DNA of 64,000 bases. It comes from a virus. Shown here piece after piece: positions 1 to 64,000 of this stretch. The stretch lies in the UHGV virus genome UHGV-0129253. One strand, 5' to 3'. Below the pieces are notes generated by a model. The model searched no databases. It was not told where the DNA came from and saw nothing but the letters and a program-made list of their open reading frames with translations. The translations under genes and the position numbers were made by a program. The first letter of the stretch is position 1; every line of letters starts with the position of its first letter.

Positions 1-11
1 TCAAGTTTACA

Positions 12-650
12 TTGAAAGGTTATGCAGAGGATGCGGTAGGCCAGATCATTATTGATAAAGGCATCGTTAAGTTTGAGGGGGATTTTGATGAATCCGCGAA
101 AACATTCATAGACTTCGTTGCCAAACGTTGGAGCGAGCAATGGAAAGACCTGGAAAAGCGCGCTAGTGAGTTTGATCGGTTCATGGATGCAATGGATACA
201 GCAAAAGAGGCTCTTGCTGCCGGGACTCCGTTAGATCTGGAGTCACTTTTCAACGGCGAAGTGGCCTCTGCGATGTTCGCCACCATGTTCGCGGGTGAGT
301 TCGTCCGCAGCGGTGCCAAAAACTACCTTGAGCTGGATTACAACGTCCCTGCAATTGGCGATTTCGTCGTTACCATCCAACGCAAAGAAGGTAAGACGCC
401 AGGTGAACGCGTCGCAGAGCTTGAGGCCGTTGTGGATCAGCGTAACGGAGAGTGTGACCGTTTGATCAACGAGCTTCATGCACTTCGGGAAGAAAGAATA
501 TGCGCGGGTAGCAATACACGTAATGCAGCGGATATCTACTTCCAGTTAGTTGAGGAATGCCAGATTCCACCAGGCGGCTCTCTTGTCGATTACGTCAGAC
601 ATTTAATGGCGGAAGTTAACTCCAGCCATAAAGATGGTGAGGTGCGCTGA
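12..650 (+). CDS. Hypothetical protein, possibly 5'-partial (TTG at window edge, no upstream in-frame stop)
   Basis: 212-aa ORF; stop overlaps next start (ATGA). Confidence 0.45.
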   Translation: MKGYAEDAVGQIIIDKGIVKFEGDFDESAKTFIDFVAKRWSEQWKDLEKRASEFDRFMDAMDTAKEALAAGTPLDLESLFNGEVASAMFATMFAGEFVRSGAKNYLELDYNVPAIGDFVVTIQRKEGKTPGERVAELEAVVDQRNGECDRLINELHALREERICAGSNTRNAADIYFQLVEECQIPPGGSLVDYVRHLMAEVNSSHKDGEVR

Positions 651-1030
651 TGTTTGGCATTGACGCACAGCGTATAGCCGCTTTTGCAAAAAGCCCTCTT
701 GATAATCCCTTGTCTCGTAGTGAGCAAATGGAGCTGGCAAGGCTTTTTCTTCACATTCAAAAACAGGCAGACATTTTCAATAACATGCCTAATCAACCTA
801 TTCTGGATGGTCACATCCAGATGGTCATTAACAGTCATGAGAAAGGCTGGGCTGCAATCGTCCCCTGCACAATTACATACAAGTTGGCGAAAGAGGTTCA
901 AGAGTTTCGAAAAGCCAGTGTCGAATCGGAGTCTACCAAAGCCGCAATAAACACTCTTATTCGCATGGGGTTCACATGGACCGGTGGAGCCTACTGGCAA
1001 GCACCTCAACCCATTTTATCCGGCAATTAG
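650..1030 (+). CDS. Hypothetical protein
   Basis: 126-aa ORF translationally coupled to upstream ORF; hairpin downstream. Confidence 0.5.
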   Translation: MFGIDAQRIAAFAKSPLDNPLSRSEQMELARLFLHIQKQADIFNNMPNQPILDGHIQMVINSHEKGWAAIVPCTITYKLAKEVQEFRKASVESESTKAAINTLIRMGFTWTGGAYWQAPQPILSGN

Positions 1031-1061
1031 GCGCTACAAATCCTTCTGCATGAATAAATAA

Positions 1062-1080
1062 AGGCCATAACTTATGGCCT
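1062..1080 (+). terminator. Perfect hairpin AGGCCATAA-C-TTATGGCCT after ORF 650-1030 (no clear T-run)
   Basis: 9-bp inverted repeat read directly. Confidence 0.35.
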
Positions 1081-1081
1081 T

Positions 1082-1140
1082 AAATAAATTGTTTTCTACC
1101 TTTTCTTATTTGTGAAAATAAACCAGCACTTGGTAGTGCT
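1082..1140 (+). promoter_or_regulatory. Early-type promoter module: degenerate palindrome AAATAAATTGTTTT, TGTGAAAAT extended -10-like box, palindrome AGCACTtggtAGTGCT
   Basis: Same ~40-bp module (ATTTGTTTTCTACC...TGTGAAAAT) recurs at 8011 and 12461. Confidence 0.35.
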
Positions 1141-1168
1141 TATGTAACAGCAAAGAAGAGAAAAACAC

Positions 1169-1720
1169 ATGAGTAACAAAATCGAAAATCCCGTAGTTCT
1201 CATTCACAAGCGCGAGAACCACGACTCCTATGCGGTGGCGATCACCAATGGGAGTCACGATTTTTACGATGGCCTGCTAATGGCCTCAGTGTCGCCTGAT
1301 GAGGCAGACAACTCTTTTGCCGTCTTCGCTATGGTTGGTTACTACATGGCTGCCGAAATTGAGAAGTTGCGGGCGCAGAGAGACGCATTAGCGGCGGAGA
1401 ATGTGGCATTGCGATCTAAGGCTGCGGAACTGGCACATGAAGCGTCAAAAATTTACTCGGCATATAACGCCACTATCACAGAGCCTGACGGGGATTTTAT
1501 GGACATGCAGACATTGCATGAAATGCAGTGCATAGAAACTCCAGCCACCGATGCTTTTCTGGCTGAAGTACGTGCGCAGGGCGTGGATATGGCTCGTAAC
1601 GCGATGATTGATTTTGTTGATGGTGAAGTTGGGCCAAACAAGAACGTTCCGGGGCTGATTAGAGGCGCAGAGATATGCGTAAGTATTGCTGAACAGCTTC
1701 GCAAAGGAGGCAACCAGTGA
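1169..1720 (+). CDS. Ead/Ea22-like prophage early protein
   Basis: 183-aa ORF; resembles the ead/Ea22-like family of lambdoid prophage early regions (from memory, not searched). Confidence 0.55.
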   Translation: MSNKIENPVVLIHKRENHDSYAVAITNGSHDFYDGLLMASVSPDEADNSFAVFAMVGYYMAAEIEKLRAQRDALAAENVALRSKAAELAHEASKIYSAYNATITEPDGDFMDMQTLHEMQCIETPATDAFLAEVRAQGVDMARNAMIDFVDGEVGPNKNVPGLIRGAEICVSIAEQLRKGGNQ

Positions 1721-2523
1721 GCAAGATTGACTATCAGGCACTGCGTGAAAAGGCAGAGAAAGCAACGTGTGGCGAGTGGGCGCTAGAATATGGAGATGGC
1801 AGATTTGATGGTGATGATGCACTAATTCATCGCGAGGCTGCTGGATATATTCCCATTTGCAGAATTGAAGGAGCGCATCCTGAAAGCGGTTTCGATGAAG
1901 ATTTCCAAATGGAGCAGCAGGCCAATGCTGAATTCATCGCCGCAGCCAACCCGGCTACTGTGCTGGTATTACTGGATGAACGGGAAAGGAACCAGCAATA
2001 CATCAAACGCCGTGACCAGGAGAACGAGGATATTGCGCTAACGGTTGGGAAGCTGCGCGTTGAGCTGGAAGCCGCAGAGAAGCGCATTGCTGAACTGGAG
2101 TCACTGATGGAACCAAAGTTACCGCAGCCAGCGGTGGTTGACAACGATAAGTTCCGAGCGGATTTTGAACGGTGGATGGTTGAGGATGAAAAGTGCATCG
2201 TAGGAAGCTCTGACCCTTATCCAGCTGGGATTGAGTCACGCAACTGGAGAGCATGGAACGCCTGCCGCGCCGCCATGCTTCAGAGTCAAGATAGTGGCAT
2301 TAAGGATAGCTGGATAAGCTGTAGTGAGCGAATGCCGGATACCAAAACAGCCGTTCTTGTTGCCAAGGAGTTTGATAGGAAAGGTGACTGGCGAATGAAA
2401 TGGGCGACTTACATCCCGGGGCATCCTGACGCTAATGATGGGTGGATCATTCCTGGGGCGTCGTGGAAACCGTCACACTGGATGCAGCTACCAGAACCTC
2501 CGCAGGAGTCGCAGAGTGAATAA
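1717..2523 (+). CDS. Ead/Ea22-like family protein with coiled-coil and Trp-rich C-terminal region
   Basis: 268-aa ORF, GTG start overlapping upstream stop. Confidence 0.5.
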   Translation: MSKIDYQALREKAEKATCGEWALEYGDGRFDGDDALIHREAAGYIPICRIEGAHPESGFDEDFQMEQQANAEFIAAANPATVLVLLDERERNQQYIKRRDQENEDIALTVGKLRVELEAAEKRIAELESLMEPKLPQPAVVDNDKFRADFERWMVEDEKCIVGSSDPYPAGIESRNWRAWNACRAAMLQSQDSGIKDSWISCSERMPDTKTAVLVAKEFDRKGDWRMKWATYIPGHPDANDGWIIPGASWKPSHWMQLPEPPQESQSE

Positions 2524-2737
2524 AGCAGAGTTATTTCAGAAAATATCGGCTCTCGCGACTGAATGTCACGCTATAGCATCTGAGCTTGATGTTGGCGGTG
2601 AACGAACCGAGATGTTCGAAATATACAGTGTGCTGCGCAATCTCTGTCGGCGTGGCTACGCCACTCAAGTAGGGCGAATGACTAACCCACTACTCTCATC
2701 CTGTGATGAGGATGACTCGGATGAGGATGACGAATGA
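2516..2737 (+). CDS. Small hypothetical protein with acidic C-terminus (DEDDSDEDDE)
   Basis: GTG start at 2516 with AGGAG ~9 nt upstream; the ORF track's longer start overlaps the upstream gene. Confidence 0.45.
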   Translation: MNKAELFQKISALATECHAIASELDVGGERTEMFEIYSVLRNLCRRGYATQVGRMTNPLLSSCDEDDSDEDDE

Positions 2738-3399
2738 TGCATAAATCAGTAGCCGGTGAGTTTCAGAAGGAAGTCGATAATACTACCGTTCTATTGGACG
2801 ATATTTTAAGCATTCTCGCGCTTCTTGAGGCTGGCGATTGGTCAGAACATTGCACTAAAACGGAGTTAGGCGGTCGGCTTGAAAGAGAGATTACACGACT
2901 TATTGGTGATGCGCAGGAAGCTACAGTCACTAGTTATGAGTTAATCGCTGAAGCCTGGCGTTTGATGGATGGACAAGATCCTAAAACTAGCGATTGGCAT
3001 AGCAAGGCTTCGAAGTATTTAAATTCCGATAGGGTAGAAAAAGTTGATGATGTGAAACCGAAGCCAGTAGACCACGGTTTCCGCGATAACTGCGAATGCT
3101 CTAGTTGCCAGACCACGGCCCGTATTTGTTCCGAATTGACAGATAAGTCCAGCCTAATCTACGAAGTTAATGTAGGCGGTAATACATGGGTCGAATGCAC
3201 AAGAGCTGCATACGTAAGAGCAAAAGACAAGGGTGAATTAACCAGAGTTGTTGCCCATCACCCAAATAATGAGCTTAAAGATCACCAGATTAGAGAACTG
3301 GTGAACGAGTTGCGGGATATTGCGGTTCAGTACCACGGAACGCAGCAATTGCGGGAGAAAATTGCCAGAGCAGTGAACAACTCAGTCCGTAAAAAATAA
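2734..3399 (+). CDS. Hypothetical protein (Cys cluster CECSSCQ)
   Basis: 221-aa ORF, ATGA overlap with upstream gene. Confidence 0.5.
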   Translation: MMHKSVAGEFQKEVDNTTVLLDDILSILALLEAGDWSEHCTKTELGGRLEREITRLIGDAQEATVTSYELIAEAWRLMDGQDPKTSDWHSKASKYLNSDRVEKVDDVKPKPVDHGFRDNCECSSCQTTARICSELTDKSSLIYEVNVGGNTWVECTRAAYVRAKDKGELTRVVAHHPNNELKDHQIRELVNELRDIAVQYHGTQQLREKIARAVNNSVRKK

Positions 3400-3786
3400 G
3401 CAATAGTACGATAAAGAGGCCCCATGCTCTTGATGGGGCCTGTAGCAACTAGCGTTATGGACGCTGGTTTACGTACTCAATGATCGCTTTGATAATCGCG
3501 AACATCGGCGGCACGATTTTGAACAGTAAGTTAACCATAACAGGCCTCACTTAGTTTTATCGCGCCTAGCTGCAAATACCTTTGGGCTTGCCTTTGCAGT
3601 TGCAATATCTGTAGTCGCCAGATACTTACGGCACGATTTCGAGTTAAGGTAAGGTTTTAGAGTCACCAAAAACCTGGACTTAAATCTTCTTTGAGAACAA
3701 CGATGTTTAGTAAATGGTCATTATTACCTGGTATGACCACTCAACGTTTCTTGATGAATCCAGTACATTCGGTTAATCTTAATTCA

Positions 3787-3870
3787 GTCGCCAGATACTT
3801 ATGGCTCAGGAACAGAGCCGCAAACTCTGTTTCCTTTTAAAAAGCCCAGCCTAGTCAACTGGGCTTTTTA
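3787..3870 (+). ncRNA. Candidate small RNA: repeated 16-mer AGTCGCCAGATACTTA, then hairpin AGGAACAGAG/CTCTGTTTCCT, then terminator hairpin plus T-run
   Basis: No ORF; two hairpins and a terminator in ~65 nt; the 16-mer also occurs at 3615. Confidence 0.25.
3843..3870 (+). terminator. Rho-independent terminator (AGCCCAG...CTGGGCT + TTTTT)
   Basis: 7-bp stem, 9-nt loop, T5 run. Confidence 0.55.
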
Positions 3871-4164
3871 ATGTCTATTTTTAACCCAACATACCCTCAA
3901 TACTGCAACATCAGTGTCTTGCGAATTAAGATAGTGTGAATAGATTTTTCATGCAAGTGCATAAGCCTGTGGATAACTCAGGAAGGAAAAAGTGACTTCT
4001 GCGCACTTTAGACAGGACAAGGCGTTCGAAAAAGTCAATGGGAAGAAAAAATTTGTTAAAAATAACGTTTGTTTGAATTGTATATATTTATGCCTTTCAA
4101 TAGTTAGCATCTTATTAACATCTTTTTTAAGAGATAGAGTTCAAAAATATATAGCTTCAATATA

Positions 4165-4184
4165 TACTGTATGTGTATACAGTA
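4165..4184. promoter_or_regulatory. LexA (SOS) box TACTGTATGTGTATACAGTA
   Basis: Perfect CTGT-N8-ACAG, 17 nt upstream of the UmuD'-like start. Confidence 0.7.
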
Positions 4185-4200
4185 TTAAGAGGCGAGTATT

Positions 4201-4590
4201 ATGGGCTTCCCTTCTCCTGCGGCGGATTATGCTGAGAGCCGTATTTCTCTTGATCAGCAGATAATTAGACATCCTTCAGCGACCTACTTCATGAGGGCAG
4301 CTGATAGTCATCATCGTGAGGGAATATTACAGGGTGCATTGCTGGTGGTCGATTCCTCACTTACCCCGGTTGATGGTTCTCTGCTTGTATGCGCTCTGGA
4401 TGGGGAATATCGCGTAAAAAGATACCGGAAGTACCCACGTCAGCATCTGGAGGATTTAAGAACCGGTAAGAAGGAAGCATTGCCAAAGGATGACGATGGA
4501 TGCACGGGCAGCAATGCCGTGTTTGGTGTGATCACTCACATTATCAACGACGCAAGAAGTGGCGAGTTTGATGATTGTCCTGTGATGTAG
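4201..4590 (+). CDS. UmuD'-like SOS mutagenesis protein (S24 LexA-like peptidase fold), HumD-like pre-processed form
   Basis: MGFPSPAADY...HPSATYF... begins at the UmuD Cys24-Gly25 cleavage position; LexA box upstream; no umuC partner in window. Confidence 0.75.
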   Translation: MGFPSPAADYAESRISLDQQIIRHPSATYFMRAADSHHREGILQGALLVVDSSLTPVDGSLLVCALDGEYRVKRYRKYPRQHLEDLRTGKKEALPKDDDGCTGSNAVFGVITHIINDARSGEFDDCPVM

Positions 4591-4601
4591 GAGAACTGTT
4601 T

Positions 4602-4626
4602 AGGTGGTGCAATGCACCACCTTTTT
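4602..4626 (+). terminator. Hairpin AGGTGGTGCA-A-TGCACCACCT + TTTT between convergent humD-like and mrp
   Basis: 10-bp stem plus T-run. Confidence 0.55.
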
Positions 4627-4627
4627 A

Positions 4628-5728
4628 TCACACTGCGCGGAATGCGATTTCGCCAGGTATTACTTCACCTTGCCAATACATTTGGGCAGCAACGCGATCT
4701 GCGAGGTCACGATAAATAGCCGTAAATTCACTATCTGGACGACTAATAACGGTTGGTGTTCCGTTATCCAGATCTTCACGAAGAGAGATATGAAGTGGCA
4801 TTTGGCCTAACAACTGCGTGTTGTATTTCTCGGCCAGTTTCTGTGCGCCACCGGTGCCAAAAATTGGCTCGTGATGACCGCAGTTACTGCAAATATGCAC
4901 ACTCATGTTTTCGACGATACCCAGTACCGGCACTTCGACTTTTTCGAACATCACAATGCCTTTCTTCGCATCGATCAGCGCGATGTCTTGCGGCGTAGTT
5001 ACCACAACCGCACCAGTTACAGGAATGTTCTGCGCCAGCGTCAACTGAATATCACCAGTGCCCGGCGGCATATCGAGAACGAGATAGTCCAGATCAGGCC
5101 ATATAGTTTCCTGCAACATCTGCATCAGCGCCTTGCTGGCCATCGGTCCACGCCACACCATTGCATTGTCGTCGGTGACCAGATAACCAATAGAGTTGGT
5201 TGCCAGGCCATGAGACATGATAGGTGCCATGTGAGTACCGTCAGGTGAGGTTGGACGTTGGTTTTCCGCGCCCAGCATGGTTGGAATTGATGGACCATAG
5301 ATATCGGCATCCAAAATACCAACTTTCGCACCTTCAGCAGCCAACGCCAGTGCCAGGTTTACCGCCGTGGAGGATTTACCCACGCCGCCCTTGCCTGAGC
5401 TGACGGCGATAATGTTCTTAACGCCATTAATGCCTGGTTGGTTTTTGACGCGCTTAAGCGTGGCAATGTTGTACGACAGCTTCCAGTCAATAGCCTTTGC
5501 GCCAGTGATACGGAGCAGATCACCACTACATTGCTCTTTCAGGTCTTCAAAAGGCTTATTCCACACGAAAGGCATGATTAGTTCGACATGCAGTGTGTCA
5601 TCCATCAACGCAACATGGTGTAACGCTTTAAGCGTAGTCAGGTTGTGTTTCAGGGTTGGGTGCTGAAAATTAGCCAGCGTACCGGCTACCATTGCTCTCA
5701 GGGCATCCGGCGATTTGGACTCGCTCAT
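4628..5728 (-). CDS. mrp: Iron-sulfur cluster carrier ATPase Mrp/ApbC
   Basis: 366 aa, P-loop SSGKGGVGKS, near-full-length match to enterobacterial Mrp; divergent from metG as in E. coli. Confidence 0.9.
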   Translation of the reverse strand: MSESKSPDALRAMVAGTLANFQHPTLKHNLTTLKALHHVALMDDTLHVELIMPFVWNKPFEDLKEQCSGDLLRITGAKAIDWKLSYNIATLKRVKNQPGINGVKNIIAVSSGKGGVGKSSTAVNLALALAAEGAKVGILDADIYGPSIPTMLGAENQRPTSPDGTHMAPIMSHGLATNSIGYLVTDDNAMVWRGPMASKALMQMLQETIWPDLDYLVLDMPPGTGDIQLTLAQNIPVTGAVVVTTPQDIALIDAKKGIVMFEKVEVPVLGIVENMSVHICSNCGHHEPIFGTGGAQKLAEKYNTQLLGQMPLHISLREDLDNGTPTVISRPDSEFTAIYRDLADRVAAQMYWQGEVIPGEIAFRAV

Positions 5729-5885
5729 CCCGTCTCCTTTATTTTAATTTGCGCAATTGTCGCCTTGTAGTGTACTCCAGCTACGGCATTTAATCATTTA
5801 TGAGAAATGCTGTTATCACATGGCAGACATAAGGCCATTTTGTTACTATCAAGCCCCTTTTCACTACAAAGAAGTAATGCCTACT

Positions 5886-7919
5886 ATGACCCAAGTCGCG
5901 AAGAAAATTCTGGTGACGTGCGCGCTGCCGTACGCTAACGGCTCAATCCACCTCGGCCATATGCTGGAGCACATCCAGGCTGATGTCTGGGTTCGTTACC
6001 AGCGAATGCGCGGCCACGAGGTTAATTTCATCTGTGCCGACGATGCCCACGGTACGCCGATCATGCTGAAAGCGCAGCAGCTTGGTATCACACCGGAGCA
6101 GATGATTGGCGAAATGAGTCAGGAACACCAGACTGATTTCGCAGGCTTTAACATCAGCTATGACAACTATCACTCGACGCACAGCGAAGAGAACCGCCAG
6201 CTGTCTGAGCTTATCTATACTCGCCTGAAAGAGAACGGTTTTATTAAAAACCGCACTATCTCTCAGTTGTACGATCCGGAAAAAGGCATGTTCCTGCCGG
6301 ACCGTTTTGTAAAAGGCACCTGCCCGAAATGTAAAGCGCCAGATCAATACGGCGATAACTGTGAAGTCTGCGGCGCAACATATAGCCCGACTGAATTGAT
6401 CGAGCCGAAATCGGTGGTTTCTGGCGCTACCCCGGTAATGCGTGATTCTGAACACTTCTTCTTTGATCTACCCTCTTTCAGCGAAATGTTGCAGGCATGG
6501 ACCCGCAGCGGCGCGTTGCAGGAGCAGGTGGCGAACAAAATGCAGGAATGGTTTGAATCCGGCCTGCAACAGTGGGATATCTCCCGCGATGCGCCTTACT
6601 TCGGTTTTGAAATTCCGAACGCGCCGGGCAAATATTTCTACGTCTGGCTGGACGCGCCGATTGGCTACATGGGTTCCTTCAAGAATCTGTGCGACAAGCG
6701 CGGCGATACCACCAGCTTCGATGAATACTGGAAGAAAGACTCCACCGCCGAGCTGTACCACTTCATCGGTAAAGATATTGTTTACTTCCACAGCCTGTTC
6801 TGGCCTGCCATGCTGGAAGGCAGCAACTTCCGCAAGCCGACCAACCTGTTTGTTCACGGCTATGTGACGGTGAACGGCGCGAAGATGTCCAAGTCTCGCG
6901 GCACCTTTATTAAAGCCAGCACCTGGCTGAATCATTTTGACGCTGACAGCCTGCGTTACTACTACACTGCGAAACTCTCTTCGCGCATTGATGATATCGA
7001 TCTCAACCTGGAGGATTTCGTTCAGCGCGTGAATGCCGATATCGTGAACAAAGTGGTTAACCTGGCCTCTCGTAATGCAGGCTTTATCAACAAGCGTTTT
7101 GACGGCGTGCTGGCAGGCGAACTGGCTGACCCGCAACTGTACAAAACCTTTACTGATGCCGCTGAAGTGATTGGCGAAGCATGGGAAAGCCGCGAATTTG
7201 GTAAAGCTATCCGTGAAATCATGGCACTGGCTGACCTGGCTAACCGCTATGTCGATGAACAGGCTCCGTGGGTGGTGGCGAAGCAGGAAGGTCGCGATGC
7301 CGATCTGCAGGCGATTTGCTCTATGGGCATTAACCTGTTCCGCGTGCTGATGACTTACCTGAAACCGGTACTGCCGAAACTGACTGAACGTGCAGAAGCA
7401 TTCCTGAATACAGAACTGACCTGGGATGGTATCCAGCAACCGCTGCTGGGCCATAAAGTGAATCCGTTCAAGGCACTGTATAACCGTATCGATATGAAAC
7501 AGGTGGAAGCACTGGTGGAAGCATCCAAAGAAGAAGTGAAAGCCACAGCCGCACCGGTAACTGGCCCACTGGCTGACGACCCGATTCAGGAAACCATCAC
7601 CTTTGACGACTTCGCCAAAGTTGACCTGCGTGTGGCGCTGATTGAAAACGCGGAGTTTGTTGAAGGTTCTGACAAACTGTTGCGCCTGACGCTGGATCTC
7701 GGCGGTGAAAAACGCAATGTCTTCTCAGGCATCCGTTCTGCTTATCCAGACCCACAGGCACTGATTGGTCGTCACACCATTATGGTGGCTAACCTGGCTC
7801 CGCGTAAAATGCGCTTCGGTATCTCCGAAGGCATGGTGATGGCTGCTGGCCCCGGCGGGAAAGATATCTTCCTGTTAAGCCCGGATGTCGGTGCTAAACC
7901 TGGCCACCAGGTTAAGTAA
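5886..7919 (+). CDS. metG: Methionine--tRNA ligase
   Basis: 677 aa from ATG 5886 ([25 protein letters not shown]...); HIGH-type and KMSKS motifs; the ORF track's 5757 start is an upstream artefact. Confidence 0.95.
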
Positions 7920-7941
7920 TTAAGCAACCATTCTTCACAAT

Positions 7942-7965
7942 GCCCAGCAATACGCTGGGCATTTT
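7942..7965 (+). terminator. metG terminator (GCCCAGC...GCTGGGC + TTTT)
   Basis: Hairpin plus T-run 23 nt after stop. Confidence 0.55.
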
Positions 7966-8003
7966 CATATAGACACAACCCCTTCTGACTTTAACAAACC
8001 CTA

Positions 8004-8018
8004 AAACAATTTGTTTTC
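8004..8018. promoter_or_regulatory. Early-type palindrome AAAACAA-T-TTGTTTT
   Basis: Perfect 7-bp arms; upstream of a GATAAT -10-like box. Confidence 0.4.
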
Positions 8019-8052
8019 TACCTTTTATTGATTGAGATAATAAGCCACATAA

Positions 8053-8068
8053 GAAAACAAATTGTTTC
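8053..8068. promoter_or_regulatory. Early-type palindrome GAAAACAAATTGTTTC
   Basis: 13 nt upstream of ATG 8081. Confidence 0.4.
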
Positions 8069-8080
8069 GGAGTGGTTGAA

Positions 8081-8380
8081 ATGTTGAACATTACCCAAGC
8101 CTACCAGGTGGCATTGATCAGTTCATCTCATACATCAGAGGAAGATGCTCGCCGATTCATGATCGCAAGCAATGAGCTGGATTGGGTTTCACAAATTGAC
8201 GGCGGTTGTATTGTCCACGCTGGGTTACAGGATGATGTCTGGAAAGAGGACTTGCGTCGATATGGTATATCCGAAGGCGCGATTGCTAACATTCAGAAAG
8301 TACTTGATGTAGGCTTTGACTCTGTACATTTTGATTGTGGTGCGCCGGTCGTTGAAGGGCTTGAGTGCTGGAACTGGTAA
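8081..8380 (+). CDS. Hypothetical protein
   Basis: ATG 8081 with GGAG upstream. Confidence 0.5.
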   Translation: MLNITQAYQVALISSSHTSEEDARRFMIASNELDWVSQIDGGCIVHAGLQDDVWKEDLRRYGISEGAIANIQKVLDVGFDSVHFDCGAPVVEGLECWNW

Positions 8381-8425
8381 CAGATATTAAAGCATTGGTA
8401 GTTTGTTTTTAGGATTATCAAAGAA

Positions 8426-9160
8426 ATGAAAAAGTTGAAAAGTTTAGAAATCCCTGGGACTGGTTATAAATTCTTTATGGACAACGCGGAGTGTGCACCT
8501 AACGCGTTGGAAAAAATACAAAGTCTTATCAACAGCCTTACTGAAGAAGCGAAAGAACTGAATAGCGAGGCGACAAAGGACAATACAGCTAAAATCCAAT
8601 GCTTAAATCTCGTTTCTTATTGTTTATATCAAGTGTCCAAGACACTGATTAAAGGCAATATCTATTACGACGATGAAGACACCTCGACACCTGAAGAAAA
8701 AGATAGCGATGAAGAACTCTATGAAGATATCTCTACTAGTGCGGGTCACGCTGCCTTCGATGCTATGGGTAAATCGTCAGGCATCAGATCGTTTGTTGAA
8801 CAGAACAATTCGACAATAATGATTGAGTACTGTGAACAAACAAGCTCCAAGGCCATACATGTTCTTCACGATGTTGCTGCAGGGGTTCGCTGTGAGGCTG
8901 AAGCGGTCAGAAAAGATGTATTTGGTGCAGACAGTAATACCGTGAAAGCGTTCATCAACAGTGCTCTGCTAAATTCTTACTCAAACCTTATCGTCAATGC
9001 GGCACTATGCGCAAATTCTGGTGAAGAACACATTGTCATAACCGAAACCAAATATGAGCATCAACAGTCACCAACCATAGAAGAGGTAACTGCATTGGCT
9101 ATCAAACAGGCGAGTGAAATTAGTGATGAAATTCTCTCTCTGCTAAACAAAACTAAGTAA
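8426..9160 (+). CDS. Hypothetical acidic protein
   Basis: 244-aa ORF with acidic stretches (DDEDTSTPEEKDSDEELYED). Confidence 0.5.
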   Translation: MKKLKSLEIPGTGYKFFMDNAECAPNALEKIQSLINSLTEEAKELNSEATKDNTAKIQCLNLVSYCLYQVSKTLIKGNIYYDDEDTSTPEEKDSDEELYEDISTSAGHAAFDAMGKSSGIRSFVEQNNSTIMIEYCEQTSSKAIHVLHDVAAGVRCEAEAVRKDVFGADSNTVKAFINSALLNSYSNLIVNAALCANSGEEHIVITETKYEHQQSPTIEEVTALAIKQASEISDEILSLLNKTK

Positions 9161-9229
9161 AACATTGATAATGGCGGTCACAATTTGATTCTTTTCTATA
9201 AGAATCCGTTGATCGCCACTACTCCCCTT

Positions 9230-10020
9230 CCATGCCTGGAATCACATCCTTAAATATCAATAGGTTACAGTTGTTTATACCAATAAGAAAACAACTGAAT
9301 AACAGATCAACGAAACATCAACGCTTTCACCCGATTTGGTCTAAAAAATTGACGTTTTCACACATCACTGCTTATACCCGTAATTCTACGCAGCAGACAG
9401 CGCCACAGCGTCCAATTTTCACCACAGACGACCCAACACACTACCAACAAAAACACACGCTCAAAATCGCTCCCGTTGCGTTACACAACCATATAAACAA
9501 CTTATTTTCAGGTATAACGAAACAACTAAATAACACATATGCCATTTCCAAAAACAACCAACCTCTTTATGGCAGGCTACCGAAAAGACCCACCTCTTCT
9601 CCCCAGGCTACCGGACAACCAACCTAACTTTCACAGGCAATCCGAAAACATTCATACGCGCGATACCCACGACACGCCATTACCCAAACAGCGAAGAAAC
9701 ACCAGAATCACTGAACCCCCAACGAAGCCTGTAACCGCAAGGCTTCTCTCAATCCCAAAAGACACGAAACAGAACAATCACGGGAAACGCCATTACCCAA
9801 CACACGAATAACTACAAAAGCCTTTCACACACTCCAGACAAACAACTCAAACACAATAACGAAAGGAATCGCCCACCTGCCATTACTCCATACACGGAGA
9901 AGAACAATCACCAAAACGACGAGAACACCCCATAGAAGAACCACCGCAAAACGAACGAAACCACATACACCGACAGAGAAAACAACACACCCAATTCACC
10001 AACAGAAATAGTCGCCGTAT
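9230..10020. other. G-depleted A+C-rich noncoding tract (~0.8 kb)
   Basis: Plus strand ~12-15% G by hand count on three 60-nt lines; ORFs in it translate to low-complexity sequence. Confidence 0.5.
9551..9653 (+). repeat. Direct repeats of CAGGCTACCG(A/G)A(A/C)AA..CC(A/C)ACCT (3-4 copies)
   Basis: Same family recurs at 13565-13648. Confidence 0.4.
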
Positions 10021-10219
10021 AGAACGTTCTGGAAGGAGTGAGCATTAACGCCTATAGAGAGGTTGAAACAGATAAAACACGAAGAAAACACAACATGTAT
10101 AGCGAACAAGACAGGTATGTATAAGTGGGGAGGGAAGGAGGGGTGTTGCCTCCTTTTTCGTATTTATTCAACTCCTGATTTTATCCCCCGTAACACCCCT
10201 ACGGTCAGCCTTCGGTCCA

Positions 10220-10360
10220 TACAGGGAAAAGGCTGCATCCTGCTACAGAAACGGCTGGGTTGCCTTCGGGGAACGGCTGGGGATTTTCAGGGAAACGGTC
10301 GAGTTGCCTGTGTGGATTTCGGGAAAAGGCTCGATGCCGGTTCAGGAACGGTGGCGTACC
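10220..10360 (+). repeat. Iteron array: six copies of (C)(A/G)GGAAA(A/C)GGCTG at ~21-24 bp spacing, with a DnaA-box-like TGTGGATTT
   Basis: Copies at 10222, 10246, 10268, 10288, 10320, 10343. Confidence 0.5.
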
Positions 10361-10690
10361 GGTATAGCGTGAGGGAGAGTTGCGGCTACCCACCTGTAAT
10401 GTGCGGGAAGAAGAGAGGCGCTCACGTGCAGGCGAACTTACTTACCGCAGGATTCCCTCTGAATGCCCAACTACAGCGTAATTGTGCCAGACAGCCAACG
10501 GGTCACAATCGATTTCAGTAGGTTTTCGGGGAGATGATTATTCTGCCCACCAGCCACCTTCGGCCACTAAATCAGAATAATGTAAAAAGTGTACTCGGTA
10601 CTGAACCTGAAAACTCACTGCCAAAACCACATTCACCGGAATAAAATCCTTTTCCGCCTTTGTCTTATTGCGATAATAACACCAACAAGT

Positions 10691-10704
10691 AAACAACATG
10701 TTTA
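10691..10704. promoter_or_regulatory. Early-type palindrome AAACAACATGTTTA after a GATAAT box
   Basis: Module CGATAAT(A/T)ACACCAACAAG-AAACAA..TGTTT shared with 13180 and 13670. Confidence 0.35.
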
Positions 10705-10735
10705 GACGTTATATAAACGAAGTGAGGATGAAGAG

Positions 10736-10954
10736 ATGATTAAGATGCCTGTGACGGTTGAGGTGTGGGGCGTGGATTCCCTGGCTGAGTGTCTGGATGC
10801 AGTGGGGCCGGAGTTGTACCGCAAGTTGTGGTCGTTCGTCCCGGCAGAAGGGGAATCGCCCAAAGGGAAGGATATCTGGCACCTGCTGAGTGAAGATGAA
10901 AAGCGAGAGCTGGTGGACGCGGTACACAGCGAGTTCCCGGGCGACGAAGATTAA
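10736..10954 (+). CDS. Small acidic hypothetical protein
   Basis: 72 aa; GTGAGGATG upstream; terminator downstream. Confidence 0.5.
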   Translation: MIKMPVTVEVWGVDSLAECLDAVGPELYRKLWSFVPAEGESPKGKDIWHLLSEDEKRELVDAVHSEFPGDED

Positions 10955-10961
10955 GAGTGAG

Positions 10962-10983
10962 GCCACCAGCACGGTGGCTTTTG
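10962..10983 (+). terminator. Terminator hairpin GCCACCAGCACGGTGGC + TTTTG
   Basis: One of a family of AAGGCCACCA...TGGTGGCCTT hairpins (also 11434, 13053, 13525). Confidence 0.5.
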
Positions 10984-11066
10984 TCGCTATTAACCTCCGG
11001 GGCAGCGCAGCACCGTAACGATATACTTTGTGGCCGTTTTCTTACTGGTATTGTTTACGCAATTCA

Positions 11067-11083
11067 GAAAACAACATGTTTAA
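11067..11083. promoter_or_regulatory. Early-type palindrome GAAAACAACATGTTTAA
   Basis: Downstream of a TATTGT -10-like box; module shared with 11520. Confidence 0.35.
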
Positions 11084-11093
11084 GGATTGCGTT

Positions 11094-11423
11094 ATGTTTG
11101 CAAATATCGACATCAACCAAATTAAGAAATTAACTCAAAAAGAGTTTGATCAGTTTTATGAGTTAGAAGGTTGGTCTTCCACTCTGATCAATTCGCGGTG
11201 GGTGCTTGAGCTGATGACTCGTGATGACGCACCTGCTTTGATGATTTGCGACATGGGTGAAGATGCTGACTTTATGGATATGAGCGAATTTTGTGTGGAC
11301 ACATACAACCGCAGCCAGAAGTACTACTTCACATGCGATAGCGAAAATGACGTGATTTCTAAGGTCTATCTTCACCTCGTCCAGCATTGGGACGTTCAGG
11401 AGTTTCTTGAAGTATTCGAGTAA
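11094..11423 (+). CDS. Hypothetical protein
   Basis: ATG 11094 with AAGGA 7 nt upstream; the longer track start lacks an RBS. Confidence 0.45.
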   Translation: MFANIDINQIKKLTQKEFDQFYELEGWSSTLINSRWVLELMTRDDAPALMICDMGEDADFMDMSEFCVDTYNRSQKYYFTCDSENDVISKVYLHLVQHWDVQEFLEVFE

Positions 11424-11550
11424 CCCCAACCAAAGCCAGCAATGCTGGCTTAATTTCTCTATAGCCGCAGGGAAGAACCTGCATATAGCTCATGCACCTG
11501 ATCAATATGCTTTGTAGCCGTTTTCTTACTGGTATTATTTACGCCATTGA

Positions 11551-11567
11551 GAAAACAAGTTGTTTAC
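11551..11567. promoter_or_regulatory. Early-type palindrome GAAAACAAGTTGTTTAC
   Basis: Follows a TATTAT -10-like box. Confidence 0.35.
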
Positions 11568-11576
11568 GGAGTTGTG

Positions 11577-11888
11577 ATGAAAAAATCATTGGTTCTTGGT
11601 CTGGACAAAGACCAGAAGAGAAAAGAGAAGCCTGCACTGGTTGCTCAATTAACTTTGCTAGACATCGTTGCCAATGGAACCTCTATTCGTCTGTTCCGTG
11701 AAACAGCGGTGTCTTTCGATAAAAACACCTTTACTCGTTATGTAATGAATGTTCGTCGCCAGCGTGGAAAAGGCTGGATGGCATTTCAAAGAATGTGGCC
11801 GGAACATCAGCTCGAACTGGCTTTGATGGAAGTTAACCGCGTGGCCCAGCAAGAAATTCAGAGAGCATCAGTGATGGCAATAGCCTGA
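11577..11888 (+). CDS. Hypothetical protein
   Basis: ATG 11577 with GGAG upstream. Confidence 0.5.
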   Translation: MKKSLVLGLDKDQKRKEKPALVAQLTLLDIVANGTSIRLFRETAVSFDKNTFTRYVMNVRRQRGKGWMAFQRMWPEHQLELALMEVNRVAQQEIQRASVMAIA

Positions 11889-11922
11889 TAATGTGCAAGT
11901 GGTAATTAGTCGACAGTACGAC

Positions 11923-11951
11923 AGCCCCGCCATCCTTACGGGGCTTTTTTG
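11923..11951 (+). terminator. Rho-independent terminator (AGCCCCG...CGGGGCT + TTTTTT)
   Basis: Hairpin plus T6. Confidence 0.65.
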
Positions 11952-12014
11952 TATTGTAAGTACATACTTACGATCATAGAATAGAAAAATAACCAATACA
12001 CTACGGAGAGTGAA

Positions 12015-12410
12015 ATGACCATTAAACGCGAAAAACTGACAGTTGATGTTTACTATGCCTCTGAAACCGCCGAAGGTAAGAATGTGGCAAAAATCACCGT
12101 TGTTACGTACAACACCGAAACTGGCGCCGAAGTACAGGCCAGTACGATCGTGCGTAAAGGTGATGCCTCCGACGGCGAGTACGCGATTCAATACCAGTCT
12201 ATTTTCGATGCAACTGACCCGCTGCTGCTGAAAATCGAGAACTACTTCCGCCAGGTTGATGAAGAGGTGTTTGAACCAATGATGAATATGGTTGACACCG
12301 TATTCGCCTCCAACCTGAATACCAACACTGCCTGGATTGGTCAGTACGGCCTGCGCATTACCTCTGGCATTCCTGCCGACACCTTAATCCCTGAAAGCGT
12401 ATTCGCTTAA
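12015..12410 (+). CDS. Hypothetical protein
   Basis: 131-aa ORF with GGAGAG RBS. Confidence 0.55.
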   Translation: MTIKREKLTVDVYYASETAEGKNVAKITVVTYNTETGAEVQASTIVRKGDASDGEYAIQYQSIFDATDPLLLKIENYFRQVDEEVFEPMMNMVDTVFASNLNTNTAWIGQYGLRITSGIPADTLIPESVFA

Positions 12411-12422
12411 TCCTCTTTAAAT

Positions 12423-12446
12423 GGCGCGTAAACCGCGCCATTTTCT
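12423..12446 (+). terminator. Rho-independent terminator (TGGCGCG-TAAA-CCGCGCCA + TTTTCTT)
   Basis: Hairpin plus T-run. Confidence 0.65.
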
Positions 12447-12456
12447 TATGCCCGAT

Positions 12457-12500
12457 AACAATTTGTTTTCTGCCTTATCTGATTTGTGAAAATGATTTCA
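12457..12500 (+). promoter_or_regulatory. Early-type promoter module (AACAATTTGTTTTCTGCC...TGTGAAAAT)
   Basis: Third copy of the module seen at 1082 and 8004. Confidence 0.35.
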
Positions 12501-12527
12501 CTGAAGCAACTTAATAAGGAAACCATC

Positions 12528-12902
12528 ATGGGACTTGATATCTATATCGAGACACAGCCTAAAAACGATCTGAATAACGAGGCATCCAGAAAGCAGGTTG
12601 CTTACTTCCGTAAGTTCAATGCGCTCGTTGGGTGGATGGAGCGCAACGTAGGTGAAGTCGAAAATTGTGAGCTTTTAGAATTAACGATGAATGACATTTG
12701 TTTTCTGAAGGCTCATTTGATGCACATAAACGAAAGCAATTGCGAAGAGTACTTGCCTACCCGGGAAGGTTTTTTCTTCGGCAGTCAGGAGTACGATGAA
12801 GGTTACTGGCATGACGTGGACAAGCTGAAAAAACTTGTGGAAGACCTGATCAGGAACCACGACTTTCACAATAACAGACTGACCTTCTGCGCCTGGTGGT
12901 AA
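12528..12902 (+). CDS. Hypothetical protein
   Basis: ATG 12528 with AAGGA upstream. Confidence 0.5.
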   Translation: MGLDIYIETQPKNDLNNEASRKQVAYFRKFNALVGWMERNVGEVENCELLELTMNDICFLKAHLMHINESNCEEYLPTREGFFFGSQEYDEGYWHDVDKLKKLVEDLIRNHDFHNNRLTFCAWW

Positions 12903-12904
12903 AT

Positions 12905-13036
12905 ATGGGCGATTTCAAGAAACGCCTGAAGGAAAGAGCCGAGATGGTCAGAAAGCAAAACGCCTCTTCTGTCATCAGATACGCAAGGCAGTTTAGTCGC
13001 AACAACAAATCAGTTGAGGAAAAGATCCTTAGCGTA
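12905..13036 (+). CDS. Small ORF (43 aa, basic), translationally coupled
   Basis: ATG 3 nt after upstream stop; below the track threshold; frame checked codon by codon. Confidence 0.3.
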
Positions 13037-13203
13037 ATCGGGCGATAATTATTAAGGCCACCAGCATTGGTGGTCTTAAATGACTTTTAATAACCGAAGG
13101 TTAGTTTGAAACCTGGCTATCAACTTCCAGAACCTTTCTTGTGTATTCAGCCTGTATTAACTTCTTTTATGCCTTATCTACACTGCGATAATTACACCAA
13201 CAA

Positions 13204-13220
13204 GAAAACAACATGTTTAC
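13204..13220. promoter_or_regulatory. Early-type palindrome GAAAACAACATGTTTAC after GATAAT
   Basis: Module shared with 10670 and 13670. Confidence 0.35.
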
Positions 13221-13237
13221 GCAGTGAGGATATGCTC

Positions 13238-13519
13238 ATGACTGATTTCACCATTACCCCTAAAGCACAAAATGTATTCCTTGAATCATGGCTGGACTTG
13301 CCGGAAACAGAACAGCAAGAAATGGATCATGTGGATTATGACGAGCAGGTAAGCACGCGATTCTTCCACTTTGAGGGATGCGTTTACGACATTGCCGACT
13401 TCATGCGAGATGACCGCTTCCCTGAATGGCACGCAAGCTATCCACTAAACGCCTTTGCCATGCTGATGATCCGTGTGGGTGATTCAGGGGATACCATCGA
13501 CATCGGTCTGCTCCACTAA
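13238..13519 (+). CDS. Hypothetical protein
   Basis: ATG 13238 with GTGAGGAT ~9 nt upstream. Confidence 0.45.
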   Translation: MTDFTITPKAQNVFLESWLDLPETEQQEMDHVDYDEQVSTRFFHFEGCVYDIADFMRDDRFPEWHASYPLNAFAMLMIRVGDSGDTIDIGLLH

Positions 13520-13564
13520 AGACTAAGGCCACCAATGCTGGTGGCCTTAAATGACCATCCTGTT

Positions 13565-13648
13565 TCCCGCAGGCTAAAAACACCAACCTCTTACCTCCAG
13601 GCAACCGACAAACCCACCTGTTCCCGTCCGGCTACCGCAACTTTCCAC
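13565..13648 (+). repeat. Direct repeats CAGGC(T/A)A..CGACAAACCCACCT (3 copies), second locus of the 9551 family
   Basis: Read directly. Confidence 0.4.
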
Positions 13649-13688
13649 TTTGACGCCTTATTCGTACAACGATAATTAACACCAACAA

Positions 13689-13703
13689 GAAAACAATTTG
13701 TTA
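13689..13703. promoter_or_regulatory. Early-type palindrome GAAAACAATTTGTTA after GATAAT
   Basis: ~20 nt upstream of ATG 13724. Confidence 0.35.
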
Positions 13704-13723
13704 TTTACGATAAGGAATTAATC

Positions 13724-14206
13724 ATGAATTTTATCGCTACTGTAAACGCACCCGCACATGGCAATATCGCTGTAACGTTCTCTGACATTGAAAAACGAGT
13801 ACTTGGTGCATGGCGCGACAATGAGACGGTAGAACTGTCAGCACAAGAAAAATGCATTATTGCACGCGACATCATTGGCAATCGTCGTTACTCGCGGGTA
13901 TTTGAGAAAGCGTATGTGGTAAATTCTGGGTTCGGAACGTTCGTCTTTCCGGTGCGCTCCGGGCGATTCTGCCAGTCCAAGCTGATTGAGTTCGCTACGC
14001 AGATTTCTGTCTGGATTAAAACTCAATCGTCGTTCAAATTTTCCGACGATGAAGCAGTATCGCAGGGGATGCGGATCGCCAACAATGCAATTAAATGCAA
14101 AAACATTACGTATACCGCTGGCGTTGACACATGGAAACTGTTTTGCGCTAACTTTATGCTGAATGTATACGCAAGCAACCGCATCCACATCCTTGATGGC
14201 GTGTAA
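13724..14206 (+). CDS. Hypothetical protein
   Basis: 160-aa ORF, AAGGA RBS. Confidence 0.55.
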   Translation: MNFIATVNAPAHGNIAVTFSDIEKRVLGAWRDNETVELSAQEKCIIARDIIGNRRYSRVFEKAYVVNSGFGTFVFPVRSGRFCQSKLIEFATQISVWIKTQSSFKFSDDEAVSQGMRIANNAIKCKNITYTAGVDTWKLFCANFMLNVYASNRIHILDGV

Positions 14207-14208
14207 CT

Positions 14209-14237
14209 GAGAAGAGGGCCAGAAACGGCCCTTTCTC
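14209..14237 (+). terminator. Long hairpin GAGAAGAGGGCC-AGAAAC-GGCCCTTTCTC after ORF 13724-14206
   Basis: ~11-bp stem; loop carries the iteron core GAAACGGCC. Confidence 0.4.
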
Positions 14238-14259
14238 TATAGCCACCAGCTGCCGCAGG

Positions 14260-14340
14260 GAAATTTTCAGAAACGGCGAGGAACGCATTCATGAGCCGAC
14301 GGGAAACGGCCAGGATTTTTTCGGGAAACGGCTGCATTCG
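14260..14340 (+). repeat. Second iteron array: 3 copies of (C)GGGAAACGGC
   Basis: Copies at 14268, 14300, 14322; same core as 10220-10360. Confidence 0.45.
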
Positions 14341-14742
14341 CCTTTATGTAGAAAAAAACATCGGGAAGCTGGTGGAATCCAACCAGCGGTTGTCGGACAG
14401 GCGAGCGGGGAAAATTATGATGACTTTCGTCGCCTGAGACATCCAGATTTCTTTCGTAGCGTAATCACATACGTGATTAAGTGGTGTGATTATGTGAAAA
14501 ATCACGCGCACATAATACGCGAGCGGATACGGAACAAAACAAAATGCCGATCCGCGCCGACAATTAAACGCGGATCATAAAGCAAGACTAAAAGCCAATG
14601 ATTAACCACACACCATAGCGCAATATAACGCGTTTTAAGCGCGTTAATGTGTTGAGTAATGGGTATGTACTGGTAAGGATATAAAAGCTCGTCTGTGGCG
14701 TTATTTTGGCGCTTATTTTATGTTGTTGGAGTGAGTCAAAGA

Positions 14743-14772
14743 CAATAAAAAACGCGCCATCATTGGCGCGTT
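14743..14772 (-). terminator. Minus-strand terminator (AACGCGCCATCATTGGCGCGTT, T-run on minus strand)
   Basis: Perfect 8-bp stem; A-run on plus strand. Confidence 0.55.
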
Positions 14773-14793
14773 ATGGTGGAAGTATTAGAAACG

Positions 14794-14816
14794 AAAAAAG
14801 CGCCCATAGTGGGCGC
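14794..14816 (-). terminator. Minus-strand terminator GCGCCCATAGTGGGCGC, copy 1
   Basis: Overlaps the stop of gene 14823-15053. Confidence 0.55.
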
Positions 14817-14822
14817 TTGATT

Positions 14823-15053
14823 TTATTTGTGCAAACTGATTTTAAATCCCATTTCTACAAACGCTTTTAGCATTAAAAATATATCAGCGTCATTCACGTC
14901 TGCTTTTTTCCGCTCCTGGTCGTTCAATAAGTCAATTTTTCGCGTTGTTTCATCGATAAACTCGACTGAGCGCCCAGCGTAACCAGCGATCCCAGCGATG
15001 CGATTAACAAAATAATCATTGCGCACGTTAACGCCAGCGATAAGAATAAACAT
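14823..15053 (-). CDS. Small hypothetical protein, paralog A (76 aa)
   Basis: Paralogous to 15096-15323; AAGGAG RBS. Confidence 0.55.
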   Translation of the reverse strand: MFILIAGVNVRNDYFVNRIAGIAGYAGRSVEFIDETTRKIDLLNDQERKKADVNDADIFLMLKAFVEMGFKISLHK

Positions 15054-15066
15054 GATTAAGCTCCTT

Positions 15067-15087
15067 AAAAGCGCCCATAGTGGGCGC
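15067..15087 (-). terminator. Intergenic hairpin GCGCCCATAGTGGGCGC, copy 2
   Basis: Identical stem-loop between the paralogs. Confidence 0.5.
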
Positions 15088-15095
15088 TATTGTTT

Positions 15096-15323
15096 TTATT
15101 TTTCTAAGTGAATATTAAAGCCAGCGTTTAAAAATTCTTGAAGCATTAAAGTTACATCAGCTTCATGTATTCCTGCGCGCGCTCTATGTTCTACGTCATT
15201 GATGTTTATTTTAAACGTTGTTTCGTCAACCACTTCAGAACTTAGAGCATACCCAGCTAAACCAGCAATATCATAAACAAGAGTATGATTGTTGATATTT
15301 ACGCCAGAGATGAAAATAACCAT
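15096..15323 (-). CDS. Small hypothetical protein, paralog B (75 aa)
   Basis: Tandem duplicate of 14823-15053. Confidence 0.55.
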   Translation of the reverse strand: MVIFISGVNINNHTLVYDIAGLAGYALSSEVVDETTFKININDVEHRARAGIHEADVTLMLQEFLNAGFNIHLEK

Positions 15324-15337
15324 GATTAAGCTCCTTT

Positions 15338-15357
15338 AAAGCGCCCATAGTGGGCGC
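15338..15357 (-). terminator. Intergenic hairpin GCGCCCATAGTGGGCGC, copy 3
   Basis: Identical stem-loop. Confidence 0.5.
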
Positions 15358-15370
15358 AAGATTCCATTAA

Positions 15371-16021
15371 TTACGCTTTAAAAGCATCAGCCAGATAGTT
15401 ATAGAAATCATTTTTAACGAAGCGATATTGCTGAGTGCCAGCTTTCGCGCTCCCAGCTCCTTTGACTTTTTCAACAAGTCCGAGACGTTCGCAAAGATTG
15501 ATCAACTGGTTGGCTTGAGTATAGCCAGCGTCCAATTTAATCTCGCACGCTTTTTTGGCTTCATTCATTAAATCGAAAACAGCGCCATTCGTGAACGTGT
15601 CGATCTCGTCGTTAATCATATCGATTAAAGCGAATACACGAGATCCAGACATATCAGCGACGGAATAAGTGCATTTGCCAGATTTAATTGATTTAACCAG
15701 ATAAACCAGTTTTTCCAGAGAATAACTATTAGTCATTGCATCACGGAAAAAAACTTCTGGCGTTTGTTTGCTTGCTTTGATCGCATAGTAGAAAACAGAG
15801 CACAATTTTTCGTCTTCTACAGCGTTTACAACGTTGTTGATGAAGTAAGCAAGTTTAGTGGTTGCAGCTTGCATATTTGCTTTGTCTGCTTTTGTGTGCG
15901 TACCATTTTTATAATGTTCGTTATATGTTTGAGTTGCCAGATCTGCTTTTTCGCGCAGCTCGTCGGATACAATGGCAGCAGCTTCAACGATGGATTTTTT
16001 AGAAATGATAATGTTAGCCAT
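15371..16021 (-). CDS. Hypothetical protein (216 aa)
   Basis: ORF with AT-rich promoter region upstream (16022-16300). Confidence 0.55.
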   Translation of the reverse strand: MANIIISKKSIVEAAAIVSDELREKADLATQTYNEHYKNGTHTKADKANMQAATTKLAYFINNVVNAVEDEKLCSVFYYAIKASKQTPEVFFRDAMTNSYSLEKLVYLVKSIKSGKCTYSVADMSGSRVFALIDMINDEIDTFTNGAVFDLMNEAKKACEIKLDAGYTQANQLINLCERLGLVEKVKGAGSAKAGTQQYRFVKNDFYNYLADAFKA

Positions 16022-16260
16022 GATAATTTTTCCTTATGTAAATTTAAAATTTATTGTCGTTAGCGTCTTCGCTTTCGACGAGTTCAATTATCGATATGCG
16101 AAAAAAGATTGCAAGTGTTTTTTTAAAATTTTTTGCAGGGATGAAAGTCCTAGAAATAAAAGCGAGATCGTCGAAGGTGTTCCCTAAATAAATAATCGAT
16201 TCCGGCTTTCGACCTTATATATTTAGGTTATTTGATTTGTAGATATAAAGAAGTGATGTG

Positions 16261-16290
16261 AAAAATAATAACCGGACTTAGCCGGTTATT
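16261..16290 (-). terminator. Minus-strand terminator (ATAACCGGACTTAGCCGGTTAT + T-run)
   Basis: 8-bp stem plus T-run on minus strand. Confidence 0.6.
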
Positions 16291-16302
16291 AACCTTATAG
16301 AT

Positions 16303-16611
16303 TTATTGAACAGACTCTACAGCCTTACGATTGGTGTCAAATAGCGCATCAACGAACTGTGCCGATGACTCGCTAGATTCGCAATCCAACATTGCCCGTT
16401 CTTCATTTGCCACTTTCTTACACAGTTCCACACTCTCACCTATCGCTTTTCCTGCTTTTACGGCTGCCGAAAATTGATACATACAAACTGATACATTCTG
16501 AGACGTTGAGCACACGTCATTCATCAGCGACTGAATGACAGGCTTATAGTCCATTGCATTTGCCGCAACTGAGCAAAGTAAAAATAATGGTGGTAACAAT
16601 ATCGATTTCAT
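16303..16611 (-). CDS. Secreted Cys-rich small protein (signal peptide, 6 Cys)
   Basis: N-terminal MKSILLPPLFLLCSVAANA hydrophobic leader. Confidence 0.55.
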   Translation of the reverse strand: MKSILLPPLFLLCSVAANAMDYKPVIQSLMNDVCSTSQNVSVCMYQFSAAVKAGKAIGESVELCKKVANEERAMLDCESSESSAQFVDALFDTNRKAVESVQ

Positions 16612-16614
16612 AAC

Positions 16615-17139
16615 TCAAAAAGGCAAAATTCGTTCAACCCAATCGAACAAAACAACTATTTTTCTACCGTTCTCGACACGTAGTGTAACCTGACAAGCAT
16701 CTGCGCCTGCTGACACCCCCTCAATTTCACGGCCATCCGCCATGTACACCCTTATAGATTTGTTTGCTTTGTAGGCTTGGTTGCAAATTGCAAAAAAATC
16801 GCGGCGTGATGGCCGATTATCGACATAATCAGGGTGAACTGTTAGTCGACCTTTGAAATCGTGAGCGATACTGTCAACCACACCTGATTCAATTGTACTA
16901 ATGCGTTCAAGTGGGAGCCTTATACGATTTTCTTTGTCAAAAGGGGCTGGGCAAAGGTCAACTTTGTTACGAGATGGCATGAGGCCATAAACGTACATGC
17001 AAAACGCCTGGCCATCTTCGAGAGTGACCCTTACAGGAATTTGTTCTCTGCGCCAGAACATCAGTAGTTTTTCAACGTTAGTGTAATCTCGCGGCCAGAG
17101 TTCAGCTTGGATACCGTAGGTAATATCTTTGGTTGTCAT
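16615..17139 (-). CDS. Hypothetical protein; start uncertain (alternative ATG at 17217 would overlap the upstream gene by 74 nt)
   Basis: ORF 16615-17217; internal ATG at 17139 lies 4 nt after the lipoprotein stop. Confidence 0.4.
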   Translation of the reverse strand: MTTKDITYGIQAELWPRDYTNVEKLLMFWRREQIPVRVTLEDGQAFCMYVYGLMPSRNKVDLCPAPFDKENRIRLPLERISTIESGVVDSIAHDFKGRLTVHPDYVDNRPSRRDFFAICNQAYKANKSIRVYMADGREIEGVSAGADACQVTLRVENGRKIVVLFDWVERILPF

Positions 17140-17143
17140 GTCA

Positions 17144-17566
17144 TCACAGAGTTGTTGGCAGAATGTCGATGTCACCAGAATTGCTGGTGAACACCCTGAA
17201 CGCTTTTGTGTCTCCATTCTTCAGAGTCGTTTCTCGCTCTTGACGAGCGGGGTTTAGAGCACATAAACCTGCACCTTCAAGAGATGCACCCACAATTAAT
17301 TCTCCGGCATTTAAATGGAAAGTCGCTTTTTCGCCTGTAGCCAGTTTTGCGACAGTTTCGCCATTGATGAAAATGGAAGCATCACATCCAGCTCCTACAA
17401 AACCTGCGTCTCTCATTACCACCAACGTAGCTGGCGCTGCGCTTTGATACTTGAACACTTTGGCCTGCGGTGCTGGTTTGGCGTCATGGATTGATATTGG
17501 ACGTGATTGGCACGCGGTAAGCATCAACACTGGTAACGTTAGTAGAGGGAGAAGCGAGTATTTCAT
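17144..17566 (-). CDS. Putative lipoprotein (lipobox LTAC); candidate superinfection-exclusion factor
   Basis: MKYSLLPLLTLPVLMLTAC signal/lipobox read directly. Confidence 0.5.
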   Translation of the reverse strand: MKYSLLPLLTLPVLMLTACQSRPISIHDAKPAPQAKVFKYQSAAPATLVVMRDAGFVGAGCDASIFINGETVAKLATGEKATFHLNAGELIVGASLEGAGLCALNPARQERETTLKNGDTKAFRVFTSNSGDIDILPTTL

Positions 17567-17634
17567 GTTAGTTTTAGAACAGAAAGTGAACAGTATGGGA
17601 GACTTCATCTTTGTCTCCCTAATTGATAGCGTGA

Positions 17635-17913
17635 TTATTTTAATCTGCTTAATAGCGTTTCGAGATCTTCCTTTGTCATATTAGAGTTCTCATAGATACG
17701 CATGATTTTCTCACGAGTCTTAGCGGAAGCCCCGACAGAAGATATAACCTTGTCAAAGTCGGCCATTGTCAATTGTTCCAGAATGGTATTTATGACTTCA
17801 GCCTTAGACATTTTGATATTTTTTTCTTTTAGTTTCACTTGAAACTTTCCAAGTTTGTCATTGGCCTTATCAGACAATGCTACCTGACAGTAAGTTGTTT
17901 TCTTTTCACTCAT
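17635..17913 (-). CDS. Hypothetical protein (92 aa)
   Basis: ORF immediately downstream of the helicase. Confidence 0.5.
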   Translation of the reverse strand: MSEKKTTYCQVALSDKANDKLGKFQVKLKEKNIKMSKAEVINTILEQLTMADFDKVISSVGASAKTREKIMRIYENSNMTKEDLETLLSRLK

Positions 17914-17915
17914 AA

Positions 17916-19475
17916 CTAATCTCGTTTCAGAACTCCAAAATCGAATGCTCCATCAATAGGCAATACACCTTCTGCAAAGCCAGGTGTGGTGTCGATGATG
18001 TGTTTTCGCTCATAAGAGTGAGACAACAGGTATTTGTTGCTAATGTCAATGAAATCAGTGATAAAACACACGTTTGCCTGATTTTTTTTGGCTCGTAAGC
18101 CACGACCGACACGCTGTCTCATTTCAACTTCTGCTTTCCCACCACCAGCAAGAATGACCGCACCAACGCTTGGCACATCAACACCAACATCCAGAATAGT
18201 CGAGCCTATTAAAACATCTATTTCACCAGACGCTAAACTATTCAGCTTTGCTTGCCTTGTCGTCTGGTTAGATTCCCCATAGATGAAATCAACTTTAAGA
18301 CCTGACTCCTTCATCATCTCCATCAGGATTTGCCCGTGGCGTTTAAGACGAACCAGAGTCATGCAGTTGAGTGAATGTTGCTTATAAAGCAATGCCTCGC
18401 GCACTATGGCCTCGTTACGTCCCAAATTATACACGATCCCCAACTGATAAGCCTTTTGGTAGGCGGTGCTCATACCAACTCTAAAATTGAGGTGTTTGTT
18501 GGCAAGTTCGGCCTTGATTCTGGTCTCGTCTGGCTTGTAGGCAACTTTATGATAAAGGAAGTACGGCTTTGCCAGAATGCCTCGATCAATCAGGTACTTT
18601 TCTGTGACTTTAATTTCAATTCGCCCGGCCACCGCCATCAGGCGCATGTTGGCTTCCGTCGAATCCTTCATGAACGGCGTGGCTGTAAGCGCCAGACGAT
18701 AGTCTGCGTTCACACATAATCTGGCGATGTCATAGAAATTTGAGCCTGAAGACTCATGCGCCTCTTCCAGAATAAGAAGAGAGACACTTGAAAGGAAGCG
18801 TTTCACCAACTCCCGACGTTTGAGGTGGTAGCTTTTCTTATCTGGTGTTGCATCGCGTGGTGGTTCTTCGAGGAAACTTGCAAGAGTTTGAACTGTAGCG
18901 ACGTTGATATGTCGTGATACCTGGAACTCACCCGAGCCAATGACTCCAACCTTTTGGTCTTTTAACCACGGTTCGCCATTTTCGGCGCGGTAGTCGATGG
19001 ATCTCTGGAAGTTTTCGGCCATTTGAAACATCAGAACAGAGCGGGTTGTTAAAAATAATGTCATTCGACCGATACGTGCAGCTGCTTTGCAGGCAACGTT
19101 AGATTTCCCGCCACCAGTAGCGATCTGCGCAATCATCATTCCCTCTCGAACCAGTGTTTCCACAGTCTGATCCTGATACGCATAATCAGGATTGTATGGG
19201 AATGGGTTAACCGCCGGATTTGGTTTACCAAGCGCCGGGGCTTTGTCTTTGCGGATATGAACACATTTGATGCCCGCCTTGTTCAAGTTCGCCGCTACAG
19301 GCTTGGCAAAGCCAGCAGGGAACGAGTTTTTACTCCAGTTGAACATCGTGCTTGTGCCCTTCCAGTCGCCAGTCTCGACTTCGTAGCTCAACATTTGCTG
19401 CACCAGTTGCTTTACCTTGTCATCTGCGCCAGAAATAAGCGCATTTACTGCGTTAGATACAATCCGAACAGTCAT
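17916..19475 (-). CDS. SF2 DEAD/DEAH-box helicase
   Basis: Motif I ATGGGKS, motif II ILEEAH, motif III LTATP, motif VI QRVGRGLR. Confidence 0.8.
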   Translation of the reverse strand: MTVRIVSNAVNALISGADDKVKQLVQQMLSYEVETGDWKGTSTMFNWSKNSFPAGFAKPVAANLNKAGIKCVHIRKDKAPALGKPNPAVNPFPYNPDYAYQDQTVETLVREGMMIAQIATGGGKSNVACKAAARIGRMTLFLTTRSVLMFQMAENFQRSIDYRAENGEPWLKDQKVGVIGSGEFQVSRHINVATVQTLASFLEEPPRDATPDKKSYHLKRRELVKRFLSSVSLLILEEAHESSGSNFYDIARLCVNADYRLALTATPFMKDSTEANMRLMAVAGRIEIKVTEKYLIDRGILAKPYFLYHKVAYKPDETRIKAELANKHLNFRVGMSTAYQKAYQLGIVYNLGRNEAIVREALLYKQHSLNCMTLVRLKRHGQILMEMMKESGLKVDFIYGESNQTTRQAKLNSLASGEIDVLIGSTILDVGVDVPSVGAVILAGGGKAEVEMRQRVGRGLRAKKNQANVCFITDFIDISNKYLLSHSYERKHIIDTTPGFAEGVLPIDGAFDFGVLKRD

Positions 19476-19520
19476 AAACCTCTTTCCTTAGTGCCTTTTG
19501 TATGTTATTTGGCTATTATA

Positions 19521-19540
19521 ATAAGTAAGTGATTACTTAG
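19521..19540. promoter_or_regulatory. Late-type motif ATAAGTAAGTGATTACTTAG in divergent promoter region
   Basis: First member of the (G)ATA(A/G)GTAAGTA...TACTTA family. Confidence 0.4.
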
Positions 19541-19557
19541 TGGATTGTAGCAATAAA

Positions 19558-20238
19558 ATGGATGTAAAAATCACGATTTTGCAGGTTGATGTTGCCAACC
19601 TTCGCCCGAATACCTGGAACACCAATTCGGTTGGTGCGCAGAATTTTGAAAAACTGAAAGGTTCTATCGAAAAATTGGGCTTTTTTAAGCCAATTTTGGC
19701 TCGTGAACTTGAAGATGGATTTTTTGAAATCCTCGGCGGTGAACATCGCTGGCGTGCTGCTATTGAGCAAGGAATTTCAACGGTTCCGGTGCTTTCTGTG
19801 GGCAAAATTAGCGATGTCGTAGCTAAACAGATGTCACTGGTGGACAACGAGCGATACGGTGAAGACGACCAAATCGCATTGCAACGCTTCATTGAAGAAA
19901 TTCAGTCAGAACTTGACTATCAACTGTCTGAAATCGCCCCGTATGACGACGAAATCTCGATGGTTTTAGCAAAAGAGGCGGCAATCGACCTTGAAGCACT
20001 GGAGGCATTGTCTCGTGGTAGTGATGAGCCTGTCGATACCGACAAACGAGAGAAAACCGAACGTGTGGGTGCGGAACATCAGACCATGCGCTTCAAAGTA
20101 ACTTTCGATGCGTCAGATCGTGTTGCAGAAACCATAAAAAACATCATCAAAGAGCAGGCTATTAACACCGGTAATGAAATGGAGAACGCTGGTGAGGCTC
20201 TGGTGTGGCTGGTCGACTACTACAAGGAGCGTATGTAA
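19558..20238 (+). CDS. ParB/Srx-fold (ParB N-terminal domain) protein 1
   Basis: GxxRxxA motif (EILGGEHRWRAA); start ATG 19558 (track gives GTG 19540). Confidence 0.6.
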   Translation: MDVKITILQVDVANLRPNTWNTNSVGAQNFEKLKGSIEKLGFFKPILARELEDGFFEILGGEHRWRAAIEQGISTVPVLSVGKISDVVAKQMSLVDNERYGEDDQIALQRFIEEIQSELDYQLSEIAPYDDEISMVLAKEAAIDLEALEALSRGSDEPVDTDKREKTERVGAEHQTMRFKVTFDASDRVAETIKNIIKEQAINTGNEMENAGEALVWLVDYYKERM

Positions 20239-20906
20239 TGACCAAAAAGTTTGAAATCGTATATCGCGACCCGGCAGATCTTATTCCCTATGAGATGAAT
20301 GCCAAAAAGCATGATGAACAGCAGATCCGAGATCTGGCCGCAGCCATTAAAAAGCGCGGATTTGACCAGCCAATTACGGTCGATAAGAACGACGTAATTA
20401 TTACTGGCCACGGCCGCCGTGAGGCTGCAATTTTTGCTGGACTTGAGCGCGTACCGGTTATTGTTCGTGATGATCTGAGTGATGACGAGGTACGTGCAAA
20501 GCGTCTTGAAGATAACCGACTTGCCAGCATTGATTACGATGCAATTAAGCTACAGAAAGAGCTTGAGTCGCTTGTTCTGGACGATATCGAGGTTTTCGGC
20601 TTTGAAGAGCGTGAGTTGAATGTTCTCGTTGGCAGTATGACAGAAGAAATGGACACCGACTCGCTAGTTATCGATCTTGGCGAAGAAACTAAACGACAGA
20701 AGGATGAACACACCGAGATCAGTCGTGAAGTTGCAGCGGAAGAAGTACGTGTTGTCGACGTATTGGGCTTTAAAACGCTCCCTGCTGGCTCTGCCATTGT
20801 TGTTGGTGATTTGCTTGCCCATATGGAAGAAATGACGGGAGAAAGCGGGGTAGACGCATTTGTGGCATATGCGGAGAAGATCTCTTCCGGGGAGATGGCT
20901 GCATGA
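20238..20906 (+). CDS. ParB/Srx-fold (ParB N-terminal domain) protein 2
   Basis: ITGHGRREAA motif; start overlaps upstream stop. Confidence 0.6.
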   Translation: MTKKFEIVYRDPADLIPYEMNAKKHDEQQIRDLAAAIKKRGFDQPITVDKNDVIITGHGRREAAIFAGLERVPVIVRDDLSDDEVRAKRLEDNRLASIDYDAIKLQKELESLVLDDIEVFGFEERELNVLVGSMTEEMDTDSLVIDLGEETKRQKDEHTEISREVAAEEVRVVDVLGFKTLPAGSAIVVGDLLAHMEEMTGESGVDAFVAYAEKISSGEMAA

Positions 20907-21568
20907 GCAAATACATCATCAACGTATCGTTTCAGACACGCGTAAATAAAACCACGCGCACGTTGGAAATCGCTGAGTCGTTCGGGCTTGGCCTGGACGA
21001 AAAAGAGTGGACGCTTTACGACAATCTGGAGCTGGAAGTGAAGCAGGGCGATGTGGTGTACATCACCGGCCAATCCGGTTCCGGCAAATCCGTTGTGCTG
21101 CGCGAGTTGCAACGACAGATGAAGGATGAAGGGCTGTCTGTAGCCTCCATCGATGATTTTACCTTCGATAATGAGGTTAACGTCATCGATCAGTTGGGCA
21201 AAACGACCAGTGATGCGCTTGGGTTGTTATCTATGGCTGGTCTGAACGATGCATATCTGTTTGTTCGCAAGCCTTCTGAAATGTCAGACGGCCAGAAATA
21301 TCGTCTCAAGATTGCCAAACTGATTGAGTCAGGCGCTAAAGTGTGGGCTGCTGACGAGTTCGGCGCTGTTCTCGACCGTGTAACCGCTCAGGTTGTGGCG
21401 TCTAACCTCCAGCGTGCCGCTCGAAAGGTTGGTGCGACGGTAATGGTGGCGACGACTCACGAAGACCTGAAGAACGCGCTGCGCCCTGATATGCAGATCA
21501 CCAAGCACTACAAAGAACGCGTGAAGGTGGAATATCACAATGGTAGTCATGATGAGGTCCATTCATGA
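20903..21568 (+). CDS. ABC-type ATPase (stand-alone nucleotide-binding domain)
   Basis: Walker A GQSGSGKS, signature-like SDGQKYRL, Walker B VWAADEF, H-loop ATTHED; ATGA overlap. Confidence 0.65.
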   Translation: MSKYIINVSFQTRVNKTTRTLEIAESFGLGLDEKEWTLYDNLELEVKQGDVVYITGQSGSGKSVVLRELQRQMKDEGLSVASIDDFTFDNEVNVIDQLGKTTSDALGLLSMAGLNDAYLFVRKPSEMSDGQKYRLKIAKLIESGAKVWAADEFGAVLDRVTAQVVASNLQRAARKVGATVMVATTHEDLKNALRPDMQITKHYKERVKVEYHNGSHDEVHS

Positions 21569-22455
21569 CGGACATCATCATTAAACGCTACCGCCCTGAA
21601 GAGTTTCCGCGTCATCTGGACTTTCTGGAGCGAATGACTGTTACAAAGGGAACTGTAGAGGACTGGCACGCTCTTAAGTCGCTTCACTACAAAACAGACG
21701 GCAAACCTTTCGCGCCAACTTACTATCGCTGCGAACTTGATGACCGTCTGGTGGGCGTCGTGGTTATGGCTTACCCGAAACTACTGTTGGCACCTCGCCA
21801 CCGCATGTTTCCTAAGTTGAAACCAACCACTAATACCACCGTGGCTAACCAGTACTGGGGTCGGTACGTGAATAACAACTTTGCGGTGATCAGTCGCTCA
21901 GTTGTGGATACTCAGTATCGTGGCGTAGGCGTCTCTTATCGAATGATTAACCTGGTTAGCAGGATGCATGACCGGCCAATCATTGAGATCCAGTCCTCGA
22001 TGAGCAAATACAATCCCTTCGCCATGAAAGCAGGGTTTAAGTTCATCCGTCCGGAGCGTCCGAAGAGCTATGAGAGTGCGTTGCGCGTCTTCCAGCGTCA
22101 TTTCCGTTCCGACCCTGGCGACAACGAAGCGATCGTCAAAGAGCTGTTTGCCATGAGTGAGTCTCGCCGTCGTCGTGCGCTGCGTGATCTGGTCGCTGAC
22201 TACCACAAGAACAGTTCCCTGGCAAAAGCTGGGCGGAATCGTGGCACGACGATTCAGGACATTGCCGACAGTCTGGTGGACGAGGCCAGCATTGTGAAGC
22301 TGCTCAAGGACATTCACAACCTGAGCTTTACGTCTCCGTTGTATGGTGTGTACCGAAACCCTGACTTTGGCCGTCGACTGCCTGACACGCTGCCACTGCT
22401 GGCATTCGACAAACAACCTTTGGATAAACCGTTAGAAATTGCTTTACCGGCATAA
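21565..22455 (+). CDS. GNAT-fold acetyltransferase-like protein with uncharacterised C-terminal domain
   Basis: Motif A QYRGVGVS and motif B NPFAMKAGFKFI; ATGA overlap. Confidence 0.5.
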   Translation: MTDIIIKRYRPEEFPRHLDFLERMTVTKGTVEDWHALKSLHYKTDGKPFAPTYYRCELDDRLVGVVVMAYPKLLLAPRHRMFPKLKPTTNTTVANQYWGRYVNNNFAVISRSVVDTQYRGVGVSYRMINLVSRMHDRPIIEIQSSMSKYNPFAMKAGFKFIRPERPKSYESALRVFQRHFRSDPGDNEAIVKELFAMSESRRRRALRDLVADYHKNSSLAKAGRNRGTTIQDIADSLVDEASIVKLLKDIHNLSFTSPLYGVYRNPDFGRRLPDTLPLLAFDKQPLDKPLEIALPA

Positions 22456-22464
22456 GGATTTGCC

Positions 22465-22731
22465 ATGACGTTAACCGATAAACAAAAGGACATCATCAAA
22501 ACGCTCAATCTCGGTTATGAGCGAGGTCATCTACTTGACCTGGACGAATTGCTTGAAGTTTTGCCGTACAAGACAACCAAGCAAAGTATCCAGTTCTCAA
22601 TTCGCGCTCTGATAAAAAAGGGGCTGGTGGAGAAAGGGCATACGCGCCAACGCAGTGACAATCGCTATCACCGCCGGACTCTTGGGTTAACCACTTTAGG
22701 TCGAGCCAAAGCGAAGTTACTGGTGATGTAA
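22465..22731 (+). CDS. Small putative winged-helix DNA-binding protein (88 aa)
   Basis: AAGGA RBS; basic C-terminus. Confidence 0.45.
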   Translation: MTLTDKQKDIIKTLNLGYERGHLLDLDELLEVLPYKTTKQSIQFSIRALIKKGLVEKGHTRQRSDNRYHRRTLGLTTLGRAKAKLLVM

Positions 22732-22755
22732 TCGGTCTGGGAGCTTATTTAAAGA

Positions 22756-22810
22756 CCTGCTTCTGTATATATAAATAATAAGTAACTTATTAAATATATA
22801 CGGAAGCAGG
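22756..22810. repeat. 55-bp AT-rich long hairpin CCTGCTTCTGTATATATAAATAATAAGTAACTTATTAAATATATACGGAAGCAGG, copy 1
   Basis: Identical copy at 55785-55839. Confidence 0.6.
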
Positions 22811-22846
22811 CTTCGTAAGACATGCCAGACCTAATTAAACACCCCA

Positions 22847-22861
22847 GAAAACAAGTTGGTT
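22847..22861. promoter_or_regulatory. Early-type half-palindrome GAAAACAAGTTGGTT
   Basis: Upstream of TerS-like gene. Confidence 0.3.
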
Positions 22862-22872
22862 AGCAGATGCAG

Positions 22873-22888
22873 TAAACAAGTTGTTTTA
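22873..22888. promoter_or_regulatory. Early-type palindrome TAAACAAGTTGTTTTA
   Basis: ~40 nt upstream of ATG 22927. Confidence 0.35.
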
Positions 22889-22926
22889 GAGCGCATGGAC
22901 GCGCTCTGTGTGTTTTAGAGGGATCT

Positions 22927-23559
22927 ATGACGGTCGAAAAAGACGAGGTAAAAACTCGCCTGACACCAGCGGAGTGGGCCGAAGCTGAAGCCAAATGGAC
23001 GTCAGGCGAATATACACTCTCAAAGCTGGAGGAAGAGTACGGCATTCGTCGTGAAACACTCTCCAGACATTTCAAAAAGCGAGGATTAGAGAAAGGCGCG
23101 GACTCTGTTGGGAAGATGGTTCGTGAGTCTCTTAAATCTGACGCAGAGCTTCGCGCTAAAGCCCGTGCGGAAAAGATAGAAGAACGTCGTACACGTTATG
23201 ACGGCTGGGCGTATGCGTTGGGGCAGATGGTGATGGTCGAAGTCACTACGGCCAAACGTGAGGGTAAGCCTTTAGGGGCGATTGAGGATTCTCTCAAGAG
23301 CTTACAGAGAGCCAGTAATACCCTTGCAAAATGCTTTGAAGTTTCGTCCAAAGCATTGGGCATGGATCATGCGGAAAATGACGAGGAAGAAATTCCGAAC
23401 CTGGTATTTGGTGAGCTTACGCCTTCCCAGGTGGCGAAATTACGTCAGGAAGACGACGAGCCTGAAATCATCGATGACGAATTGCTTGAGACGTTAGAAG
23501 AAGAAGCTCTAAGCGAATTTGATGCGACAGATGATGGAAGTGAAGGGGAGGACGAATAA
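22927..23559 (+). CDS. Putative terminase small subunit (N-terminal HTH, acidic C-terminus)
   Basis: Directly upstream of and overlapping TerL. Confidence 0.5.
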   Translation: MTVEKDEVKTRLTPAEWAEAEAKWTSGEYTLSKLEEEYGIRRETLSRHFKKRGLEKGADSVGKMVRESLKSDAELRAKARAEKIEERRTRYDGWAYALGQMVMVEVTTAKREGKPLGAIEDSLKSLQRASNTLAKCFEVSSKALGMDHAENDEEEIPNLVFGELTPSQVAKLRQEDDEPEIIDDELLETLEEEALSEFDATDDGSEGEDE

Positions 23560-24815
23560 TGGCAATCCCGTCCTCGCTCAGTCTTGTGCAACTGCATTCT
23601 GGACAGATGAAAGTCTTCCAGTCTCCGCATCGATTTAAAGTTGTTTGTGCTGGTCGACGCTGGGGAAAATCCCGGTTGTCGATCTCCACTATTATTCGTG
23701 CGGCGGCAAAGGAAAAAAAGCAAAGGGTCTGGTATGTCGCTCCTACTTACCAGATGGCTCGCCAGATTTTGTGGGACGATCTACAGGAAGTTCTGCCTCG
23801 TAAGTGGGTTAGGAAAAAGAACGACACCACGATGACAATCGTGTTGAAGAACGGTTCGGAGATCGCCCTCAAAGGTGCTGATAAGCCTGACACTCTGCGC
23901 GGCGTAGCGTTGCATTTTGTAGTGCTTGATGAATTTCAGGATATGAAGGCTGACACCTGGTACAAGGTGTTACGACCTACTCTTTCATCGACACGCGGCG
24001 GTGCACTGATCATTGGTACGCCAAAAGGCTTCTCGGAATTTCACAAACTGTGGACTATAGGCCAGAACGTAGAGCTGCAAAGAAAGGGACAGTGGAAGAG
24101 CTGGCAGTTTGTAACTGCCGATTCTCCGTTTGTGCCTACGGCGGAAATTGAAGCTGCTAAGAACGATATGGACCCCAAATCGTTCGCTCAGGAGTACCTG
24201 GCCAGCTTTGAGAACATGTCCGGGCGCGTTTACTACCCGTTCGATCGTAACGTGCATGTAAAACCGCTTCAGTTCAACCCTCGGTTGCCTATATGGGTAG
24301 GGCAGGACTTCAACATTGACCCGATGTCTTCAGTAATTTTGCAACCTCAGCCAAATGGTGAGCTATGGGCAATTGATGAATTGGTGCTCTTTTCCTCTAA
24401 CACGGCAGAGGTTTGTGATGAGCTTGAGAGACGCTTCTGGCGCTGGAAATCACAGATAACGGTATTTCCAGATCCGGCAGGTGCTTATCGCCAACATGCT
24501 CGCGGGGAGTCTGACGTCGACATATTCAAAGAGAAGGGATTCTTACGTGTCGATTATTCGAAAAAGCACCCGCCAATTGCGGATCGTGTTAATGCTGTTA
24601 ACCGAATGCTGATGACCGCATCTGGAGATATCCGGCTGTATATCGATCCGAAGTGCAAGCATTTGATTGATTCACTGGAAAAAGTCATCTACAAGCCTGG
24701 AACACGAGATATGGATAAGACAGGTGGCATTGAGCATAGTGCAGACGCATTGGGCTATCCAGTACATCGTAGGTATCCAGTCAAAAACCGTGTTATTCTT
24801 GGTGGTTCTCGATAG
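23559..24815 (+). CDS. Terminase large subunit
   Basis: Walker A VCAGRRWGKS, Walker B VVLDEF, C-terminal nuclease-like region; followed by portal. Confidence 0.8.
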   Translation: MAIPSSLSLVQLHSGQMKVFQSPHRFKVVCAGRRWGKSRLSISTIIRAAAKEKKQRVWYVAPTYQMARQILWDDLQEVLPRKWVRKKNDTTMTIVLKNGSEIALKGADKPDTLRGVALHFVVLDEFQDMKADTWYKVLRPTLSSTRGGALIIGTPKGFSEFHKLWTIGQNVELQRKGQWKSWQFVTADSPFVPTAEIEAAKNDMDPKSFAQEYLASFENMSGRVYYPFDRNVHVKPLQFNPRLPIWVGQDFNIDPMSSVILQPQPNGELWAIDELVLFSSNTAEVCDELERRFWRWKSQITVFPDPAGAYRQHARGESDVDIFKEKGFLRVDYSKKHPPIADRVNAVNRMLMTASGDIRLYIDPKCKHLIDSLEKVIYKPGTRDMDKTGGIEHSADALGYPVHRRYPVKNRVILGGSR

Positions 24816-24830
24816 GTAAGTAATTATCTA
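24812..24830. promoter_or_regulatory. Late-type motif ATAGGTAAGTAATTATCTA
   Basis: 12 nt upstream of portal ATG. Confidence 0.4.
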
Positions 24831-24841
24831 AGGTTATTCAA

Positions 24842-26416
24842 ATGGAATTGAACGACAAACAAATTAAGGATCTGGTGGCGCGACGCCACCCGGAATACGA
24901 AAAGAAAAAAGAACATTGGGACTTCCTCGCCAGCACTTACGCTGGCGGGCGTGGTTGGTTTACAGACAATATCTTTCGTTACTTTAAAGAGGGAGATCAG
25001 GAGTTTAAGGAGCGAGTTGAACGTGCTTATCGCTTCAACCACACTCGTGAGGTGGTAAACCTCATCAACAAATATCTCTTTAAAGAAGACATTCATAGAA
25101 ATATCGAAGAGGCACCAGAGCAGATCCGCAATTTCTGGAAACGTGCGACTCGCCAGAATGCCTCTATTGACTCATTTATGGCCGCTATTGATTTGCAGTC
25201 GTCTATTTACGGTCGCATATGGGTTGTTGTCGATAGCACGATGAGTGGTGATGTTGAGTCAGTAGCTGACGAGAAAAAGAAAGATGCTCGCGCCTACGCC
25301 TACTGGATTTCACCTCAGCAAATGCTGGATGTGGCATGGGACGACGACGGGAATATGTTGTGGGCGTTAATTGTGGAAGTCGCTCGTGATGACGCAGATC
25401 CTTTTACTTCTACAGGTCAGGAATACCAACGTTATCGTCTGTGGACACAAAACGAGTGGTATCTGTTCCGCGAGGAAGTGAAGAAGGGCGCTGGTGGAGC
25501 AGGTCGCCGTCAGGCAAAAGTTATTTTAGAGGATAGCGGTGAGCATAATCTCGGCGTAGTTCCTGTGTTTCCTGTTGATTGTATTGGAGAAAGTGAATCA
25601 CCGTATTTCAGCCCATCGTTGATCGATGATATCGCTTATCTTGATCGTGCGGTTGCAAACTATCTGTCAAACCTTGATGCCATTATTCAGGATCAGACAT
25701 TTAGCCAGTTGGCTATACCGGTACAGTCGCTTTTACCTGGTGATGAAAACCACACTAAAGTGCTTGAAATGGGCACAAAGCGAGTCTTCACCTACGATTC
25801 TGAAGGTGGAAACCAGCCGTTTTATCTGTCACCAGACCCGAAACAAGCTCAGATGATCATCACTACGATTAAGACGGTGATTAACGAAATCTACCATTCA
25901 GTTGGTGTAGCTGGTGAGCGAACGAAGCAGGACAACGCACAGGGAATCGATAATTCATCTGGTGCCGCAAAAATGTATGACTTCCAGCGTGTAAATAGCT
26001 TGCTTGTCACAAAAGCAGAGCGTCTGGAAAGGGCTGAACGCCAAATCATGCTACTGGTTGCGAAATGGATGGGGGCAGATCTGGACGAAGACCACTCTTT
26101 AATTGCGTATCCAGAAAGTTTCGATATTCGTGGCCTTACTGATGAATTTTCTGTTGCCGAGAAACTGTCATTACTTCAGGCACCGGACTCTGTACGTCGT
26201 CACCAGATGGAAATGCTTATTGAGAAGATTTTCCCGAACATTACTGAGGCGATGAAAAAGGAATTTGATAAAGATCTCTTGAATTTTCCTCCAAAAAATG
26301 ATCTAAATACCCTTGAAAATAAGTCAGTACTTACTTATGATCGTGGTACGGCCCAAGAAAGCGGGCAAGATCAACCCCGAGGGAATGGGGACTCATCTAC
26401 TCAAGAGAACGAGTGA
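24842..26416 (+). CDS. Portal protein
   Basis: 524 aa, position between TerL and scaffold. Confidence 0.75.
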   Translation: MELNDKQIKDLVARRHPEYEKKKEHWDFLASTYAGGRGWFTDNIFRYFKEGDQEFKERVERAYRFNHTREVVNLINKYLFKEDIHRNIEEAPEQIRNFWKRATRQNASIDSFMAAIDLQSSIYGRIWVVVDSTMSGDVESVADEKKKDARAYAYWISPQQMLDVAWDDDGNMLWALIVEVARDDADPFTSTGQEYQRYRLWTQNEWYLFREEVKKGAGGAGRRQAKVILEDSGEHNLGVVPVFPVDCIGESESPYFSPSLIDDIAYLDRAVANYLSNLDAIIQDQTFSQLAIPVQSLLPGDENHTKVLEMGTKRVFTYDSEGGNQPFYLSPDPKQAQMIITTIKTVINEIYHSVGVAGERTKQDNAQGIDNSSGAAKMYDFQRVNSLLVTKAERLERAERQIMLLVAKWMGADLDEDHSLIAYPESFDIRGLTDEFSVAEKLSLLQAPDSVRRHQMEMLIEKIFPNITEAMKKEFDKDLLNFPPKNDLNTLENKSVLTYDRGTAQESGQDQPRGNGDSSTQENE

Positions 26417-26437
26417 TAAGTAACAAAAGGAATTTTT

Positions 26438-27325
26438 ATGAATCTGTGGCAAATGCTTTTGGCCCGTCGTGGTCTGATGGATGTCGCTGAAGCGCATGAG
26501 CGTGGAGGCGCTGGCGGTGTAGCTGCTGATAATGAGCAGAGTACACAAGATCCTGACAAACAGGGTGAACAAAAAGAGCAGCCGAAGGGCGATGACGAAT
26601 ACGCTGGCATGACTCAGGAAGAGTTACTGGCCGAACTTCGTAAAACCAAGAAAGCTGGTGCTGAACTGCTGAAGGAGAACATGAAGCGCAAAGAGAAAGA
26701 GCGCACATTGGCCGATCAGCTTGCTCAGTACGGTGATATCGATCCGGCTCGTGCTCGCCAGCTTTTAGAAGCTGAACAGGCCGCAGAAAACGCACGTCGT
26801 GAGGCGGAGCAAGCTGAACTGGAGCGTCGTGGTGAGTTCGATGCTGTTAAAAAACAGATGATCGAAGCACACCAGGCAGAGCTGGCACAGCGTGACGAAC
26901 GTTATGCAGCACTGGAAAGTGAAAACGCATCACTGAAATCTCAATTAGTCGAGATGACCGTGGGCGCTTCCTTCAGTAACTCTCTCTTCCTACGTGACAA
27001 AGTTCTGATGACCCCGGCAAAAGCCCGCGTGATCTACGGTTCTCATTTTGAAGTGGGTGAAGACGGTAGCGTAGTGGGTTATGACAAACCGGCAGGTCAC
27101 AAAGAACGAGCTGTTCTGGTTGACGGTGAAGGTAAGCCGTTGCCGTTTGAATCCGCGATTGAACGCATTGTGCGGGCAGATCCGGAAGCTGACGCATTGA
27201 TGCGTAGCGAAGCCAAGCAGGGTGTAGGCTCACATTCCAAATCGACCTACACAATATCCCAACCGAAGAACAAGTCGACTATGGATAAGTTGGCCTCCGG
27301 TCTGGGGAAAATTGGACTTAAGTAA
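26438..27325 (+). CDS. Scaffolding protein
   Basis: Charged coiled-coil-rich 295 aa between portal and capsid. Confidence 0.55.
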   Translation: MNLWQMLLARRGLMDVAEAHERGGAGGVAADNEQSTQDPDKQGEQKEQPKGDDEYAGMTQEELLAELRKTKKAGAELLKENMKRKEKERTLADQLAQYGDIDPARARQLLEAEQAAENARREAEQAELERRGEFDAVKKQMIEAHQAELAQRDERYAALESENASLKSQLVEMTVGASFSNSLFLRDKVLMTPAKARVIYGSHFEVGEDGSVVGYDKPAGHKERAVLVDGEGKPLPFESAIERIVRADPEADALMRSEAKQGVGSHSKSTYTISQPKNKSTMDKLASGLGKIGLK

Positions 27326-27350
27326 CATCTAAATCAAAGGGAATTGATAG

Positions 27351-28226
27351 ATGCCATTACTGCGTGAAGAAGCTGAAAAGCTGTCTAACAACGAACTTGA
27401 ACAGGGCGTGATTGAAACCATCATCGATCGCGATGACCTGTTTGCCATCCTGCCTTTTATGAAAATTAATTCAAAGGCATATCTGTACAACCGTGAAAAA
27501 ACGCTGAGTGAAGCTACCTTCATCGACGTTAACGACACCATCACTGAAGGTGCAGCAACCTTCGAAGAATGCGTTGCGAAACTGCGTATTCTGGCTGGTG
27601 ACGTAGACGTTGATAAATTCCTGGCAACCACTATGGCCGACACCAATAACCAGTTGGCTATTCAGGTTCGTCAGAAAGTTAAAGGTCTGGCTCGTGCGTT
27701 CCGTCGCAACCTGATTTTGGGTGACTCCAGCTCCAACACCAAAGCGTTCGACGGCATTCCACGCCTGATGCACGCAGATCAGAAGATCGATATCGCCGGT
27801 GCATCTATGACTTTCTCTATGTTCGACGAACTGGTCGATGCGGTGAAAGATCTTGGTGCTGACTGCATCATGATGCGTTCAGAGCACCTGCGTGCTTACC
27901 GTGCGCTGCTGCGTACAGTAAACGTAGGTCCGTCTGAAATCATGATGGAGAACTTCGGTCGTCCGATGCTGTGTCATAACGGCGTTCCGTTCATCATCAA
28001 CGACTTCATCCCGACCGATTCTGGCAAAGCAAGCATCTACTGCCTGCATCTGTCAGAAGAGAACGGCGTTACTGGTCTGTATGGCGGCGACAACGCAGGT
28101 ATCGTTGTTGAAAACATTGGTACTGTACAGAACAAAGACGCAGTACGTACCCGTGTGAAGTGGTACTGCTCTCTGGCGAATAAGCACGATAAGGCTATCG
28201 CTGCACTGACCAATGTAAAAATTTAA
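27351..28226 (+). CDS. Major capsid protein
   Basis: 291 aa, canonical position; strong terminator downstream. Confidence 0.65.
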   Translation: MPLLREEAEKLSNNELEQGVIETIIDRDDLFAILPFMKINSKAYLYNREKTLSEATFIDVNDTITEGAATFEECVAKLRILAGDVDVDKFLATTMADTNNQLAIQVRQKVKGLARAFRRNLILGDSSSNTKAFDGIPRLMHADQKIDIAGASMTFSMFDELVDAVKDLGADCIMMRSEHLRAYRALLRTVNVGPSEIMMENFGRPMLCHNGVPFIINDFIPTDSGKASIYCLHLSEENGVTGLYGGDNAGIVVENIGTVQNKDAVRTRVKWYCSLANKHDKAIAALTNVKI

Positions 28227-28233
28227 TCAGTGA

Positions 28234-28254
28234 AGTAGATAAGTAATTATCTAT
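28234..28254. promoter_or_regulatory. Late-type motif AGTAGATAAGTAATTATCTAT
   Basis: Between capsid and Ig-like gene. Confidence 0.4.
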
Positions 28255-28260
28255 GTTAAA

Positions 28261-28286
28261 GGGTGGGCTATACGCCCACCCTTTTT
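28261..28286 (+). terminator. Rho-independent terminator (GGGTGGGC-tatac-GCCCACCC + TTTTT)
   Basis: 8-bp GC stem plus T5. Confidence 0.65.
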
Positions 28287-28299
28287 GTAGGAGCGAGAA

Positions 28300-29220
28300 A
28301 TGCCAGAACAAAAGATGAAGATTACGGAAGAGACATTTTCGGATTTTACGGGGCATATGTGCCGTGCCGGATTTACCAATTCTATCTCCGATGAACCTTT
28401 AACCGAGCGACAACAAAGTCAGCTATCTGCTTGTTTGCAGGCGGTTCCCCTCTCCCAATCCGTAAACATAACCCCGGCTTCACCGTCAGTTTTGGTTGGG
28501 AAAACTGTTCAACTTAGTGCAGGTATTAGTATGGGTAAGAGTGCCAGTTCATTCACCTGGAAGTCAGCGAATGATCAAATTGCAACCGTCAACGGCACTG
28601 GATTAGTAACTGGCGTAGCACCAGGCAAAGTGAAAATTACCGCAACTGATCAGGAAACCCAGCTTTCCGCGTCAGTGGAAGTCACCGTAAATCCGGTAGC
28701 CGTTCAATCCGTAACGGTAACGCCAGACTCAACCTCTGTTGAGAAAGGGAAATCAGTCAGTCTGAAAGCGAATGTTCAGCCGTCAAATGCGACGAATAAG
28801 GCTGTTACCTGGTCTTCAAAAAATGAAGATAAGGCAACGGTAGACCAGAGCGGGAACGTTACTGGTGTAGAAGTTGGCACTGCGACGATTGAGATCGTTT
28901 CCCAAGATGGCAGCAAAAAGGCAACTGCAACGGTGGAAGTAACTGCGCCTGTTGTGGCTGTTACCGGCGTCGAAATCGACCCAAATAGCACAACCGTTGA
29001 GGCAAACAAAACTGTTCAGCTGACCGCAAATGTCGAGCCGGCAGGAGCAACAAATAAAACCGTTACTTGGGAATCCAAAAATACCGAGTTTGCAACGGTG
29101 GATAGCGAAACCGGTGTTGTAACTGGCGTTGCGGCTGGTACTGCCACAATCGAGGTTACTACCCAAGATGGTAGCCACAAAGCGACAGCGACCGTAGAAG
29201 TCACTGCTGCACAGGAATAA
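28300..29220 (+). CDS. Ig-like (Big_2-type) repeat protein, likely head decoration
   Basis: Three repeats of ~80-aa units (e.g. VTPDSTSVEKGKSVSLKANVQP...). Confidence 0.65.
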   Translation: MPEQKMKITEETFSDFTGHMCRAGFTNSISDEPLTERQQSQLSACLQAVPLSQSVNITPASPSVLVGKTVQLSAGISMGKSASSFTWKSANDQIATVNGTGLVTGVAPGKVKITATDQETQLSASVEVTVNPVAVQSVTVTPDSTSVEKGKSVSLKANVQPSNATNKAVTWSSKNEDKATVDQSGNVTGVEVGTATIEIVSQDGSKKATATVEVTAPVVAVTGVEIDPNSTTVEANKTVQLTANVEPAGATNKTVTWESKNTEFATVDSETGVVTGVAAGTATIEVTTQDGSHKATATVEVTAAQE

Positions 29221-29264
29221 TCAATATTGGGCGGCGAAAGCCGCCCATGTAGAGAGAAAGCGTT

Positions 29265-29699
29265 ATGAAACCAGCAAAAATTGTTTTATTAGAACCGCAA
29301 TTTTCCGGTTATTCGGGAATGCTGTGTGGCGTTCAGTTCGAGAACGGGGTATCCGTAGCGGAGTTGCCTTTTATCGATCAGCAGAGGATTTGTGCTTCAA
29401 TGCGAGCGTCAACAGTAGAGGGCAAAAATGTTTCTCCGTCTGCCGCATACAGTGATCGTGGTGAATTGACCGCAGACCTGATTACCGAGCCAGCAGCACC
29501 TGACATTGTGCCAATGAAACGTGGGACACCAGATGAACCGGCCAAACAGATCCAGACTTTCACACGAGAAGAGTTGGAGTCAATTGCAGACAATGAAGGT
29601 ATTGCCGGTCTACGTGTGATTGGTAATCAGGTTGGTGTCAAAGCGAAAGGAATTGTCGAGATGATTGAAGGCATCCTGAAAGCACAAGGCGGTGAGTAA
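29265..29699 (+). CDS. Hypothetical head-associated protein
   Basis: 144-aa ORF in head module. Confidence 0.45.
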   Translation: MKPAKIVLLEPQFSGYSGMLCGVQFENGVSVAELPFIDQQRICASMRASTVEGKNVSPSAAYSDRGELTADLITEPAAPDIVPMKRGTPDEPAKQIQTFTREELESIADNEGIAGLRVIGNQVGVKAKGIVEMIEGILKAQGGE

Positions 29700-30532
29700 T
29701 GGCGCAGATCGACTCGTATCGTAGCGGTGAAGCTGTTTCCCTTTCATTTGCCTTCAACGTGCTGGATATCGAATCTGCTACCTACACAGTAAAGGACAGC
29801 ACCGGGGCTATTCTCGTTGATGGAGAGCCGCTAGAAATTACCAGCGGTCAAATGTCGATTCCGGTTGTCGTGTCGGCTGAATATAACCAGCTCTCTGAGA
29901 AAGAGCGAGATCTGCGGTACGTCATTGTGAAGGCTGTTGCATCGGGTCTGACGCATGAAGAGCGGCAAATGTATGTTCTGCTGAATAGTTTTGAACTGTC
30001 GATACCAGAACAGTCGTTTGCAACTGTCGCTGATGCTCAAATGCAGGCGATCGATATGCTGAATGGGGACACTTTGCTGTCGGATGGTGAAGGCTTAATG
30101 CGCAAGCGTCTCATTGAGGCTACCAGACGAATTAAAACTTTACCGTTCTCAATCCGCAAAATTCTACGTATCGACTTTGACCGATACGATCGCCCTCAAA
30201 ATATGCTGAATGTGTATGACATTCCGTGGGGAGCAGATGGAGCGTACCGGCATGATTTAGTCGATTGGGAAAAGATGACGCAGGAGAAGTTTGAAGAGTT
30301 CCCTGACTACTTCAAAGAAGCGTTGATGCTTGCCGTTGTCAACGAAGCGTGTGAGATCGCAAATGGCAATGATGTTGCCGCAGCACGAGAGGATGGCATT
30401 TTGTCAGAGTCAATCGGTGAAACAACCAACATGTACCGTACCGGTAAAGCTGCAAACGTGCATGTGGCTCGCAGTACCTGGCGCTTGCTGGTCAGTTACA
30501 TCAACAACCGTATGATTGTTCGCCGTGCGTAA
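29699..30532 (+). CDS. Hypothetical head completion/connector-region protein
   Basis: 277-aa ORF overlapping upstream stop. Confidence 0.45.
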   Translation: MAQIDSYRSGEAVSLSFAFNVLDIESATYTVKDSTGAILVDGEPLEITSGQMSIPVVVSAEYNQLSEKERDLRYVIVKAVASGLTHEERQMYVLLNSFELSIPEQSFATVADAQMQAIDMLNGDTLLSDGEGLMRKRLIEATRRIKTLPFSIRKILRIDFDRYDRPQNMLNVYDIPWGADGAYRHDLVDWEKMTQEKFEEFPDYFKEALMLAVVNEACEIANGNDVAAAREDGILSESIGETTNMYRTGKAANVHVARSTWRLLVSYINNRMIVRRA

Positions 30533-30611
30533 CGCCAGTCGCATTATTTACTTTTGGTCTAAAGGGTTTTTGGCCAGTAATGAGAGCGACCGACAACAAC
30601 AGGGAGAGAGC

Positions 30612-30956
30612 ATGAATATTTCATGGCAAACAGAAATTGCGATCTACCGCTTTGGCGCAAAGAACGTTTACGGTGAGGCGCAATTACAATTCGTCAGGAA
30701 GACGAATGTCGGCGTGGTTAAGTTCGAACAGAGTAATGAGAAATCGTCAGTTCGTGCTGATAGCTCTGGTAGTCGTGGTAAGGCGAGTCTGGAGCTGTTT
30801 GATGCTGTGTTAGTTGTCCCTTTAGAAGCGGCTGTACAACTTGATGATGTGCTGATCCTTGAAGGTCAAAAATTAAAGGTGTCCAGTGTTCATCGCCGCT
30901 GGGGGCTACGAGGAAGACCTGGGCATCTTGAAGTAGGGGCGAATATATGGGTCTGA
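30612..30956 (+). CDS. Hypothetical head-tail adaptor-like protein
   Basis: ATG 30612 with GGGAGAG RBS. Confidence 0.4.
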   Translation: MNISWQTEIAIYRFGAKNVYGEAQLQFVRKTNVGVVKFEQSNEKSSVRADSSGSRGKASLELFDAVLVVPLEAAVQLDDVLILEGQKLKVSSVHRRWGLRGRPGHLEVGANIWV

Positions 30957-31420
30957 AATACGATGCGCATCAGTTCAAACGTGCGGGGAATCGACTCAAC
31001 AACAGCCAGAAAGCATTTAAGCGATATCTTATCCGGGACATGGAAAAGCTGGCGCGTTTGGTTGAGCGTCTCAGCCGTGCAATGGCCCCGCTGGAAACCG
31101 GATCTCTGGAGACAGCCATCTTTGCCAGGGTGATTAAAGAAGGTTATTCAGGGCTGCGTATTGAGCTTTCTGTGTCTGGAGCAAAACCACGTCAGGGGCA
31201 TCCGGGCGTAGAAGTAGGTGACTATGCTAAGTACATGGAGCTGGGTAAATACCGACTCGGTTATCTTTCTCGAATGAAGAACGTGACAAACCCACCAATT
31301 GCCGGTGTTAAACCCCGTGTTGGGCCACACTTTCTGGAAAGAGCGGTGGAAATTAGCGAGAAGCAGTTCTCAGAAGCGATTCTTGAGGCTGCCAGAAAAG
31401 CCGGATTTACAAGAGGTTAA
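30947..31420 (+). CDS. Virion morphogenesis protein (HK97 gp10 / lambda Z-like position)
   Basis: 157 aa; position before tail terminator. Confidence 0.5.
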   Translation: MGLKYDAHQFKRAGNRLNNSQKAFKRYLIRDMEKLARLVERLSRAMAPLETGSLETAIFARVIKEGYSGLRIELSVSGAKPRQGHPGVEVGDYAKYMELGKYRLGYLSRMKNVTNPPIAGVKPRVGPHFLERAVEISEKQFSEAILEAARKAGFTRG

Positions 31421-31421
31421 T

Positions 31422-31805
31422 GTGTTTATTGAAGCGTTTGCAAGTTTGATGCAGAAGGCAAAGATTGGCACGGTCGGGACTGACATTTTCTGTCACTACT
31501 TGCCTGCCAATGTGAAATCTGGCGTCCTGCTTATTAACCCAAATACCGGCATCAGCATCGATCATGAGCTACAGGGCTTTTATCACGAATCATTCACAAT
31601 CATTGTGCGTGGTTCGTCAATTACTACGACGGTTGAGAAAGCCAATAAAATCATTGAGATGTTTCCAGTAGAGGAAACGGAATCTGGTGGTGTTTATTTT
31701 CGACTTGTACGACCGATGGCGATGCCAATCATTTATCCCAAAAATGATGGGGCATTAATAGAAGCAGGCATTCCTGTTGAATTTGCTGGCTATTTATTGA
31801 ATTAA
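31422..31805 (+). CDS. Putative tail terminator (lambda U-like position)
   Basis: GTG 31422 with AGAGG 5 nt upstream; track start 31299 overlaps the upstream gene. Confidence 0.4.
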   Translation: MFIEAFASLMQKAKIGTVGTDIFCHYLPANVKSGVLLINPNTGISIDHELQGFYHESFTIIVRGSSITTTVEKANKIIEMFPVEETESGGVYFRLVRPMAMPIIYPKNDGALIEAGIPVEFAGYLLN

Positions 31806-31812
31806 CTCAATT

Positions 31813-31830
31813 GGTAAGTATATACTTACT
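31813..31830. promoter_or_regulatory. Late-type perfect palindrome GTAAGTATATACTTAC
   Basis: Upstream of major tail gene. Confidence 0.4.
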
Positions 31831-31879
31831 ATTAGCGCAATGAATGCGTAGAATTAACGGAAAAAGGAGTTTTCCATCA

Positions 31880-32626
31880 ATGTCTAATACCCATGTAAAA
31901 AACATCAAACTTGGTGCCTGTAAGGTGTCGTTTGGTGGTGTGGATTTGGGTTACACCAAAGGTGGTGTTCAGGTTGAAGTAGCCACTGAAACGCTGAAAG
32001 TCACCGTCGATCAGTTGGGGCAGACCGTAATTTCCGAATTAGTTCAGGGGCGCAACATTACCATCACCGCGCCTCTGGCTGAGTCTGTACTCCAAAACAT
32101 GGTTGACCTGATGCCTGGTTCTACTCTGAGCGAAGATGACAGCTCTGTCACGATCACATCTGCACAGGGCGTTAACCTGATTGATGTGGCGAAGGAGCTG
32201 GTTCTGACTCCGCAGGACACCACCGACTATGTGTTGACCATCCCGAAAGCGGCAACCGCGGGCAACTTCACTATGACCTACCAGTCTGATGATGTTCGTG
32301 TGTTCTCTGTTCAGTTCAGTGCATACCCGGATGATGAAGGCGTTCTGGGCAAAATGAGCGGCCCTAAACCGGTAAAAACCGTGTCGATCAAACCGGAATC
32401 TCCAACCGTAAAAGCTGGAGAAACTGTGCAACTGACAGCCGAAATCACTCCAGCTGATGCCGCAGACAAAACCGGTGTTTGGGAATCCGAAGACCAGGAA
32501 AAGGCCACGGTAGATCAAACGGGTCTGGTACGTGGTGTGGCGCAGGGTTCTACAAATATCTCCTTCACCAGCAATAGCGGTGGTAAGAAGGCAACTAAGT
32601 CAGTAACGATTAACCCCGCAGATTAA
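31880..32626 (+). CDS. Major tail protein with C-terminal Ig-like domain (lambda V-like)
   Basis: ATG 31880 with GGAG upstream; C-terminal Big_2-like repeat; terminator downstream. Confidence 0.7.
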   Translation: MSNTHVKNIKLGACKVSFGGVDLGYTKGGVQVEVATETLKVTVDQLGQTVISELVQGRNITITAPLAESVLQNMVDLMPGSTLSEDDSSVTITSAQGVNLIDVAKELVLTPQDTTDYVLTIPKAATAGNFTMTYQSDDVRVFSVQFSAYPDDEGVLGKMSGPKPVKTVSIKPESPTVKAGETVQLTAEITPADAADKTGVWESEDQEKATVDQTGLVRGVAQGSTNISFTSNSGGKKATKSVTINPAD

Positions 32627-32640
32627 TCAGTAATTAAGCA

Positions 32641-32665
32641 GAGGCTCAGGATGAGCCTCTCTTTT
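32641..32665 (+). terminator. Terminator (GAGGCTC-aggat-GAGCCTC + CTTTT)
   Basis: Hairpin after major tail gene. Confidence 0.55.
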
Positions 32666-32681
32666 AAAAGGATTTTAACCA

Positions 32682-32999
32682 ATGACCAAATTACTCGATC
32701 TCGATTCCATTCTGCCTCCGAAGAAAAGCATCAAATTTGGCGGTCAGGAATATCCCATCGTTGAAATGACGGTAGGTCTGTTCGTTTCCATCAAGCAGAT
32801 GGAAGGCAAAGATCTCATGAACATGTCTCCTGTTGAGCAAGTGACAGCTTATGCAGATCTGGTTCGTAAGGTTATCCCTTCAGTACCTGACGAAGTTCTT
32901 GAAAAACTGACTGTTCCGCAACTCCAGCAGATCTTCACCTTCGCTATGGAAGTGATTGATGAAGAAAACGAAAAAGCGGCTGGCGAAGGGGCAAAGTAA
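32682..32999 (+). CDS. Tail assembly chaperone (lambda G-like)
   Basis: 105-aa acidic protein directly upstream of tape measure. Confidence 0.6.
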   Translation: MTKLLDLDSILPPKKSIKFGGQEYPIVEMTVGLFVSIKQMEGKDLMNMSPVEQVTAYADLVRKVIPSVPDEVLEKLTVPQLQQIFTFAMEVIDEENEKAAGEGAK

Positions 33000-33349
33000 T
33001 TTCCCGCGATGAATCCGGGACAAGGACCGTCTCAATAGATCTCGGATTCTATTTCAGTCGTGTAGTTGCTCACTACGCCGTGTCGCCATTAGAGCTACTG
33101 AACGTTCCTCTCACGATGTTCTGGATGCTCAGTCGCAATATAGACCGTCTGCGTGCGGAAGAGGATGTCCGCAACTTACAAGTCGCTCGTGCGTCCCAGG
33201 CGGATGGCGAGGCTGTGAAGGCGTTCATGGAGGGTTTGCAACTCAGGATTGGAAGACCAGTCGTAACAGATAAAGTCTACGATCCAAGCCAGGATAAGGC
33301 AGACCCTGACGCCAAAGAGCAACTGATGCAAATATTTGGCAGAGGATGA
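32682..33349 (+). CDS. Putative -1 frameshift fusion product (lambda GT-like)
   Basis: -1 frame is open from 32963 to 33349 and ends 8 nt before the tape-measure start; candidate slip site GAAAAAG at 32970-32976. Confidence 0.4.
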
Positions 33350-33356
33350 CAAGGGA

Positions 33357-36300
33357 ATGTCACAAAACGTAGAGTTTATCCTGTCGCTGGAAGACAAACA
33401 GTTTACAGCGTCAATCGATCGTGCGGGGAAACTGCTTACTCGATTTGGTGAGCAGGTAACAAAGCCTGCTCAAAAAATCCAAACCTTTGAACGCTCTTTG
33501 GGTTCGGTCGCCCGTATCATTGGCGTTCTGGAAAGCAAGCTCGATTCTACGGCAGATAAACTACAGGATGTAGCTGCCGGTTTTGAGCTTGCTTCAGATG
33601 CTACGCGTAAAATGCGTGGCAACATCACCAGCCTCAATTCTGGTCTTAAAGCCCTGATTGAGCGCGTCGATACGACAACTTCTTCAGTAGATAAACTCAC
33701 CGCGTCATTACGTAAAGTGCAATCAGAGCTAAATGATTTCTCTGATTGGGCGACCTATGCAAGCAAAAGCGCAAGCCGCTTTGGTACGGAGGTCAAAGAA
33801 GCCTCTGCGTCCGTGAGTGGCATGAATACGCGCCTTAATACCACGACGAAGCGACTCAGTAATTGGGGTGTCACAACGAGTCAGGCTGCCGAGGGACTGA
33901 AAAAGGTTCGTGAGCAGATGGACGAAGTTATCGGACGTCAGCAACTGATTAGCAAGCCGGTACGCGTTCGTACATCTGGAAGTGGCGATGGTGGTAGCGG
34001 GCGGCGTAGCGGCGCTTCTGGCCATAGCGGTAAAAGTAACGAAGGAGGTATGTTCTCTGGCCTTCGTGGCAACATTTTCCTGCTTGGCGAGATCGGAGAT
34101 GCAGCCAGAACGGTTACTGACATCATGTTTGGGTGGCAGAAGCCTATTGTTGAAGCTGCGGCCGAAATGGAACGTATGCGGGTGATGCTTCGAGGGTTGA
34201 ATAAGGAGAAGTCCAACCCGGGCCAGGCTGCCGCTGATGATATGAAGTACATCGTAGACATGGCGCAAAATGCGCCGTTCGCGATGCAGGCGTTAACAGA
34301 TTCCTTCGTGAAGTTTCGTTCTGCTGGCTTAGATCCAACCGATGGTTCTCTGAAGGCGCTGGTGGACTCCGTTGCTCGTTTTGGTGGTGATAGTGAGCTG
34401 TTGAAACGTGCGGCTGTGGCCGTTCAGCAGATGTCCGGTAAGGGCGTTGTGTCAATGGAAGAGCTACGTCAGCAATTAGGTGAAGCCGTTCCTAACGCGA
34501 TGCAGGCAATGGCAGACGCCGCAGGCATCACTATGGGGGAACTGACTAAAGCCGTTGCCAGCGGTACGGTTGAGGCAAAACAGGCGTTGTCTCTGATGTT
34601 TGTTGGTCTGCGTGCGGAGAATGAGAACGCAGCGAAAGACATGATGCAAACCTACACAGGTGCGCTGGCGCAACTTCAGACGTCATTCACGTTATTTGCT
34701 GATCGGGTTGGTCAGGCCGGATATCTGGATTCTCTATCGAAGGGGATGAAAGAACTGGCTTCAATCATGAATAGCGCCGAAGGGATTTCGTTTGCCAATT
34801 CTTTAGGTTCGGGGTTAACAACGGCAATCGATGGGTTGCGTCAGCTTGCTCAATGGTTAGCAAAGAACCAAGAGCTGGTGATTAATCTCGGTAAGGTCGT
34901 GGCCGCGATGGTTGCGTTCAAACTGATGCGAGCAGGGATCATGGGGGTAGTTGGCGCAGGCAGCCAGATGGTTAGCACCTTTGCCACGATGGCGACCGCC
35001 ATACAGACTCCATTTAACCTCGGCGCTACAGCAGTAACCCGATTCAATCGTGCGGCACGTATGGGGCTGGCTCCGATCCCCTCTCTTATTTTCGCCATCC
35101 GTGGGGCGATTACGGGGCTTAAAGGCGCTTTTGCTGGATTAACGGCGTTCATTGCGGCAAACCCTATAGGGGCAGCATTTACAGTCGCCACTGTAGCTGT
35201 TGCTGGCCTAATCACGTACATGACCATGCTCCGCAGCGAAACTTCAAAGGTCGTTGACGAGATTAGGAAAATACCAGAGGCGATGACGGCGGCCAAACGT
35301 GCACAAATGGCCGACCGCGCAGAAAAGCTCGAAAAGCAGATTCTTGCTGATCAACGAGCATTAAAAACTGGTGAGGGTGTTAATTACGTATCTAACTCTG
35401 CCGGTGTTATTACTCACAAAGAGTCGAAGGCTGACATCGAAGCACGCCTGAAAAAAAATCAGGAAGAGTATCAAAAGATAACCGGCACGATAGCTCTTGG
35501 TGACGGCGCTGTAGCAAAGCGTTTGGCTAAAGAGGCTGCCGAATCTCAGATTGAGAAAATTCGAGCGGAAAACCAGATTTTCGCGGCAACATTCGTGAAA
35601 GCCCGGCAGGAGGCTCTGGATAAGATCCAGAAAATCAATGATGACGGTTCACTTTCAGATGACGAAAAGAACAAGCTATTGGCACCGTTACGTGAAACGG
35701 TAAACAAAAGCTATCTGGAGCCTGCGCAAAAACTGGTTGATTCACTTTCTTCTCGTAAGAATGCGACCGAGAAGCAAATCGCGACTCTTAATGATCAGCT
35801 TGAAAAAGCCAAAAAGGATGGCAATACCGAGCAAATCCAGAAACTGCAAGGCAGTATTCGTGGTTATCAGGAGCATTTGGAAGCCGTTGCTCAGGAACTT
35901 ACTCAGGCAGAGTTCGAGAGAGATAACGCGGCCAAAACTGGTAAGGGCGTAATGTCAAACCAGGGGACTGTTCTTGGGTTAGGTACAACTGATAAAGCTG
36001 CTCAGAAGGCGTTGGCGCAATATATGCGAAACCAGATGGATTCTGCGACTTATCAGCGTACTTTGCCTGACGGCACTCCGATGATGGACTTCGAAGGTAA
36101 GCCGATTATTGGGCCTAAACAACTCAAGACGCAGCTTAATTTGCAGAAAGCATCCAGCGCCAGCTCTCTGGAGAAAATGAGCGATGAAGAGCGTGCCGCA
36201 GCCATTGCTGCACTGACTAAAGCTCGTGAACAGGATGCAGCAGCTGCCGAGAAAGCAGCCCAACGATCAGCTAACGCCTCGCAGCGTGCGGCCAAGAAGG

Positions 36301-37928
36301 AACAGGCAGCGCAACAGAAACTGGCAGCCGGATACCAGAAGGCTCTGGACAAAGCCGATCAGCTTATGGGGCAAATGGGTGAAAGCTCTAAGGCTACGGT
36401 ATCGTTTGATCAGTCTCTTCGCGATACAACGAAATCGCTGACAGATTTGGCTAATGCGGTTCCTAACGAGTTCATCACTCAAGAGATGATCGACAAGGCG
36501 AAAAAACGTCTTGAAGACCTCAAAAATGCGACACCTGAATATCGCGAGATGTTTAATCGCCGCAATGTTGAGCAGATGATCTCCACTTGGGCACCGGAGG
36601 CGGATTCCATTATTAGTGCTGGCTATACGCCGTCTCGCGAAGAGAAAGTTGCTGATTTCGAAGACACCTACAACCGCAATCTCAAAGCGTTGATAGAACT
36701 TCGTGATAAGGCGTCTGATCCTAAAGTTGTGGCGCTTTATACAAAGAAAATCAATCAACTGATTGCTGCTGGCAATACCGCGCTTATTAAAGAGACGGGG
36801 ACTGCGACGCAGAAGTTGGCACTGGAATACGAAAATCTGGCAGAGCAGATCGAAAGCACCTGGACTGATTTGTTTAGTGGCTTAACTGATGTCCTGACTG
36901 ATTTCGTTATTAACGGGAAGATGAGCTTCTCCAGCCTATCTCAGTCCATTTTGAAAGATATCACCAATATGGTCGTGAAGTCGCAGATCACGCTGCCTCT
37001 AATGAACATGTTGGGGATGGGAACCACCGCAGCTGGTAGTTCACAGAGTGGTAATTTGCTCACCGGGGTTGCTTCCGCAGTTGCCAATCAAGGTGTGCGC
37101 ATAAGCAACACTGTTAATGGCGACAAGTCGGTAGGAGAAGCCACGAAGGAGACGTCCAGTTCGGTAACTGGATTGGGGCAAACGACACAGCAGACCACCA
37201 GCGCAATTGGCACAGCAACAAATGCGATTGGTAGCTGGGTATCGGGGCTATTTGATAGCACCGAAGCCAAAGATGCTGAGACAAAAGCCGTGAAGGACTC
37301 CATCTTCTCGATGCAGAACCTCAGCTCTGTTACCGGCGCGCTGTCTGCCGCGTTTGCAATGCTTGGAGCTAATGCTTCCGGCTCTGGTAATAAGTGGTTG
37401 AGTTTTGGAGCAACGGTTGCATCTGGTCTTGTTTCAGCTTGGGCTGGCGGTGGATTCGATGGATTGATGTCCGGTTCTTCTGGCTCAACTTCCGGGTTCA
37501 ACAATCTGACCAGTTCTGCTGCCGATGGCACGAATGGTATTCCTGCAATTCCGAAGTTTGCAAATGGTGGCATATTCGGAAAAGACGGCGTGATCCCGCT
37601 CCGGGCATACCAGAAAGGCGGTATCGCCAACTCACCTCAATTGGCGTTGTTTGGGGAAGGCGATATGAATGAGGCGTATGTTCCATTGCCTGATGGTCGA
37701 ACAATCCCTGTAACGCTCAGTACCGATGGTATGAGTGGAGGAGGAAATGTTCTTTCTCCGGTATCAATTGAGATCAACGTCCATAGTGACGGTAGCACAA
37801 CTGAATCCGGCGATACAGAAAGCATATGGAACAATGCCGCTCAACGGATGAAAGCAATCGCGCTTGAGACTATCGCTCAAGAGAAACGCCCTGGCGGATC
37901 ACTCAACCCAAACACTCAACGTAACTAA
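33357..37928 (+). CDS. Tail tape measure protein
   Basis: ~1523 aa, coiled-coil rich, position after G/GT; ATG 33357 with GAGGA upstream. Confidence 0.85.
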   Translation: MSQNVEFILSLEDKQFTASIDRAGKLLTRFGEQVTKPAQKIQTFERSLGSVARIIGVLESKLDSTADKLQDVAAGFELASDATRKMRGNITSLNSGLKALIERVDTTTSSVDKLTASLRKVQSELNDFSDWATYASKSASRFGTEVKEASASVSGMNTRLNTTTKRLSNWGVTTSQAAEGLKKVREQMDEVIGRQQLISKPVRVRTSGSGDGGSGRRSGASGHSGKSNEGGMFSGLRGNIFLLGEIGDAARTVTDIMFGWQKPIVEAAAEMERMRVMLRGLNKEKSNPGQAAADDMKYIVDMAQNAPFAMQALTDSFVKFRSAGLDPTDGSLKALVDSVARFGGDSELLKRAAVAVQQMSGKGVVSMEELRQQLGEAVPNAMQAMADAAGITMGELTKAVASGTVEAKQALSLMFVGLRAENENAAKDMMQTYTGALAQLQTSFTLFADRVGQAGYLDSLSKGMKELASIMNSAEGISFANSLGSGLTTAIDGLRQLAQWLAKNQELVINLGKVVAAMVAFKLMRAGIMGVVGAGSQMVSTFATMATAIQTPFNLGATAVTRFNRAARMGLAPIPSLIFAIRGAITGLKGAFAGLTAFIAANPIGAAFTVATVAVAGLITYMTMLRSETSKVVDEIRKIPEAMTAAKRAQMADRAEKLEKQILADQRALKTGEGVNYVSNSAGVITHKESKADIEARLKKNQEEYQKITGTIALGDGAVAKRLAKEAAESQIEKIRAENQIFAATFVKARQEALDKIQKINDDGSLSDDEKNKLLAPLRETVNKSYLEPAQKLVDSLSSRKNATEKQIATLNDQLEKAKKDGNTEQIQKLQGSIRGYQEHLEAVAQELTQAEFERDNAAKTGKGVMSNQGTVLGLGTTDKAAQKALAQYMRNQMDSATYQRTLPDGTPMMDFEGKPIIGPKQLKTQLNLQKASSASSLEKMSDEERAAAIAALTKAREQDAAAAEKAAQRSANASQRAAKKEQAAQQKLAAGYQKALDKADQLMGQMGESSKATVSFDQSLRDTTKSLTDLANAVPNEFITQEMIDKAKKRLEDLKNATPEYREMFNRRNVEQMISTWAPEADSIISAGYTPSREEKVADFEDTYNRNLKALIELRDKASDPKVVALYTKKINQLIAAGNTALIKETGTATQKLALEYENLAEQIESTWTDLFSGLTDVLTDFVINGKMSFSSLSQSILKDITNMVVKSQITLPLMNMLGMGTTAAGSSQSGNLLTGVASAVANQGVRISNTVNGDKSVGEATKETSSSVTGLGQTTQQTTSAIGTATNAIGSWVSGLFDSTEAKDAETKAVKDSIFSMQNLSSVTGALSAAFAMLGANASGSGNKWLSFGATVASGLVSAWAGGGFDGLMSGSSGSTSGFNNLTSSAADGTNGIPAIPKFANGGIFGKDGVIPLRAYQKGGIANSPQLALFGEGDMNEAYVPLPDGRTIPVTLSTDGMSGGGNVLSPVSIEINVHSDGSTTESGDTESIWNNAAQRMKAIALETIAQEKRPGGSLNPNTQRN

Positions 37929-37970
37929 CTATCGACTGCCCCGACCGGGGCAGTCTCACAAGGATGTGAG

Positions 37971-38306
37971 ATGGAAAGACAAACGTTTAATTGGTATCCA
38001 GATTACGAATCTGAAAAGAGCGTAAAACCGAATGTAACGGTACTTAATTTTGGTGATGACTACGAGCAGCGACAGGCTCAAGGTCTTAATCGTATTAAAG
38101 AAGAATGGTCGTTAACCTTTACCAGATCATACAACGAAATTAATGCAATCGATGACTTCCTGACTGAGCGAGCAGGCGTTGAGTCGTTCTATTGGGTTAA
38201 TCCAAGAGGAAAACGGATTGTAGTTGTATGTGACAGTCATACGGTCAAGCGATATCAGGGGTACTGTGTCTTAACTGCTACATTCAGACAAGTATTTGAG
38301 GCTTAA
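37971..38306 (+). CDS. Minor tail protein (lambda M-like)
   Basis: 111 aa; FGDDYEQR...GLN resembles lambda gpM. Confidence 0.6.
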   Translation: MERQTFNWYPDYESEKSVKPNVTVLNFGDDYEQRQAQGLNRIKEEWSLTFTRSYNEINAIDDFLTERAGVESFYWVNPRGKRIVVVCDSHTVKRYQGYCVLTATFRQVFEA

Positions 38307-38312
38307 GTATCT

Positions 38313-38335
38313 GGATAAGTAAGTACTAATTTACT
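38313..38335. promoter_or_regulatory. Late-type motif GGATAAGTAAGTACTAATTTACT
   Basis: Between M-like and L-like genes. Confidence 0.35.
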
Positions 38336-38388
38336 ATCATTGTGGCGCTGACAGGATGTTAGCGCCTACTTATTTCAAGGATGAAACA

Positions 38389-39087
38389 ATGGGAATTAAA
38401 GCTGATATTCAGAGCTTATCTCCCTCTGCACTCATTGAGTTGTTCGTACTGGATATGTCGAACACAACTTCAGGGGGGAAGTTATTCTTCCACGCCGGAA
38501 CAAACGAACTGATGCAACCTGTCGTCTGGCAAGGAGTGACATACGAGCCGTGGCCAATCAAAGCATCAGGCTTTGACAAAACTGGCCAGGGAACGTTGCC
38601 ACGTCCAAAAATTCAGGTATCGAACTTTGCCGGAACCGTCTCTGCGGAAGTTCAGGCGAACGACGATCTTGTTGGCTGCCGCATTATTCGCAAGATGACG
38701 CTGGCTCGCTTCCTCGATGCCGTTAATTTTAAAGACGGCAACCCAACAGCAGATCCAAACCAACATTTCCCGGATGAAATGTGGTTTATCGAACAGAAAA
38801 CTCTCGAAACTCATCAGGTTGTCGAGTTTGAATTGTCCAGTGTGTTCGATTTGATGGGGGTGCAACTGCCGTATCGTCAGATCATTAAAAACACCTGCCC
38901 GTGGAAATACCGAGGGCCAGAATGCGGCTATACCGGTCCATATTTCGACAAAAATAACCAGCAGACGTCTATGTCTGGTGCTGATTACTGCACAAAACGT
39001 TATGACGCCTGTAATGCGCGTCGGAATTATTTTGCCAACGGAGTGATCCATTTTGGCGGGTTTATTGGAGCTACGCGATATGGGTAA
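38389..39087 (+). CDS. Minor tail protein (lambda L-like, Cys cluster)
   Basis: RFLDAVNF and CPWKYRGPECGYTGP...C..C match lambda gpL signatures. Confidence 0.8.
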   Translation: MGIKADIQSLSPSALIELFVLDMSNTTSGGKLFFHAGTNELMQPVVWQGVTYEPWPIKASGFDKTGQGTLPRPKIQVSNFAGTVSAEVQANDDLVGCRIIRKMTLARFLDAVNFKDGNPTADPNQHFPDEMWFIEQKTLETHQVVEFELSSVFDLMGVQLPYRQIIKNTCPWKYRGPECGYTGPYFDKNNQQTSMSGADYCTKRYDACNARRNYFANGVIHFGGFIGATRYG

Positions 39088-39877
39088 TAAAGCAATCCCT
39101 GAGCTTGGCTCTGATGTTATGCAGCAAATCTATCTCTGCGCCATAAATCGCTACCCTAATGAAGCGTGTGGCTTTCTGGTGAGAACTAATGGCGACAAAT
39201 ATCGCTTTATGGAAGCGCGAAATGTTTCGGAGAACCCGCAGAACACTTTTGTAATGCACGTTGACGACATTATGGCGGCGGAGGATGCAGGTGACGTAAT
39301 CGCAATCTGGCATTCACATACTGATGAATCAGCAGAAGCATCTGATGCCGATCGTGCAGGCTGTGAAGCGACGGAAGTTCCGTGGATGATTCTGGCTATT
39401 CGCAAGAATGTTGAGGGAGATGCCCCTTTCCATTTTAGCGAGATGAATGTGATCACACCTGATGGTTTCGAAATGCCATACCTGGGTAGACCGTATGTAT
39501 TTGGCGTATTCGATTGCTGGATGTTGTGTCGGGACTATTTGAAGCGTGAGTTTAACGTCGAGCTTAACCCGAACGCACACCTGCATATTCCATCGTGGTA
39601 CACCGGCGATAACGACATTCTCGACCAGAACTACCGAAACGAGGGATTGGTACGGCTTGCGCCTGGAACAGAGCCTCAACGTGGGGACGTCTTCTTTATT
39701 CAATACGGGAAAATGCCAGATCACTGCGCGGTTTATATCGGCGATGGAATGATTCTTCATCACCAGATCGACCGTCTTAGTTGTCGTGCTTATTACGGCG
39801 GAATGTATCAGAAACATACGACGCATCACTTGCGTCACAGAGACTTGCTCAAGGGAGATGAGACGTGTCTGAGTTAG
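39080..39877 (+). CDS. Tail tip assembly protein (lambda K-like, JAB/MPN plus NlpC/P60)
   Basis: ACGFLV... and HSH(T)DESAEASDAD JAB-like motif; start choice between 39080 and 39119 uncertain. Confidence 0.75.
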   Translation: MGNKAIPELGSDVMQQIYLCAINRYPNEACGFLVRTNGDKYRFMEARNVSENPQNTFVMHVDDIMAAEDAGDVIAIWHSHTDESAEASDADRAGCEATEVPWMILAIRKNVEGDAPFHFSEMNVITPDGFEMPYLGRPYVFGVFDCWMLCRDYLKREFNVELNPNAHLHIPSWYTGDNDILDQNYRNEGLVRLAPGTEPQRGDVFFIQYGKMPDHCAVYIGDGMILHHQIDRLSCRAYYGGMYQKHTTHHLRHRDLLKGDETCLS

Positions 39878-40458
39878 TTCATGTGCAGCTTGGCGGCCCT
39901 ATGGCCAAACATTTTGGCCGCCACTGGCATCTAAAGGTGCGCAATACAAAACAGGCTCTGGATTTAATTGAGGCCAACAAGCCTGGGTTTAAAGCATGGA
40001 TGAAGCGCAATATAAAAACCTATGACCGTTACCACATCCAGATCACCAATAAACAGGGCCACAAGTGGTCTGTTGACGAAAGTGAATATCAGATGATGGG
40101 GCAGTCTGACAACATTGCCAAAATCCGCATTACACCTGTTCCGCGAGGAAGCGGTGGATCTGCTTTTGGGTGGTTTCAGACGGTAGTAGGGGCCGCTTTG
40201 TTGGTTGTATCGGCGGTAGTGATGCCTGCTTTAGCACCTCTCGGTTTGTCACTGATGATGGGCGGCATATCACAAATCATATCGCCGCAAGCCACTAACG
40301 AAAGTGTGAGACAGGCAGATAACTCGAACTCTTATTATTTCGACGGCCCTCAAAATACAGAAAACCAGGGCAACCCAGTACAACTTATCTATGGCGAGGA
40401 AATTCTGGTTGGCTCACAGGTTGTGAGTTCTTCAATCACGATTGACCAGCTAATGTAA
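39865..40458 (+). CDS. Tail assembly protein (lambda I-like)
   Basis: VPRGSGGSA, hydrophobic segment, LIYGEEILVGSQVVS resemble lambda gpI. Confidence 0.75.
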   Translation: MSELVHVQLGGPMAKHFGRHWHLKVRNTKQALDLIEANKPGFKAWMKRNIKTYDRYHIQITNKQGHKWSVDESEYQMMGQSDNIAKIRITPVPRGSGGSAFGWFQTVVGAALLVVSAVVMPALAPLGLSLMMGGISQIISPQATNESVRQADNSNSYYFDGPQNTENQGNPVQLIYGEEILVGSQVVSSSITIDQLM

Positions 40459-40475
40459 ACAAGGATTTTTTGAAC

Positions 40476-43400
40476 ATGGAACAGTTCAAGAAGAAAAAGC
40501 TACCGCTGTTTATTGCCGGTGCGGGTGGTAAAAAAAGCAGCAAAAGCTCCAGCCGTACACCGGTTGAAGCCGACGATACCGTAAATTCTCGTGCAATGGC
40601 CGCTATCCTCGATCTTCTTGGGGAAGGGGTAATTGGCGGCTTAGTAAATGGCGCAAGATCTATTTTTATCGACGATCTGCCGATTGTAAATGAAGACGGT
40701 TCCTCCAACTTCAGCGGAATCACATGGGATTTTCGCGACGGTTCACAAGACCAGACTCCAATGTCTGGCTTTGATTTCGTTGAAACGCCTAAATCCGTCA
40801 ATATCCAGTTAAAAAAAACACATTATGTAACGGTTTCAATCGATAACGATGAAGCTGATCGGGTTCGTGTCATCATGAAGTTTCCTTCTTTGCGAAGCAT
40901 AGATAAAAAAACTGGTGACACGAACGGTACGACTGTTGAGTACAAGTTCCAGATAGCAAATGGCGACTCAACATTTGTAGATGTGGTCGCTGAAGGTGAA
41001 AAAAGCGTTGGCATTAAGCTAACAGCAAAGAAGACCGGCGTTTATTACCGTAGCTATGAGCTGAAGCTGCCTAAGCCTGGACGAGCATACAAGGTTCGTG
41101 TGGTCCGTATTACCGATGATAACAGCAGCCAGTATCTCTATAACGATACATGGGTGGACTCAATAGGTGAGATTGTAGATACACCGATGAACTACCCAAA
41201 CTCTGTGCTGGTGGGTCTGAAGGTTAATTCTGAGCAGTTTGGTAGCACCATGCCATCTCGTTCGTATTTGGTACGTGGATTAAAAATTCGCGTGCCGTCA
41301 AACTACAACGAGGCCAGCAACACTTATGATGGTGTATGGGATGGCACTTTTAAGCTGTTGTCTTCTTCAAACCCCGCGTGGATTCTCTTTGATTTGCTGA
41401 CCAATGCTCGATATGGCCTTGGTCAGTATGTGTCGGAATCTATGATTGACCTTGGCCAGTTGTACCAGATTGGTCGATATTGTGACGAAGAGGTCGATGA
41501 TGGCTTTGGTGGCAAAGAGAAACGCTTTGCAATCAATACGCAGATCACCAGTCGACAGGACGCATACCGGCTAATTCAGGATATTGCCGGAGCATTCCGC
41601 GGCATGGTGTTTTGGGCTGGTGGGATGGTCAACATCATGCAGGATAGCCCATCAGATCCGGTAATGATGTTTACCAACTCTAACGTCAAAGATGGATTGT
41701 TTACCTATAAAGGTTCTGCGCGTAAAGATCGCCCATCCGTTGCGCTCGTAACCTACAACAACAAGGAGGACGGTTATAAGCAAAACATCGAGTACGTCGA
41801 AGATCAGGACGCAATGCGCCGTTATGGTGAGCGTAAAACAGAAGTCGTAGCATTTGGCTGTACAAGCCGAGGGCAGGCTCACCGAGTTGGTTTGTGGCTT
41901 TTATATACCGCCAGAATGGAGTCGGATGTAATTACATTTACTGCCGGCTTAGACGCGTCATTTCTGATGCCTGGTGAAACCGTTCTGATTCAGAACAAAT
42001 ATCGCGCAGGCAAACGTAACTCAGGTCGAATTGTGGCGTTTACCAAAAACAGCGTCACACTCGATGCGCCTGTGTCGTTAGCCAAAGGCGGCTGCTTTAT
42101 TCGAATACTGAATCAGGAAGGCAAAATCGTTGAACGCGATGTTCTTGAAACTGGCGAAAATATAACAAAAGTTACGTTTTCAAAAGACCTGTCTTCGGCT
42201 GAAACGCCTGTTTTGAACGGCGTCTGGACTATTACAGAACCAGACCTCGAACCTATGCGCGTTCGCATCGTTAACATCGCGCAGGGGGAAACGCCGGGTA
42301 GCTTTGACATCACCGCTGTTGAGAACAATCCGTCTAAATATGAGGCAATCGACAATGGTGCAACGCTGATTCCGCAGAATACGACGGTATTGGACCCAAC
42401 TTACTCCAAGCCATCTAATTTGCAAATCACTGAAGGGACTTATCTCTCAAGCCCGGGCAACCTGTCAGTAAAACTGACTGCAACATGGGAAGGGAAATCT
42501 CCAGAGTATTGGATCAGTTGGCGACGTTCTGATGAAAACAATGTATCGAACTGGCAATCGGCGCGTGTAACCGAAGAGCAATACGAAATCGTTAATGTCG
42601 CGGAGAATGGACGCTACGACTTCCAGCTGTATGCGGTTTCATTCAACGGTAAAAAAACAGAGATTATCAGTGCCGTTTATCAGGTGTTGGGCACAATGAC
42701 ACCGCCGGATTCCCCAACGTCATTAACGGCCGTTGGAGACTATCGTAATGTGATACTGAATTGGGTTAATCCAGATTCGGTAGACCTTGATCACATTAAT
42801 GTTTACGCATCCCAGACCAACAATCTGGATACGGCGAAACTGATCGCAGAGTCTGCAAGCACCACCTTTACACATGCTGGTCTTGGGGATAGCGAAACGT
42901 GGTATTACTGGGTTCGAGCATCGAACAAGCGAGGTATGTTAAGTCCTCCGAACTCAAACTTGGGTACAGAGGCGACAACTCGCGATGTACTGTCGTTCCT
43001 GACTGGCAAAATTACATCTTCCGAGCTTGGTCAGGCTCTGCTTGAGGACATCAACAGCAAAGCCTCTCAAGAAGCAGTTGACGAGTTAAATGAGCATATC
43101 AACCAGAGCGTCGAATCTTTGGAGGGGGCGGTAAACGACGTTAAGGAAGATATAGCTGAATTAGATAAGCAGTTCAGCGATAACCTCGCGGATTTTGAAA
43201 TAAAATTCAACGAGCGTAGCGATGCTTTGGAGAACGCACAAACCGAGCTTAAAGGTGAGGTTTCGGCAACGATTGACAAGGTCAATGAAGCGTTTGAAAA
43301 AATTGATGCTACTGATGCTGCAATTGTTGAAATCGAAAACACCGTATCTGAACACGATAAAGCTCTCGCTAATACAGTCGAGGCAATAAAGGCTGCAAGA

Positions 43401-45203
43401 GATGAAGCGGCGGCTCTTATTGCTAAGGAAAGCGAGGCTCGTGTTGAAGGCGATGCTGCAAACGCTAAACAACTGGAAGTGTTGCAGTCAACGGTAGAGG
43501 AAAGCTCCGCTGCCGTTGAAGAAATGAAAAAGACGGTTGCAGAGGTCGATCGTGCCAGTGCAGAACTGACTACGAACATTGAGGCGTTAGCCAAAACAAA
43601 TATTGACCTGGCTCTTCGTCAAGATGAAGACCAGCACAAGCAGATGGTCAATAACGCGAAGATCGCAACAACACAGAAAACCTTTGCTGATGATATGTCT
43701 GCAATGGCCACGAAGGTTGAGGAAATTCGCGTAGAAATTGGCGAAGACATTAAGGCCAGTATTCTGGAAGAGTCCACCGCTCGTGCCGATGGCGATGAAG
43801 CGTTGGCAAAGCGTGTCACTCAGCTGCAATCTAAGTTTGAAGGAGATATCAGCGCGGCGATTAGTACAGAGCAGGAGGCTCGTACATCTGCCGATGAAGC
43901 TCTGACGACACAGATCACTCAGCTTGAGTCGAAAGTAAGCAACGATATCGTCGCAGCTATTAAGGAAGAACAAGAAGCCCGAGCAACGGAAGATTCGGCT
44001 CTGGCAAGCCAGATCACCCAACTTCAGGCAAAGGTTGATGATGATATTTCTGCTGCAATACGTAGTGAGCAGGAGGCCCGAGCAAGCGGGGACTCTGCGT
44101 TAGCCAAACAAATAAACCAGCTTCAGTCAAAGGTTGACGGTGATATATCCGCTGCCATCACTCAGGAGCAGGAGGCCAGAGCAAGTGCTGACCAGGCGCT
44201 CTCACGAGAAATTAACAGCCTGCGAGCACAAACCGGAACTGATATTGCCGCAGCGGTTGCTGTAGAGACAAAAGCAAGGACTGATGCCGATAGTGCATTG
44301 TCTACCCAGATTACGTCTCTTACAGCAAAAGCTAATGATCTCGAGGCGTCTCTTGCCAGAGAAACAACGGCTCGTGCAGATGGTGATACCGCTTTAACAA
44401 AAGAGGTTTCAAGTTTAAAAGCACAGACAGCGAAAGATATTAGTGCGGCCGTTGCAGTTGAAACGCAGGCTCGAACTGATGCTGACTCGGCGTTGTCGTC
44501 TCAGATCACCAAGCTGACCTCTCAATACAAAGAGGATATTAAAGCGGCTGTAGCAACCGAAACGAAAACGCGTACAGAGCAAGATGCTGCATTGGCGACT
44601 CAAATCACAAACTTAGAGTCTCAAACGGCAGCCAACATTTCCGCGGCGGTAACAACTGAAACGACAGCGAGAACGCAGGCAGATAATGCTCTGAGTGGGC
44701 GAATCGATACTCTGAAAGCAGAGGTGGATGGAAATACCGCGACAATTCAACAGCAGGCAACAGCTATTGCTGATACCAACAAAAAAGTATCAACCGCGTG
44801 GACGTTGAAAATGGAGACTTCAACGAGCGGAGGGCAGAAGTATGTTGCCGGTATTGCGCTTGGTATTGACACCACTGGGCTATCTCAGTTTTTGGTTCAG
44901 GCGGACAGGTTTGGTTTGGTCAACTCTGTTAACGGGAAGATCACAACGCCATTTGTTATCGAAAACAGTATCGCCTATATGAATGGAGCGTATATCAAGG
45001 ATGGCACAATCACCAATGCAAAAGTAGGCGATCTGCAATCTACCAATTTTGTTAGCGGTAGATCTGGATGGCGGTTCGGCAAAAATGGAACGCTTGAGAT
45101 CAACGGTAATAGCGGCGGCAATGGGCGATTGGTTATAAATGGTCAGCGGATTGACGTTTATGACGATAACAACGTCCTACGAGTAAGAATTGGCCGTCTG
45201 TGA
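40476..45203 (+). CDS. Central tail fibre / host specificity protein (lambda J-like)
   Basis: NYPNSVLVGLKVNSEQFG, AFGCTSRGQAHRVGLWL match gpJ; ~1575 aa. Confidence 0.85.
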   Translation: MEQFKKKKLPLFIAGAGGKKSSKSSSRTPVEADDTVNSRAMAAILDLLGEGVIGGLVNGARSIFIDDLPIVNEDGSSNFSGITWDFRDGSQDQTPMSGFDFVETPKSVNIQLKKTHYVTVSIDNDEADRVRVIMKFPSLRSIDKKTGDTNGTTVEYKFQIANGDSTFVDVVAEGEKSVGIKLTAKKTGVYYRSYELKLPKPGRAYKVRVVRITDDNSSQYLYNDTWVDSIGEIVDTPMNYPNSVLVGLKVNSEQFGSTMPSRSYLVRGLKIRVPSNYNEASNTYDGVWDGTFKLLSSSNPAWILFDLLTNARYGLGQYVSESMIDLGQLYQIGRYCDEEVDDGFGGKEKRFAINTQITSRQDAYRLIQDIAGAFRGMVFWAGGMVNIMQDSPSDPVMMFTNSNVKDGLFTYKGSARKDRPSVALVTYNNKEDGYKQNIEYVEDQDAMRRYGERKTEVVAFGCTSRGQAHRVGLWLLYTARMESDVITFTAGLDASFLMPGETVLIQNKYRAGKRNSGRIVAFTKNSVTLDAPVSLAKGGCFIRILNQEGKIVERDVLETGENITKVTFSKDLSSAETPVLNGVWTITEPDLEPMRVRIVNIAQGETPGSFDITAVENNPSKYEAIDNGATLIPQNTTVLDPTYSKPSNLQITEGTYLSSPGNLSVKLTATWEGKSPEYWISWRRSDENNVSNWQSARVTEEQYEIVNVAENGRYDFQLYAVSFNGKKTEIISAVYQVLGTMTPPDSPTSLTAVGDYRNVILNWVNPDSVDLDHINVYASQTNNLDTAKLIAESASTTFTHAGLGDSETWYYWVRASNKRGMLSPPNSNLGTEATTRDVLSFLTGKITSSELGQALLEDINSKASQEAVDELNEHINQSVESLEGAVNDVKEDIAELDKQFSDNLADFEIKFNERSDALENAQTELKGEVSATIDKVNEAFEKIDATDAAIVEIENTVSEHDKALANTVEAIKAARDEAAALIAKESEARVEGDAANAKQLEVLQSTVEESSAAVEEMKKTVAEVDRASAELTTNIEALAKTNIDLALRQDEDQHKQMVNNAKIATTQKTFADDMSAMATKVEEIRVEIGEDIKASILEESTARADGDEALAKRVTQLQSKFEGDISAAISTEQEARTSADEALTTQITQLESKVSNDIVAAIKEEQEARATEDSALASQITQLQAKVDDDISAAIRSEQEARASGDSALAKQINQLQSKVDGDISAAITQEQEARASADQALSREINSLRAQTGTDIAAAVAVETKARTDADSALSTQITSLTAKANDLEASLARETTARADGDTALTKEVSSLKAQTAKDISAAVAVETQARTDADSALSSQITKLTSQYKEDIKAAVATETKTRTEQDAALATQITNLESQTAANISAAVTTETTARTQADNALSGRIDTLKAEVDGNTATIQQQATAIADTNKKVSTAWTLKMETSTSGGQKYVAGIALGIDTTGLSQFLVQADRFGLVNSVNGKITTPFVIENSIAYMNGAYIKDGTITNAKVGDLQSTNFVSGRSGWRFGKNGTLEINGNSGGNGRLVINGQRIDVYDDNNVLRVRIGRL
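43780..44770 (+). repeat. Tandem in-frame ~87-bp repeats (>=10 units) encoding coiled-coil motif (D/S)AL(A/S)xQITxLxSKVxxDISAAIxxEQEAR
   Basis: Read directly in J-like translation. Confidence 0.6.
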
Positions 45204-45234
45204 TGGTGGAAAAAAAATTTTATATCGGTAAAAA

Positions 45235-45254
45235 TAGGTAAGTAATTACTTAAT
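45235..45254. promoter_or_regulatory. Late-type perfect palindrome GTAAGTAATTACTTA
   Basis: Upstream of tail fibre gene. Confidence 0.4.
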
Positions 45255-45296
45255 GGCGGGCAAGGATAACCCGCCAAATCAAGGAGCATATTCAAC

Positions 45297-48200
45297 ATGT
45301 GGTACAGGGAAGGTACTATCACATTTACACAGGGTAGCAATACTCTGGTTGGGGCAGGGACAGCCTGGAACGTAACAGCTAATGGTGTGTTGCCGGGGAT
45401 GATCGTCATTGGCCCCGACAATAAGCTGTATGAGATCAAGCGCGTAATAAGCGATACGAATATTGTTCTCTCAGAACCTTATACCGGCGAAACTCAGTCT
45501 GAAGTTCCGTGCCGAATCATTACGACCTATGAAGGCGACTTAACACAGTTTAGCGCGCGCTTTACTGCGCTAATGTCGCGTATGTCGGCTGATTCCAAGT
45601 CTATGCGCAGTTGGTTGACTGCGCTGGATGAGGTGACAATCGAGCGTGAAGACGGTACAGAAGTGGCCGTTAAGCCGCTGATGCAGATCGTCAACGAGCA
45701 CAACGAAAACGTTGAGTGGTATAAAAATAACACTGACGCGATTGATGCCGCTGGCGACAAAGCTCGTGAGGCGGCGGCCAGTGCTGCCGCAGCGGCAGAA
45801 AGCGCCAATACCGCTGGAGAAAAAGCCTCTCAAGCGTCTCAAAGTGCATCCGCTGCGGCATCCTCACAAAGTGCCGCAAGTGCGAGTGCAACTGCTGCGA
45901 AAAAATCTGAAACGAATGCTGCAGCGTCACAAAAATCTGCAGCCACTTCTGCATCCACCGCGACCACGAAAGCGTCAGAAGCTGCCACCTCAGCCAGAGA
46001 TGCGTCGGCTTCAAAAGAGGCGGCAAAATCATCAGAAACGAGCGCAGCCTCGAGCGCCAGTAGTGCAGCCTCCTCGGCAACAGCGGCAGGCAATTCCGCG
46101 AAGGCGGCAAAAACGTCCGAGACGAACGCCAGGTCTTCTGAAACGGCAGCGGGACAGAGTGCCTCGGCTGCGGCAGGCTCAAAAACAGCGGCTGCGTCGT
46201 CTGCCAGTGCCGCGTCAACAAGTGCCGGGCAGGCCTCAGCCAGTGCCACCGCCGCCGGAAAATCGGCAGAAAGTGCCGCATCGTCTGCTTCAACAGCCAC
46301 AACGAAGGCTGGCGAAGCCACTGAACAGGCCAGCGCAGCAGCGAGGTCTGCTTCCGCAGCGAAGACATCCGAAACGAACGCGAAAGCGTCGGAAACCAGC
46401 GCAGAATCCTCAAAAACGGCTGCCGCATCGTCCGCCAGTTCGGCGGCGTCATCGGCATCATCGGCGTCTGCTTCAAAAGATGAGGCGACCAGACAAGCGT
46501 CCGCAGCGAAGGGCAGCGCCACGACAGCATCCACGAAGGCGACAGAGGCAGCTGGCAGTGCGACGGCGGCAGCACAGAGCAAAAGTACGGCGGAATCCGC
46601 GGCAACGCGCGCCGAGACAGCGGCAAAACGGGCAGAGGATATTGCATCCGCCGTGGCGCTTGAGGATGCAAGTACGACGAAAAAGGGGATAGTACAGCTC
46701 AGCAGTGCGACCAACAGTACGTCTGAAACGCTGGCCGCAACGCCAAAAGCAGTTAAAGCAGCCAATGACAATGCGAATAGCAGGGTGCCATCTAACCGAA
46801 AAGTTAACGGAAAAGCACTGACTGCGGATATAACATTAACGCCGAAAGATATTGGTACTTTAAATTCAGTAACGATGTCTTTCTCTGGCGGGGCTGGGTG
46901 GTTCAAACTGGCTACGGTTACCATGCCACAAGCGAGTTCCATCGTTTACATCGCATTGATTGGTGGCGCTGGTTACAACGTCGGTTCCCCACATCAGGCA
47001 GGCATTTCAGAACTGGTTCTACGAGCAGGCAATGGAAACCCCAAAGGAATTACCGGGGCTTTGTGGAAGCGTACAGCCGTCGGATTAACGAATTTCGCCT
47101 GGATCAACACATCCGGCGATACATATGATATTTACGTTGAGATTGGCAATTATGCGACGAGTGTAAATATCCATTGGGATTGTACTGCAAATGCGTCAGT
47201 TTCTGTTTATACCTCGCCAACATATTCAGCGAGTAAGCCTTCCAGCGTTACCGATGGTGTTGTTTATACGATGTATAGCACACATCAGAAACCGACGCCG
47301 TTAGATATTGGAGCACTGCCAACAACCGGAGGAACAGTTTCAGGTCCGTTGTCTGTTACAGGTGGATTAACTGGTTCATTGAATGGTAATGCAAGTACAG
47401 CCACGAAATTGCAGACGGCAAGATCTATCGGTGGAGTTGTTTTCGACGGTTCTGCAAATATTAATTTGCCAGGTGTTAATACGACTGGTAATCAGAATAC
47501 AACGGGCAACGCTGCAACCGCTACAAAACTACAGACAGCGCGTACAATCAACGGTGTTAAGTTTGATGGTTCTGCGGACATAACGCTGACTCCTGCGAAC
47601 CTTGACGTATACAGCAAAAGCGAAATAGACAATAAAAAAGGGATGAGAAAATACACTTTTTCAGCGCCTGCAAATGCAGTAAGCGGTAAGTGGTATCCTA
47701 TAGTCTTTCGCCGATCTGGAGGCAGTACCGATGAATTAGCCTCACGAGTTGTGATAACTACTTATTCCTCAGCTGGCGGATACGCCATGAATAATTGTGA
47801 ATTTAATGGGTTTGTTATGCCTGGCGGTTGGTCTGATCGCGGTTCATATGCGGCTGGTTTTTTCTCAATATATTCTACTGCTGAGCGAGCTATACACTCG
47901 ATTATTTCAAGTGTGAAAGATGACGATTTGTGTAGTGTATTTTACGTTGAAGCCAGAGCATTCCCTATCAAGATATTTGCTGAGGAGGGCTTGAACGTAA
48001 TTGTTCCAACGGCTGATTATGCAGTTGGTCAAACCACTTATAAGTGGGGGGCAACTGATCCTTTATCAGAAAGTACGAATGCACAGATAATTTTGGACTT
48101 TAAAAATGGACGAGGTTATTACTGTTCACATCCATTTATTTCAAGTCTTTCAGGAAATGCTGCTACAGCAACGAAATTGCAGACTGCAAGAACTATCGGC

Positions 48201-50333
48201 GGCGTGGCCTTCGATGGATCTGCGAACATAAATTTGCCTGGTGTAAACACGGCAGGTAATCAGAATACAACGGGCAACGCGGCTACTGCTACGAAGTTGC
48301 AAACAGCGAGAAACATCAATGGTGTTAAGTTTGATGGCTCAGGCGATATCAACATTAATACACTGGTATCTCGTGGCCGAGTTACGGCGTTAAGCGGCTC
48401 TACTCAAGGCACTGCTGGCATTCAAATGTATGAGGCGTACAACAATAGCTACCCGACCATGTATGGCAACGTATTGCACATGAAAGGTGCGAGTGCTTCT
48501 GGTGAGGGCGAGATGCTTGTTGGCTGGAGCGGAACGGATGGTGCTCATGCACCGGTTTATGTTCGTTCACGCCGTGATACTTCGACAGCGAATTGGTCTG
48601 GTTGGGCGCAGGTCTATACCACTGCTCATAAACCCACAGCGAAAGATGTTGGGGCTGCACAGACGTTTAGCGCGTCATACAGTACTGGGGCTGGCAACTG
48701 GACTACCGCTGAATTTATCGCATGGCTGAAGGAGCGTGGTGCTTTCGCCGTACCGTATTGGATGATGAAAGGCTCTTGGTCATATGCCGACAATAAAATT
48801 ATCACTGATACAGGTGTCGGCAATATTTGTCTTGCTGGTGCGGTTATCGAGGTTTTAGGTCACGAAGGCGCAATGACCATCCGAGTTACTACGCCTACAA
48901 CGACAACCGGAGGTGGTATTGCCAGTGCTCAGTTCACCTATATTAATCACGGTAGCGCGTATGCCCCTGCCTGGCGCAGAGATTACAACACGACTCTCAA
49001 ACCCACTGCGGCTGATGTCGGTGCGTTGCCGAGCGGTGGCGGCACACTTTCCGGCGCACTCACATTATCTATGGCTGCGCCAAGTGTCCAGTTACGAGGG
49101 CAAGGTACGGACACCAGACAGTACATCATGGCTTACAGAACCGATGGCGCTACATCATGGTATGTGGGCAAGGCTAACAACGGCTCCGATAATGCGATGT
49201 TCTGGAACTATACCGGCTCCAACGGAATTGAATTGGCTGCCGATGGCAATGTGCGTATTAATGCGAAGGGTAAACAGTTTACGTTCGCAAACAATGGGAA
49301 CTTAGGTCTTGTTGCTTCGTTAGATCAGAGTTCAGTTCCACAGGGTACTTACCATCAAGTAGCTCTTAACACTGGCACTGTTGGTGGTAAATCGTACCTT
49401 CGAAAATTCCGCGGCGGCAACACAGACACCATTTGGCATGAGACGGTTCAGGGCGGCTTCCTTCGTTGGGCAACCGGCAATGCTGATGAGCAAGAAGAAC
49501 TGTCTATCAGTACTGGCTATGGTGTTCGAGCAAGAGGTGAAATCACTTCCCTTAGCGCCAATGGTCTAAGAGTGGCTTACGGGAATTACGGCTTCTTTAT
49601 TCGCAATGATGGCGGAACAACTTACTTCTTGCTGACTGCTTCTGGCGACAAGTTCGGAAGCTGGAATGCTTTGCGTCCAATGTACATTAACAACGCTTCA
49701 GGCGCGGTTACGATGGGGAACGGGTTGTCGCTTGCCGGTGGCTTAAATGTCACGAGCGGAAATATCCGAATCCCGACGTCGAGTACATCTTGGATCGACA
49801 TGAGAAACAATGCCGCTCTGTCTAACAGTTCTGCGGTTGCCACTTCCTCTGCATCGGCCATTATTCGTCAGGAGCACGCCGATCGTCATTATTTTGTTGG
49901 TGGTTTAGGCAACTCTCAGTTCGGGTTCTACATGATTAACAAGTCACGAACCGCGAACGGCACGGATGCGAACGCATACCTCCAGAATGACGGTACTTGG
50001 GTTTGCGGCGGTAATGGCAGCTTTAATGACGTTTATATCCGTTCTGACCGCCGTAGTAAGCGCAATATTCGCAAGATTGACCGGGCGCTCGACAAGCTGG
50101 AGCAGATCGAAGGTGTTCTCTACGAGATTCAGGTCTGTGGCCGTTATGAGCAGTCTGGTGGCCTCATCGCTCAGGATGTCCAGAATGTTCAACCTGAACT
50201 GGTAACGGTCGACCATAACGATCAGTCAGGAGAGCCTCGTCTGCGTCTTAACTACAACGGCGTTATCGGCATGTTGGTTGAGGCTGTCAAAGAGTTGCGC
50301 GAGGAAGTGCGCGAACTGAAGGCAAAAATGTAA
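45297..50333 (+). CDS. Side tail fibre with Ala/Ser-rich region, tail-fibre repeats and C-terminal S74 intramolecular chaperone domain
   Basis: Repeats GNAATATKLQTAR.I.GV.FDGS; C-terminal SDRRSKRNI...LREEVRELKAKM typical of endosialidase-type chaperone. Confidence 0.8.
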   Translation: MWYREGTITFTQGSNTLVGAGTAWNVTANGVLPGMIVIGPDNKLYEIKRVISDTNIVLSEPYTGETQSEVPCRIITTYEGDLTQFSARFTALMSRMSADSKSMRSWLTALDEVTIEREDGTEVAVKPLMQIVNEHNENVEWYKNNTDAIDAAGDKAREAAASAAAAAESANTAGEKASQASQSASAAASSQSAASASATAAKKSETNAAASQKSAATSASTATTKASEAATSARDASASKEAAKSSETSAASSASSAASSATAAGNSAKAAKTSETNARSSETAAGQSASAAAGSKTAAASSASAASTSAGQASASATAAGKSAESAASSASTATTKAGEATEQASAAARSASAAKTSETNAKASETSAESSKTAAASSASSAASSASSASASKDEATRQASAAKGSATTASTKATEAAGSATAAAQSKSTAESAATRAETAAKRAEDIASAVALEDASTTKKGIVQLSSATNSTSETLAATPKAVKAANDNANSRVPSNRKVNGKALTADITLTPKDIGTLNSVTMSFSGGAGWFKLATVTMPQASSIVYIALIGGAGYNVGSPHQAGISELVLRAGNGNPKGITGALWKRTAVGLTNFAWINTSGDTYDIYVEIGNYATSVNIHWDCTANASVSVYTSPTYSASKPSSVTDGVVYTMYSTHQKPTPLDIGALPTTGGTVSGPLSVTGGLTGSLNGNASTATKLQTARSIGGVVFDGSANINLPGVNTTGNQNTTGNAATATKLQTARTINGVKFDGSADITLTPANLDVYSKSEIDNKKGMRKYTFSAPANAVSGKWYPIVFRRSGGSTDELASRVVITTYSSAGGYAMNNCEFNGFVMPGGWSDRGSYAAGFFSIYSTAERAIHSIISSVKDDDLCSVFYVEARAFPIKIFAEEGLNVIVPTADYAVGQTTYKWGATDPLSESTNAQIILDFKNGRGYYCSHPFISSLSGNAATATKLQTARTIGGVAFDGSANINLPGVNTAGNQNTTGNAATATKLQTARNINGVKFDGSGDININTLVSRGRVTALSGSTQGTAGIQMYEAYNNSYPTMYGNVLHMKGASASGEGEMLVGWSGTDGAHAPVYVRSRRDTSTANWSGWAQVYTTAHKPTAKDVGAAQTFSASYSTGAGNWTTAEFIAWLKERGAFAVPYWMMKGSWSYADNKIITDTGVGNICLAGAVIEVLGHEGAMTIRVTTPTTTTGGGIASAQFTYINHGSAYAPAWRRDYNTTLKPTAADVGALPSGGGTLSGALTLSMAAPSVQLRGQGTDTRQYIMAYRTDGATSWYVGKANNGSDNAMFWNYTGSNGIELAADGNVRINAKGKQFTFANNGNLGLVASLDQSSVPQGTYHQVALNTGTVGGKSYLRKFRGGNTDTIWHETVQGGFLRWATGNADEQEELSISTGYGVRARGEITSLSANGLRVAYGNYGFFIRNDGGTTYFLLTASGDKFGSWNALRPMYINNASGAVTMGNGLSLAGGLNVTSGNIRIPTSSTSWIDMRNNAALSNSSAVATSSASAIIRQEHADRHYFVGGLGNSQFGFYMINKSRTANGTDANAYLQNDGTWVCGGNGSFNDVYIRSDRRSKRNIRKIDRALDKLEQIEGVLYEIQVCGRYEQSGGLIAQDVQNVQPELVTVDHNDQSGEPRLRLNYNGVIGMLVEAVKELREEVRELKAKM
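45760..46650 (+). repeat. Low-complexity Ala/Ser/Thr-rich coding repeat (GC-rich) inside the tail fibre gene
   Basis: Generates long spurious ORFs in other frames and on the minus strand. Confidence 0.6.
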
Positions 50334-50399
50334 TCAAGGTGAATGGTGAGGGGCCACCCTCACCAATTCAGGATATTCACATCAAAAAGGAGATTAGAT

Positions 50400-51182
50400 G
50401 TGCCAATTGTCGGTGTTCCCGGTTGGATTGGGTCTTCGGCTGTCAGTGTGACAGGCCAGAGATGGATGAGTGCGGCTCGAACGGCGGTGCAACTGCCAGC
50501 GGCTGGTTCAATGTCTCAAATGGCCGGGCGATCTAAAGAAGTTCAGTACAGCATCGGTGCGAATCATAACTACAACAAAGACACACTGATCAACTATTTA
50601 AAATCCCAGGGGGCGACGCCAGTCGTTGTTACCATTACAGGGGATCTGGTGTCGTCCAGTAGCGGCGTGCCATGTTTAGATTTCCCGAGTTCACTTACCA
50701 ACTCTTATATCAGCCTTGTAATCAACGCAGGTGTGACTGTCTATGGACGCGGTGGCAATGGTGGTAGTAACGCTGCCGGTGCTGCTGGTGGTAACGCAAT
50801 TAATAATGGCATCGGTACACGCTTGCGTATTACGAATAATGGTGCAATCGCTGGAGGTGGTGGCGGCGGTGGCGGCGGTAACAGGGGTCGACTAGTATTT
50901 GGTGGTGGCGGTGGGTGCCCATTCGGTGCTGGTGGGTCTTCCTCTCATATGAGTTCCGGTGCAACTGCTGGTACTATTTCCACTCCTGGTAAGGGATCTG
51001 TTGGTGAGGGGTCTCTTAGTGCATATACAGGCGGTTCGGGTGGTAATGTCGGTGCTGCTGGAGGAAGATGTAATACTCAAGGTAACGGTACAGAATATAA
51101 CGGCGGAGCAGCTGGTAAAGCTGTTACTGGTAATGCTCCAACTTGGACTAAAGTTGGGGCAATTTACGGCGCTCATGTGTAA
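50400..51182 (+). CDS. Glycine-rich protein, possibly tail fibre-associated
   Basis: GTG 50400 with AAGGAG 7 nt upstream; poly-Gly tracts. Confidence 0.45.
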   Translation: MPIVGVPGWIGSSAVSVTGQRWMSAARTAVQLPAAGSMSQMAGRSKEVQYSIGANHNYNKDTLINYLKSQGATPVVVTITGDLVSSSSGVPCLDFPSSLTNSYISLVINAGVTVYGRGGNGGSNAAGAAGGNAINNGIGTRLRITNNGAIAGGGGGGGGGNRGRLVFGGGGGCPFGAGGSSSHMSSGATAGTISTPGKGSVGEGSLSAYTGGSGGNVGAAGGRCNTQGNGTEYNGGAAGKAVTGNAPTWTKVGAIYGAHV

Positions 51183-51195
51183 GTACTTACCTACC
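51177..51195. promoter_or_regulatory. Late-type palindrome GTAAGTACTTAC
   Basis: Upstream of lysis cassette. Confidence 0.35.
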
Positions 51196-51256
51196 AAGTG
51201 TGGGCGTTTTATGATATAAAACCGCCATCCCGATTTGACTTTTCATGGAGGAAAAC

Positions 51257-51580
51257 ATGTCGAACGAGATGGCGGGCGTTACAACAGAGCAAGTTGAGCG
51301 TATTGCCGCGATCGTTGCTCGGGAGGTTGTTGGCAAATTAGGTAAAGAGCTACGTGAAGAAATTGGCCAGGAGGTCAATGATCAGCTGAAAACCTACTTT
51401 GGTGATATGACCCCGGCGCAACATAGTATTCAACACTCCAATCTGGACAAACTCCTTAACCGGTTAGATTCCATCTCAAGTGGGTTCTTTGGCGGCATTG
51501 TTTCTAAAATAACGTCGTTCATTATTACCGCACTGCTTTTGGGGTTAGCCGCGTATGGCGTAAAAAGTGGACTGCAATAA
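51257..51580 (+). CDS. Putative holin or membrane lysis protein (single C-terminal TM)
   Basis: Hydrophobic FIITALLLGLAAYGV; first gene of lysis cassette. Confidence 0.4.
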   Translation: MSNEMAGVTTEQVERIAAIVAREVVGKLGKELREEIGQEVNDQLKTYFGDMTPAQHSIQHSNLDKLLNRLDSISSGFFGGIVSKITSFIITALLLGLAAYGVKSGLQ

Positions 51581-51593
51581 CAGGAGATCAAGG

Positions 51594-52286
51594 ATGAAAA
51601 CTCCGAGAGGCATTCGTAATAACAACCCTGGCAACCTCGACAAAGGTTCGCCGTGGCAGGGGCTAATCGACAACCCTGCCGAACCGCGCTTTTGCACGTT
51701 TAAAGACCCTGTTTGGGGGATTCGTGCGCTGGCGGTGACTCTAATTACCTACCACGACAAACGTCGCGCAAAAGACGGCTCAAGTATCGATACCATTCGT
51801 GAAGTTATTGAACGTTGGGCACCGCCGAATGAAAACAATACTGACGCCTACATTAATGAGGTGTCTAAAGCCGTTGGTGTAACCGCAGACATGATTATCG
51901 ATCTGCATGATTACGACATTCTTCGACCTTTGGTTGAGGCAATCATTCGCCATGAGAATGGGCGAGGTCCGCTAAAAACGCTGAACACCTGGTATGCGGC
52001 AGAAGTTATTGAGGAAGGTCTGCGTCGAGCTGGCGTTGTTAAGCCGGCGAAAACCGTGAAGGCTGTTCCTGTAACTAAAGAAACCGCAGGCGCAACTGTT
52101 ACAGCAGGTATTGGTCTGGCGCAGCTGGCCGATGTTATGCCGCAGGTTTCCGCTGCTATGGATAAAGCACAAGGTCATATCTCTAGCGGGGATACAGTAC
52201 GCATCATCTTCGGTATTGCCACCATTGTTGTGGCAGGATTCATTGCCTGGTCGCAGGTAAGAAAACACCAGAAAGGGATGGTCTAA
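51594..52286 (+). CDS. Putative endolysin / lysis protein (by position), with C-terminal TM segment
   Basis: 230 aa between holin-like and spanin genes; function not recognised from sequence. Confidence 0.35.
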   Translation: MKTPRGIRNNNPGNLDKGSPWQGLIDNPAEPRFCTFKDPVWGIRALAVTLITYHDKRRAKDGSSIDTIREVIERWAPPNENNTDAYINEVSKAVGVTADMIIDLHDYDILRPLVEAIIRHENGRGPLKTLNTWYAAEVIEEGLRRAGVVKPAKTVKAVPVTKETAGATVTAGIGLAQLADVMPQVSAAMDKAQGHISSGDTVRIIFGIATIVVAGFIAWSQVRKHQKGMV

Positions 52287-52287
52287 T

Positions 52288-52539
52288 ATGCTAGGCAGCC
52301 TGATGACAAAGCTAAAAGTTGCTTTGATTACGCTGGCTGCCGTTCTTTTCGTTCTTGTCGGCGCTTACACGATGGGCGGGAATGCGGCGCGACGAGCAAT
52401 GGAAGAGAAGGCAAAACAGGAAGACAGAAAACGACTTCAAAACACAGTGAAAGTGGTGAATGAGACGAACAGTGAAATACGTCAGAAAGATGCTTCTGCC
52501 ATTCATCGTGAGCTGCATGATAAGTGGATGCGTCATTAA
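52288..52539 (+). CDS. i-spanin (Rz-like): N-terminal TM plus charged coiled coil
   Basis: MLGSLMTKLKVALITLAAVLFVLVGAY then EEKAKQEDRKRLQ. Confidence 0.55.
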   Translation: MLGSLMTKLKVALITLAAVLFVLVGAYTMGGNAARRAMEEKAKQEDRKRLQNTVKVVNETNSEIRQKDASAIHRELHDKWMRH

Positions 52540-52675
52540 GCCACAAACCACTAGCGTGTTGTTCTGCGATGGCGCTGAACCTATTTATATCAGCAATGAC
52601 GATGTAATGACCGAAGAAACCGAACGCCAAATCCTTTTTCACAATACGATGGGAGAGAGAGTTTGCGGTTGGTGA
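52490..52675 (+). CDS. o-spanin (Rz1-like) lipoprotein, +1 frame overlapping the i-spanin 3' end
   Basis: Signal MLLPFIVSCMISGC with lipobox ISGC; overlaps 52490-52539. Confidence 0.55.
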   Translation: MLLPFIVSCMISGCVIKPQTTSVLFCDGAEPIYISNDDVMTEETERQILFHNTMGERVCGW

Positions 52676-52707
52676 TGTCGAAGTTCCCCTCAAATGAGGG
52701 GGACACA

Positions 52708-53229
52708 TTATTCTTCGAACAATTTTTCGATAGATTTTGTTGGATAGAACAAAGAACGATCGTTGTTACCAACCAGCTGGATAAAGCCCAAACTTTTATA
52801 AAACGCCCTGGCTTTATCGTTCAACGCCTCAACGAAAAGCCCATGAATGCCTACCGCAAGAGATGCATTGTACACAACACGCATTGCGTGAGTTACAAGC
52901 ATTGAGCCAAGCCCCTGACCTTGAAGAGATTTGTCCAAAGCCAGTCTGCCTAAAGTGATACTTGGGACATTCCGATAAGGCACTTTCTTTTGCTGACTCT
53001 TTGAAGGTAAGGTTTCTTTCTCAAAGCAGCTGCCTGACAAAGTGTAATAACCTAATACCTTTGGTATTTCTTCTTTAGTGCAAAGCACATAAGCGCGAAG
53101 AATTTTTCCTTCATGCTGTCTTTTTAAGTGGTTGGTCAAAAATGCGTTTAGTGACTCTTCGCCGCAATCAAAACCGTTTAGATCATAATCGTTCTCTCCA
53201 GAGAAAATCTCGATCGTCGTATTGCTCAC
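52708..53229 (-). CDS. GNAT-family toxin (TacT/AtaT/KacT-like type II TA toxin)
   Basis: 173 aa GNAT; paired with upstream DUF1778-type antitoxin. Confidence 0.75.
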   Translation of the reverse strand: MSNTTIEIFSGENDYDLNGFDCGEESLNAFLTNHLKRQHEGKILRAYVLCTKEEIPKVLGYYTLSGSCFEKETLPSKSQQKKVPYRNVPSITLGRLALDKSLQGQGLGSMLVTHAMRVVYNASLAVGIHGLFVEALNDKARAFYKSLGFIQLVGNNDRSLFYPTKSIEKLFEE

Positions 53230-53236
53230 GAGTAAA

Positions 53237-53506
53237 TTACTCCATGCTTTTCAGACGATTGGCAGCTCGTTTCAGCTTGTCGTTCGGTGCCGGAGGATTG
53301 CTTATAGCATCCATAACCAGATTCCAGGACTCTTCACTTAGAACCAGTCTACGGTGTTGCTCTATCACCTTCACGGCACGTTCGGATGCACTGCTAACCA
53401 TGAACTGGGTAATGCTCTGGTTAGACATTGCGGCAGCTTCCTCGATGATGCTTTTATCGTCATCGGTTAATCTCAAATCGATGCGCTGCTTTTTCAGTGC
53501 GGACAT
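53237..53506 (-). CDS. DUF1778 / RHH antitoxin (TacA/AtaR-like)
   Basis: 89 aa, 7 nt upstream of the GNAT gene on the same strand. Confidence 0.75.
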   Translation of the reverse strand: MSALKKQRIDLRLTDDDKSIIEEAAAMSNQSITQFMVSSASERAVKVIEQHRRLVLSEESWNLVMDAISNPPAPNDKLKRAANRLKSME

Positions 53507-53775
53507 GTGTACCCCCTGATGGCCGGTGATGTAGGAAGGCCATCATTGCTCTCTATTTAAACTGAGTTTTCGACTCAAAGGTTATTTAACTGGGCTATAG
53601 CCCATTGCGTATGTGTCATCAAATTGTGTACGGCAATTTACCGTACTCGTAATATAGAGATGATTGTCACTTTTTTCAACAGACAAATGAAAACAGTTAC
53701 TAGCAATAGGCAATAACAACCTACTAAATAACCTTTACACCGCAGCCGTAGGCATTTAGGCTATATCACATATAA

Positions 53776-53791
53776 GAAAACAAGTTGTTTC
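53776..53791. promoter_or_regulatory. Early-type palindrome GAAAACAAGTTGTTTC upstream of the ParA-like gene
   Basis: 35 nt upstream of ATG 53826, followed by GATAAT. Confidence 0.4.
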
Positions 53792-53825
53792 AGACGATAA
53801 TTATATACGCAAAGGGAACTCTCCA

Positions 53826-54494
53826 ATGACCAAGATCTTTGTGGTTGGCGGCACAAAGGGCGGGCCTGGCAAATCCACTGTTGCCCAGCAAATTGCCGTT
53901 TGCCTGAAAGTCAAAAAGAAGAAGAAGGTTTATATCACTGATATAGATATTCAGCGCACGACAACAAGCTGGTGTGAAGACCGTAGACAGAACGAAGACC
54001 TTGAGCTGATTCCTTTTGCATACGTTCAGGATGACATCATTAAGCACCTAAAATCGCTTCAGGGTAGAGCTGAGTTTGTAGTGGTAGATGCTGGTGGCTT
54101 TGACTCCGAAATTCAGCGACAAGCGATGCTGATGGCCGACGTTATCATTATCCCGCTTCGTCCCAAGCGTCGTGATTTGAAATCTCTGCGTGACATTGAT
54201 CCTATTATCGACAATGTTCGTAATGTAAACGATAAAGTGAAGGTCCGCGCGGTCATGAACCAGTGCCCGGCTTTGCCATCACAAGTGTCTCGCATTCTGG
54301 CGGCTAAAGAGATTGTTGAGACGTTTGGCATCGAGTCTGCGCCAGTCAATTTATATAACCGCAACGTCTATGATGATGCGGAAGAGTCTGGTCGTTCTAT
54401 CTTTGAAATGACCGGTAGCGAGCGCGACAAAAAGGCGGAAGCCGAGTTTGAAGAATTTGTAGATTATCTGTTGAGTCTGGAGGAAGAAGAATAA
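53826..54494 (+). CDS. ParA/ParF-type partition ATPase
   Basis: Deviant Walker A GGTKGGPGKST; 222 aa. Confidence 0.8.
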   Translation: MTKIFVVGGTKGGPGKSTVAQQIAVCLKVKKKKKVYITDIDIQRTTTSWCEDRRQNEDLELIPFAYVQDDIIKHLKSLQGRAEFVVVDAGGFDSEIQRQAMLMADVIIIPLRPKRRDLKSLRDIDPIIDNVRNVNDKVKVRAVMNQCPALPSQVSRILAAKEIVETFGIESAPVNLYNRNVYDDAEESGRSIFEMTGSERDKKAEAEFEEFVDYLLSLEEEE

Positions 54495-54853
54495 TGTCCA
54501 TGAAAATGGGTGACCTAGCAAAGCGCAAAGAGCCTGATGCACCGGCCAAGAACACAACTCCTTTGCGCCAACCAGTCAGACCACAGGGACGCCCGACTCG
54601 TGGCAAAGAGAAAATTAAAAGCCGCACAATGTCACTGGAGGACGAATACTTCGAACTGCTGGAAATGATGAAGTTCATCCCTCGTTTCGAGAAGTTCACC
54701 CGTTCTGACGTGATTCGCGCAGCCATTTTCCATCTGGCAGAGAAGTCACCGCAGGAAATCGAGGACATCGTGAAATTGAATGAGGCGATCACCGCTGCCG
54801 ATGTCACGATGCGTACCGATGAAATCAAACGAGAGTTGATGAAGAAAGGTTAA
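54494..54853 (+). CDS. Putative partition partner (ParG/ParB-like, basic N-terminus)
   Basis: 119 aa, start overlapping ParA-like stop. Confidence 0.5.
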   Translation: MSMKMGDLAKRKEPDAPAKNTTPLRQPVRPQGRPTRGKEKIKSRTMSLEDEYFELLEMMKFIPRFEKFTRSDVIRAAIFHLAEKSPQEIEDIVKLNEAITAADVTMRTDEIKRELMKKG

Positions 54854-54858
54854 AAATC

Positions 54859-54889
54859 ATGCATTGGCGCGTACATTGCGCCAATGCAT
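54859..54889. terminator. Perfect palindrome ATGCATTGGCGC-gtacatt-GCGCCAATGCAT between convergent genes
   Basis: 12-bp arms; bidirectional terminator or centromere-like site. Confidence 0.45.
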
Positions 54890-54905
54890 AACTACAGTGT
54901 CAGCT

Positions 54906-55673
54906 TTATGCCGCGCTAACACTATGTTCAGTCCTAACCACCCCAACCTTCACAAAAGGGCTACCGTAGCTTGGTGGCTTCTTGATTAATTTGCCTACAT
55001 ACAGTTTTCTAATATGCTCATCGGCTATTCTGCCAACAAATTCATAACGTTTTGTGTCGGGGCCAAGAGCTATATCCCTTGTAAAGTACTGCTGAGAACC
55101 GGCTTTGACCCAGCATTCAATCTGATAAACTTCCATTATTAGCCCACCATATGTAGCGTAGGCATATTTGAGATTCTCGTCTCTTGGAACCTTTGCCCAT
55201 ACGCCACGCGTAGCTTCATATAATGCCAGAGCGGACATTCCTGACTTGTAGGTGCTGTTTAGCAGGAAGGCAAGACCGGCGTGCTCAGGAGCAATTTCAG
55301 TTTCCTCTTGCAGCACTAAGTGATGGTAGGCGTCCAGTGATATTCTGCCCATCATGGAACCACTTCCTCGTACCTTATTCGTAAGCTCTCCGACCCCCAT
55401 AAGGTCGATGCATGTCGCCTCAACAAGTTTGGCTGTGGTTTCATCCATACCATGACGAAGAATATCTATGCCTAATTTTTTATTAGCCAAAAGTTCTTTG
55501 ATCCGCATGGATTTGGGAGAGTCATCGGGATACTTGATGTGATCGAGACAACGAGTCGATTTGCCTTTTCCTATGTAAAACGGTCTTTTCATCTTGTCTT
55601 CTGTATCATAGAGGCAGTAAACATAGTATTTAGCCTTATCCAATGATCTCGCGTATACCGATAAATCGTCCAT
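54906..55673 (-). CDS. GIY-YIG nuclease-domain protein
   Basis: N-terminal YYVYCLYD...RPFYIGKGKSTR motif; 255 aa. Confidence 0.6.
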   Translation of the reverse strand: MDDLSVYARSLDKAKYYVYCLYDTEDKMKRPFYIGKGKSTRCLDHIKYPDDSPKSMRIKELLANKKLGIDILRHGMDETTAKLVEATCIDLMGVGELTNKVRGSGSMMGRISLDAYHHLVLQEETEIAPEHAGLAFLLNSTYKSGMSALALYEATRGVWAKVPRDENLKYAYATYGGLIMEVYQIECWVKAGSQQYFTRDIALGPDTKRYEFVGRIADEHIRKLYVGKLIKKPPSYGSPFVKVGVVRTEHSVSAA

Positions 55674-55784
55674 TATTGCATCTCTTTGCTACTGACTAAT
55701 GCGTTCTATTTTACACATAAGTTTTTAATCAATTTAACAGGCTCAAAGTGTAGAGCTTCTGGGCGTCTAAGACGACAAGTTATG

Positions 55785-55839
55785 CCTGCTTCTGTATATA
55801 TAAATAATAAGTAACTTATTAAATATATACGGAAGCAGG
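55785..55839. repeat. 55-bp AT-rich long hairpin, copy 2 (identical to 22756-22810)
   Basis: Exact repeat read directly. Confidence 0.6.
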
Positions 55840-55922
55840 TCTTTTAAAAGACACCACCAGAACAACTCCCTTCCGTTTCCACTTCCAAAAACTGCCACCA
55901 GTCGCTATCATCCGCTCATCGT

Positions 55923-55944
55923 GATAAGTAAGTAACTACCTACC
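55923..55944. promoter_or_regulatory. Late-type motif GATAAGTAAGTAACTACCTACC
   Basis: Upstream of gene 55956. Confidence 0.35.
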
Positions 55945-55955
55945 AGGTGAGCCAC

Positions 55956-56696
55956 ATGAGCCAGATCTTTTTCGATACCATCGACAACGACCAGTACGAC
56001 TTCATGACAGAGTGGAATACCGCTGTTATGGACAAGTGGGTCGCTGAAAACATTGGTTTGTCGCGCTGTAAAGACGAGGCTGAACTCTTCGAGACGAAGT
56101 GGTTTGATTACCGCGACATGCATCCTCTCATGGCCACCTGTCTTTTTACGGAGGCATACAAACGTCAGTACTCAAATATCATGCTGACGCACGGTCGCGA
56201 ACACTTTGAAACAGCTCCGTTCACCACCGGGTTAAAACGCCTGCCTTATCAGGAGTTGTCGACTGCCAATAAAACGTCGCTATGGAAAGCGCGCCAGTTT
56301 GCGGATCGCTATTGCTGCTCATACGACTACTTTATCTCCACCGTTCTTTCCGCAGCTGCACGACGGCTGTGGGACAAGCTGCCGCGCCCACAGCATTTAT
56401 GGCAGCAAGAACTGATTGAGATATTCGAAGAGAAATTAGCCAGACGCGCAACAACCCGTCTGGATGACTCTCTGGTTAGCTTTAAGCATATGGGGGACAT
56501 GCAGTTCAACCCGATTCAGGAAAGCTATTTTGAGTGGATTCTGGAGCGTTTACGCACCATCCCTCGCAGCAAGCGCATACGCGCAATTTTCTCCGCTATC
56601 TGGCTAATGGAAATCGTTCCAGAGCGCCTTATTTCCGCCCACTTTCCAGAAGAACTGGAAGAAGCACGGCGGTTTATTGATCCCCTATCTAATTAA
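55956..56696 (+). CDS. Hypothetical protein, first gene of the replication module
   Basis: ATG 55956 (track gives GTG 55947). Confidence 0.45.
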   Translation: MSQIFFDTIDNDQYDFMTEWNTAVMDKWVAENIGLSRCKDEAELFETKWFDYRDMHPLMATCLFTEAYKRQYSNIMLTHGREHFETAPFTTGLKRLPYQELSTANKTSLWKARQFADRYCCSYDYFISTVLSAAARRLWDKLPRPQHLWQQELIEIFEEKLARRATTRLDDSLVSFKHMGDMQFNPIQESYFEWILERLRTIPRSKRIRAIFSAIWLMEIVPERLISAHFPEELEEARRFIDPLSN

Positions 56697-56705
56697 CTAA
56701 TACTA

Positions 56706-56721
56706 GAAAACAATTTGTTTA
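56706..56721. promoter_or_regulatory. Early-type palindrome GAAAACAATTTGTTTA
   Basis: 19 nt upstream of helicase ATG. Confidence 0.4.
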
Positions 56722-56739
56722 AAAAACAAAGGAAAGCAC

Positions 56740-58080
56740 ATGACCGAACTTTGCCATACAGGACGCGGGCTGTCCGAAGAGTTTGATGAAGATTTTCAGA
56801 ACAGATTGACGGCCTATTTTTGTCGTGATCACGAGTTTCTTACTCGTGCTGGAGATCTGGTTGTACCTAGCCAATTTGCCAATGCGGCCAATGCCATATT
56901 GGTTAATATGGTTTCGGGCTATTACCGTATGTACAAGAGCGCGCCCTCTTCATCTGCGATTCTGGATATGCTTAAGCGTGCGAAACGCGATAAGACTATC
57001 CGTGAGGAACTATTCGCCGATGTTGTTGCTGCGTTTAAGCGCATCCTTGCAGAAAAATTGTCTGATACCTCGTACATGGTTGACCAGGTATCAACCTTCG
57101 CAAAAAGCGTAGCGTTTGATGATGCTCTGATTAAGGCTGCTGAACTGAAAGAGAAAGGCGACTTTCAGGGGGCGATGGCAATCATGGCCAAGGTTCAGCA
57201 GATTGGATCGAACGAAGCGACCGGAATCTATGACTACTACACCTCCGCAAGTGAGCGATTGAAAGCGCGTGAATATGAGGCTTCAGAGGAGTATGTACCA
57301 AACAGTATTACAACTGGACTCCCTCTTCTCGATAGGTTGCTGTACCAAAAAGGCTGGGCAAAGCGCGAAATGGTGCTCTTCATGGGGTTCGCTAAATCCG
57401 GTAAATCGACCGCAATGGGTGAGTTTTCCATAAACGCAACGCTTGCTGGCTACAATGTTCTGTATCTCTCGCTGGAGGTTCACACCACCATTTTATCCGA
57501 CCGTTTTGATGCAAGATTGTCGGAGACAGAAATGTCCAAGCTGGTGGAACGGCGCGATGAGGTTCATCGTAAGTTGGCAGAGTTGGGAGCCACGAAGGGG
57601 ATTGGTAGTTTGTGGGTTGTTGAGCGTCCGTCAGGAAGTATGTCACCGGCAGATCTGGATCGTATGCTTAACAGCATGAAAGCCAATGGCATGGTGCCTG
57701 ACATGGTTGTTGTCGACTATGCAGATTTGATGCGTGCCAGTTATGACCTTCGTGATGATCGCGCCAACATACGTAGTATCTATACCGACTTACGTGCTCT
57801 TTATGACAAACACAACGTTGCTGGTATCACAGCATCGCAAACAAACCGTGAAGGTGGCGCGTCAGAAGTTGCCACAATGATGCACGCTGCCGACAACATC
57901 GAAAAAGTACGTATTGCTGACCTGGTAATAACGATCAACAAAACCGAAGAAGAAGAAGCGAAAGGAGAGGCTCGTCTCTACTTTGCTGGTTCACGTAACC
58001 AGCAGGGAGGGATCAGCATTCGCGTTAAACAAAACCTCGAACAAATGCGCTTCATTGAGCGAATCTTAGACGTTACCTAA
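56740..58080 (+). CDS. DnaB-family replicative helicase
   Basis: Walker A GFAKSGKST, Walker B VVVDYADLM, SQTNRE motif. Confidence 0.7.
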   Translation: MTELCHTGRGLSEEFDEDFQNRLTAYFCRDHEFLTRAGDLVVPSQFANAANAILVNMVSGYYRMYKSAPSSSAILDMLKRAKRDKTIREELFADVVAAFKRILAEKLSDTSYMVDQVSTFAKSVAFDDALIKAAELKEKGDFQGAMAIMAKVQQIGSNEATGIYDYYTSASERLKAREYEASEEYVPNSITTGLPLLDRLLYQKGWAKREMVLFMGFAKSGKSTAMGEFSINATLAGYNVLYLSLEVHTTILSDRFDARLSETEMSKLVERRDEVHRKLAELGATKGIGSLWVVERPSGSMSPADLDRMLNSMKANGMVPDMVVVDYADLMRASYDLRDDRANIRSIYTDLRALYDKHNVAGITASQTNREGGASEVATMMHAADNIEKVRIADLVITINKTEEEEAKGEARLYFAGSRNQQGGISIRVKQNLEQMRFIERILDVT

Positions 58081-58161
58081 AAAATAAGCGTGGAGAACAC
58101 CTCCACGCTTGATTCATTGGTGAAACAACTTTTCTTTTGCCAAACCACAAAAGAAAAACAC

Positions 58162-59343
58162 ATGAGCCTTTATGTTATATCAACATTTAGGTTGGTCACA
58201 ATATTGCCTGTTAAAAGTGGAATTATCGTGAGCGAGCTGAAAGAGCTAATTACCGAATTAGATTTTGAACAATGGTTGGATACTGAAGGTATCGTTTATC
58301 GACGTGGAGGCGTGAGTACTCGCGGTCGTGAAGTGAATATCAAGGAGTGTCCGGTATGTGGCAGCTCCAACTGGAAGGTATATTTCAATCTGACCAGTGG
58401 CGTCGGTAAATGCTTCGCTGGTGATCATCCCGAAGAGATTCAGTTCAATAAGCTGGTCTTCCTCAAGCACTACAGCGGCAAATCACGACGACAGTTCGAG
58501 GAATATGTGCAGAACGCCCTTCTTTCCCAGGGGTGGGCACCAAAGAAAGAAGAGATAGTGCTTGCAAGCACAGTCGAGTTAGAGGGACCACTTGCACTCC
58601 CTCGTCATTACGAACTTCCTATAGATGGCCGTCTTCCAGACTATCTGGTTGAACGAAACATATCGCCTGAAATGGCAAAGTATTTTGACCTACGATACTG
58701 CGTCGAAGGCAAGCACGCTTATGTAGATCCGTATACAGATCAGGTTAAAGGACAGATATTCGATATGCGAATACTGATACCGGTTTACGATCTGGATGGG
58801 GTAATGAAGACATTTCAGGGGCGAGACATTACCGGTACAGCAGAACGCCGCTACCTCTTTCCTATGCAGCTTCCAGCTTCAGGTAAGTTTCTCTACAACG
58901 GCCATAATGCGGTCGGCAAACAGACTGTAGTTGTCTGTGAGGGGGCGTTCGATGTTATGGGAGTTAAACGAGCTATTTTTGATGAAGAAACATTACGTGA
59001 TTACGTGGAACCGATAGGAACGTTCGGGATGCATCTATCTGGTAACACCACTCAGGATGCAGAAGATCAGTTGGGCGCGTTCCTGACGCTCAAGGCGCGT
59101 GGATTACGTAATGTGATCATGATGTGGGATAGTGAAAAGCAAGCTATACGCAACACTATGGCCGCAGCCAGGCGACTGACCAGTATTGGTCTTAATGTCA
59201 AAGTAGCATGTTTGGGCGAGGAAGGACTCGACCCAGGCGATGCAACGCCAGAACAAATTATCAAAGCCTATTATCGGGCAAAACCGTATACCAAACAGTT
59301 GGAGTTGCAAAGCAAGGTTTTGGGCATTAAGGCGCTATCGTAA
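58162..59343 (+). CDS. DNA primase (zinc ribbon plus TOPRIM-like); start uncertain (58090 to 58230)
   Basis: CPVCGSS...CFAGDH zinc-binding motif; VVVCEGAFD and MWDSE acidic motifs. Confidence 0.5.
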   Translation: MSLYVISTFRLVTILPVKSGIIVSELKELITELDFEQWLDTEGIVYRRGGVSTRGREVNIKECPVCGSSNWKVYFNLTSGVGKCFAGDHPEEIQFNKLVFLKHYSGKSRRQFEEYVQNALLSQGWAPKKEEIVLASTVELEGPLALPRHYELPIDGRLPDYLVERNISPEMAKYFDLRYCVEGKHAYVDPYTDQVKGQIFDMRILIPVYDLDGVMKTFQGRDITGTAERRYLFPMQLPASGKFLYNGHNAVGKQTVVVCEGAFDVMGVKRAIFDEETLRDYVEPIGTFGMHLSGNTTQDAEDQLGAFLTLKARGLRNVIMMWDSEKQAIRNTMAAARRLTSIGLNVKVACLGEEGLDPGDATPEQIIKAYYRAKPYTKQLELQSKVLGIKALS

Positions 59344-59355
59344 CAAGTGCCGCTA

Positions 59356-59378
59356 AAATAAGTAGATGATTACTTATC
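59356..59378. promoter_or_regulatory. Late-type palindrome ATAAGTAgatgaTTACTTAT
   Basis: Upstream of gene 59419. Confidence 0.4.
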
Positions 59379-59418
59379 TTTCTGTAAGAATACTTTCATC
59401 TGTTAGCTAGGAGTTGGT

Positions 59419-60195
59419 ATGAAAGACGAAATTCAGAAATTAGCCTGCGACATCATTGATAAAACTGGTTTAGAAATCAGCGAGAGCAATCGACTAGACA
59501 TCATTGAAAAAGCGGTAAAAACAGCAATGGATCATATCGCCACTCGTTTGGTTGAGATCCCGCTACCAGGGCTACCTTATCTGAAAGTTGAGTTACACGT
59601 ATGGGGTGAACCTTCTTGTGCACGGCGTTCTGCATTAGTTGTTTTTATTAGCAAAGAAAACCCGCTCAGTCTTAAAGTGCAGGTTGGTGCATGGATGGAT
59701 GGCAAAGTGATCTACACAAATACCGTTTTTTGTCTTTCAAACGACGAAACTATTGAAGCGGCCATTCAAGAAGCAGTTCTAGCAATGCGCAGCAGCGGTT
59801 TGATGAAGAATAACTACGAAGAGTACTTGCGTTCGATAAGTGGTGAAAAGACATTATCTCTGAAAGCAGATTTCGTTACCCCGAAAAATCTGTTGGAAGT
59901 CTTGCTTAATAAAGGGGCTAATGATGCCGTAAATGTAATCAGAGAGAGTGAGTATGCGTCTCTTTGCGACATGTGCAAAAGCCAGTTGGATCTGGTGCAT
60001 ATCGTTATTGATGCTGGGAAGGCATGTGATGGCGTAATGGCGGAATTTGCTTGGAAGGTGGTCAGGATTGCTAACGAATTACCGATGATAGAGCAAGAGG
60101 CCAAATCATACGCCACCAATCATGTCACAGAGCTTCTTGCCCCCTATCGCTTAGAAAGCAATCAGCGCAAGATGGTTAGCTGGGGAAGTTGGTAA
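59419..60195 (+). CDS. Hypothetical protein (258 aa)
   Basis: ORF with GGAG RBS. Confidence 0.5.
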   Translation: MKDEIQKLACDIIDKTGLEISESNRLDIIEKAVKTAMDHIATRLVEIPLPGLPYLKVELHVWGEPSCARRSALVVFISKENPLSLKVQVGAWMDGKVIYTNTVFCLSNDETIEAAIQEAVLAMRSSGLMKNNYEEYLRSISGEKTLSLKADFVTPKNLLEVLLNKGANDAVNVIRESEYASLCDMCKSQLDLVHIVIDAGKACDGVMAEFAWKVVRIANELPMIEQEAKSYATNHVTELLAPYRLESNQRKMVSWGSW

Positions 60196-60227
60196 TCTCT
60201 CCGCGCGTCGTTTTTTACGCAAATAAC

Positions 60228-60253
60228 GATAGGTAAGTACAAGATTATTTATG
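60228..60253. promoter_or_regulatory. Late-type motif GATAGGTAAGTACAAGATTATTTATG
   Basis: Overlaps start of gene 60251. Confidence 0.3.
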
Positions 60254-60733
60254 GCGGTAGTTGTGAAAGCTGATTTGTCAAAAATCCCTTCTATTTCAGG
60301 AAATAACGGTTATTCACTTCGTTGTGAGGAAGTAAAGATAAACGGTGAGTCGGCATATTGCAGCTATTCCGTTTGCCAGCACACCATTCTTGCCTTCAAA
60401 GAAAACCGTCTTCCTCGAACTTCTTTCCAGTCGTGCGCAACCGCTATTAAAGCAGGCAAATGCAAGGCGTTAAAAATGATGGTTGAAGAGATTCGTAAAG
60501 GAGAATCTCTGTATTTCGAAGATATGACCGCGCTCATTAAGGAGGTTGAAGAACGGAATAAACAAGCCAGAACTATAAAACGAAAACGTGACAGTGTAAC
60601 GATTAATAGCATGGTTAAGAAGAGCACCACATCACAAACAGCGATCACTGACGTGTATGCGGCGTTGCTTGAAGAAACAACAAAAGAAACACATGAGCAA
60701 ATCGATCAACATATGGAGGCAAAACAACAATGA
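60251..60733 (+). CDS. Hypothetical Cys-containing protein (160 aa)
   Basis: ORF. Confidence 0.45.
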   Translation: MAVVVKADLSKIPSISGNNGYSLRCEEVKINGESAYCSYSVCQHTILAFKENRLPRTSFQSCATAIKAGKCKALKMMVEEIRKGESLYFEDMTALIKEVEERNKQARTIKRKRDSVTINSMVKKSTTSQTAITDVYAALLEETTKETHEQIDQHMEAKQQ

Positions 60734-62052
60734 AAAAGTTGATCGCACTTAAGCATAAGCTGGACGAAATGAAAGCTATGGGAACCAATGCAAAAAAAGA
60801 GGCATTGACCAACATGGATGACTTCGAGCAAAGCATGGTTTCATTGATGCTCAACCCTTTCATCCGTTTTGGGGTAAAGAAATACAAAGTGGCAGAGCCG
60901 CTTAGTGAGTCCGTCCCAAGTGACGAAAAAGCCATTGATGTACTGAATAAGCTGGCCTCTCGCGAGCTGACGGGGAACGCAGCAATAGAAGCTGTTGAGT
61001 CTATCGTGGCGTCAATGTGCGCCGATGGGCAGGACGTGTTCCGTCGTTTCCTCTTAAAAGACCCGAAAGCAGGTGTTGGGATTAGCCTATGCAACAAGGT
61101 TTTTGAAAATCCCATTCCGAAATTCGAGGTGCAGCTGGCGTCACCGTATAAAGAAAAAGGCGACAAATACCCCTTCAAGCCAAATCCTAAAGCAAAATGG
61201 CCGATGATTGGCAGTCTTAAGCTCGATGGTTTGCGAGTAATTTGTGAGGTTATTGTTGACGAGGAAGAGGTGAACTTCCTTTCTCGTACTGGTAATCCAA
61301 TCACGTCTCTCGATCACCTAAAGCCAGCCATGCTCGAATTAGGCAAACTTTCAGGCCACAAACACATCTTCTTCGATGGTGAAGGAACAGCCGGTTCATT
61401 TAACCAGTCCGTATCTGCATTGCGCAAAAAGAACGTGCAGGCAATTGGCGCTATTTATCATGTTTTCGACTTCTTCCTACCGGAATGGCGGGCACAGGCT
61501 AAATCCAAAGAGTATGCAAAGACAGGTATGAAGCTGAAAGAGCGCCTGGCTATTCTCGTGGCGTTGTTCAAAAACGATCGCAGTGAAGACTACGCGCAAG
61601 ACATTCACCTACATCCGTTCTACATCATCCATAGCCACGAAGACTTCATCGAACGCTTCATGAAACGCCTGGACGATAACGAAGAAGGGGAGATGGGCAA
61701 AGATCCGAACTCTGTTTACGAGTTTAAACGTACCCGCAGCTGGTGGAAGTTAAAAGACGAAGATTCAGAAGATGGTGAAATTATCGATTTTGAGCCTGGC
61801 GACCCGGACTCTGGTTTTGCCAACACGCTTGGAAAAATTGTTATTCGTCTTGAAAACGGCGTCATCGTTCGTGCGAGCGGCATTAAGCATAAATATCTGG
61901 ACGAGATCTGGAACAACAAAGAGAAGTACCGTGGTCGTATTGTCGAGGTTCATTGTCACGAGAAAACGCCTGATGGCAGCTTACGCCACCCACGACTGAA
62001 ATGGCCGCGTTGCTTACGCGATACCGAAGATCGAATCGGAGATAAAGAATGA
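60730..62052 (+). CDS. ATP-dependent DNA ligase
   Basis: Adenylation motif I KLDGLR, motif III FFDGEG; 440 aa. Confidence 0.7.
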   Translation: MKKLIALKHKLDEMKAMGTNAKKEALTNMDDFEQSMVSLMLNPFIRFGVKKYKVAEPLSESVPSDEKAIDVLNKLASRELTGNAAIEAVESIVASMCADGQDVFRRFLLKDPKAGVGISLCNKVFENPIPKFEVQLASPYKEKGDKYPFKPNPKAKWPMIGSLKLDGLRVICEVIVDEEEVNFLSRTGNPITSLDHLKPAMLELGKLSGHKHIFFDGEGTAGSFNQSVSALRKKNVQAIGAIYHVFDFFLPEWRAQAKSKEYAKTGMKLKERLAILVALFKNDRSEDYAQDIHLHPFYIIHSHEDFIERFMKRLDDNEEGEMGKDPNSVYEFKRTRSWWKLKDEDSEDGEIIDFEPGDPDSGFANTLGKIVIRLENGVIVRASGIKHKYLDEIWNNKEKYRGRIVEVHCHEKTPDGSLRHPRLKWPRCLRDTEDRIGDKE

Positions 62053-62264
62053 TCGTATTAAGTAAAAGGGAGAAAGAAACGCTTCATGAAATCAGTAAGT
62101 GGCCGGAGTTCCCTGAGTACTGGAAGCCTAAAACGCGAGCTAAGTTAGAGCGTTTAGGGTTGGTTGCAAACGTTTCTGAAACGTGGTGCTCGGCCAACTA
62201 CCAGTTAACTGATAAAGGGAAAGTATTGCTACAGCAATTAGTAGAATCAGGAGTGTTAAAATGA
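62049..62264 (+). CDS. Hypothetical small protein (71 aa)
   Basis: ATGA overlap with ligase stop. Confidence 0.45.
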   Translation: MIVLSKREKETLHEISKWPEFPEYWKPKTRAKLERLGLVANVSETWCSANYQLTDKGKVLLQQLVESGVLK

Positions 62265-62413
62265 TTCCATACATCTCATTAGCTTTTATGGGTGGCTTCC
62301 TTATCGGCTTCGGCATCTGTCGTGATTTAATTAAGCAGGAACTTAAAACCAAAACACTGTGCATCGGAAAGCGTGTGTATCGGGTAGTTCATGAAACAAA
62401 GGTGAAAAAATGA
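62261..62413 (+). CDS. Small membrane protein (50 aa, one TM), translationally coupled
   Basis: ATGA overlaps at both ends; frame verified codon by codon; below track threshold. Confidence 0.3.
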   Translation: MIPYISLAFMGGFLIGFGICRDLIKQELKTKTLCIGKRVYRVVHETKVKK

Positions 62414-62700
62414 GCAATTTAACTTCTTGGGAATGGTGGTTGGCCACCTATTTCTTAGCGGCCGGAGTCGCATTCGCCTTTTACGTAGGTCAGTTAGTCG
62501 TAAAACTGTTGCTGATTAAATTTGCTAGTCATAAACGTATCGATGATGGTCTGTGGCGTCTTGGCACCCTGGTGGAAACTCGCTACGGGCAACTTAAGGA
62601 GAACGAAACCATTACTATCCAAGCGAAACGATTCACTGCCACCATCACAAGAACACCTAGTCGTAGAGTGGCCTTGATCATAAAAGTCACAACCGAATAA
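62410..62700 (+). CDS. Small membrane protein (96 aa)
   Basis: N-terminal TM WWLATYFLAAGVAFAFYVGQLVV. Confidence 0.5.
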   Translation: MSNLTSWEWWLATYFLAAGVAFAFYVGQLVVKLLLIKFASHKRIDDGLWRLGTLVETRYGQLKENETITIQAKRFTATITRTPSRRVALIIKVTTE

Positions 62701-62709
62701 AAACATGAT

Positions 62710-62731
62710 GATAAGTATTTACTTACTTATC
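62710..62731. promoter_or_regulatory. Late-type motif GATAAGTATTTACTTACTTATC, possibly driving the tRNA region
   Basis: Last member of the family; no plus-strand CDS follows before the tRNAs. Confidence 0.3.
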
Positions 62732-62937
62732 TTTTATGTATAAGATGACTTTGTTTTCGTTGAGACGCGACTGTTTGAACTTAAATACAAGTGCAAACGA
62801 AGAAGTCTATCTGGCAGTAGCCTAATAAGCCAAACACCAGCGAGGTCAGTTTCCAGCCTCGTTACCGAAATGGGACACACTGAGCGAGTGTGATTGCAGA
62901 ACGCAGGAGGGAACATTCATGTTCCCTCCGATGAAGT

Positions 62938-63014
62938 AACAGAATGGGCGGTTGGTATATTTTCAACTCCATATGACTCCCGGATTCTTAGCCACTGACC
63001 GCCCATCCTGTTAC
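62938..63014. repeat. Long hairpin element (arms ACAGAATGGGCGGT / ACCGCCCATCCTGT)
   Basis: ~14-bp arms around a ~45-nt interior containing a second palindrome GGGAACATtcATGTTCCC nearby. Confidence 0.35.
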
Positions 63015-63090
63015 GTCATTTTGTTCAATTATGTCGTTTATACTGGGTTAAAAAGCGGCGACGTAGCCCGGCTGGTATGGTTAGCCAGCA

Positions 63091-63212
63091 CACAACGTTG
63101 AGGCCATTACATTTTTATCAATTCTAAGGTTCTATTCACAGAGATACCGGCGAGCGTTGATATGTAACATGTTGGGCAAACATTCAATCGGAGTAGTGGC
63201 CTCAACGTTGTG
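63091..63212. repeat. Long hairpin element 1 (20-nt arms CACAACGTTGAGGCCATTAC / GTAGTGGCCTCAACGTTGTG)
   Basis: One G-T position, ~82-nt loop. Confidence 0.5.
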
Positions 63213-63478
63213 AAGACAGGATTGTTGTGTAGGTTTAACCACTGTTGCCATTGGTGCCTGTTTTCACAACAAATGATTCCATACATCACATTGTATAAAT
63301 TACAAAGTAGGTGCTGTCCTCAGAAACATCATCTACTTAAAGATTTTGCCTTCTACTATTGAGCGAAGTCGAAAGCGTCTGGCACTAACGAAAAGTGCAA
63401 GTAGCGGTGCGTTTCCTGGCAGAAACTAAACCGTCGCGATTGGCACTGTTGAGTAATAAATACTGGCAGTGCTGAATT

Positions 63479-63553
63479 GATGGTGTAGCTCAGCGGTAGA
63501 GCAGTTGGCTGTTAACCAACTGGTCGGTGGTTCGAATCCACCCACCATCGCCA
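63479..63553 (+). tRNA. tRNA-Asn (anticodon GUU)
   Basis: Hand-folded cloverleaf: acceptor GATGGTG/CACCATC, D-stem GCTC/GAGC, anticodon loop CTGTTAA, T-arm GGTGG-TTCGAAT-CCACC, encoded CCA; unlike the enterobacterial tRNA-Asn as I recall it. Confidence 0.8.
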
Positions 63554-63558
63554 ATTTA

Positions 63559-63645
63559 GGGGAGTTAGTCCGTAGGGGCAGCGGGGTAGACTGTAAATCT
63601 ACTGTCATTGCGACTCGGGTGGTTCGACTCCATCACTCCCCACCA
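63559..63645 (+). tRNA. tRNA-Tyr (anticodon GUA), type II with long variable arm; D-arm non-canonical
   Basis: Acceptor GGGGAGT/ACTCCCC, anticodon arm GTAGA-CTGTAAA-TCTAC, variable-arm hairpin GTC-ATTGC-GAC, T-arm GGTGG-TTCGACT-CCATC, encoded CCA. Confidence 0.6.
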
Positions 63646-63649
63646 AATT

Positions 63650-63725
63650 GCCGGTTTAGCTCAGTTGGTAGAGCGCCTGCCTTGTAAGCAGGATGTCAGC
63701 GGTTCGATCCCGTTAACCGGCACCA
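63650..63725 (+). tRNA. tRNA-Thr (anticodon UGU)
   Basis: Acceptor GCCGGTT/AACCGGC, D-stem GCTC/GAGC, anticodon arm CCTGC-CTTGTAA-GCAGG, T-loop TTCGATC, encoded CCA. Confidence 0.8.
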
Positions 63726-63726
63726 A

Positions 63727-63815
63727 CACAACAGGTAAGAGCATTGGGCGAATCGGCGATACTGACCCACAAGCCCGTAAATCGATAGAGTCAGACCAGT
63801 GCTCTTACCGTTGTG
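63727..63815. repeat. Long hairpin element 2 (arms CACAACAGGTAAGAGCATTGG / CCAGTGCTCTTACCGTTGTG)
   Basis: Starts immediately after tRNA-Thr CCA; paralogous to 63091 and 63868. Confidence 0.5.
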
Positions 63816-63867
63816 AGGAAGTGCAGCTCTTTGAAGCAACCAGAAGATAAGCATCTGGCTTCACAAC

Positions 63868-63944
63868 ACAACGATAAGATCATTACGGTTAATCGTCGTT
63901 CATGTGCACAATGACTGGTCGAAAGTAGTGATCTTACCGTTGTG
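63868..63944. repeat. Long hairpin element 3 (arms ACAACGATAAGATCATTAC / GTAGTGATCTTACCGTTGTG)
   Basis: Same terminal CACAAC...CGTTGTG signature with compensatory changes. Confidence 0.5.
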
Positions 63945-64000
63945 ATGAATGCACAGGCTGATGTGCCGCAACTACAGTAGTGCGCGCTTTGCGGGGCTTG

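Follow-up and report, generated by a model that had tools for sequence, protein, structure and literature searches.

We report a recurring motif, AGA-AAACAA-N-TTGTTT, that occupies fixed positions on predicted promoters of an E. coli phage-plasmid and that is probably the operator of a single sequence-specific, twofold-symmetric DNA-binding protein, most likely a repressor, encoded by the phage-plasmid itself. The window, by which we mean the whole 64-kb stretch of DNA that was analysed, is an E. coli phage-plasmid of the SSU5/pSLy3 type and is 97-99% identical to phage Cyrano (pLF82). We found no description of the motif in the literature and no paper on operators of SSU5/pHCM2/pSLy3/pKpn/pMT1-type phage-plasmids, and a 2024 review gives no regulatory circuit for the SSU5-type group.

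Form and frequency of the palindrome

A sequence-only reading of this DNA had noted a palindrome family with thirteen copies before plus-strand genes, and all 13 of the positions it listed do bear the motif (Table 1). The spacing it gave to the two arms needs amending: where it allowed one to three nucleotides the gap is 1 nt in every copy, and the apparent range comes from the centre variants ACA/TGT. The 13-bp palindromic core, AAACAA-N-TTGTTT, can equally be read as AAACA-N3-TGTTT. Matches with a 3-nt gap at 4060, 40457 and 58123 are not members of the family, and a fourteenth match, at 9495, which falls within coding sequence and has a poor score, probably does not belong to it either.

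The same reading had proposed a comparison with shuffled sequence, and the motif proved more frequent than such sequence predicts. Exact matches number 6 as compared to 0.05 expected (100 dinucleotide shuffles), those with at most one mismatch 14 as compared to 0.49 (200 shuffles, the highest of which gave 3), and copies within the ~7 kb of intergenic DNA 10 as compared to 0.035 (1000 composition-preserving shuffles). With gene starts backed by the Cyrano annotation or by PHROG profiles, thirteen of the 14 matches are intergenic, each ahead of a plus-strand gene by 11-81 nt. The motif is over-represented, non-coding and dyad-symmetric, as an operator would be. A scan of IMG/VR with an exact 17-mer returned SSU5-like contigs mixed with chance matches and was left out of our conclusions.

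Each position pair of the core keeps its palindromy in 46-54 of 54 distinct sites, and the 23 deviations found among these sites are all one-sided, with none compensatory. The RNA hairpin of the motif has an energy of ~-0.7 kcal/mol and z-scores near 0, no better than shuffles, and an Rfam search gave the motif no match, the only matches being three tRNAs elsewhere; the motif shows neither a stable covarying structure nor kinship with a known RNA family. The lack of an RNA hairpin and the one-sidedness of 23 out of 23 deviations are together best read as marks of a DNA operator for a symmetric repressor. We note separately that a conserved AGA flanks the core on a single side (51, 50 and 49 of the 54 sites at its respective positions), which makes the site asymmetric, and that a simple symmetric dimer does not account for this extension.

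The same observations bear on the alternative that the motif is a 5'-UTR mRNA operator for a translational repressor, for instance the FljA-like protein encoded at 16618-17217 on the minus strand or a factor resembling RegA of T4. Class A copies (defined below) would be transcribed, lying 11-40 nt before start codons with several touching the SD, and the phage-plasmid does encode a conserved protein of the FljA family (Pfam Flag1_repress, 2.5e-84), FljA having been described as blocking translation of fliC mRNA (PMC2652032). We nevertheless regard an RNA operator as quite unlikely: besides the missing hairpin and Rfam match, a dyad kept without compensatory changes is what one expects of double-stranded DNA and not of a single-stranded RNA site, class B copies follow terminators and precede promoters, and the E. 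coli fliC leader contains no such motif, for which reason an FljA-like protein with an RNA target was also set aside as a candidate. The tiny upstream ORFs that had been suggested are likewise probably incidental. Three copies with a central ACA-TG do embed an ATG, but no ribosome-binding site precedes it and the central triplet is free to vary, ACA-TG being an allowed variant.

Promoter geometry and conservation

The copies lie on predicted sigma-70 promoters, mainly of the extended -10 type (TGn; TGnGATAAT-like), in two rigid classes: class A copies 20-21 nt past the -10 box and class B copies exactly 31 nt before its last base. Relative to predicted starts, the centre is at ~+14 at most sites and at ~-38 at 1088, 8010 and 12462; the -35/spacer/-10 layout of the parA promoter places it at ~+15, and at dnaB, where the copy adjoins the -10 box, it falls at ~+4. 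Pairs that flank a single promoter are exactly 51 bp apart, and such pairs were seen three times independently, in three genomes.

Table 1. Motif copies in the window and the two genes of the partition locus discussed in the text.
Feature	Position	Strand	Promoter context	Neighbouring features
Motif, class B (AGA arm minus)	1082..1097	-	Centre 1088, ~-38 of extended -10 TGtGAAAAT (-10 at 1114-1119)	Terminator hairpin 1061-1081 immediately upstream; Eae-like gene 1169-1720 downstream
Motif, class B	8004..8019	-	Centre 8010, 31 nt before last base of TGaGATAAT (-10 at 8036-8041)	Upstream member of 51-bp operator pair
Motif, class A	8052..8067	+	Centre 8061, 20 nt past -10 (~+14)	Downstream member of 51-bp pair; then SD GGAG and ATG of CYRAN_101 homologue (DUF5983)
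Motif, class A, centre triplet ACA	10688..10703	+	-10 TGcGATAAT ending 10677	Gene 10736-10954 next
Motif, class A, centre triplet ACA	11066..11081	+	-10 TGgTATTGT ending 11054	Gene ~11094-11423 next
Motif, class A, exact	11550..11565	+	-10 TGgTATTAT ending 11538	Gene 11577-11888 next
Motif, class B	12456..12471	-	Centre 12462, 31 nt before last base of TGtGAAAAT (12488-12493)	Terminator hairpin GGCGCG..CGCGCC upstream; gene start probably 12525 (PHROG profile start)
Motif, class A, centre triplet ACA	13203..13218	+	-10 TGcGATAAT ending 13192	Gene 13241-13519 next
Motif, class A	13688..13703	+	-10 GATAAT ending 13676	Gene 13724-14206 next
Motif, first of two 25 bp apart	22846..22861	+	Late/packaging operon leader; weak TAATTA box upstream	55-bp palindrome upstream
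Motif, second before terS, exact	22874..22886	ambiguous		Terminator-like hairpin 22889-22917, then terS ATG 22927
Motif, exact, parA promoter	53775..53790	+	-35 TTTACA 53734-53739, 17-bp spacer, -10 TAGGCT 53757-53762	
Motif, exact, before DnaB-like helicase	56705..56720	+	-35 TTGATC 56677-56682, -10 AATACT/TAATAC 56698-56704	
parA	53826..54494	+	Motif in its promoter	First gene of operon; small Walker-type partition ATPase, 222 aa
Ribbon-helix-helix (RHH) protein (candidate regulator)	54494..54853	+		119 aa, directly after parA; CYRAN_29 homologue

A -10-like box stands upstream of ten copies; the three inverted copies (1082, 8004 and 12456) instead precede it and overlap the -35 position, at ~-38. 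The -10 boxes, noted earlier as GATAAT/TATTAT hexamers, are mostly of extended type (TGn). Terminator-like hairpins immediately precede 1082 and 12456, and are found ~40 nt ahead of 8004 and 100-140 nt ahead of 11553, 13206 and 13691. A generic promoter scan did not call the motif promoters because their -35 boxes are poor.

Copies in the accessory region have ~40-60 bp of flanking promoter sequence in common (a GCC-T-rich spacer, TGnGATAAT and CACCAAC), which identifies them as paralogous cassettes, and part of the fixed spacing there may perhaps stem from common descent of whole promoter cassettes and not from selection. One could go further and see in the motif only a leftover of duplicated cassettes with no function of its own. 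This strikes us as most improbable: at least eight sites (terS, parA, dnaB, cobT, nrdB, CYRAN_58, tciA and CYRAN_87) have nothing but the motif in common, and between orthologues the motif is fixed and the flanks change.

There are ~19 sites in the Cyrano genome, ~21 in SSU5 and 17 in Klebsiella pJN2-26, at orthologous as well as lineage-specific promoters. The orthologous promoters of terS, parA, dnaB, cobT and nrdB keep the motif, with flanks and central base varying. Upstream of dnaB and parA it is invariant in ~85 loci, including relatives at 70-80% helicase identity, the central base taking all four values, and in the parA promoter of eight diverse relatives the -35, the -10 and the motif are the only conserved blocks. 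The motif is in this way retained at orthologous promoters despite diverging flanks, in the ~85 loci and in the three genomes, as would be expected of an operator.

Relatives that use the motif come from Escherichia, Salmonella, Klebsiella, Kluyvera and Buttiauxella, and this range would also suit a conserved host transcription factor of the Enterobacteriaceae that the phage-plasmid had recruited, as would the retention of sites by pMT1, which lacks several element-encoded candidates. However, the motif is not known to match the consensus of any E. coli factor, it is missing from one distantly related element of this phage type, and ~20 copies per element, fixed in position on promoters, suit a dedicated regulator better; we hold a host factor to be highly unlikely. 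Fixed promoter positions together with conservation in the Salmonella and Klebsiella relatives make the docking site of one repressor the most likely reading.

Lysogen expression and the candidate binder

In RNA-seq of the LF82 lysogen, 11 of the 15 genes directly downstream of the motif are at or below prophage background (PMC9928086, S1 table), yet their promoters look constitutive. parA (5x) and dnaB (2x) exceed that background, and across the five LF82 conditions motif genes are indistinguishable from other prophage genes. Silence in the lysogen might alternatively mean that the motif is the site of a phage-encoded activator or promoter-specificity element, the genes forming a temporal class that is off when the activator is absent. 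Good -35 boxes are indeed missing from motif promoters, class B centres at ~-38 lie near the class II activator position, and conserved small winged-helix-like proteins are encoded immediately ahead of the terS sites, at 22465-22731, and at 62049-62264, neither of them expressed in the lysogen. Most sites, though, are past the -10 (~+14) or over the start (dnaB), where activators do not work; extended -10 promoters require neither a -35 box nor an activator; and parA (TTTACA) and dnaB (TTGATC) have reasonable -35 boxes and are expressed in the lysogen. An activator thus seems unlikely to us.

Under repression, the reading we favour, the bound protein would keep polymerase from binding or from leaving the promoter, each site falling within the stretch that RNA polymerase would cover on a predicted sigma-70 promoter. 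Some 11 promoter regions in the window would switch jointly, as would the ~19 sites of the 108-kb element as a whole; the units concerned would be the operons for partition, for helicase/primase and for late packaging, and a row of single-gene accessory cassettes, each terminator-flanked. The earlier suggestion of one operator common to accessory, parA and helicase promoters draws support from the fixed positions, the dyad without RNA structure, the conservation and the lysogen silence, but the set is larger than envisaged and also takes in the terS late/packaging operon, as well as cobT, nrdB, tciA and others outside the window. That the sites repress, where transcription begins and which protein binds are inferred.

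The best candidate binder, tentatively, is the RHH protein encoded directly after parA, which is expressed in the lysogen and carries a conserved N-terminal tail, MGDLAKR, and an invariant strand, KSRTMS. In the distant relative L093 (one data point) the motif is absent, a different single palindrome that is not dispersed lies in the parA promoter, and the strand of the RHH homologue differs from that of the window's protein; a difference in both strand and operator is compatible with the RHH candidate as binder. It may bind several promoters, a possibility suggested by where its gene lies, its expression in the lysogen, the invariant strand and this one relative. The protein would then serve as both partition adaptor and global repressor, like pSM19035 omega or ParG. 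The Y. pestis plasmid pMT1, which retains six sites although parA and the RHH protein are absent, might pass for a natural double knock-out; its sequence is near-identical to that of SSU5, leaving no time for site decay, and this small divergence makes it unusable as a test of the RHH candidate.

The gene order at this locus, with a small Walker-type ParA ahead of a small RHH protein, is that of type Ib partition. A centromere repeat cluster of this type was not found, the parA promoter having one copy of the motif with no array in 53400-56800, and a search of the window for centromere-type tandem repeats gave none. The single site at the par locus, without clustered repeats, is unlike typical type Ib centromeres and counts against the RHH candidate. 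A first AF2 model, from a 12-sequence alignment, was of low confidence with meaningless Foldseek matches, and a PDB sequence search and hhalign against a ParG sequence were both uninformative.

Other small DNA-binding candidates are the products of 22465-22731 and 62049-62264 and an RHH-like protein at 17635-17913 on the minus strand. The predicted DNA-facing strand of the last differs between Cyrano and SSU5 despite an identical motif, and a weak motif at the start of its gene is a coding coincidence absent in SSU5. Also rejected were CYRAN_45, the only annotated “putative repressor” of Cyrano, which SSU5 lacks despite carrying the full motif set and whose own promoter is motif-free, and the S24 “LexA-like” protein at 4201-4590, which is of HumD/UmuD' type rather than a repressor and is likewise missing from SSU5.

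Known operator regulons and significance

The closest parallels are found among several systems. Phage P1 is likewise a phage-plasmid with one operator type scattered before unrelated operons, including that of the DnaB-type helicase ban, kept off in the lysogen. P1 operators, however, are asymmetric 17-mers (ATTGCTCTAATAAATTT) bound by monomeric C1, as compared to the 13-bp palindrome of different sequence described here, and no C1-like protein was found among the candidate proteins scanned. Palindromes dispersed over a replicon at defined promoter distances are also known from KorB of RK2/IncP (13-bp OB palindromes) and SopB of N15 (dispersed centromere sites), where they serve both global repression and partition. 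KorB and SopB are ParB-family HTH proteins, and their sites differ in sequence from the motif (TTTAGCSGCTAAA and TGGGACCNNGGTCCCA, respectively). The packaging region of the window contains two ParB-N-domain genes (19558-20906), both silent in the lysogen.

With omega of pSM19035/Inc18 and ParG of TP228 the phage-plasmid has in common a small RHH protein beside a small Walker-type ParA and a site in the par promoter, and one protein is proposed to act on several maintenance promoters. Two inverted 7-bp units (AAAACAA / TTGTTTT) can also be seen in the motif, much as in the omega diheptad. Omega and ParG sites, in contrast, are arrays of 7-10 heptads or of 4-bp boxes clustered at few promoters, whereas in the present 108-kb phage genome the 13-bp palindromes stand singly, or in pairs with a separation of 51 or 25 bp, at ~20 scattered promoters, including that of the late operon. 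The omega site, WATCACW, is unrelated in sequence, and RHH binding is here a candidate function.

The motif would add a new set to the known dispersed operator regulons (P1 C1, RK2 KorB and pSM19035 omega). Phage-plasmids of the SSU5/pHCM2/pSLy3/pKpn/pMT1 type are among the commonest large extrachromosomal elements of clinical Enterobacteriaceae, some with resistance genes, and next to nothing has been described of how their lysis-lysogeny decision and maintenance are controlled. An easily recognised single operator offers an experimental handle on ~20 promoters, among them the partition, replicative-helicase and late-operon promoters, delimits the regulon in each relative from sequence alone, and makes it possible to ask whether the silencing of phage genes is linked to plasmid partition. 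We speculate, as a possibility more than an expectation, that the RHH adaptor binds all ~20 palindromes as a distributed centromere and would both segregate the plasmid prophage and repress helicase, nucleotide-metabolism, accessory and late promoters. If this were true, the repressor would be titrated once copy number went up or the adaptor was lost, which would help to shift the element from plasmid maintenance to lytic growth.

Anatomy of the motif

The recurring palindrome is strongly supported as a real cis-regulatory family. The sequence-only reading had listed 13 copies in front of genes, and the motif is present at 13 of the 13 coordinates; the variable gap of one to three bases that it had allowed did not hold, as the gap is always one base, AAACAA-N-TTGTTT (equivalently AAACA-N3-TGTTT, the triplet being A-N-T, ACA or TGT). 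The recurrence itself stood up against shuffled sequence, with 6 exact matches observed vs 0.05 in shuffles and, with at most one mismatch, 14 vs 0.49 (shuffle maximum 3 in 200 dinucleotide shuffles), and so did the intergenic location, with 10 matches in ~7 kb of intergenic DNA vs 0.035 expected. A crude gene model scored 4 matches as inside ORFs. The Cyrano annotation or PHROG-supported starts place three of these (11069, 11553 and 13206) between genes, and the fourth, a poorly scoring match in a coding region at 9495, is probably not a member. Two annotated Cyrano starts lie within these elements, that of CYRAN_108 in a predicted -10 box (window 12486-12530) and that of CYRAN_105 in the palindrome (11069-11100); since PHROG profiles favour downstream ATGs (12525 and ~11094, respectively), both are probably mis-annotated.

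For the window and its relatives together, 54 distinct sites were compared, a set biased by selection with a matrix made from the same sites. Each of the six paired core positions keeps the palindrome in 46-54 of them, and the departures are all one-sided (23, with 0 compensatory). Outside the core, just one flank has a conserved AGA (51, 50 and 49 of the 54 sites), and core and arm together give the consensus AGA-AAACAA-N-TTGTTT-a. The palindrome folds as RNA at ~-0.7 kcal/mol, not better than shuffled sequence, and an Rfam search gave no match at it. Symmetry without RNA structure suggests that a symmetric protein would bind the site as double-stranded DNA.

The 64-kb window is, judged by its alignments, part of an SSU5-like E. 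coli phage-plasmid: 7900-14300 matches Escherichia phage Cyrano (pLF82, OV696614) and related records at 94-98% identity, and many E. coli plasmids of ~108 kb match 53000-60000 and 1-25000 at 97-99.5%. Cyrano position 1, in the terS region, corresponds to window 22793, and the window starts and ends at ~84.7 kb and ~39.4 kb in Cyrano. Four complete genomes were used in the comparison: Cyrano, SSU5, Klebsiella phage pJN2-26 and Y. pestis pMT1. A GIY-YIG (LEM-3-like) nuclease gene at 54906-55673 (-) stands in place of CYRAN_30 of Cyrano, which marks a variable spot directly after the par operon. The tRNA cluster at 63479-63725 has three genes (Asn, Tyr, Thr); at the corresponding place the Cyrano annotation has Asn, Thr and Ser.

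Predicted promoter geometry and conservation

The motif takes up discrete classes of position relative to predicted -10 elements (see table). The predicted accessory-gene promoters have a conserved extended -10 (TGnGATAAT, TGnTATTAT or TGnGAAAAT) and poor -35 boxes, on account of which a generic promoter scanner missed them. Class A, with the motif downstream of the -10, is also found at many SSU5 and pJN2-26 sites, the spacing being 17-21 nt across all relatives' sites; class B, with the motif upstream, occurs three times in SSU5 and at further sites in pJN2-26. Because the AGA arm is inverted in class B, it faces the -10 in both classes, and where the two share a promoter they are 51 bp apart.

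Motif sites and their positions relative to predicted promoter elements
Feature	Coordinates	Predicted promoter context	Motif centre
Class A	8061, 10697, 11075, 11559, 13212, 13697	centre 20-21 nt past last -10 base	~+14
Class B	1088, 8010, 12462	centre exactly 31 nt before last -10 base	~-38
dnaB site	56714	adjoins predicted -10; conserved -35 TTGATC	~+4
parA site	53784	predicted -35 TTTACA, 17-bp spacer, -10 TAGGCT	~+15
51-bp pairs	window 8010/8061; SSU5 88325/88376, 93668/93719; pJN2-26 28545/28596	class B and class A on one promoter
Intact pMT1 copies (n=6)	28504, 28529, 37418, 37910, 50073, 89265	retained promoters

Class B, at ~-38, and the poor -35 boxes would agree with an activator site, but the majority of copies lie downstream of the predicted -10. 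Alternatively, the motif might be an RNA operator adjoining the ribosome-binding site, a reading that the class A positions and a conserved FljA-family protein in the element would favour; against it stand the dyad symmetry of the motif, its lack of RNA structure, the class B copies upstream of predicted promoters and an E. coli fliC leader without the palindrome. The FljA-family protein (16618-17217, minus strand; Pfam 'repressor of phase-1 flagellin', 2.5e-84) has a weak Hfq-like stretch, and its gene is conserved in Cyrano (CYRAN_114), SSU5, pMT1 and pJN2-26, which suggests that phage-plasmids of the SSU5 type may switch off host flagellin.

IMG/VR and GTDB genomes keep TAGAAAACAA-N-TTGTTTAA upstream of dnaB at ~85 loci, with all four bases found at the centre and the -10-proximal flank in at least three unrelated versions. 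Even L007 and L008, relatives' loci with a helicase identity of only 70-80%, retain the motif at parA and dnaB, and in an alignment upstream of parA across eight diverse relatives conservation is confined to the motif and the predicted -35 and -10. Cyrano has ~19 sites, SSU5 ~21 and pJN2-26 17, recurring at orthologous promoters (terS, parA, dnaB, cobT, nrdB and the CYRAN_58 and CYRAN_87 homologues) and found also at lineage-specific accessory cassettes. These cassettes are clearly paralogous to one another; the flanks of at least eight sites are, however, dissimilar, so the family is not merely a set of duplicated promoter cassettes. That the copies are neutral repeats is contradicted by these independent sequence contexts and by the conservation of the motif.

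Two copies, 25 bp apart, precede terS and are followed by a terminator-like hairpin (22889-22917; AGAGCGCATGGACGCGCTCT then GTGTGTTTT) and then the start codon. The hairpin is kept in SSU5, pMT1 and pJN2-26, and antitermination may be needed for the late operon. A ~55-bp AT-rich near-perfect palindrome, CCTGCTTCTGTATATATAAATAATAAGTAACTTATTAAATATATACGGAAGCAGG, occurs just 5' of the late/terS promoter (22757-22811) and again upstream of dnaB, flanked by the GIY-YIG gene and the CYRAN_31 homologue (55785-55839); it might serve as a centromere or origin, in packaging or as the site of a ParB-like protein.

Lysogen expression and the candidate binding protein

In the LF82 transcriptome (PMC9928086, S1 table; normalised values from the Cyrano lysogen, prophage median 9.8), 11 of 15 genes directly downstream of sites are at or below background, among them terS (7.1), cobT (7.8), CYRAN_58 (5.7), CYRAN_85 (7.0), CYRAN_87 (7.1), CYRAN_93 (6.3), CYRAN_101 (7.5), CYRAN_108 (5.7) and CYRAN_110 (6.7); parA (50), dnaB (21) and CYRAN_111 (26) are above it. 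Over five conditions, motif genes did not differ from other prophage genes, so the data are compatible with repression in the lysogen and do not single out the regulon. Among the highest-expressed genes in the lysogen are a HumD/UmuD'-type S24 protein (4201-4590, 'LexA-like' in the Cyrano annotation) and a KacT/DUF1778 (GNAT toxin-antitoxin) pair at 52708-53506 (-), divergent from parA.

The best candidate for the motif binder is the 119-aa protein encoded at 54494-54853, directly after a small Walker ParA and expressed at 89 in the same transcriptome. The protein combines an N-terminal tail that is conserved (MGDLAKR) with a linker and an RHH-like pattern, IKSRTMSLEDEYFELL...TRSDVIRAAIFHLAE. 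Every orthologue that accompanies the motif has the same strand residues (S43-S47). There is a weak match to the RHH family aCcr1, 7 of 61 remote homologues hit Pfam RHH_1 or RHH_3, and the parA promoter contains no further operator-like element. The homologue in L093, a distant syntenic phage, differs in its strand (GRMVSM); L093 lacks the motif, and its parA promoter carries another palindrome, CTTGTATAA-N5-TTATACAAG (3237-3259). This joint change of strand and operator would support the candidate, as a single data point. A 9-bp unit (CTTTAAGAG/T) occurs four times in tandem just past the L093 par operon (~4750-4790), possibly as the centromere of this phage.

Counting against the candidate, the par locus has one site and no repeat array, and pMT1 (L217/L218, NC_003134.1), in which the SSU5-type parA, RHH adaptor, dnaB and primase are missing and a P1-type ParAB takes their place in partition, keeps six sites; the near-identity of its sequences to those of SSU5 keeps this retention from being a real test. 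Another RHH-like pattern is found in a conserved small protein (17635-17913, minus strand) just downstream of the UvsW-like helicase gene (CYRAN_117 homologue) and expressed at 114 vs the median of 9.8, but the strand predicted to face the DNA is not the same in Cyrano and SSU5, which argues against it. Other conserved small DNA-binding candidates (22465-22731 and 62049-62264) are both weakly winged-helix-like, and the S24 protein is HumD-like. CYRAN_45, annotated 'putative repressor', was rejected, being missing from SSU5 and having no motif at its own promoter. Less probably, the motif would be the site of a host factor.

Relation to known operator regulons

The closest systems in function are plasmid and phage-plasmid regulons with dispersed operators: P1 C1, which likewise controls a DnaB-type helicase, the dispersed 13-bp palindromes of RK2 KorB, the N15 SopB sites and, especially alike if the RHH adaptor is the binder, pSM19035 omega and ParG. 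By sequence the motif belongs to none of these, and it lacks the clustered repeats that are a feature of type Ib centromeres. In the literature searched, neither the motif nor regulatory circuits of the SSU5 type are described. We consider it most likely that the sites are repressor operators, which would define a regulon of ~20 promoters in a widespread group of phage-plasmids.

What the first reader, a model, noticed from the sequence alone, without database searches (positions are those of the whole stretch)
3480..3872. Noncoding block with a repeated 16-mer and a compact hairpin-plus-terminator unit (candidate small RNA)
AGTCGCCAGATACTTA occurs twice, ~174 bp apart, the first copy 17 nt after a TTGCAA -35-like hexamer. 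The second is followed within ~65 nt by a perfect 10-bp hairpin and a rho-independent terminator, with no ORF. The block lies between the early genes and the SOS-controlled humD-like gene, a typical place for a regulatory RNA.
Basis: inference. Interest (0 to 1): 0.45.

Follow-up and report, generated by a model that had tools for sequence, protein, structure and literature searches.

The report
Unannotated small-toxin and antisense-RNA gene pair
The repeated 16-mer is the matching sequence shared by a predicted ~85-nt antisense RNA and the leader of an oppositely oriented mRNA for a 27-residue membrane-type peptide, which together look like a previously undescribed type I toxin-antitoxin cassette carried by E. 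coli phage-plasmids and related mobile elements.

Summary
The repeat is real: 19 of 20 nt match at 3613-3632 and 3786-3805, and chance predicts none. It is not a pair of promoters.

Copy 2 is the 5' end of a predicted ~85-nt plus-strand sRNA (3786-3871) with a conserved sigma-70 promoter, a hairpin and a terminator. Copy 1 lies in the structured 5' leader of a minus-strand mRNA.

The discrete ~420-bp cassette (3455-3877) was found at 63 fetched loci (43 distinct sequences) and in about 100 of 72,556 plasmids.
- The two repeat copies change together between lineages.
- All 11 internal differences between them keep a G.U wobble, but only for this strand assignment.
- A second 5-nt loop-loop contact also covaries.
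- The peptide is under purifying selection.

The layout matches tisB/istR-1, zorO/orzO and dinQ/agrB. The peptide hits nothing in Pfam, NCBIfam, PHROGs or PDB, and the sRNA reaches no Rfam threshold.

Verdict: a new family of a known kind (type I toxin-antitoxin). Toxicity, the transcripts and the toxin promoter are untested.

The parts
3417..3441 (-). Terminator-like hairpin downstream of the toxin ORF (probable 3' end of the toxin mRNA). It also lies just after the plus-strand ORF 2734-3399.
   Evidence: Terminator scan, 9-bp stem with 6 GC pairs; inverted repeat I10. The T-tail is weak (CTTTAT).
3455..3538 (-). Toxin candidate ORF: MVNLLFKIVPPMFAIIKAIIEYVNQRP (27 aa; ATG 3538-3536, TAA 3457-3455).
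   Evidence: Translation. Conserved in all lineages. Mean pS 0.37 against pN 0.09; window vs L071 has 9 synonymous and 2 nonsynonymous differences. GRAVY 0.86, core 1.72.
3545..3548 (-). Shine-Dalgarno GAGG, 6 nt before the ATG.
   Evidence: Read from sequence; conserved as GAGG/AAGG/GAGA in the alignment.
3527..3553 (-). Helix H5 (UAAGU 3553-3549 with ACUUA 3531-3527), which encloses the SD and the AUG.
   Evidence: RNAalifold consensus and pair counts: 96.7% paired, variants are G.U.
3560..3636 (-). Multibranch domain of the toxin 5' leader: closing helix P2 (3636-3630 with 3566-3560), target hairpin P3 (3626-3619 with 3611-3604, loop GGCGACU) and invariant hairpin P4 (3599-3590 with 3579-3570).
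   Evidence: 97% of cells paired; covariation above all 500 shuffles. U.G pairs in P2 are valid only on the minus strand.
3613..3632 (-). Repeat copy 1 = predicted sRNA binding site on the toxin mRNA, 75-94 nt upstream of the AUG.
   Evidence: In the intermolecular helix, 99.1% of cells are paired and 11 of 20 pairs show changes on both sides.
3652..3675 (-). Leader hairpin H1. Its apical UGACU (3665-3661) is complementary to the sRNA terminator loop.
   Evidence: Helix 99% paired, with 3 pairs changed on both sides. The loop-loop contact covaries as AGUCA/UGACU, AAUCA/UGAUU and CAUCA/UGAUG.
3676..3750 (-). Interval that must hold the toxin promoter and transcription start. Not located.
   Evidence: No minus-strand sigma-70 match here. 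It contains the palindrome 3715-3721/3733-3739. A TGATTTAAA-like box is conserved in non-E. coli lineages only.
3751..3779 (+). sRNA promoter: -35 TTGATG (3751-3756), 17-nt spacer, -10 TAATCT (3774-3779).
   Evidence: Read from sequence. Conserved as TTGAWG-17-TAAKMT across lineages, with sequence between -10 and +1 free to vary. It scores below the scanner's 9-of-12 rule.
3786..3871 (+). Predicted antitoxin sRNA (~85 nt): 5' pairing domain 3786-3805 (repeat copy 2), hairpin 3808-3835, terminator 3837-3871 with loop CCUAGUCAA 3850-3858 (CUAG fits YUNR; AGUCA 3853-3857).
   Evidence: Fold z = -5.0. All 16 lineage variants folded share the same three-part shape. On the covariance-model alignment 97.2% of cells pair and 7 pairs change on both sides, 0/500 shuffles.

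Best explanation
The block is a type I toxin-antitoxin-like cassette (3417-3871) with the non-overlapping, divergent layout of tisB/istR-1, shoB/ohsC, zorO/orzO and dinQ/agrB.

The parts:
- A leftward mRNA carries a leader of at least ~140 nt (H1 to the AUG) and encodes a 27-aa hydrophobic peptide. Its promoter has not been located.
- A rightward ~85-nt sRNA starts at A3786.
- The two genes lie on opposite strands, so the direct DNA repeat makes the first 20 nt of the sRNA complementary to the leader, 75-94 nt upstream of the AUG.

Proposed mechanism (inferred):
1. The sRNA terminator loop, which carries a YUNR motif and AGUCA, kisses the loop of leader hairpin H1 (UGACU).
2. The sRNA 5' tail invades the loop of target hairpin P3 and extends to a ~20-bp duplex. 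This opens P2 and P3.
3. The duplex blocks translation (for example at a ribosome standby site) and/or is cut by RNase III.
4. If the element is lost, a shorter-lived sRNA would decay first and the peptide would damage the membrane. That would stabilise the low-copy phage-plasmid.

Shown here by computation: the ORF, both RNA structures and both inter-RNA contacts. Inferred: transcription, toxicity, RNA half-lives, the nuclease and the biological role.
For: 1. Repeat specificity. 19/20 match, none expected by chance.
2. Cassette conservation. The whole cassette is conserved from the toxin stop codon to the sRNA terminator. It was found at 63 fetched loci, 43 of them distinct in sequence. Homology in diverged loci ends at 3455 and 3877.
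3. Co-variation of the two copies. Examples are GTCGCCGGTTAACAAC in both copies of L003, GTCGCCAGTGTTTTAC in both of L005 and GCTGCCAGATACATT in both of L004.
4. Wobble asymmetry. Among 12 distinct copy pairs, the 11 mismatches at positions 2-20 are all (copy 1, copy 2) = (C,T) or (A,G). These give G.U only if the mRNA is minus-strand and the sRNA plus-strand. None goes the other way.
5. Formal intermolecular test. 99.3% of cells paired, 13 of 25 pairs changed on both sides, 0/500 shuffles on all five measures, and slid controls at 26-40%.
6. Loop-loop contact. It is 100% paired with two compensatory positions.
7. Purifying selection on the ORF, plus a good SD.
8. Leader and sRNA structures covary.
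9. Sequence constraint. The cassette is identical in Cyrano while the adjacent noncoding 3876-4200 differs by 8%.
10. Decayed copy. L078 has a single repeat copy, so H1 and both promoters are deleted. Its ORF carries a premature stop.
11. Geometry. It matches zorO/orzO, where pairing lies 72-92 nt upstream of the start, the UTR is ~180 nt and the sRNA is divergent (PMC2887945). It also fits the T1TAdb description of this layout group (PMC8594479).
Against: - There is no expression, toxicity or stability data.
- The toxin promoter could not be found.
- The peptide matches no toxin family. It is less hydrophobic overall than DinQ (GRAVY 0.86 vs 1.79).
- Copy-to-copy identity could partly come from gene conversion between direct repeats rather than from selection on pairing.
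- Many covarying cells are inherited, not independent events.
- The toxin-side terminator has a weak T-tail.
Confidence: 0.77

Rival explanations
1. The sRNA does repress this small ORF by base pairing, but the peptide is not a toxin or addiction factor. It would be a benign small membrane protein of the phage-plasmid whose synthesis is simply kept low or timed.
For: All RNA-level evidence fits this equally well. The peptide has no homology to known toxins. It carries two Lys and one Glu within the hydrophobic stretch.
Against: The combination of features is the recurrent signature of type I toxins: a hydrophobic peptide under 30 aa, a long structured leader, SD/AUG placed in a helix, and a dedicated adjacent antisense RNA (PMC2887945, PMC4147584). 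The cassette moves as a self-contained ~420-bp unit between unrelated mobile elements. The one copy lacking the sRNA promoter also has an inactivated ORF.
Confidence: 0.15
2. One reading: two promoter-associated copies of a 16-mer (an operator or promoter element). One drives a stand-alone trans-acting sRNA whose targets lie elsewhere; copy 1 belongs to another plus-strand promoter.
For: TTGCAA lies upstream of copy 1. The covariance model of the sRNA gives a weak hit at 3613-3686 on the plus strand (20 bits).
Against: TTGCAA is not conserved in homologues. Copy 1 lies inside helices whose G.U pairs are valid only on the minus strand. The wobble asymmetry between copies has no explanation for a DNA-binding site. 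No other match to the 20-mer exists in the window.
Confidence: 0.04
3. The repeats are leftovers or substrates of DNA-level events (a duplication kept alike by gene conversion, or a recombination site). The hairpin-terminator only ends neighbouring transcription units.
For: One natural deletion between the two copies exists (L078). The terminator is bidirectional in form. Copy 1 plus H1 weakly resembles the sRNA gene, which suggests a duplication origin.
Against: Gene conversion would not yield only wobble-compatible differences. It would not homogenise a 5-nt loop while leaving the flanking stems unrelated. It also does not explain the conserved promoter, the ORF under selection or the covarying intramolecular helices.
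Confidence: 0.04

Closest known systems
zorO/orzO (and zorP/orzP) of E. coli O157:H7
   Same: - The sRNA is divergent and does not overlap the toxin gene.
- The sRNA 5' end pairs with the toxin 5' UTR: 18 nt, 72-92 nt upstream of the start there, against 20 nt, 75-94 nt upstream here.
- The peptide is about the same size (29 vs 27 aa).
- A short variable stretch sets sRNA/target specificity (PMC2887945, PMC3919570).
   Different: - No sequence relationship was found. The Rfam OrzO-P model scores 21.8 bits on the wrong strand here and 33.3 bits in L016, against a gathering score of 60. The peptide gives no NCBIfam or Pfam hit.
- zor/orz is chromosomal, whereas this cassette sits on phage-plasmids, plasmids and viral contigs.
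- A second, loop-loop contact is predicted here.
tisB/istR-1
   Same: Divergent layout; 21-nt pairing far upstream of the RBS; the sRNA acts through its 5' end; a structured leader; standby-site competition and RNase III as mechanisms (PMC4147584).
   Different: tisB is LexA-controlled, but no LexA box lies in this cassette. There is no homology of the peptide or of the sRNA.
dinQ/agrB (agrA)
   Same: The same direct-repeat logic is visible in the K-12 locus (L036). Both peptides are 27 aa. AgrB is the best Rfam match to the window sRNA, with full-length alignment and a similar hairpin loop AGAGCCNCNAACUC.
   Different: The score is 27.6 bits against a gathering score of 40, and the hit is absent from diverged homologues. 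hhalign against DinQ finds nothing. dinQ is SOS-regulated and chromosomal, with about 30 nt of pairing.
par (fst RNA I / RNA II) of pAD1 and the Ldr/Fst toxin superfamily
   Same: - Plasmid-borne.
- Recognition uses dispersed contacts that include a terminator-loop interaction with a U-turn-type motif (established knowledge).
- The peptide has a central Pro and an aromatic-polar-basic C-terminus resembling LdrD (35% identity over 20 columns).
   Different: - The par RNAs are convergent and share a terminator, and Rdl overlaps the ldr leader.
- The peptide resemblance is not significant (hhalign probability 10%; no Pfam hit).
hok/sok
   Same: A type I module on low-copy plasmids that acts in post-segregational killing. 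This is the role proposed here.
   Different: Sok is a cis-overlapping antisense RNA acting through mok. Hok is ~50 aa. No similarity was found.

Membership tests
Type I toxin-antitoxin systems (class) | Small (<60 aa) hydrophobic protein encoded by one partner | tested here: met
   27-aa ORF with a hydrophobic core, conserved under purifying selection.
Type I toxin-antitoxin systems (class) | Adjacent small RNA with extended complementarity to the toxin mRNA | tested here: met
   20-nt duplex plus a 5-nt loop contact; 99.3% paired with compensatory changes; differences between the copies are wobble-only. The transcripts themselves are predicted, not observed.
Type I toxin-antitoxin systems (class) | Protein toxic on overproduction, and toxicity neutralised by the sRNA | not testable with these tools
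   Needs expression experiments.
Non-overlapping divergent group (tisB/istR-1, shoB/ohsC, zor/orz, dinQ/agrB) | asRNA gene lies 5' of the toxin mRNA, on the opposite strand, without overlap, and pairs through its 5' end with the 5' UTR | tested here: met
   sRNA 3786-3871 (+); target 3632-3613 (-). Definition from PMC8594479. The absence of overlap depends on the unlocated toxin start lying right of 3675 and left of 3786.
TisB, ShoB, ZorO, DinQ, Ldr, Hok, Ibs toxin families | Peptide matches the family profile | tested here: not met
   No hit at E<=10 in Pfam, NCBIfam or PHROGs, nor in PDB. DinQ: no alignment.
Ldr/Fst superfamily | Detectable profile similarity to Ldr or Fst | tested here: inconclusive
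   hhalign against LdrD: 20 columns, 35% identity, probability 10%. No hit to any Pfam family at E<=10.
Rfam antitoxin RNA families (AgrB, OrzO-P, IstR, OhsC, Sok, Rdl, Sib and others) | Score at or above the family's gathering threshold | tested here: not met
   Window: AgrB 27.6 against 40; OrzO-P 21.8 against 60, on the wrong strand. Homologues: OrzO-P 33.3 against 60, RNAI 32 against 47, AgrB only in the E. coli type. The best family differs between lineages, so these are shape-level matches.
SOS-induced type I toxins (tisB, dinQ, symE) | LexA box at the toxin promoter | tested here: not met
   The only LexA box in the window is at 4165-4184, for the S24 peptidase gene.

The most novel reading that the evidence does not exclude
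This is a new, horizontally mobile type I toxin-antitoxin family. Recognition uses two co-evolving contacts: a terminator-loop kiss and a 5'-tail duplex. Its lineages have diversified into mutually non-cross-reacting specificity groups. The cassette would then act both as an addiction module and as a compatibility or exclusion determinant among competing phage-plasmids and prophages of Enterobacteriaceae.
Probability: 0.2. Interest if true: 0.65.

Novelty: new member of a known kind. Interest (0 to 1): 0.5.

Why it matters
- **An unannotated function.** The cassette would explain an unannotated, strongly conserved stretch in about 120 complete E. coli records. It would add a maintenance or killing function to a widespread group of ~85-125 kb phage-plasmids.
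- **A test of current views on mobility.** The divergent sRNA layout has so far been described for chromosomal loci said to lack plasmid homologues and to spread poorly by horizontal transfer (PMC2887945, PMC11264685). Here that layout travels as a ~420-bp cassette between unrelated mobile elements.
- **A ready experimental system.** The natural series of co-varying sRNA/target pairs could be used to study antisense specificity.

Tried and rejected
- **tRNA or tmRNA remnant.** ARAGORN finds nothing in the region.
- **Rfam membership.** No match reaches gathering score in the window or in 10 homologous loci.
- **Literature search.** Peptide and DNA strings gave no paper. "phage-plasmid" plus "type I toxin" gave nothing relevant.
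- **Alternative pairing of GGCGCGAU (3566-3559) with the in-ORF copy AUCGUGCC (3519-3512).** This was suggested by the partial repeat CGGCACGATTTYGA at 3509 and 3629. That repeat is at chance level on its own. Most non-E. coli lineages have GTA instead of GTG at that codon, which breaks the helix. Not adopted.
- **Toxin promoter.** No sigma-70 match on the minus strand. Candidates such as AATAAT 3725-3720 with TTGAGT, or a TGnTTTAAA-like box in other lineages, have wrong spacing or are not conserved in the window.
- **Species-representative genome scan.** It yielded only 3 loci.
- **ParA idea.** The neighbouring gene taken at first for ParA is an Mrp/ApbC-type NTPase, so the cassette is not shown to sit in a partition region.

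Full report
**What the window is.** The region lies on a ~108-kb E. coli phage-plasmid.
- The 801 bp from 3400 to 4200 match Escherichia phage Cyrano (96.8%), 88 PLSDB plasmids and 120 complete E. coli records. Of the 120 places, 110 are on plasmids. No feature is annotated under any listed match.
- To the left are Ead/Ea22- and DUF551-type genes and an unassigned 221-aa ORF (2734-3399).
- To the right are an S24 peptidase (humD-like, 4201-4590) behind a LexA box (4165-4184), an Mrp/ApbC-type NTPase and a methionyl-tRNA synthetase.

**Checking the observation.** Most of it holds.
- The 16-mer is present twice. The match extends to 19/20 over 3613-3632 and 3786-3805, with spacing 173.
- With three mismatches allowed these are the only matches in 64 kb, and no shuffle produced any.
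- The hairpin (3808-3835) and terminator (3837-3871) are real. The stretch folds far better than shuffles (z = -5.0).
- The hairpin has a bulge, so it is not a perfect 10 bp.
- TTGCAA ends 7 nt before copy 1.
- Rfam gives only sub-threshold matches, the best being AgrB at 27.6 bits against a gathering score of 40.

**The lead that changed the reading.** A sensitive search showed that 3542-3695 resembles unannotated DNA in a Klebsiella IncFIB plasmid and a Citrobacter plasmid. Their alignment showed hairpins with compensatory changes. Pattern scans of viral, genome and metagenome collections, filtered with an nhmmer profile, then gave 63 loci with the full element, 43 of them distinct.

In diverged loci, homology to the window starts at 3455 and ends at 3872-3877. 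Nothing outside matches. The element is therefore a discrete ~420-bp cassette. PLSDB holds it in about 100 of 72,556 plasmids: Escherichia 83, Citrobacter 9, and a few each in Enterobacter, Klebsiella, Kosakonia and Shigella. Of these, 93 are non-mobilizable.

**A small ORF on the other strand.** The left end of the cassette encodes MVNLLFKIVPPMFAIIKAIIEYVNQRP on the minus strand (ATG 3538, stop 3455-3457). GAGG lies 6 nt upstream of the ATG.
- The ORF is kept in every lineage.
- Across 13 distinct 27-codon versions, mean pS is 0.37 and mean pN is 0.09. Window against L071 shows 9 synonymous and 2 nonsynonymous differences. It is therefore a real coding sequence.
- The core is hydrophobic.
- It matches nothing in Pfam, NCBIfam, PHROGs or PDB at E<=10.
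- It occurs only twice, unnamed, among about 15 billion proteins.
- A profile comparison with LdrD shows a weak resemblance: a central Pro and a Y/W-x-N-x-R tail, 35% identity over 20 columns, probability 10%. DinQ gives no alignment.

**The sRNA.** Upstream of copy 2, all lineages keep TTGAWG, a 17-nt spacer and TAAKMT. In the window these are TTGATG 3751-3756 and TAATCT 3774-3779. The bases between -10 and the repeat vary freely, and the repeat begins at the seventh base after the -10, A3786. This places the 5' end of an ~85-nt RNA at the first base of copy 2. That is inferred from sequence, not observed.

All 16 lineage variants that were folded give the same shape: a 5' domain, a hairpin and a terminator. 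On a covariance-model alignment, 97.2% of cells pair and 7 pairs change on both sides. No shuffle out of 500 reaches the observed covariation.

**The target and the leader.** Copy 1 lies in a conserved minus-strand structure.
- Hairpin H1 spans 3675-3652.
- A multibranch domain is closed by P2 (3636-3630 with 3566-3560). It holds the target hairpin P3 and the invariant hairpin P4.
- Helix H5 encloses the SD and the AUG.
- Overall 97% of cells pair and covariation exceeds all shuffles.
- Several pairs are U.G or G.U, which would be mismatches on the plus strand.
- The sRNA site (3632-3613) covers the 5' arm of P2, the 5' arm of P3 and the P3 loop GGCGACU. That loop is complementary to the single-stranded sRNA 5' end, AGUCGCC.

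**Evidence that the two RNAs pair.** Genes on opposite strands that share a direct DNA repeat produce complementary RNAs. Four observations support pairing.
1. *Joint change.* Between lineages the two copies change together by up to 6-7 bases, and the P3 5' arm changes with them.
2. *Wobble asymmetry.* Among 12 distinct copy pairs, the 11 differences at positions 2-20 are all C-to-T or A-to-G from copy 1 to copy 2. These preserve G.U only for minus-strand mRNA and plus-strand sRNA. None goes the other way, and transversions occur only at position 1.
3. *Formal test on 17 lineages.* 99.3% of cells pair and 13 of 25 pairs change on both sides. All five measures exceed 500 shuffles, and slid controls reach only 26-40%.
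4. *Duplex energies.* Cognate duplexes are -38 to -45 kcal/mol. The L003 and L005 types stand apart from the others.

**A second contact.** The sRNA terminator loop (CCUAGUCAA, with CUAG fitting the YUNR motif) is complementary to the apex of H1.
- The window type has AGUCA/UGACU.
- Ten lineages have AAUCA/UGAUU.
- Three lineages have CAUCA/UGAUG.
- The contact is always 5/5 paired.
- L071 and its close relative L158 differ at this contact, which argues for more than one event.

A weak covariance-model hit at 3613-3686 suggests that the target plus H1 and the sRNA gene arose by duplication.

**Supporting detail.**
- The cassette is identical between the window and Cyrano, while the next 325 noncoding bases differ by 8%. 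In three of the four other relatives compared it evolves two to three times more slowly than that noncoding flank, at roughly the rate of the flanking genes. In L034 the cassette (7.8%) differs slightly more than the flank (5.8%).
- One metagenomic copy (L078) has a single repeat, so H1 and both promoters are deleted. Its ORF has a stop at codon 21. This is what one expects if losing the antitoxin is tolerable only once the toxin is dead.

**Comparison with known systems.**
- The geometry is close to zorO/orzO: pairing 72-92 nt upstream of the start, a ~180-nt UTR, 18 nt at the sRNA 5' end, RNase III-dependent and Hfq-independent, with a short variable region setting specificity (PMC2887945, PMC3919570).
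- IstR-1 pairs over 21 nt and competes with standby ribosomes (PMC4147584).
- The K-12 dinQ/agrB locus shows the same direct-repeat logic.
- Membership in any of these families fails on the peptide and on the sRNA score. Homologues hit different Rfam families at sub-threshold scores.
- No LexA box lies in the cassette.

**Open points.**
- The toxin promoter and transcription start were not found.
- Toxicity, transcription, RNA half-lives, the nuclease and the biological role are all inferred.
- Post-segregational killing is the role proposed, because most hosts are low-copy, non-mobilizable phage-plasmid-sized replicons. That is inference only.

**Verdict.** The repeat, however, marks an sRNA/target pair of an undescribed type I toxin-antitoxin-like cassette, not two promoters.

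Noticed in passing
L003 3782-3891, L004 3784-3891, L011 4724-4814, L016 945-1060 and relatives: In one group of lineages the toxin transcript carries two tandem small ORFs. The first is a 28-aa peptide (MQMLLLFLKLAHPVTVIIMTLLGFWKNR) placed just after the leader. About 110 nt downstream lies a 26-aa relative of the window peptide (for example MVNLLMKLLPPLVSIIVMVVDYFNKR). nhmmer detects the duplication at DNA level.
   Followed up: partly
L078 10033-10304 (metagenome contig Ga0209281_1000619): A decayed copy with only one repeat, apparently from recombination between copy 1 and copy 2. H1 and both promoters are gone, the ORF has a TAG at codon 21 and the terminator is degenerate.
   Followed up: yes
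window 3509-3522 and 3629-3642: A partial third repeat, CGGCACGATTTYGA, occurs inside the toxin ORF and again in the leader next to the sRNA site. It is at chance level alone. In the E. coli type it would allow GGCGCGAU (3566-3559) to pair with either copy, but the in-ORF pairing is not kept in other lineages.
   Followed up: partly
window 3715-3721 / 3733-3739: Palindrome TGGTCAT...ATGACCA lies between leader hairpin H1 and the sRNA promoter. E. marmotae (L002) has a compensatory change (TGGTCGT/ACGACCA). It could be an operator or the 5' hairpin of a longer toxin mRNA. It is present only in the Escherichia-type lineages.
   Followed up: no
L071, L158, L035 (region aligned to window ~3695-3745): Tandem 10-11-nt repeats (GAACGGTTTA) lie upstream of the leader. 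The number of units differs between close relatives. Related GGAACG motifs occur in L024 and L016.
   Followed up: no
L071, L035, L158, L110, L016, L155, L159, L102 (target site): In lineages whose repeat reads ...GATACAT, the minus strand gains an ATG inside the sRNA site. This opens a 26-codon upstream ORF (MYLATTDT...), which is fused in frame to the toxin in L102 and L039. It is absent from the window type.
   Followed up: no
window 3613-3686 (+): The sRNA covariance model gives a weak hit (20 bits) to copy 1 plus H1 read on the plus strand. This suggests that the leader segment and the sRNA gene are ancient duplicates.
   Followed up: partly
window 3568-3577 and 3817-3826: The sRNA hairpin loop region AGCCGCAAAC resembles AGCTGCAAAT of the invariant leader hairpin P4. 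This may be a third short complementarity. The sRNA loop varies between lineages while P4 does not (read).
   Followed up: no
window 3949-4200: The right part of the intergenic region is ~79% identical to the region upstream of humD in P1, P7 and SJ46. P7 annotates small upf ORFs there, and P1 record M95666 annotates a promoter and a dnaA box. The toxin-antitoxin cassette itself is absent from P1 and P7.
   Followed up: partly
window 4628-7919: The phage-plasmid carries an Mrp/ApbC-type iron-sulfur carrier NTPase (4628-5728, minus strand) and a full-length methionyl-tRNA synthetase with a tRNA-binding domain (5757-7919). In E. marmotae (L002) a der GTPase gene sits between the humD-like gene and apbC, and part of the humD-like gene is missing.
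   Followed up: partly
window 63479-63725: A cluster of three tRNA genes: Asn-GTT, Tyr-GTA and Thr-TGT.
   Followed up: no
L102 4526-4855, L071 5955-6284; L005 3016-3399, L102 5930-7789, L035 6274-7980: In otherwise unrelated elements the cassette again has a UmuD/HumD-like S24 peptidase gene on its sRNA side. Often a C5 DNA methyltransferase-like gene ends next to the toxin side (the family assignments were read by eye from sequence motifs and were not scanned).
   Followed up: no
L034 (JAEWTL010000044.1, labelled Bacillota MAG): This contig is 91% identical to window 3193-4590. It is most likely a mis-binned Escherichia-type phage-plasmid fragment.
   Followed up: no

Follow-up and report, generated by a model that had tools for sequence, protein, structure and literature searches.

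The locus considered here raises the question of whether a viral genome supplies its host with a mutagenesis protein that the cell itself obtains only by a slow processing step and, if so, under what control and in the service of what function. In E. coli, UmuD' is made only by the slow, RecA-dependent self-cleavage of UmuD at Cys24-Gly25. The original prediction for this DNA was of an SOS-regulated gene that encodes a UmuD'-like protein directly, on an element without umuC, and the present analysis followed up this prediction over the window, by which is meant the whole 64-kb stretch of the virus genome UHGV-0129253. The gene, called humD below, and the elements around it are as follows.

4140 to 4168, plus strand: sigma-70-like promoter, predicted, with TTCAAA at 4140-4145, a 17-nt spacer and TATACT at 4163-4168 (9 of 12 consensus positions)
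4165 to 4184, no strand assigned: LexA (SOS) box TACTGTATGTGTATACAGTA, matching the consensus TACTG(TA)5CAGTA at 18 of 20 positions
4186 to 4188, plus strand: in-frame TAA, five codons 5' of the ATG, read directly and from the translated upstream frame
4187 to 4192, plus strand: Shine-Dalgarno-like AAGAGG, 8 nt 5' of the ATG, read directly
4201 to 4590, plus strand: humD coding sequence, 129 aa and a stop, for a pre-processed UmuD'-like protein of the S24 fold, taken from the list of open reading frames
4560 to 4587, plus strand: codons of the C-terminal tail SGEFDDCPVM (residues 120-129), delimited by family alignment
4602 to 4631, plus strand: intrinsic terminator with a 9-bp G+C-rich stem, a 3-nt loop and TTTTTAT, from a terminator scan

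Whether the product is really pre-processed depends on where its translation begins. The frame at 4201-4590 opens MGFPSPAADYAESR, and its first residues (MGFPSPAADYAESRISLDQQ) are MGFPSPAADY. In an alignment with full-length E. coli UmuD, Gly2 pairs with Gly25, the first residue of UmuD', which bears out the prediction that the protein starts at the UmuD autocleavage position, and alignment to UmuD and to the UmuD' structure reveals neither an N-terminal arm nor a Cys/Ala-Gly cleavage site. Because in-frame stops lie 5' of the ATG, namely the TAA listed above and a second one further 5' in the translated upstream frame, no N-terminal arm can be encoded in humD; a longer N-terminus is thereby ruled out, including a true start upstream with an intact arm, and the coordinates and description first given are correct for the 129-aa reading frame. 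A weak tblastn extension with UmuD into 4144-4200 was considered as a relic of the arm and rejected as overhang, since this region holds a stop and the operator. Longer database forms of HumD relatives (148-223 aa) mostly retain an internal Met immediately before GFPSP, and they look like products of start calls placed too far upstream, with the operator region translated, or like fusions to a small upstream reading frame. An initiator Met is usually cleaved off before Gly, and the mature product should therefore have the same N-terminus as UmuD'.

The family assignment is clear. The NCBIfam model NF051876 (HumD family translesion DNA polymerase, equivalog) matches the protein end to end, residues 1-129 on profile positions 1-129 of 129, with 219.8 bits against a cut-off of 120 (E 8e-66), and Pfam PF00717 (Peptidase_S24) matches with 37.9 bits against a cut-off of 23.3. 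The UmuD subfamily model NF007621 / PRK10276 gives 87 bits, below its cut-off of 110, and neither an arm nor a umuC is present; the window protein is a homologue of UmuD and not a member of the UmuD subfamily. The LexA model TIGR00498 gives 27.2 bits against 110.95, with the C-terminal domain alone aligning, and the label 'LexA family transcriptional regulator' carried by some HumD relatives is a misnomer. Identity is 100% to CYRAN_98 of Escherichia phage Cyrano, 91.5% to P1 HumD, 68-73% to N15 gp26 and phiKO2 gp23, 66% to HK140 gp28 and 44% to E. coli UmuD. The gene had been said to mirror P1 humD; with the profile score and the identity given above, together with the UmuD' start position in the alignments to UmuD and P1 HumD, it proves to be a HumD orthologue. 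The best solved structure is UmuD' 1UMU (E 6.7e-23), with query residue 2 on chain residue 1. An AlphaFold model had low confidence (mean pLDDT 43.5, pTM 0.33), its 95-sequence alignment probably being too uniform. The gene family is thus already known, with a curated NCBI model and an identical protein in public records.

The second part of the question concerns control. Both mismatches of the LexA box fall in the central spacer of the 20-mer, and its core 16-mer, CTGTATGTGTATACAG, lies at 4167-4182. None of 100 shuffles gave a match to the LexA consensus with three or fewer mismatches, and the consensus scan found no other LexA box in the 64-kb window, hence no wider SOS regulon there, the runner-up CTG-N10-CAG site having only 12 of 20 consensus matches. 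The bare CTGT-N8-ACAG 16-mer was found twice against 0.85 expected in the window and is not significant alone; its second occurrence, at 11691, matches the consensus at only 9 of 20 positions and is probably due to chance. The near-consensus box foreseen in front of the gene is therefore present at the position given for it and is the sole such site in 64 kb, and only the distance of 17 nt needs correction, the gap to the ATG being 18 nt from ACAG and 16 nt from the end of the 20-mer. The promoter prediction is weak and pattern-only (3 sites found versus 3.6 expected in the scanned region), and what makes it of interest is its position, the -10 sharing 4 nt with the LexA box. The terminator hairpin has a predicted RNA fold of -15.3 kcal/mol (z = -2.3). 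Promoter, operator, gene and terminator, as read from these signals, make up a compact single-gene unit of the SOS type.

LexA boxes precede humD in eight other lineages as well (P1, N15, phiKO2, HK140 and four more distant loci), and every lineage examined with enough upstream sequence has such a box, the flanking DNA being unalignable. The distance from box to ATG is 19 nt at the annotated site of P1, 14 nt in N15, 17 nt in two relatives at 45-52% identity and 19 nt in E. coli umuD. In phiKO2 the box before humD is annotated in the record, and in HK140 and two metagenomic or genomic relatives it precedes a small upstream reading frame. The operator characteristic of the HumD family would be represented in the window by the 18/20 site over the -10, which is unique there.

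Expression can be judged from Cyrano, in which the LexA box and -10 before CYRAN_98 are identical to those of the window. RNA-seq of E. coli LF82 (GSE154648, re-analysed in PMC9928086) compares stationary growth in LB with THP-1 macrophages at 6 h, an environment that is genotoxic and SOS-inducing according to the authors. The values, as log2(fpkm+5), are as follows.

CYRAN_98 (humD): LB 7.4 and 6.9; macrophages at 6 h, 12.1 and 12.3
CYRAN_99 (apbC, neighbour): LB 6.5; macrophages at 6 h, 5.9
CYRAN_100 (metG, neighbour): LB 4.0; macrophages at 6 h, 3.1
Host sulA: LB 7.1; macrophages at 6 h, 9.9
Host dinI: LB 7.3; macrophages at 6 h, 10.2
Host umuD: LB 5.4; macrophages at 6 h, 8.9
Host umuC: LB 3.4; macrophages at 6 h, 6.4

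CYRAN_98 RNA is up about 30-fold in macrophages, alongside host sulA, dinI and umuDC; it already stands at 11.3-11.4 at 1 h, and the gene is the most strongly expressed in macrophages among CYRAN_74 to CYRAN_123. In the same data, its RNA is 4-6-fold up in conditions B1 and B6 without a rise of host SOS genes, and in LB it is about 15 times the plasmid median, which suggests that control of humD is leaky or not purely exerted by LexA. The conditions differ in more than SOS, and plasmid copy number, given as 5.5 per cell in the Cyrano paper, also contributes to the RNA level. The RNA-seq of the identical Cyrano gene fits the SOS control originally proposed, and a single-gene unit of the SOS type to which LexA is predicted to bind fits it likewise. 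Since LF82 possesses umuDC and these samples show its induction, a UmuC partner is available in this strain.

The element that carries the gene can be named. The first 12 kb of the window share 97.8% identity with pLF82 of E. coli LF82, the Escherichia phage Cyrano (OV696614.1), which has been described as SSU5-like by its authors, and the replicon is accordingly an SSU5-like phage-plasmid of the Cyrano/pLF82 type, neither P1 nor chromosome. Among plasmid records, 43 match the humD-apbC segment with an identity of 99% or more; most of them are non-mobilizable plasmids of about 107-112 kb from E. coli, E. albertii and Shigella. Upstream of humD lie about 800 bp with few reading frames and none that is credible, in which Rfam and tRNA scans of 3400-4165 gave no matches, followed by lambdoid-type ea22/ead/eaa genes; downstream, a convergent apbC/mrp ends at 4628 and is followed by a full-length metG.

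A search by tblastn with E. coli UmuC found no UmuC in the 64-kb window (best E 0.27), as first noted, and none in three Cyrano stretches at positions 20000-101697 (best E 0.076), Cyrano 1-20000 and 101698-108379 being covered for umuC only through the corresponding segment of the window. No umuC-like polymerase gene is listed in those Cyrano stretches for which the annotation was read, and in the window tblastn likewise disclosed no hidden copy of umuC, dinB, lxr, phd/doc or hot. humD is thus an orphan, with no cognate Y-family polymerase gene found on the element. At the DNA level its identity to P1-type humD is about 88%, and the neighbouring ea22-type genes are shared at 88-92% identity with P1-like and HK620-like phages. 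Because homologues of Lxr, Phd, Doc and Hot are missing here, humD appears to have moved without its P1 neighbours, and the pattern would fit an exchange of accessory modules between phage-plasmid families.

Comparison with known systems shows considerable similarities, but there are also differences. P1 HumD (P1_gp103, YP_006569.1) likewise has 129 aa, the M-GFPSPAADY start and the same C-terminal tail, and likewise has a LexA box just 5' of its start (19 nt in P1, 16 nt here) on an element without umuC. P1 is a myovirus, however, whereas the window represents an SSU5-like siphovirus phage-plasmid; P1 humD lies between the divergent lxr upstream and phd-doc downstream in place of the gap with ea22-type genes and the apbC and metG found here, and its LexA site is annotated as shared with lxr, whereas the window box serves humD alone. 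CYRAN_98 has the same protein (100%), LexA box, -10 and apbC-metG neighbours as the window, and its equivalent occurs on about 80 PLSDB plasmids. The Cyrano and plasmid copies differ only in label, being called 'LexA-like peptidase S24' (the annotation of CYRAN_98 itself), 'S24 family peptidase' or 'DNA repair protein'. The Cyrano paper does not discuss CYRAN_98 and mentions neither UmuD nor LexA.

N15 gp26, phiKO2 gp23, HK140 gp28 and the homologue of the P22-like phage BTP1 are 62-73% identical to the window protein and share with it the pre-processed start, the tail, an upstream LexA box and the lack of umuC, but they have Thr at the position of the protease Ser, which the window protein retains. 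The gene of phiKO2 and HK140 has a divergent dinI as its partner, unlike that of the window, and in HK140-type loci a conserved reading frame of about 79 aa, absent here, precedes the gene and has the LexA box before it. E. coli UmuD / UmuD' (b1183; PDB 1UMU, 1I4V, 1AY9, 8GMT) belongs to the same S24 fold family at 44% identity, HumD residues 2-119 aligning with UmuD 25-139, and the distance from LexA box to ATG is similar. In contrast to UmuD, the window protein has no 24-residue arm, no cleavage step and no umuC operon partner, and it has a 4-residue insertion near residue 101, a 10-residue C-terminal extension and a degenerate GDSM motif.

These features recur across the family. Among the best relatives, taken as clusters, 106 of 120 begin M-G-F/L-P-S-P, and in a search for distant relatives over 1.84 billion representatives the same start is shared by 21 of 149 others, of 110-140 aa and at 38-69% identity, with 59 other matches carrying an arm. 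Over 100 clusters (67-98% identity) keep the start, full length and extra tail, as do relatives with as little as about 40% identity; the pre-processed form is accordingly a stable design rather than an accident of this locus. None of the six distant short forms with inspected contigs has an adjacent umuC, and where context exists on these six contigs, it is that of prophage ends or of an N15-like plasmid-prophage.

The protease site is less well kept. Ser36 and Lys73 of the window protein align with Ser60 and Lys97 of UmuD, and P1 HumD has both. In 104 close relatives, however, the Ser60 equivalent is replaced 45 times (S 59, T 43, A 2), and in pre-processed relatives at 40-52% identity it is P, A or T; the Lys97 equivalent is present in 102 of the 104, and the GDSM motif is degenerate, reading ADSH in the window protein. 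The site looks as if it were decaying under relaxed selection on catalysis, and catalytic competence across the HumD family would seem doubtful. In the tail, E122, F123, D124, D125, C126, P127 and V128 are invariant or nearly so in the 104 sequences, and neither UmuD nor any of the 48 arm-bearing relatives examined has a tail of the EFDDCPVM type; related tails in distant short forms read EFDDVPVM, EFDDTPF, EFDEIPCI and EFDERPCI. The tail resembles the tip of E. coli SSB, ...PPMDFDDDIPF as read from the K-12 genome, over a short match. It is a speculative and rather unlikely idea that the tail mimics the SSB tip and docks HumD, or HumD2-UmuC, to SSB-interaction pockets of proteins for replication and repair or to SSB-coated gaps, partly replacing lost functions of the arm. 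How the orphan HumD differs from UmuD' may be approached through the decay of its protease site and the conservation of its additional tail, both of them small leads.

Taken as a whole, humD is very probably an SOS-controlled single-gene cargo of a Cyrano/pLF82-type, SSU5-like phage-plasmid that supplies ready-made UmuD'. In the undamaged cell, host LexA bound to 4165-4184 and covering the -10 would hold transcription low. Upon DNA damage, RecA would be activated, LexA would cleave itself and the humD promoter would open, giving a product that begins Met-Gly-Phe-Pro-Ser-Pro and that, after removal of Met, would have the N-terminus of UmuD'. Such a protein should require no activation step and, without the UmuD arm, should also lack the checkpoint functions and the signals for degradation by Lon and ClpXP. 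A HumD dimer would then combine with host UmuC, which is also LexA-controlled, to form a Pol V-like translesion polymerase, and the outcome would be more or earlier lesion bypass and mutagenesis in the damaged lysogen.

HumD was reportedly characterised in 1999 by McLenigan et al. in J Bacteriol, and P1 HumD is said to have replaced UmuD' in SOS mutagenesis there, with good complementation only when supplied on a high-copy plasmid; how large the effect is in nature is for this reason uncertain. Dimerisation of the window protein, its binding to UmuC and the RecA filament and its complementation for UmuD' are expected by analogy with P1 HumD, its 91.5% identical counterpart, and the benefit of humD to the phage-plasmid is something that we only infer. 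P1 humD is dispensable for lytic growth (PMC10695390), which by the same analogy would fit an accessory role that benefits the lysogen.

Other functions have to be weighed against the supply of ready-made UmuD'. Heterodimers of UmuD with UmuD' are known, as is the binding of both proteins to Pol III subunits, and HumD might mainly modulate the host by pairing with uncleaved UmuD or, in the manner of the umuD products, by binding Pol III alpha, epsilon or beta; the UmuD2C checkpoint would then be shortened or the replisome altered, letting the phage-plasmid replicate after damage. In macrophages, humD RNA exceeds host umuD about 10-fold and umuC about 55-fold, far above what would saturate UmuC, and elements of the Cyrano type bring genes for a Pol III alpha of their own, for an epsilon-like exonuclease and for proteins resembling RecA and gp32, all of which would suit such a role. 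The work on P1 HumD, however, reported UmuD'-like complementation of mutagenesis, and we consider modulation as the main function possible but unlikely; it is compatible with the polymerase role, and both could coexist. Cleavage of UmuD is also possible between subunits, and HumD could accordingly be a protease in trans that acts within a heterodimer on the arm of host UmuD or on some other S24 substrate and so speeds UmuD' formation. The retention of Ser36 and Lys73 in the window protein and P1 HumD speaks for this, but the unconserved serine and the degenerate GDSM motif do not: the decay of the site fits self-cleavage that is no longer needed and argues against a trans-acting protease, which is improbable.

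It is still less probable that HumD is an SOS-sensing induction factor, or antirepressor, that pairs with or titrates a short repressor consisting only of an HTH domain, even though Cyrano is inducible by ciprofloxacin and trimethoprim, its putative repressor CYRAN_45 has only 128 aa and is too short for a self-cleavage domain, and humD has the only LexA box of the window. A second good LexA box of Cyrano, CTGT-N8-ACAG, stands 26 nt before CYRAN_44, next to the repressor and in a region outside the window, and by RNA-seq CYRAN_44 behaves like an SOS gene, rising from 5.6 to 10.3 in macrophages; this box offers a more obvious route to induction, and the antirepressor reading was down-weighted because of it. 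HumD homologues, moreover, occur in phages with unrelated immunity (P1, N15, P22-like and lambdoid), and P1 does not require humD for lytic growth (PMC10695390). The lack of an arm and of a umuC partner, together with a box-to-ATG spacing like that of umuD (19 nt in umuD and P1 humD, 16 nt here) that would fit a deletion of codons 2-24, might finally suggest that humD is a decaying, 5'-truncated remnant of umuDC without a function of its own. The start, length and extra tail are conserved over more than 100 clusters, however, and the gene is equipped with a promoter, a ribosome-binding site and a terminator of its own, with strong transcription of the identical Cyrano gene; conservation and expression contradict a remnant, and this account is scarcely credible.

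Finally, it should be noted that the finding itself adds little, as the gene is known, the family is curated and the exact protein has already been deposited. The practical relevance of humD on phage-plasmids lies in its prevalence in E. coli: humD-related DNA is present in 765 of 5,426 complete E. coli genomes, with 692 of the 806 matching places on plasmids, and LF82 is a Crohn's-associated strain. Ready-made UmuD' that phage-plasmids produce upon damage could raise stress-induced mutagenesis, and hence the evolution of resistance, in clinical E. coli.

The LexA boxes of three loci were compared for their distance to the start codon:

E. coli umuD locus (L002), 429-448: LexA box
P1 humD locus (L003), 2462-2481: LexA box
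window, 4165-4184: LexA box upstream of humD

The spacing from box to ATG is 19 nt for E. coli umuD and likewise for P1 humD, as against 16 nt for the window humD. This similar spacing fits the derivation of humD from umuD by an in-frame loss of codons 2-24, in which the operator and the start codon would have been retained.

Two parts of the protein were followed through the HumD family alignment:

window, 4306-4308: codon for Ser36 of humD, equivalent to the UmuD nucleophile Ser60
window, 4560-4587: C-terminal tail SGEFDDCPVM (amino acids 120-129)

The Ser60 equivalent is Ser in the window HumD, Thr in 43 of 104 close relatives and Ala in 2 of the 104, and it is Pro, Ala or Thr in distant pre-processed relatives; the Lys97 equivalent is retained in the alignment. 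Neither UmuD nor the arm-bearing relatives have the tail, which is near-invariant across the HumD family and similar to the C-terminal tip of SSB (MDFDDDIPF).

The surroundings of humD differ between lineages. An HK140 gp27-like ORF, conserved and about 79 aa long, was located at four comparison loci, three of them (L013, L014 and L015) metagenomic or genomic relatives:

HK140 (L006), 1262-1501
L013, 3762-4001
L014, 3756-3995
L015, 330-578

This ORF immediately precedes humD in HK140-type lineages and in several that are more distant, with stop and start codons overlapping or abutting, and part of the "long HumD" database entries are fusions with it. A LexA box, identified by sequence match, lies upstream of the ORF in HK140, L013 and L014, and none was seen before it in the short upstream stretch searched in L015. 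No Pfam family is on record for the ORFs of the three metagenomic or genomic loci. Unlike the HK140-type loci, the window lacks this ORF. The window humD is preceded by about 800 bp (3400-4165) in which neither a real-looking ORF of more than 60 aa nor an Rfam match was found, and the corresponding stretch of the Cyrano record carries no annotation.

window, 12-3399: lambdoid "ea" gene run (Ead/Ea22 plus DUF551, Eaa-like and Eae-like)
window, 3417-3441, minus strand: terminator-like hairpin
window, 3848-3865, plus strand: terminator-like hairpin

The "ea" run is common to P1-like phage-plasmids (SJ46, D6 and RCS47) and the podovirus HK620 at 88-92% nucleotide identity, which points to the exchange of accessory modules between unrelated temperate phages.

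Downstream of humD lies a divergent gene pair:

window, 4628-5728, minus strand: apbC/mrp
window, about 5886-7919, plus strand: metG, full-length methionyl-tRNA synthetase with the tRNA-binding C-terminal domain

The E. coli chromosome has the same arrangement, but the chromosomal pair is only about 90% identical to the window pair, and among complete E. coli genomes the pair occurs at 223 plasmid places. During LF82 lysogeny, apbC (CYRAN_99) RNA is about 9 times above background and metG RNA is low. The metG gene of the phage-plasmid represents a second MetRS.

Two further features of the window were recorded:

window, 22761-22780 and 55790-55809: two far-apart, identical 20-mers, TTCTGTATATATAAATAATA
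window, 63479-63725: three clustered tRNA genes (Asn-GTT, Tyr-GTA and Thr-TGT)

The 20-mers may belong to a larger repeat, or they may be a regulatory site that recurs. The Cyrano annotation has Asn, Thr and Ser tRNAs at the corresponding position rather than Asn, Tyr and Thr, and thus tRNA content is variable among close relatives.

Cyrano contains a second candidate LexA box in a region beyond the window:

Cyrano OV696614.1, 41044-41063 (L008, 21045-21064): TACTGTTTACTTATACAGTG

This candidate lies 26 nt upstream of the "integrase" gene CYRAN_44, which adjoins CYRAN_45, a putative repressor of 128 aa that consists of an HTH only. CYRAN_44 RNA rises in macrophages from 5.6 to 10.3 (log2), an increase like that of humD. 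The candidate box at CYRAN_44/CYRAN_45 may represent a route by which SSU5-type phage-plasmids sense the SOS response.
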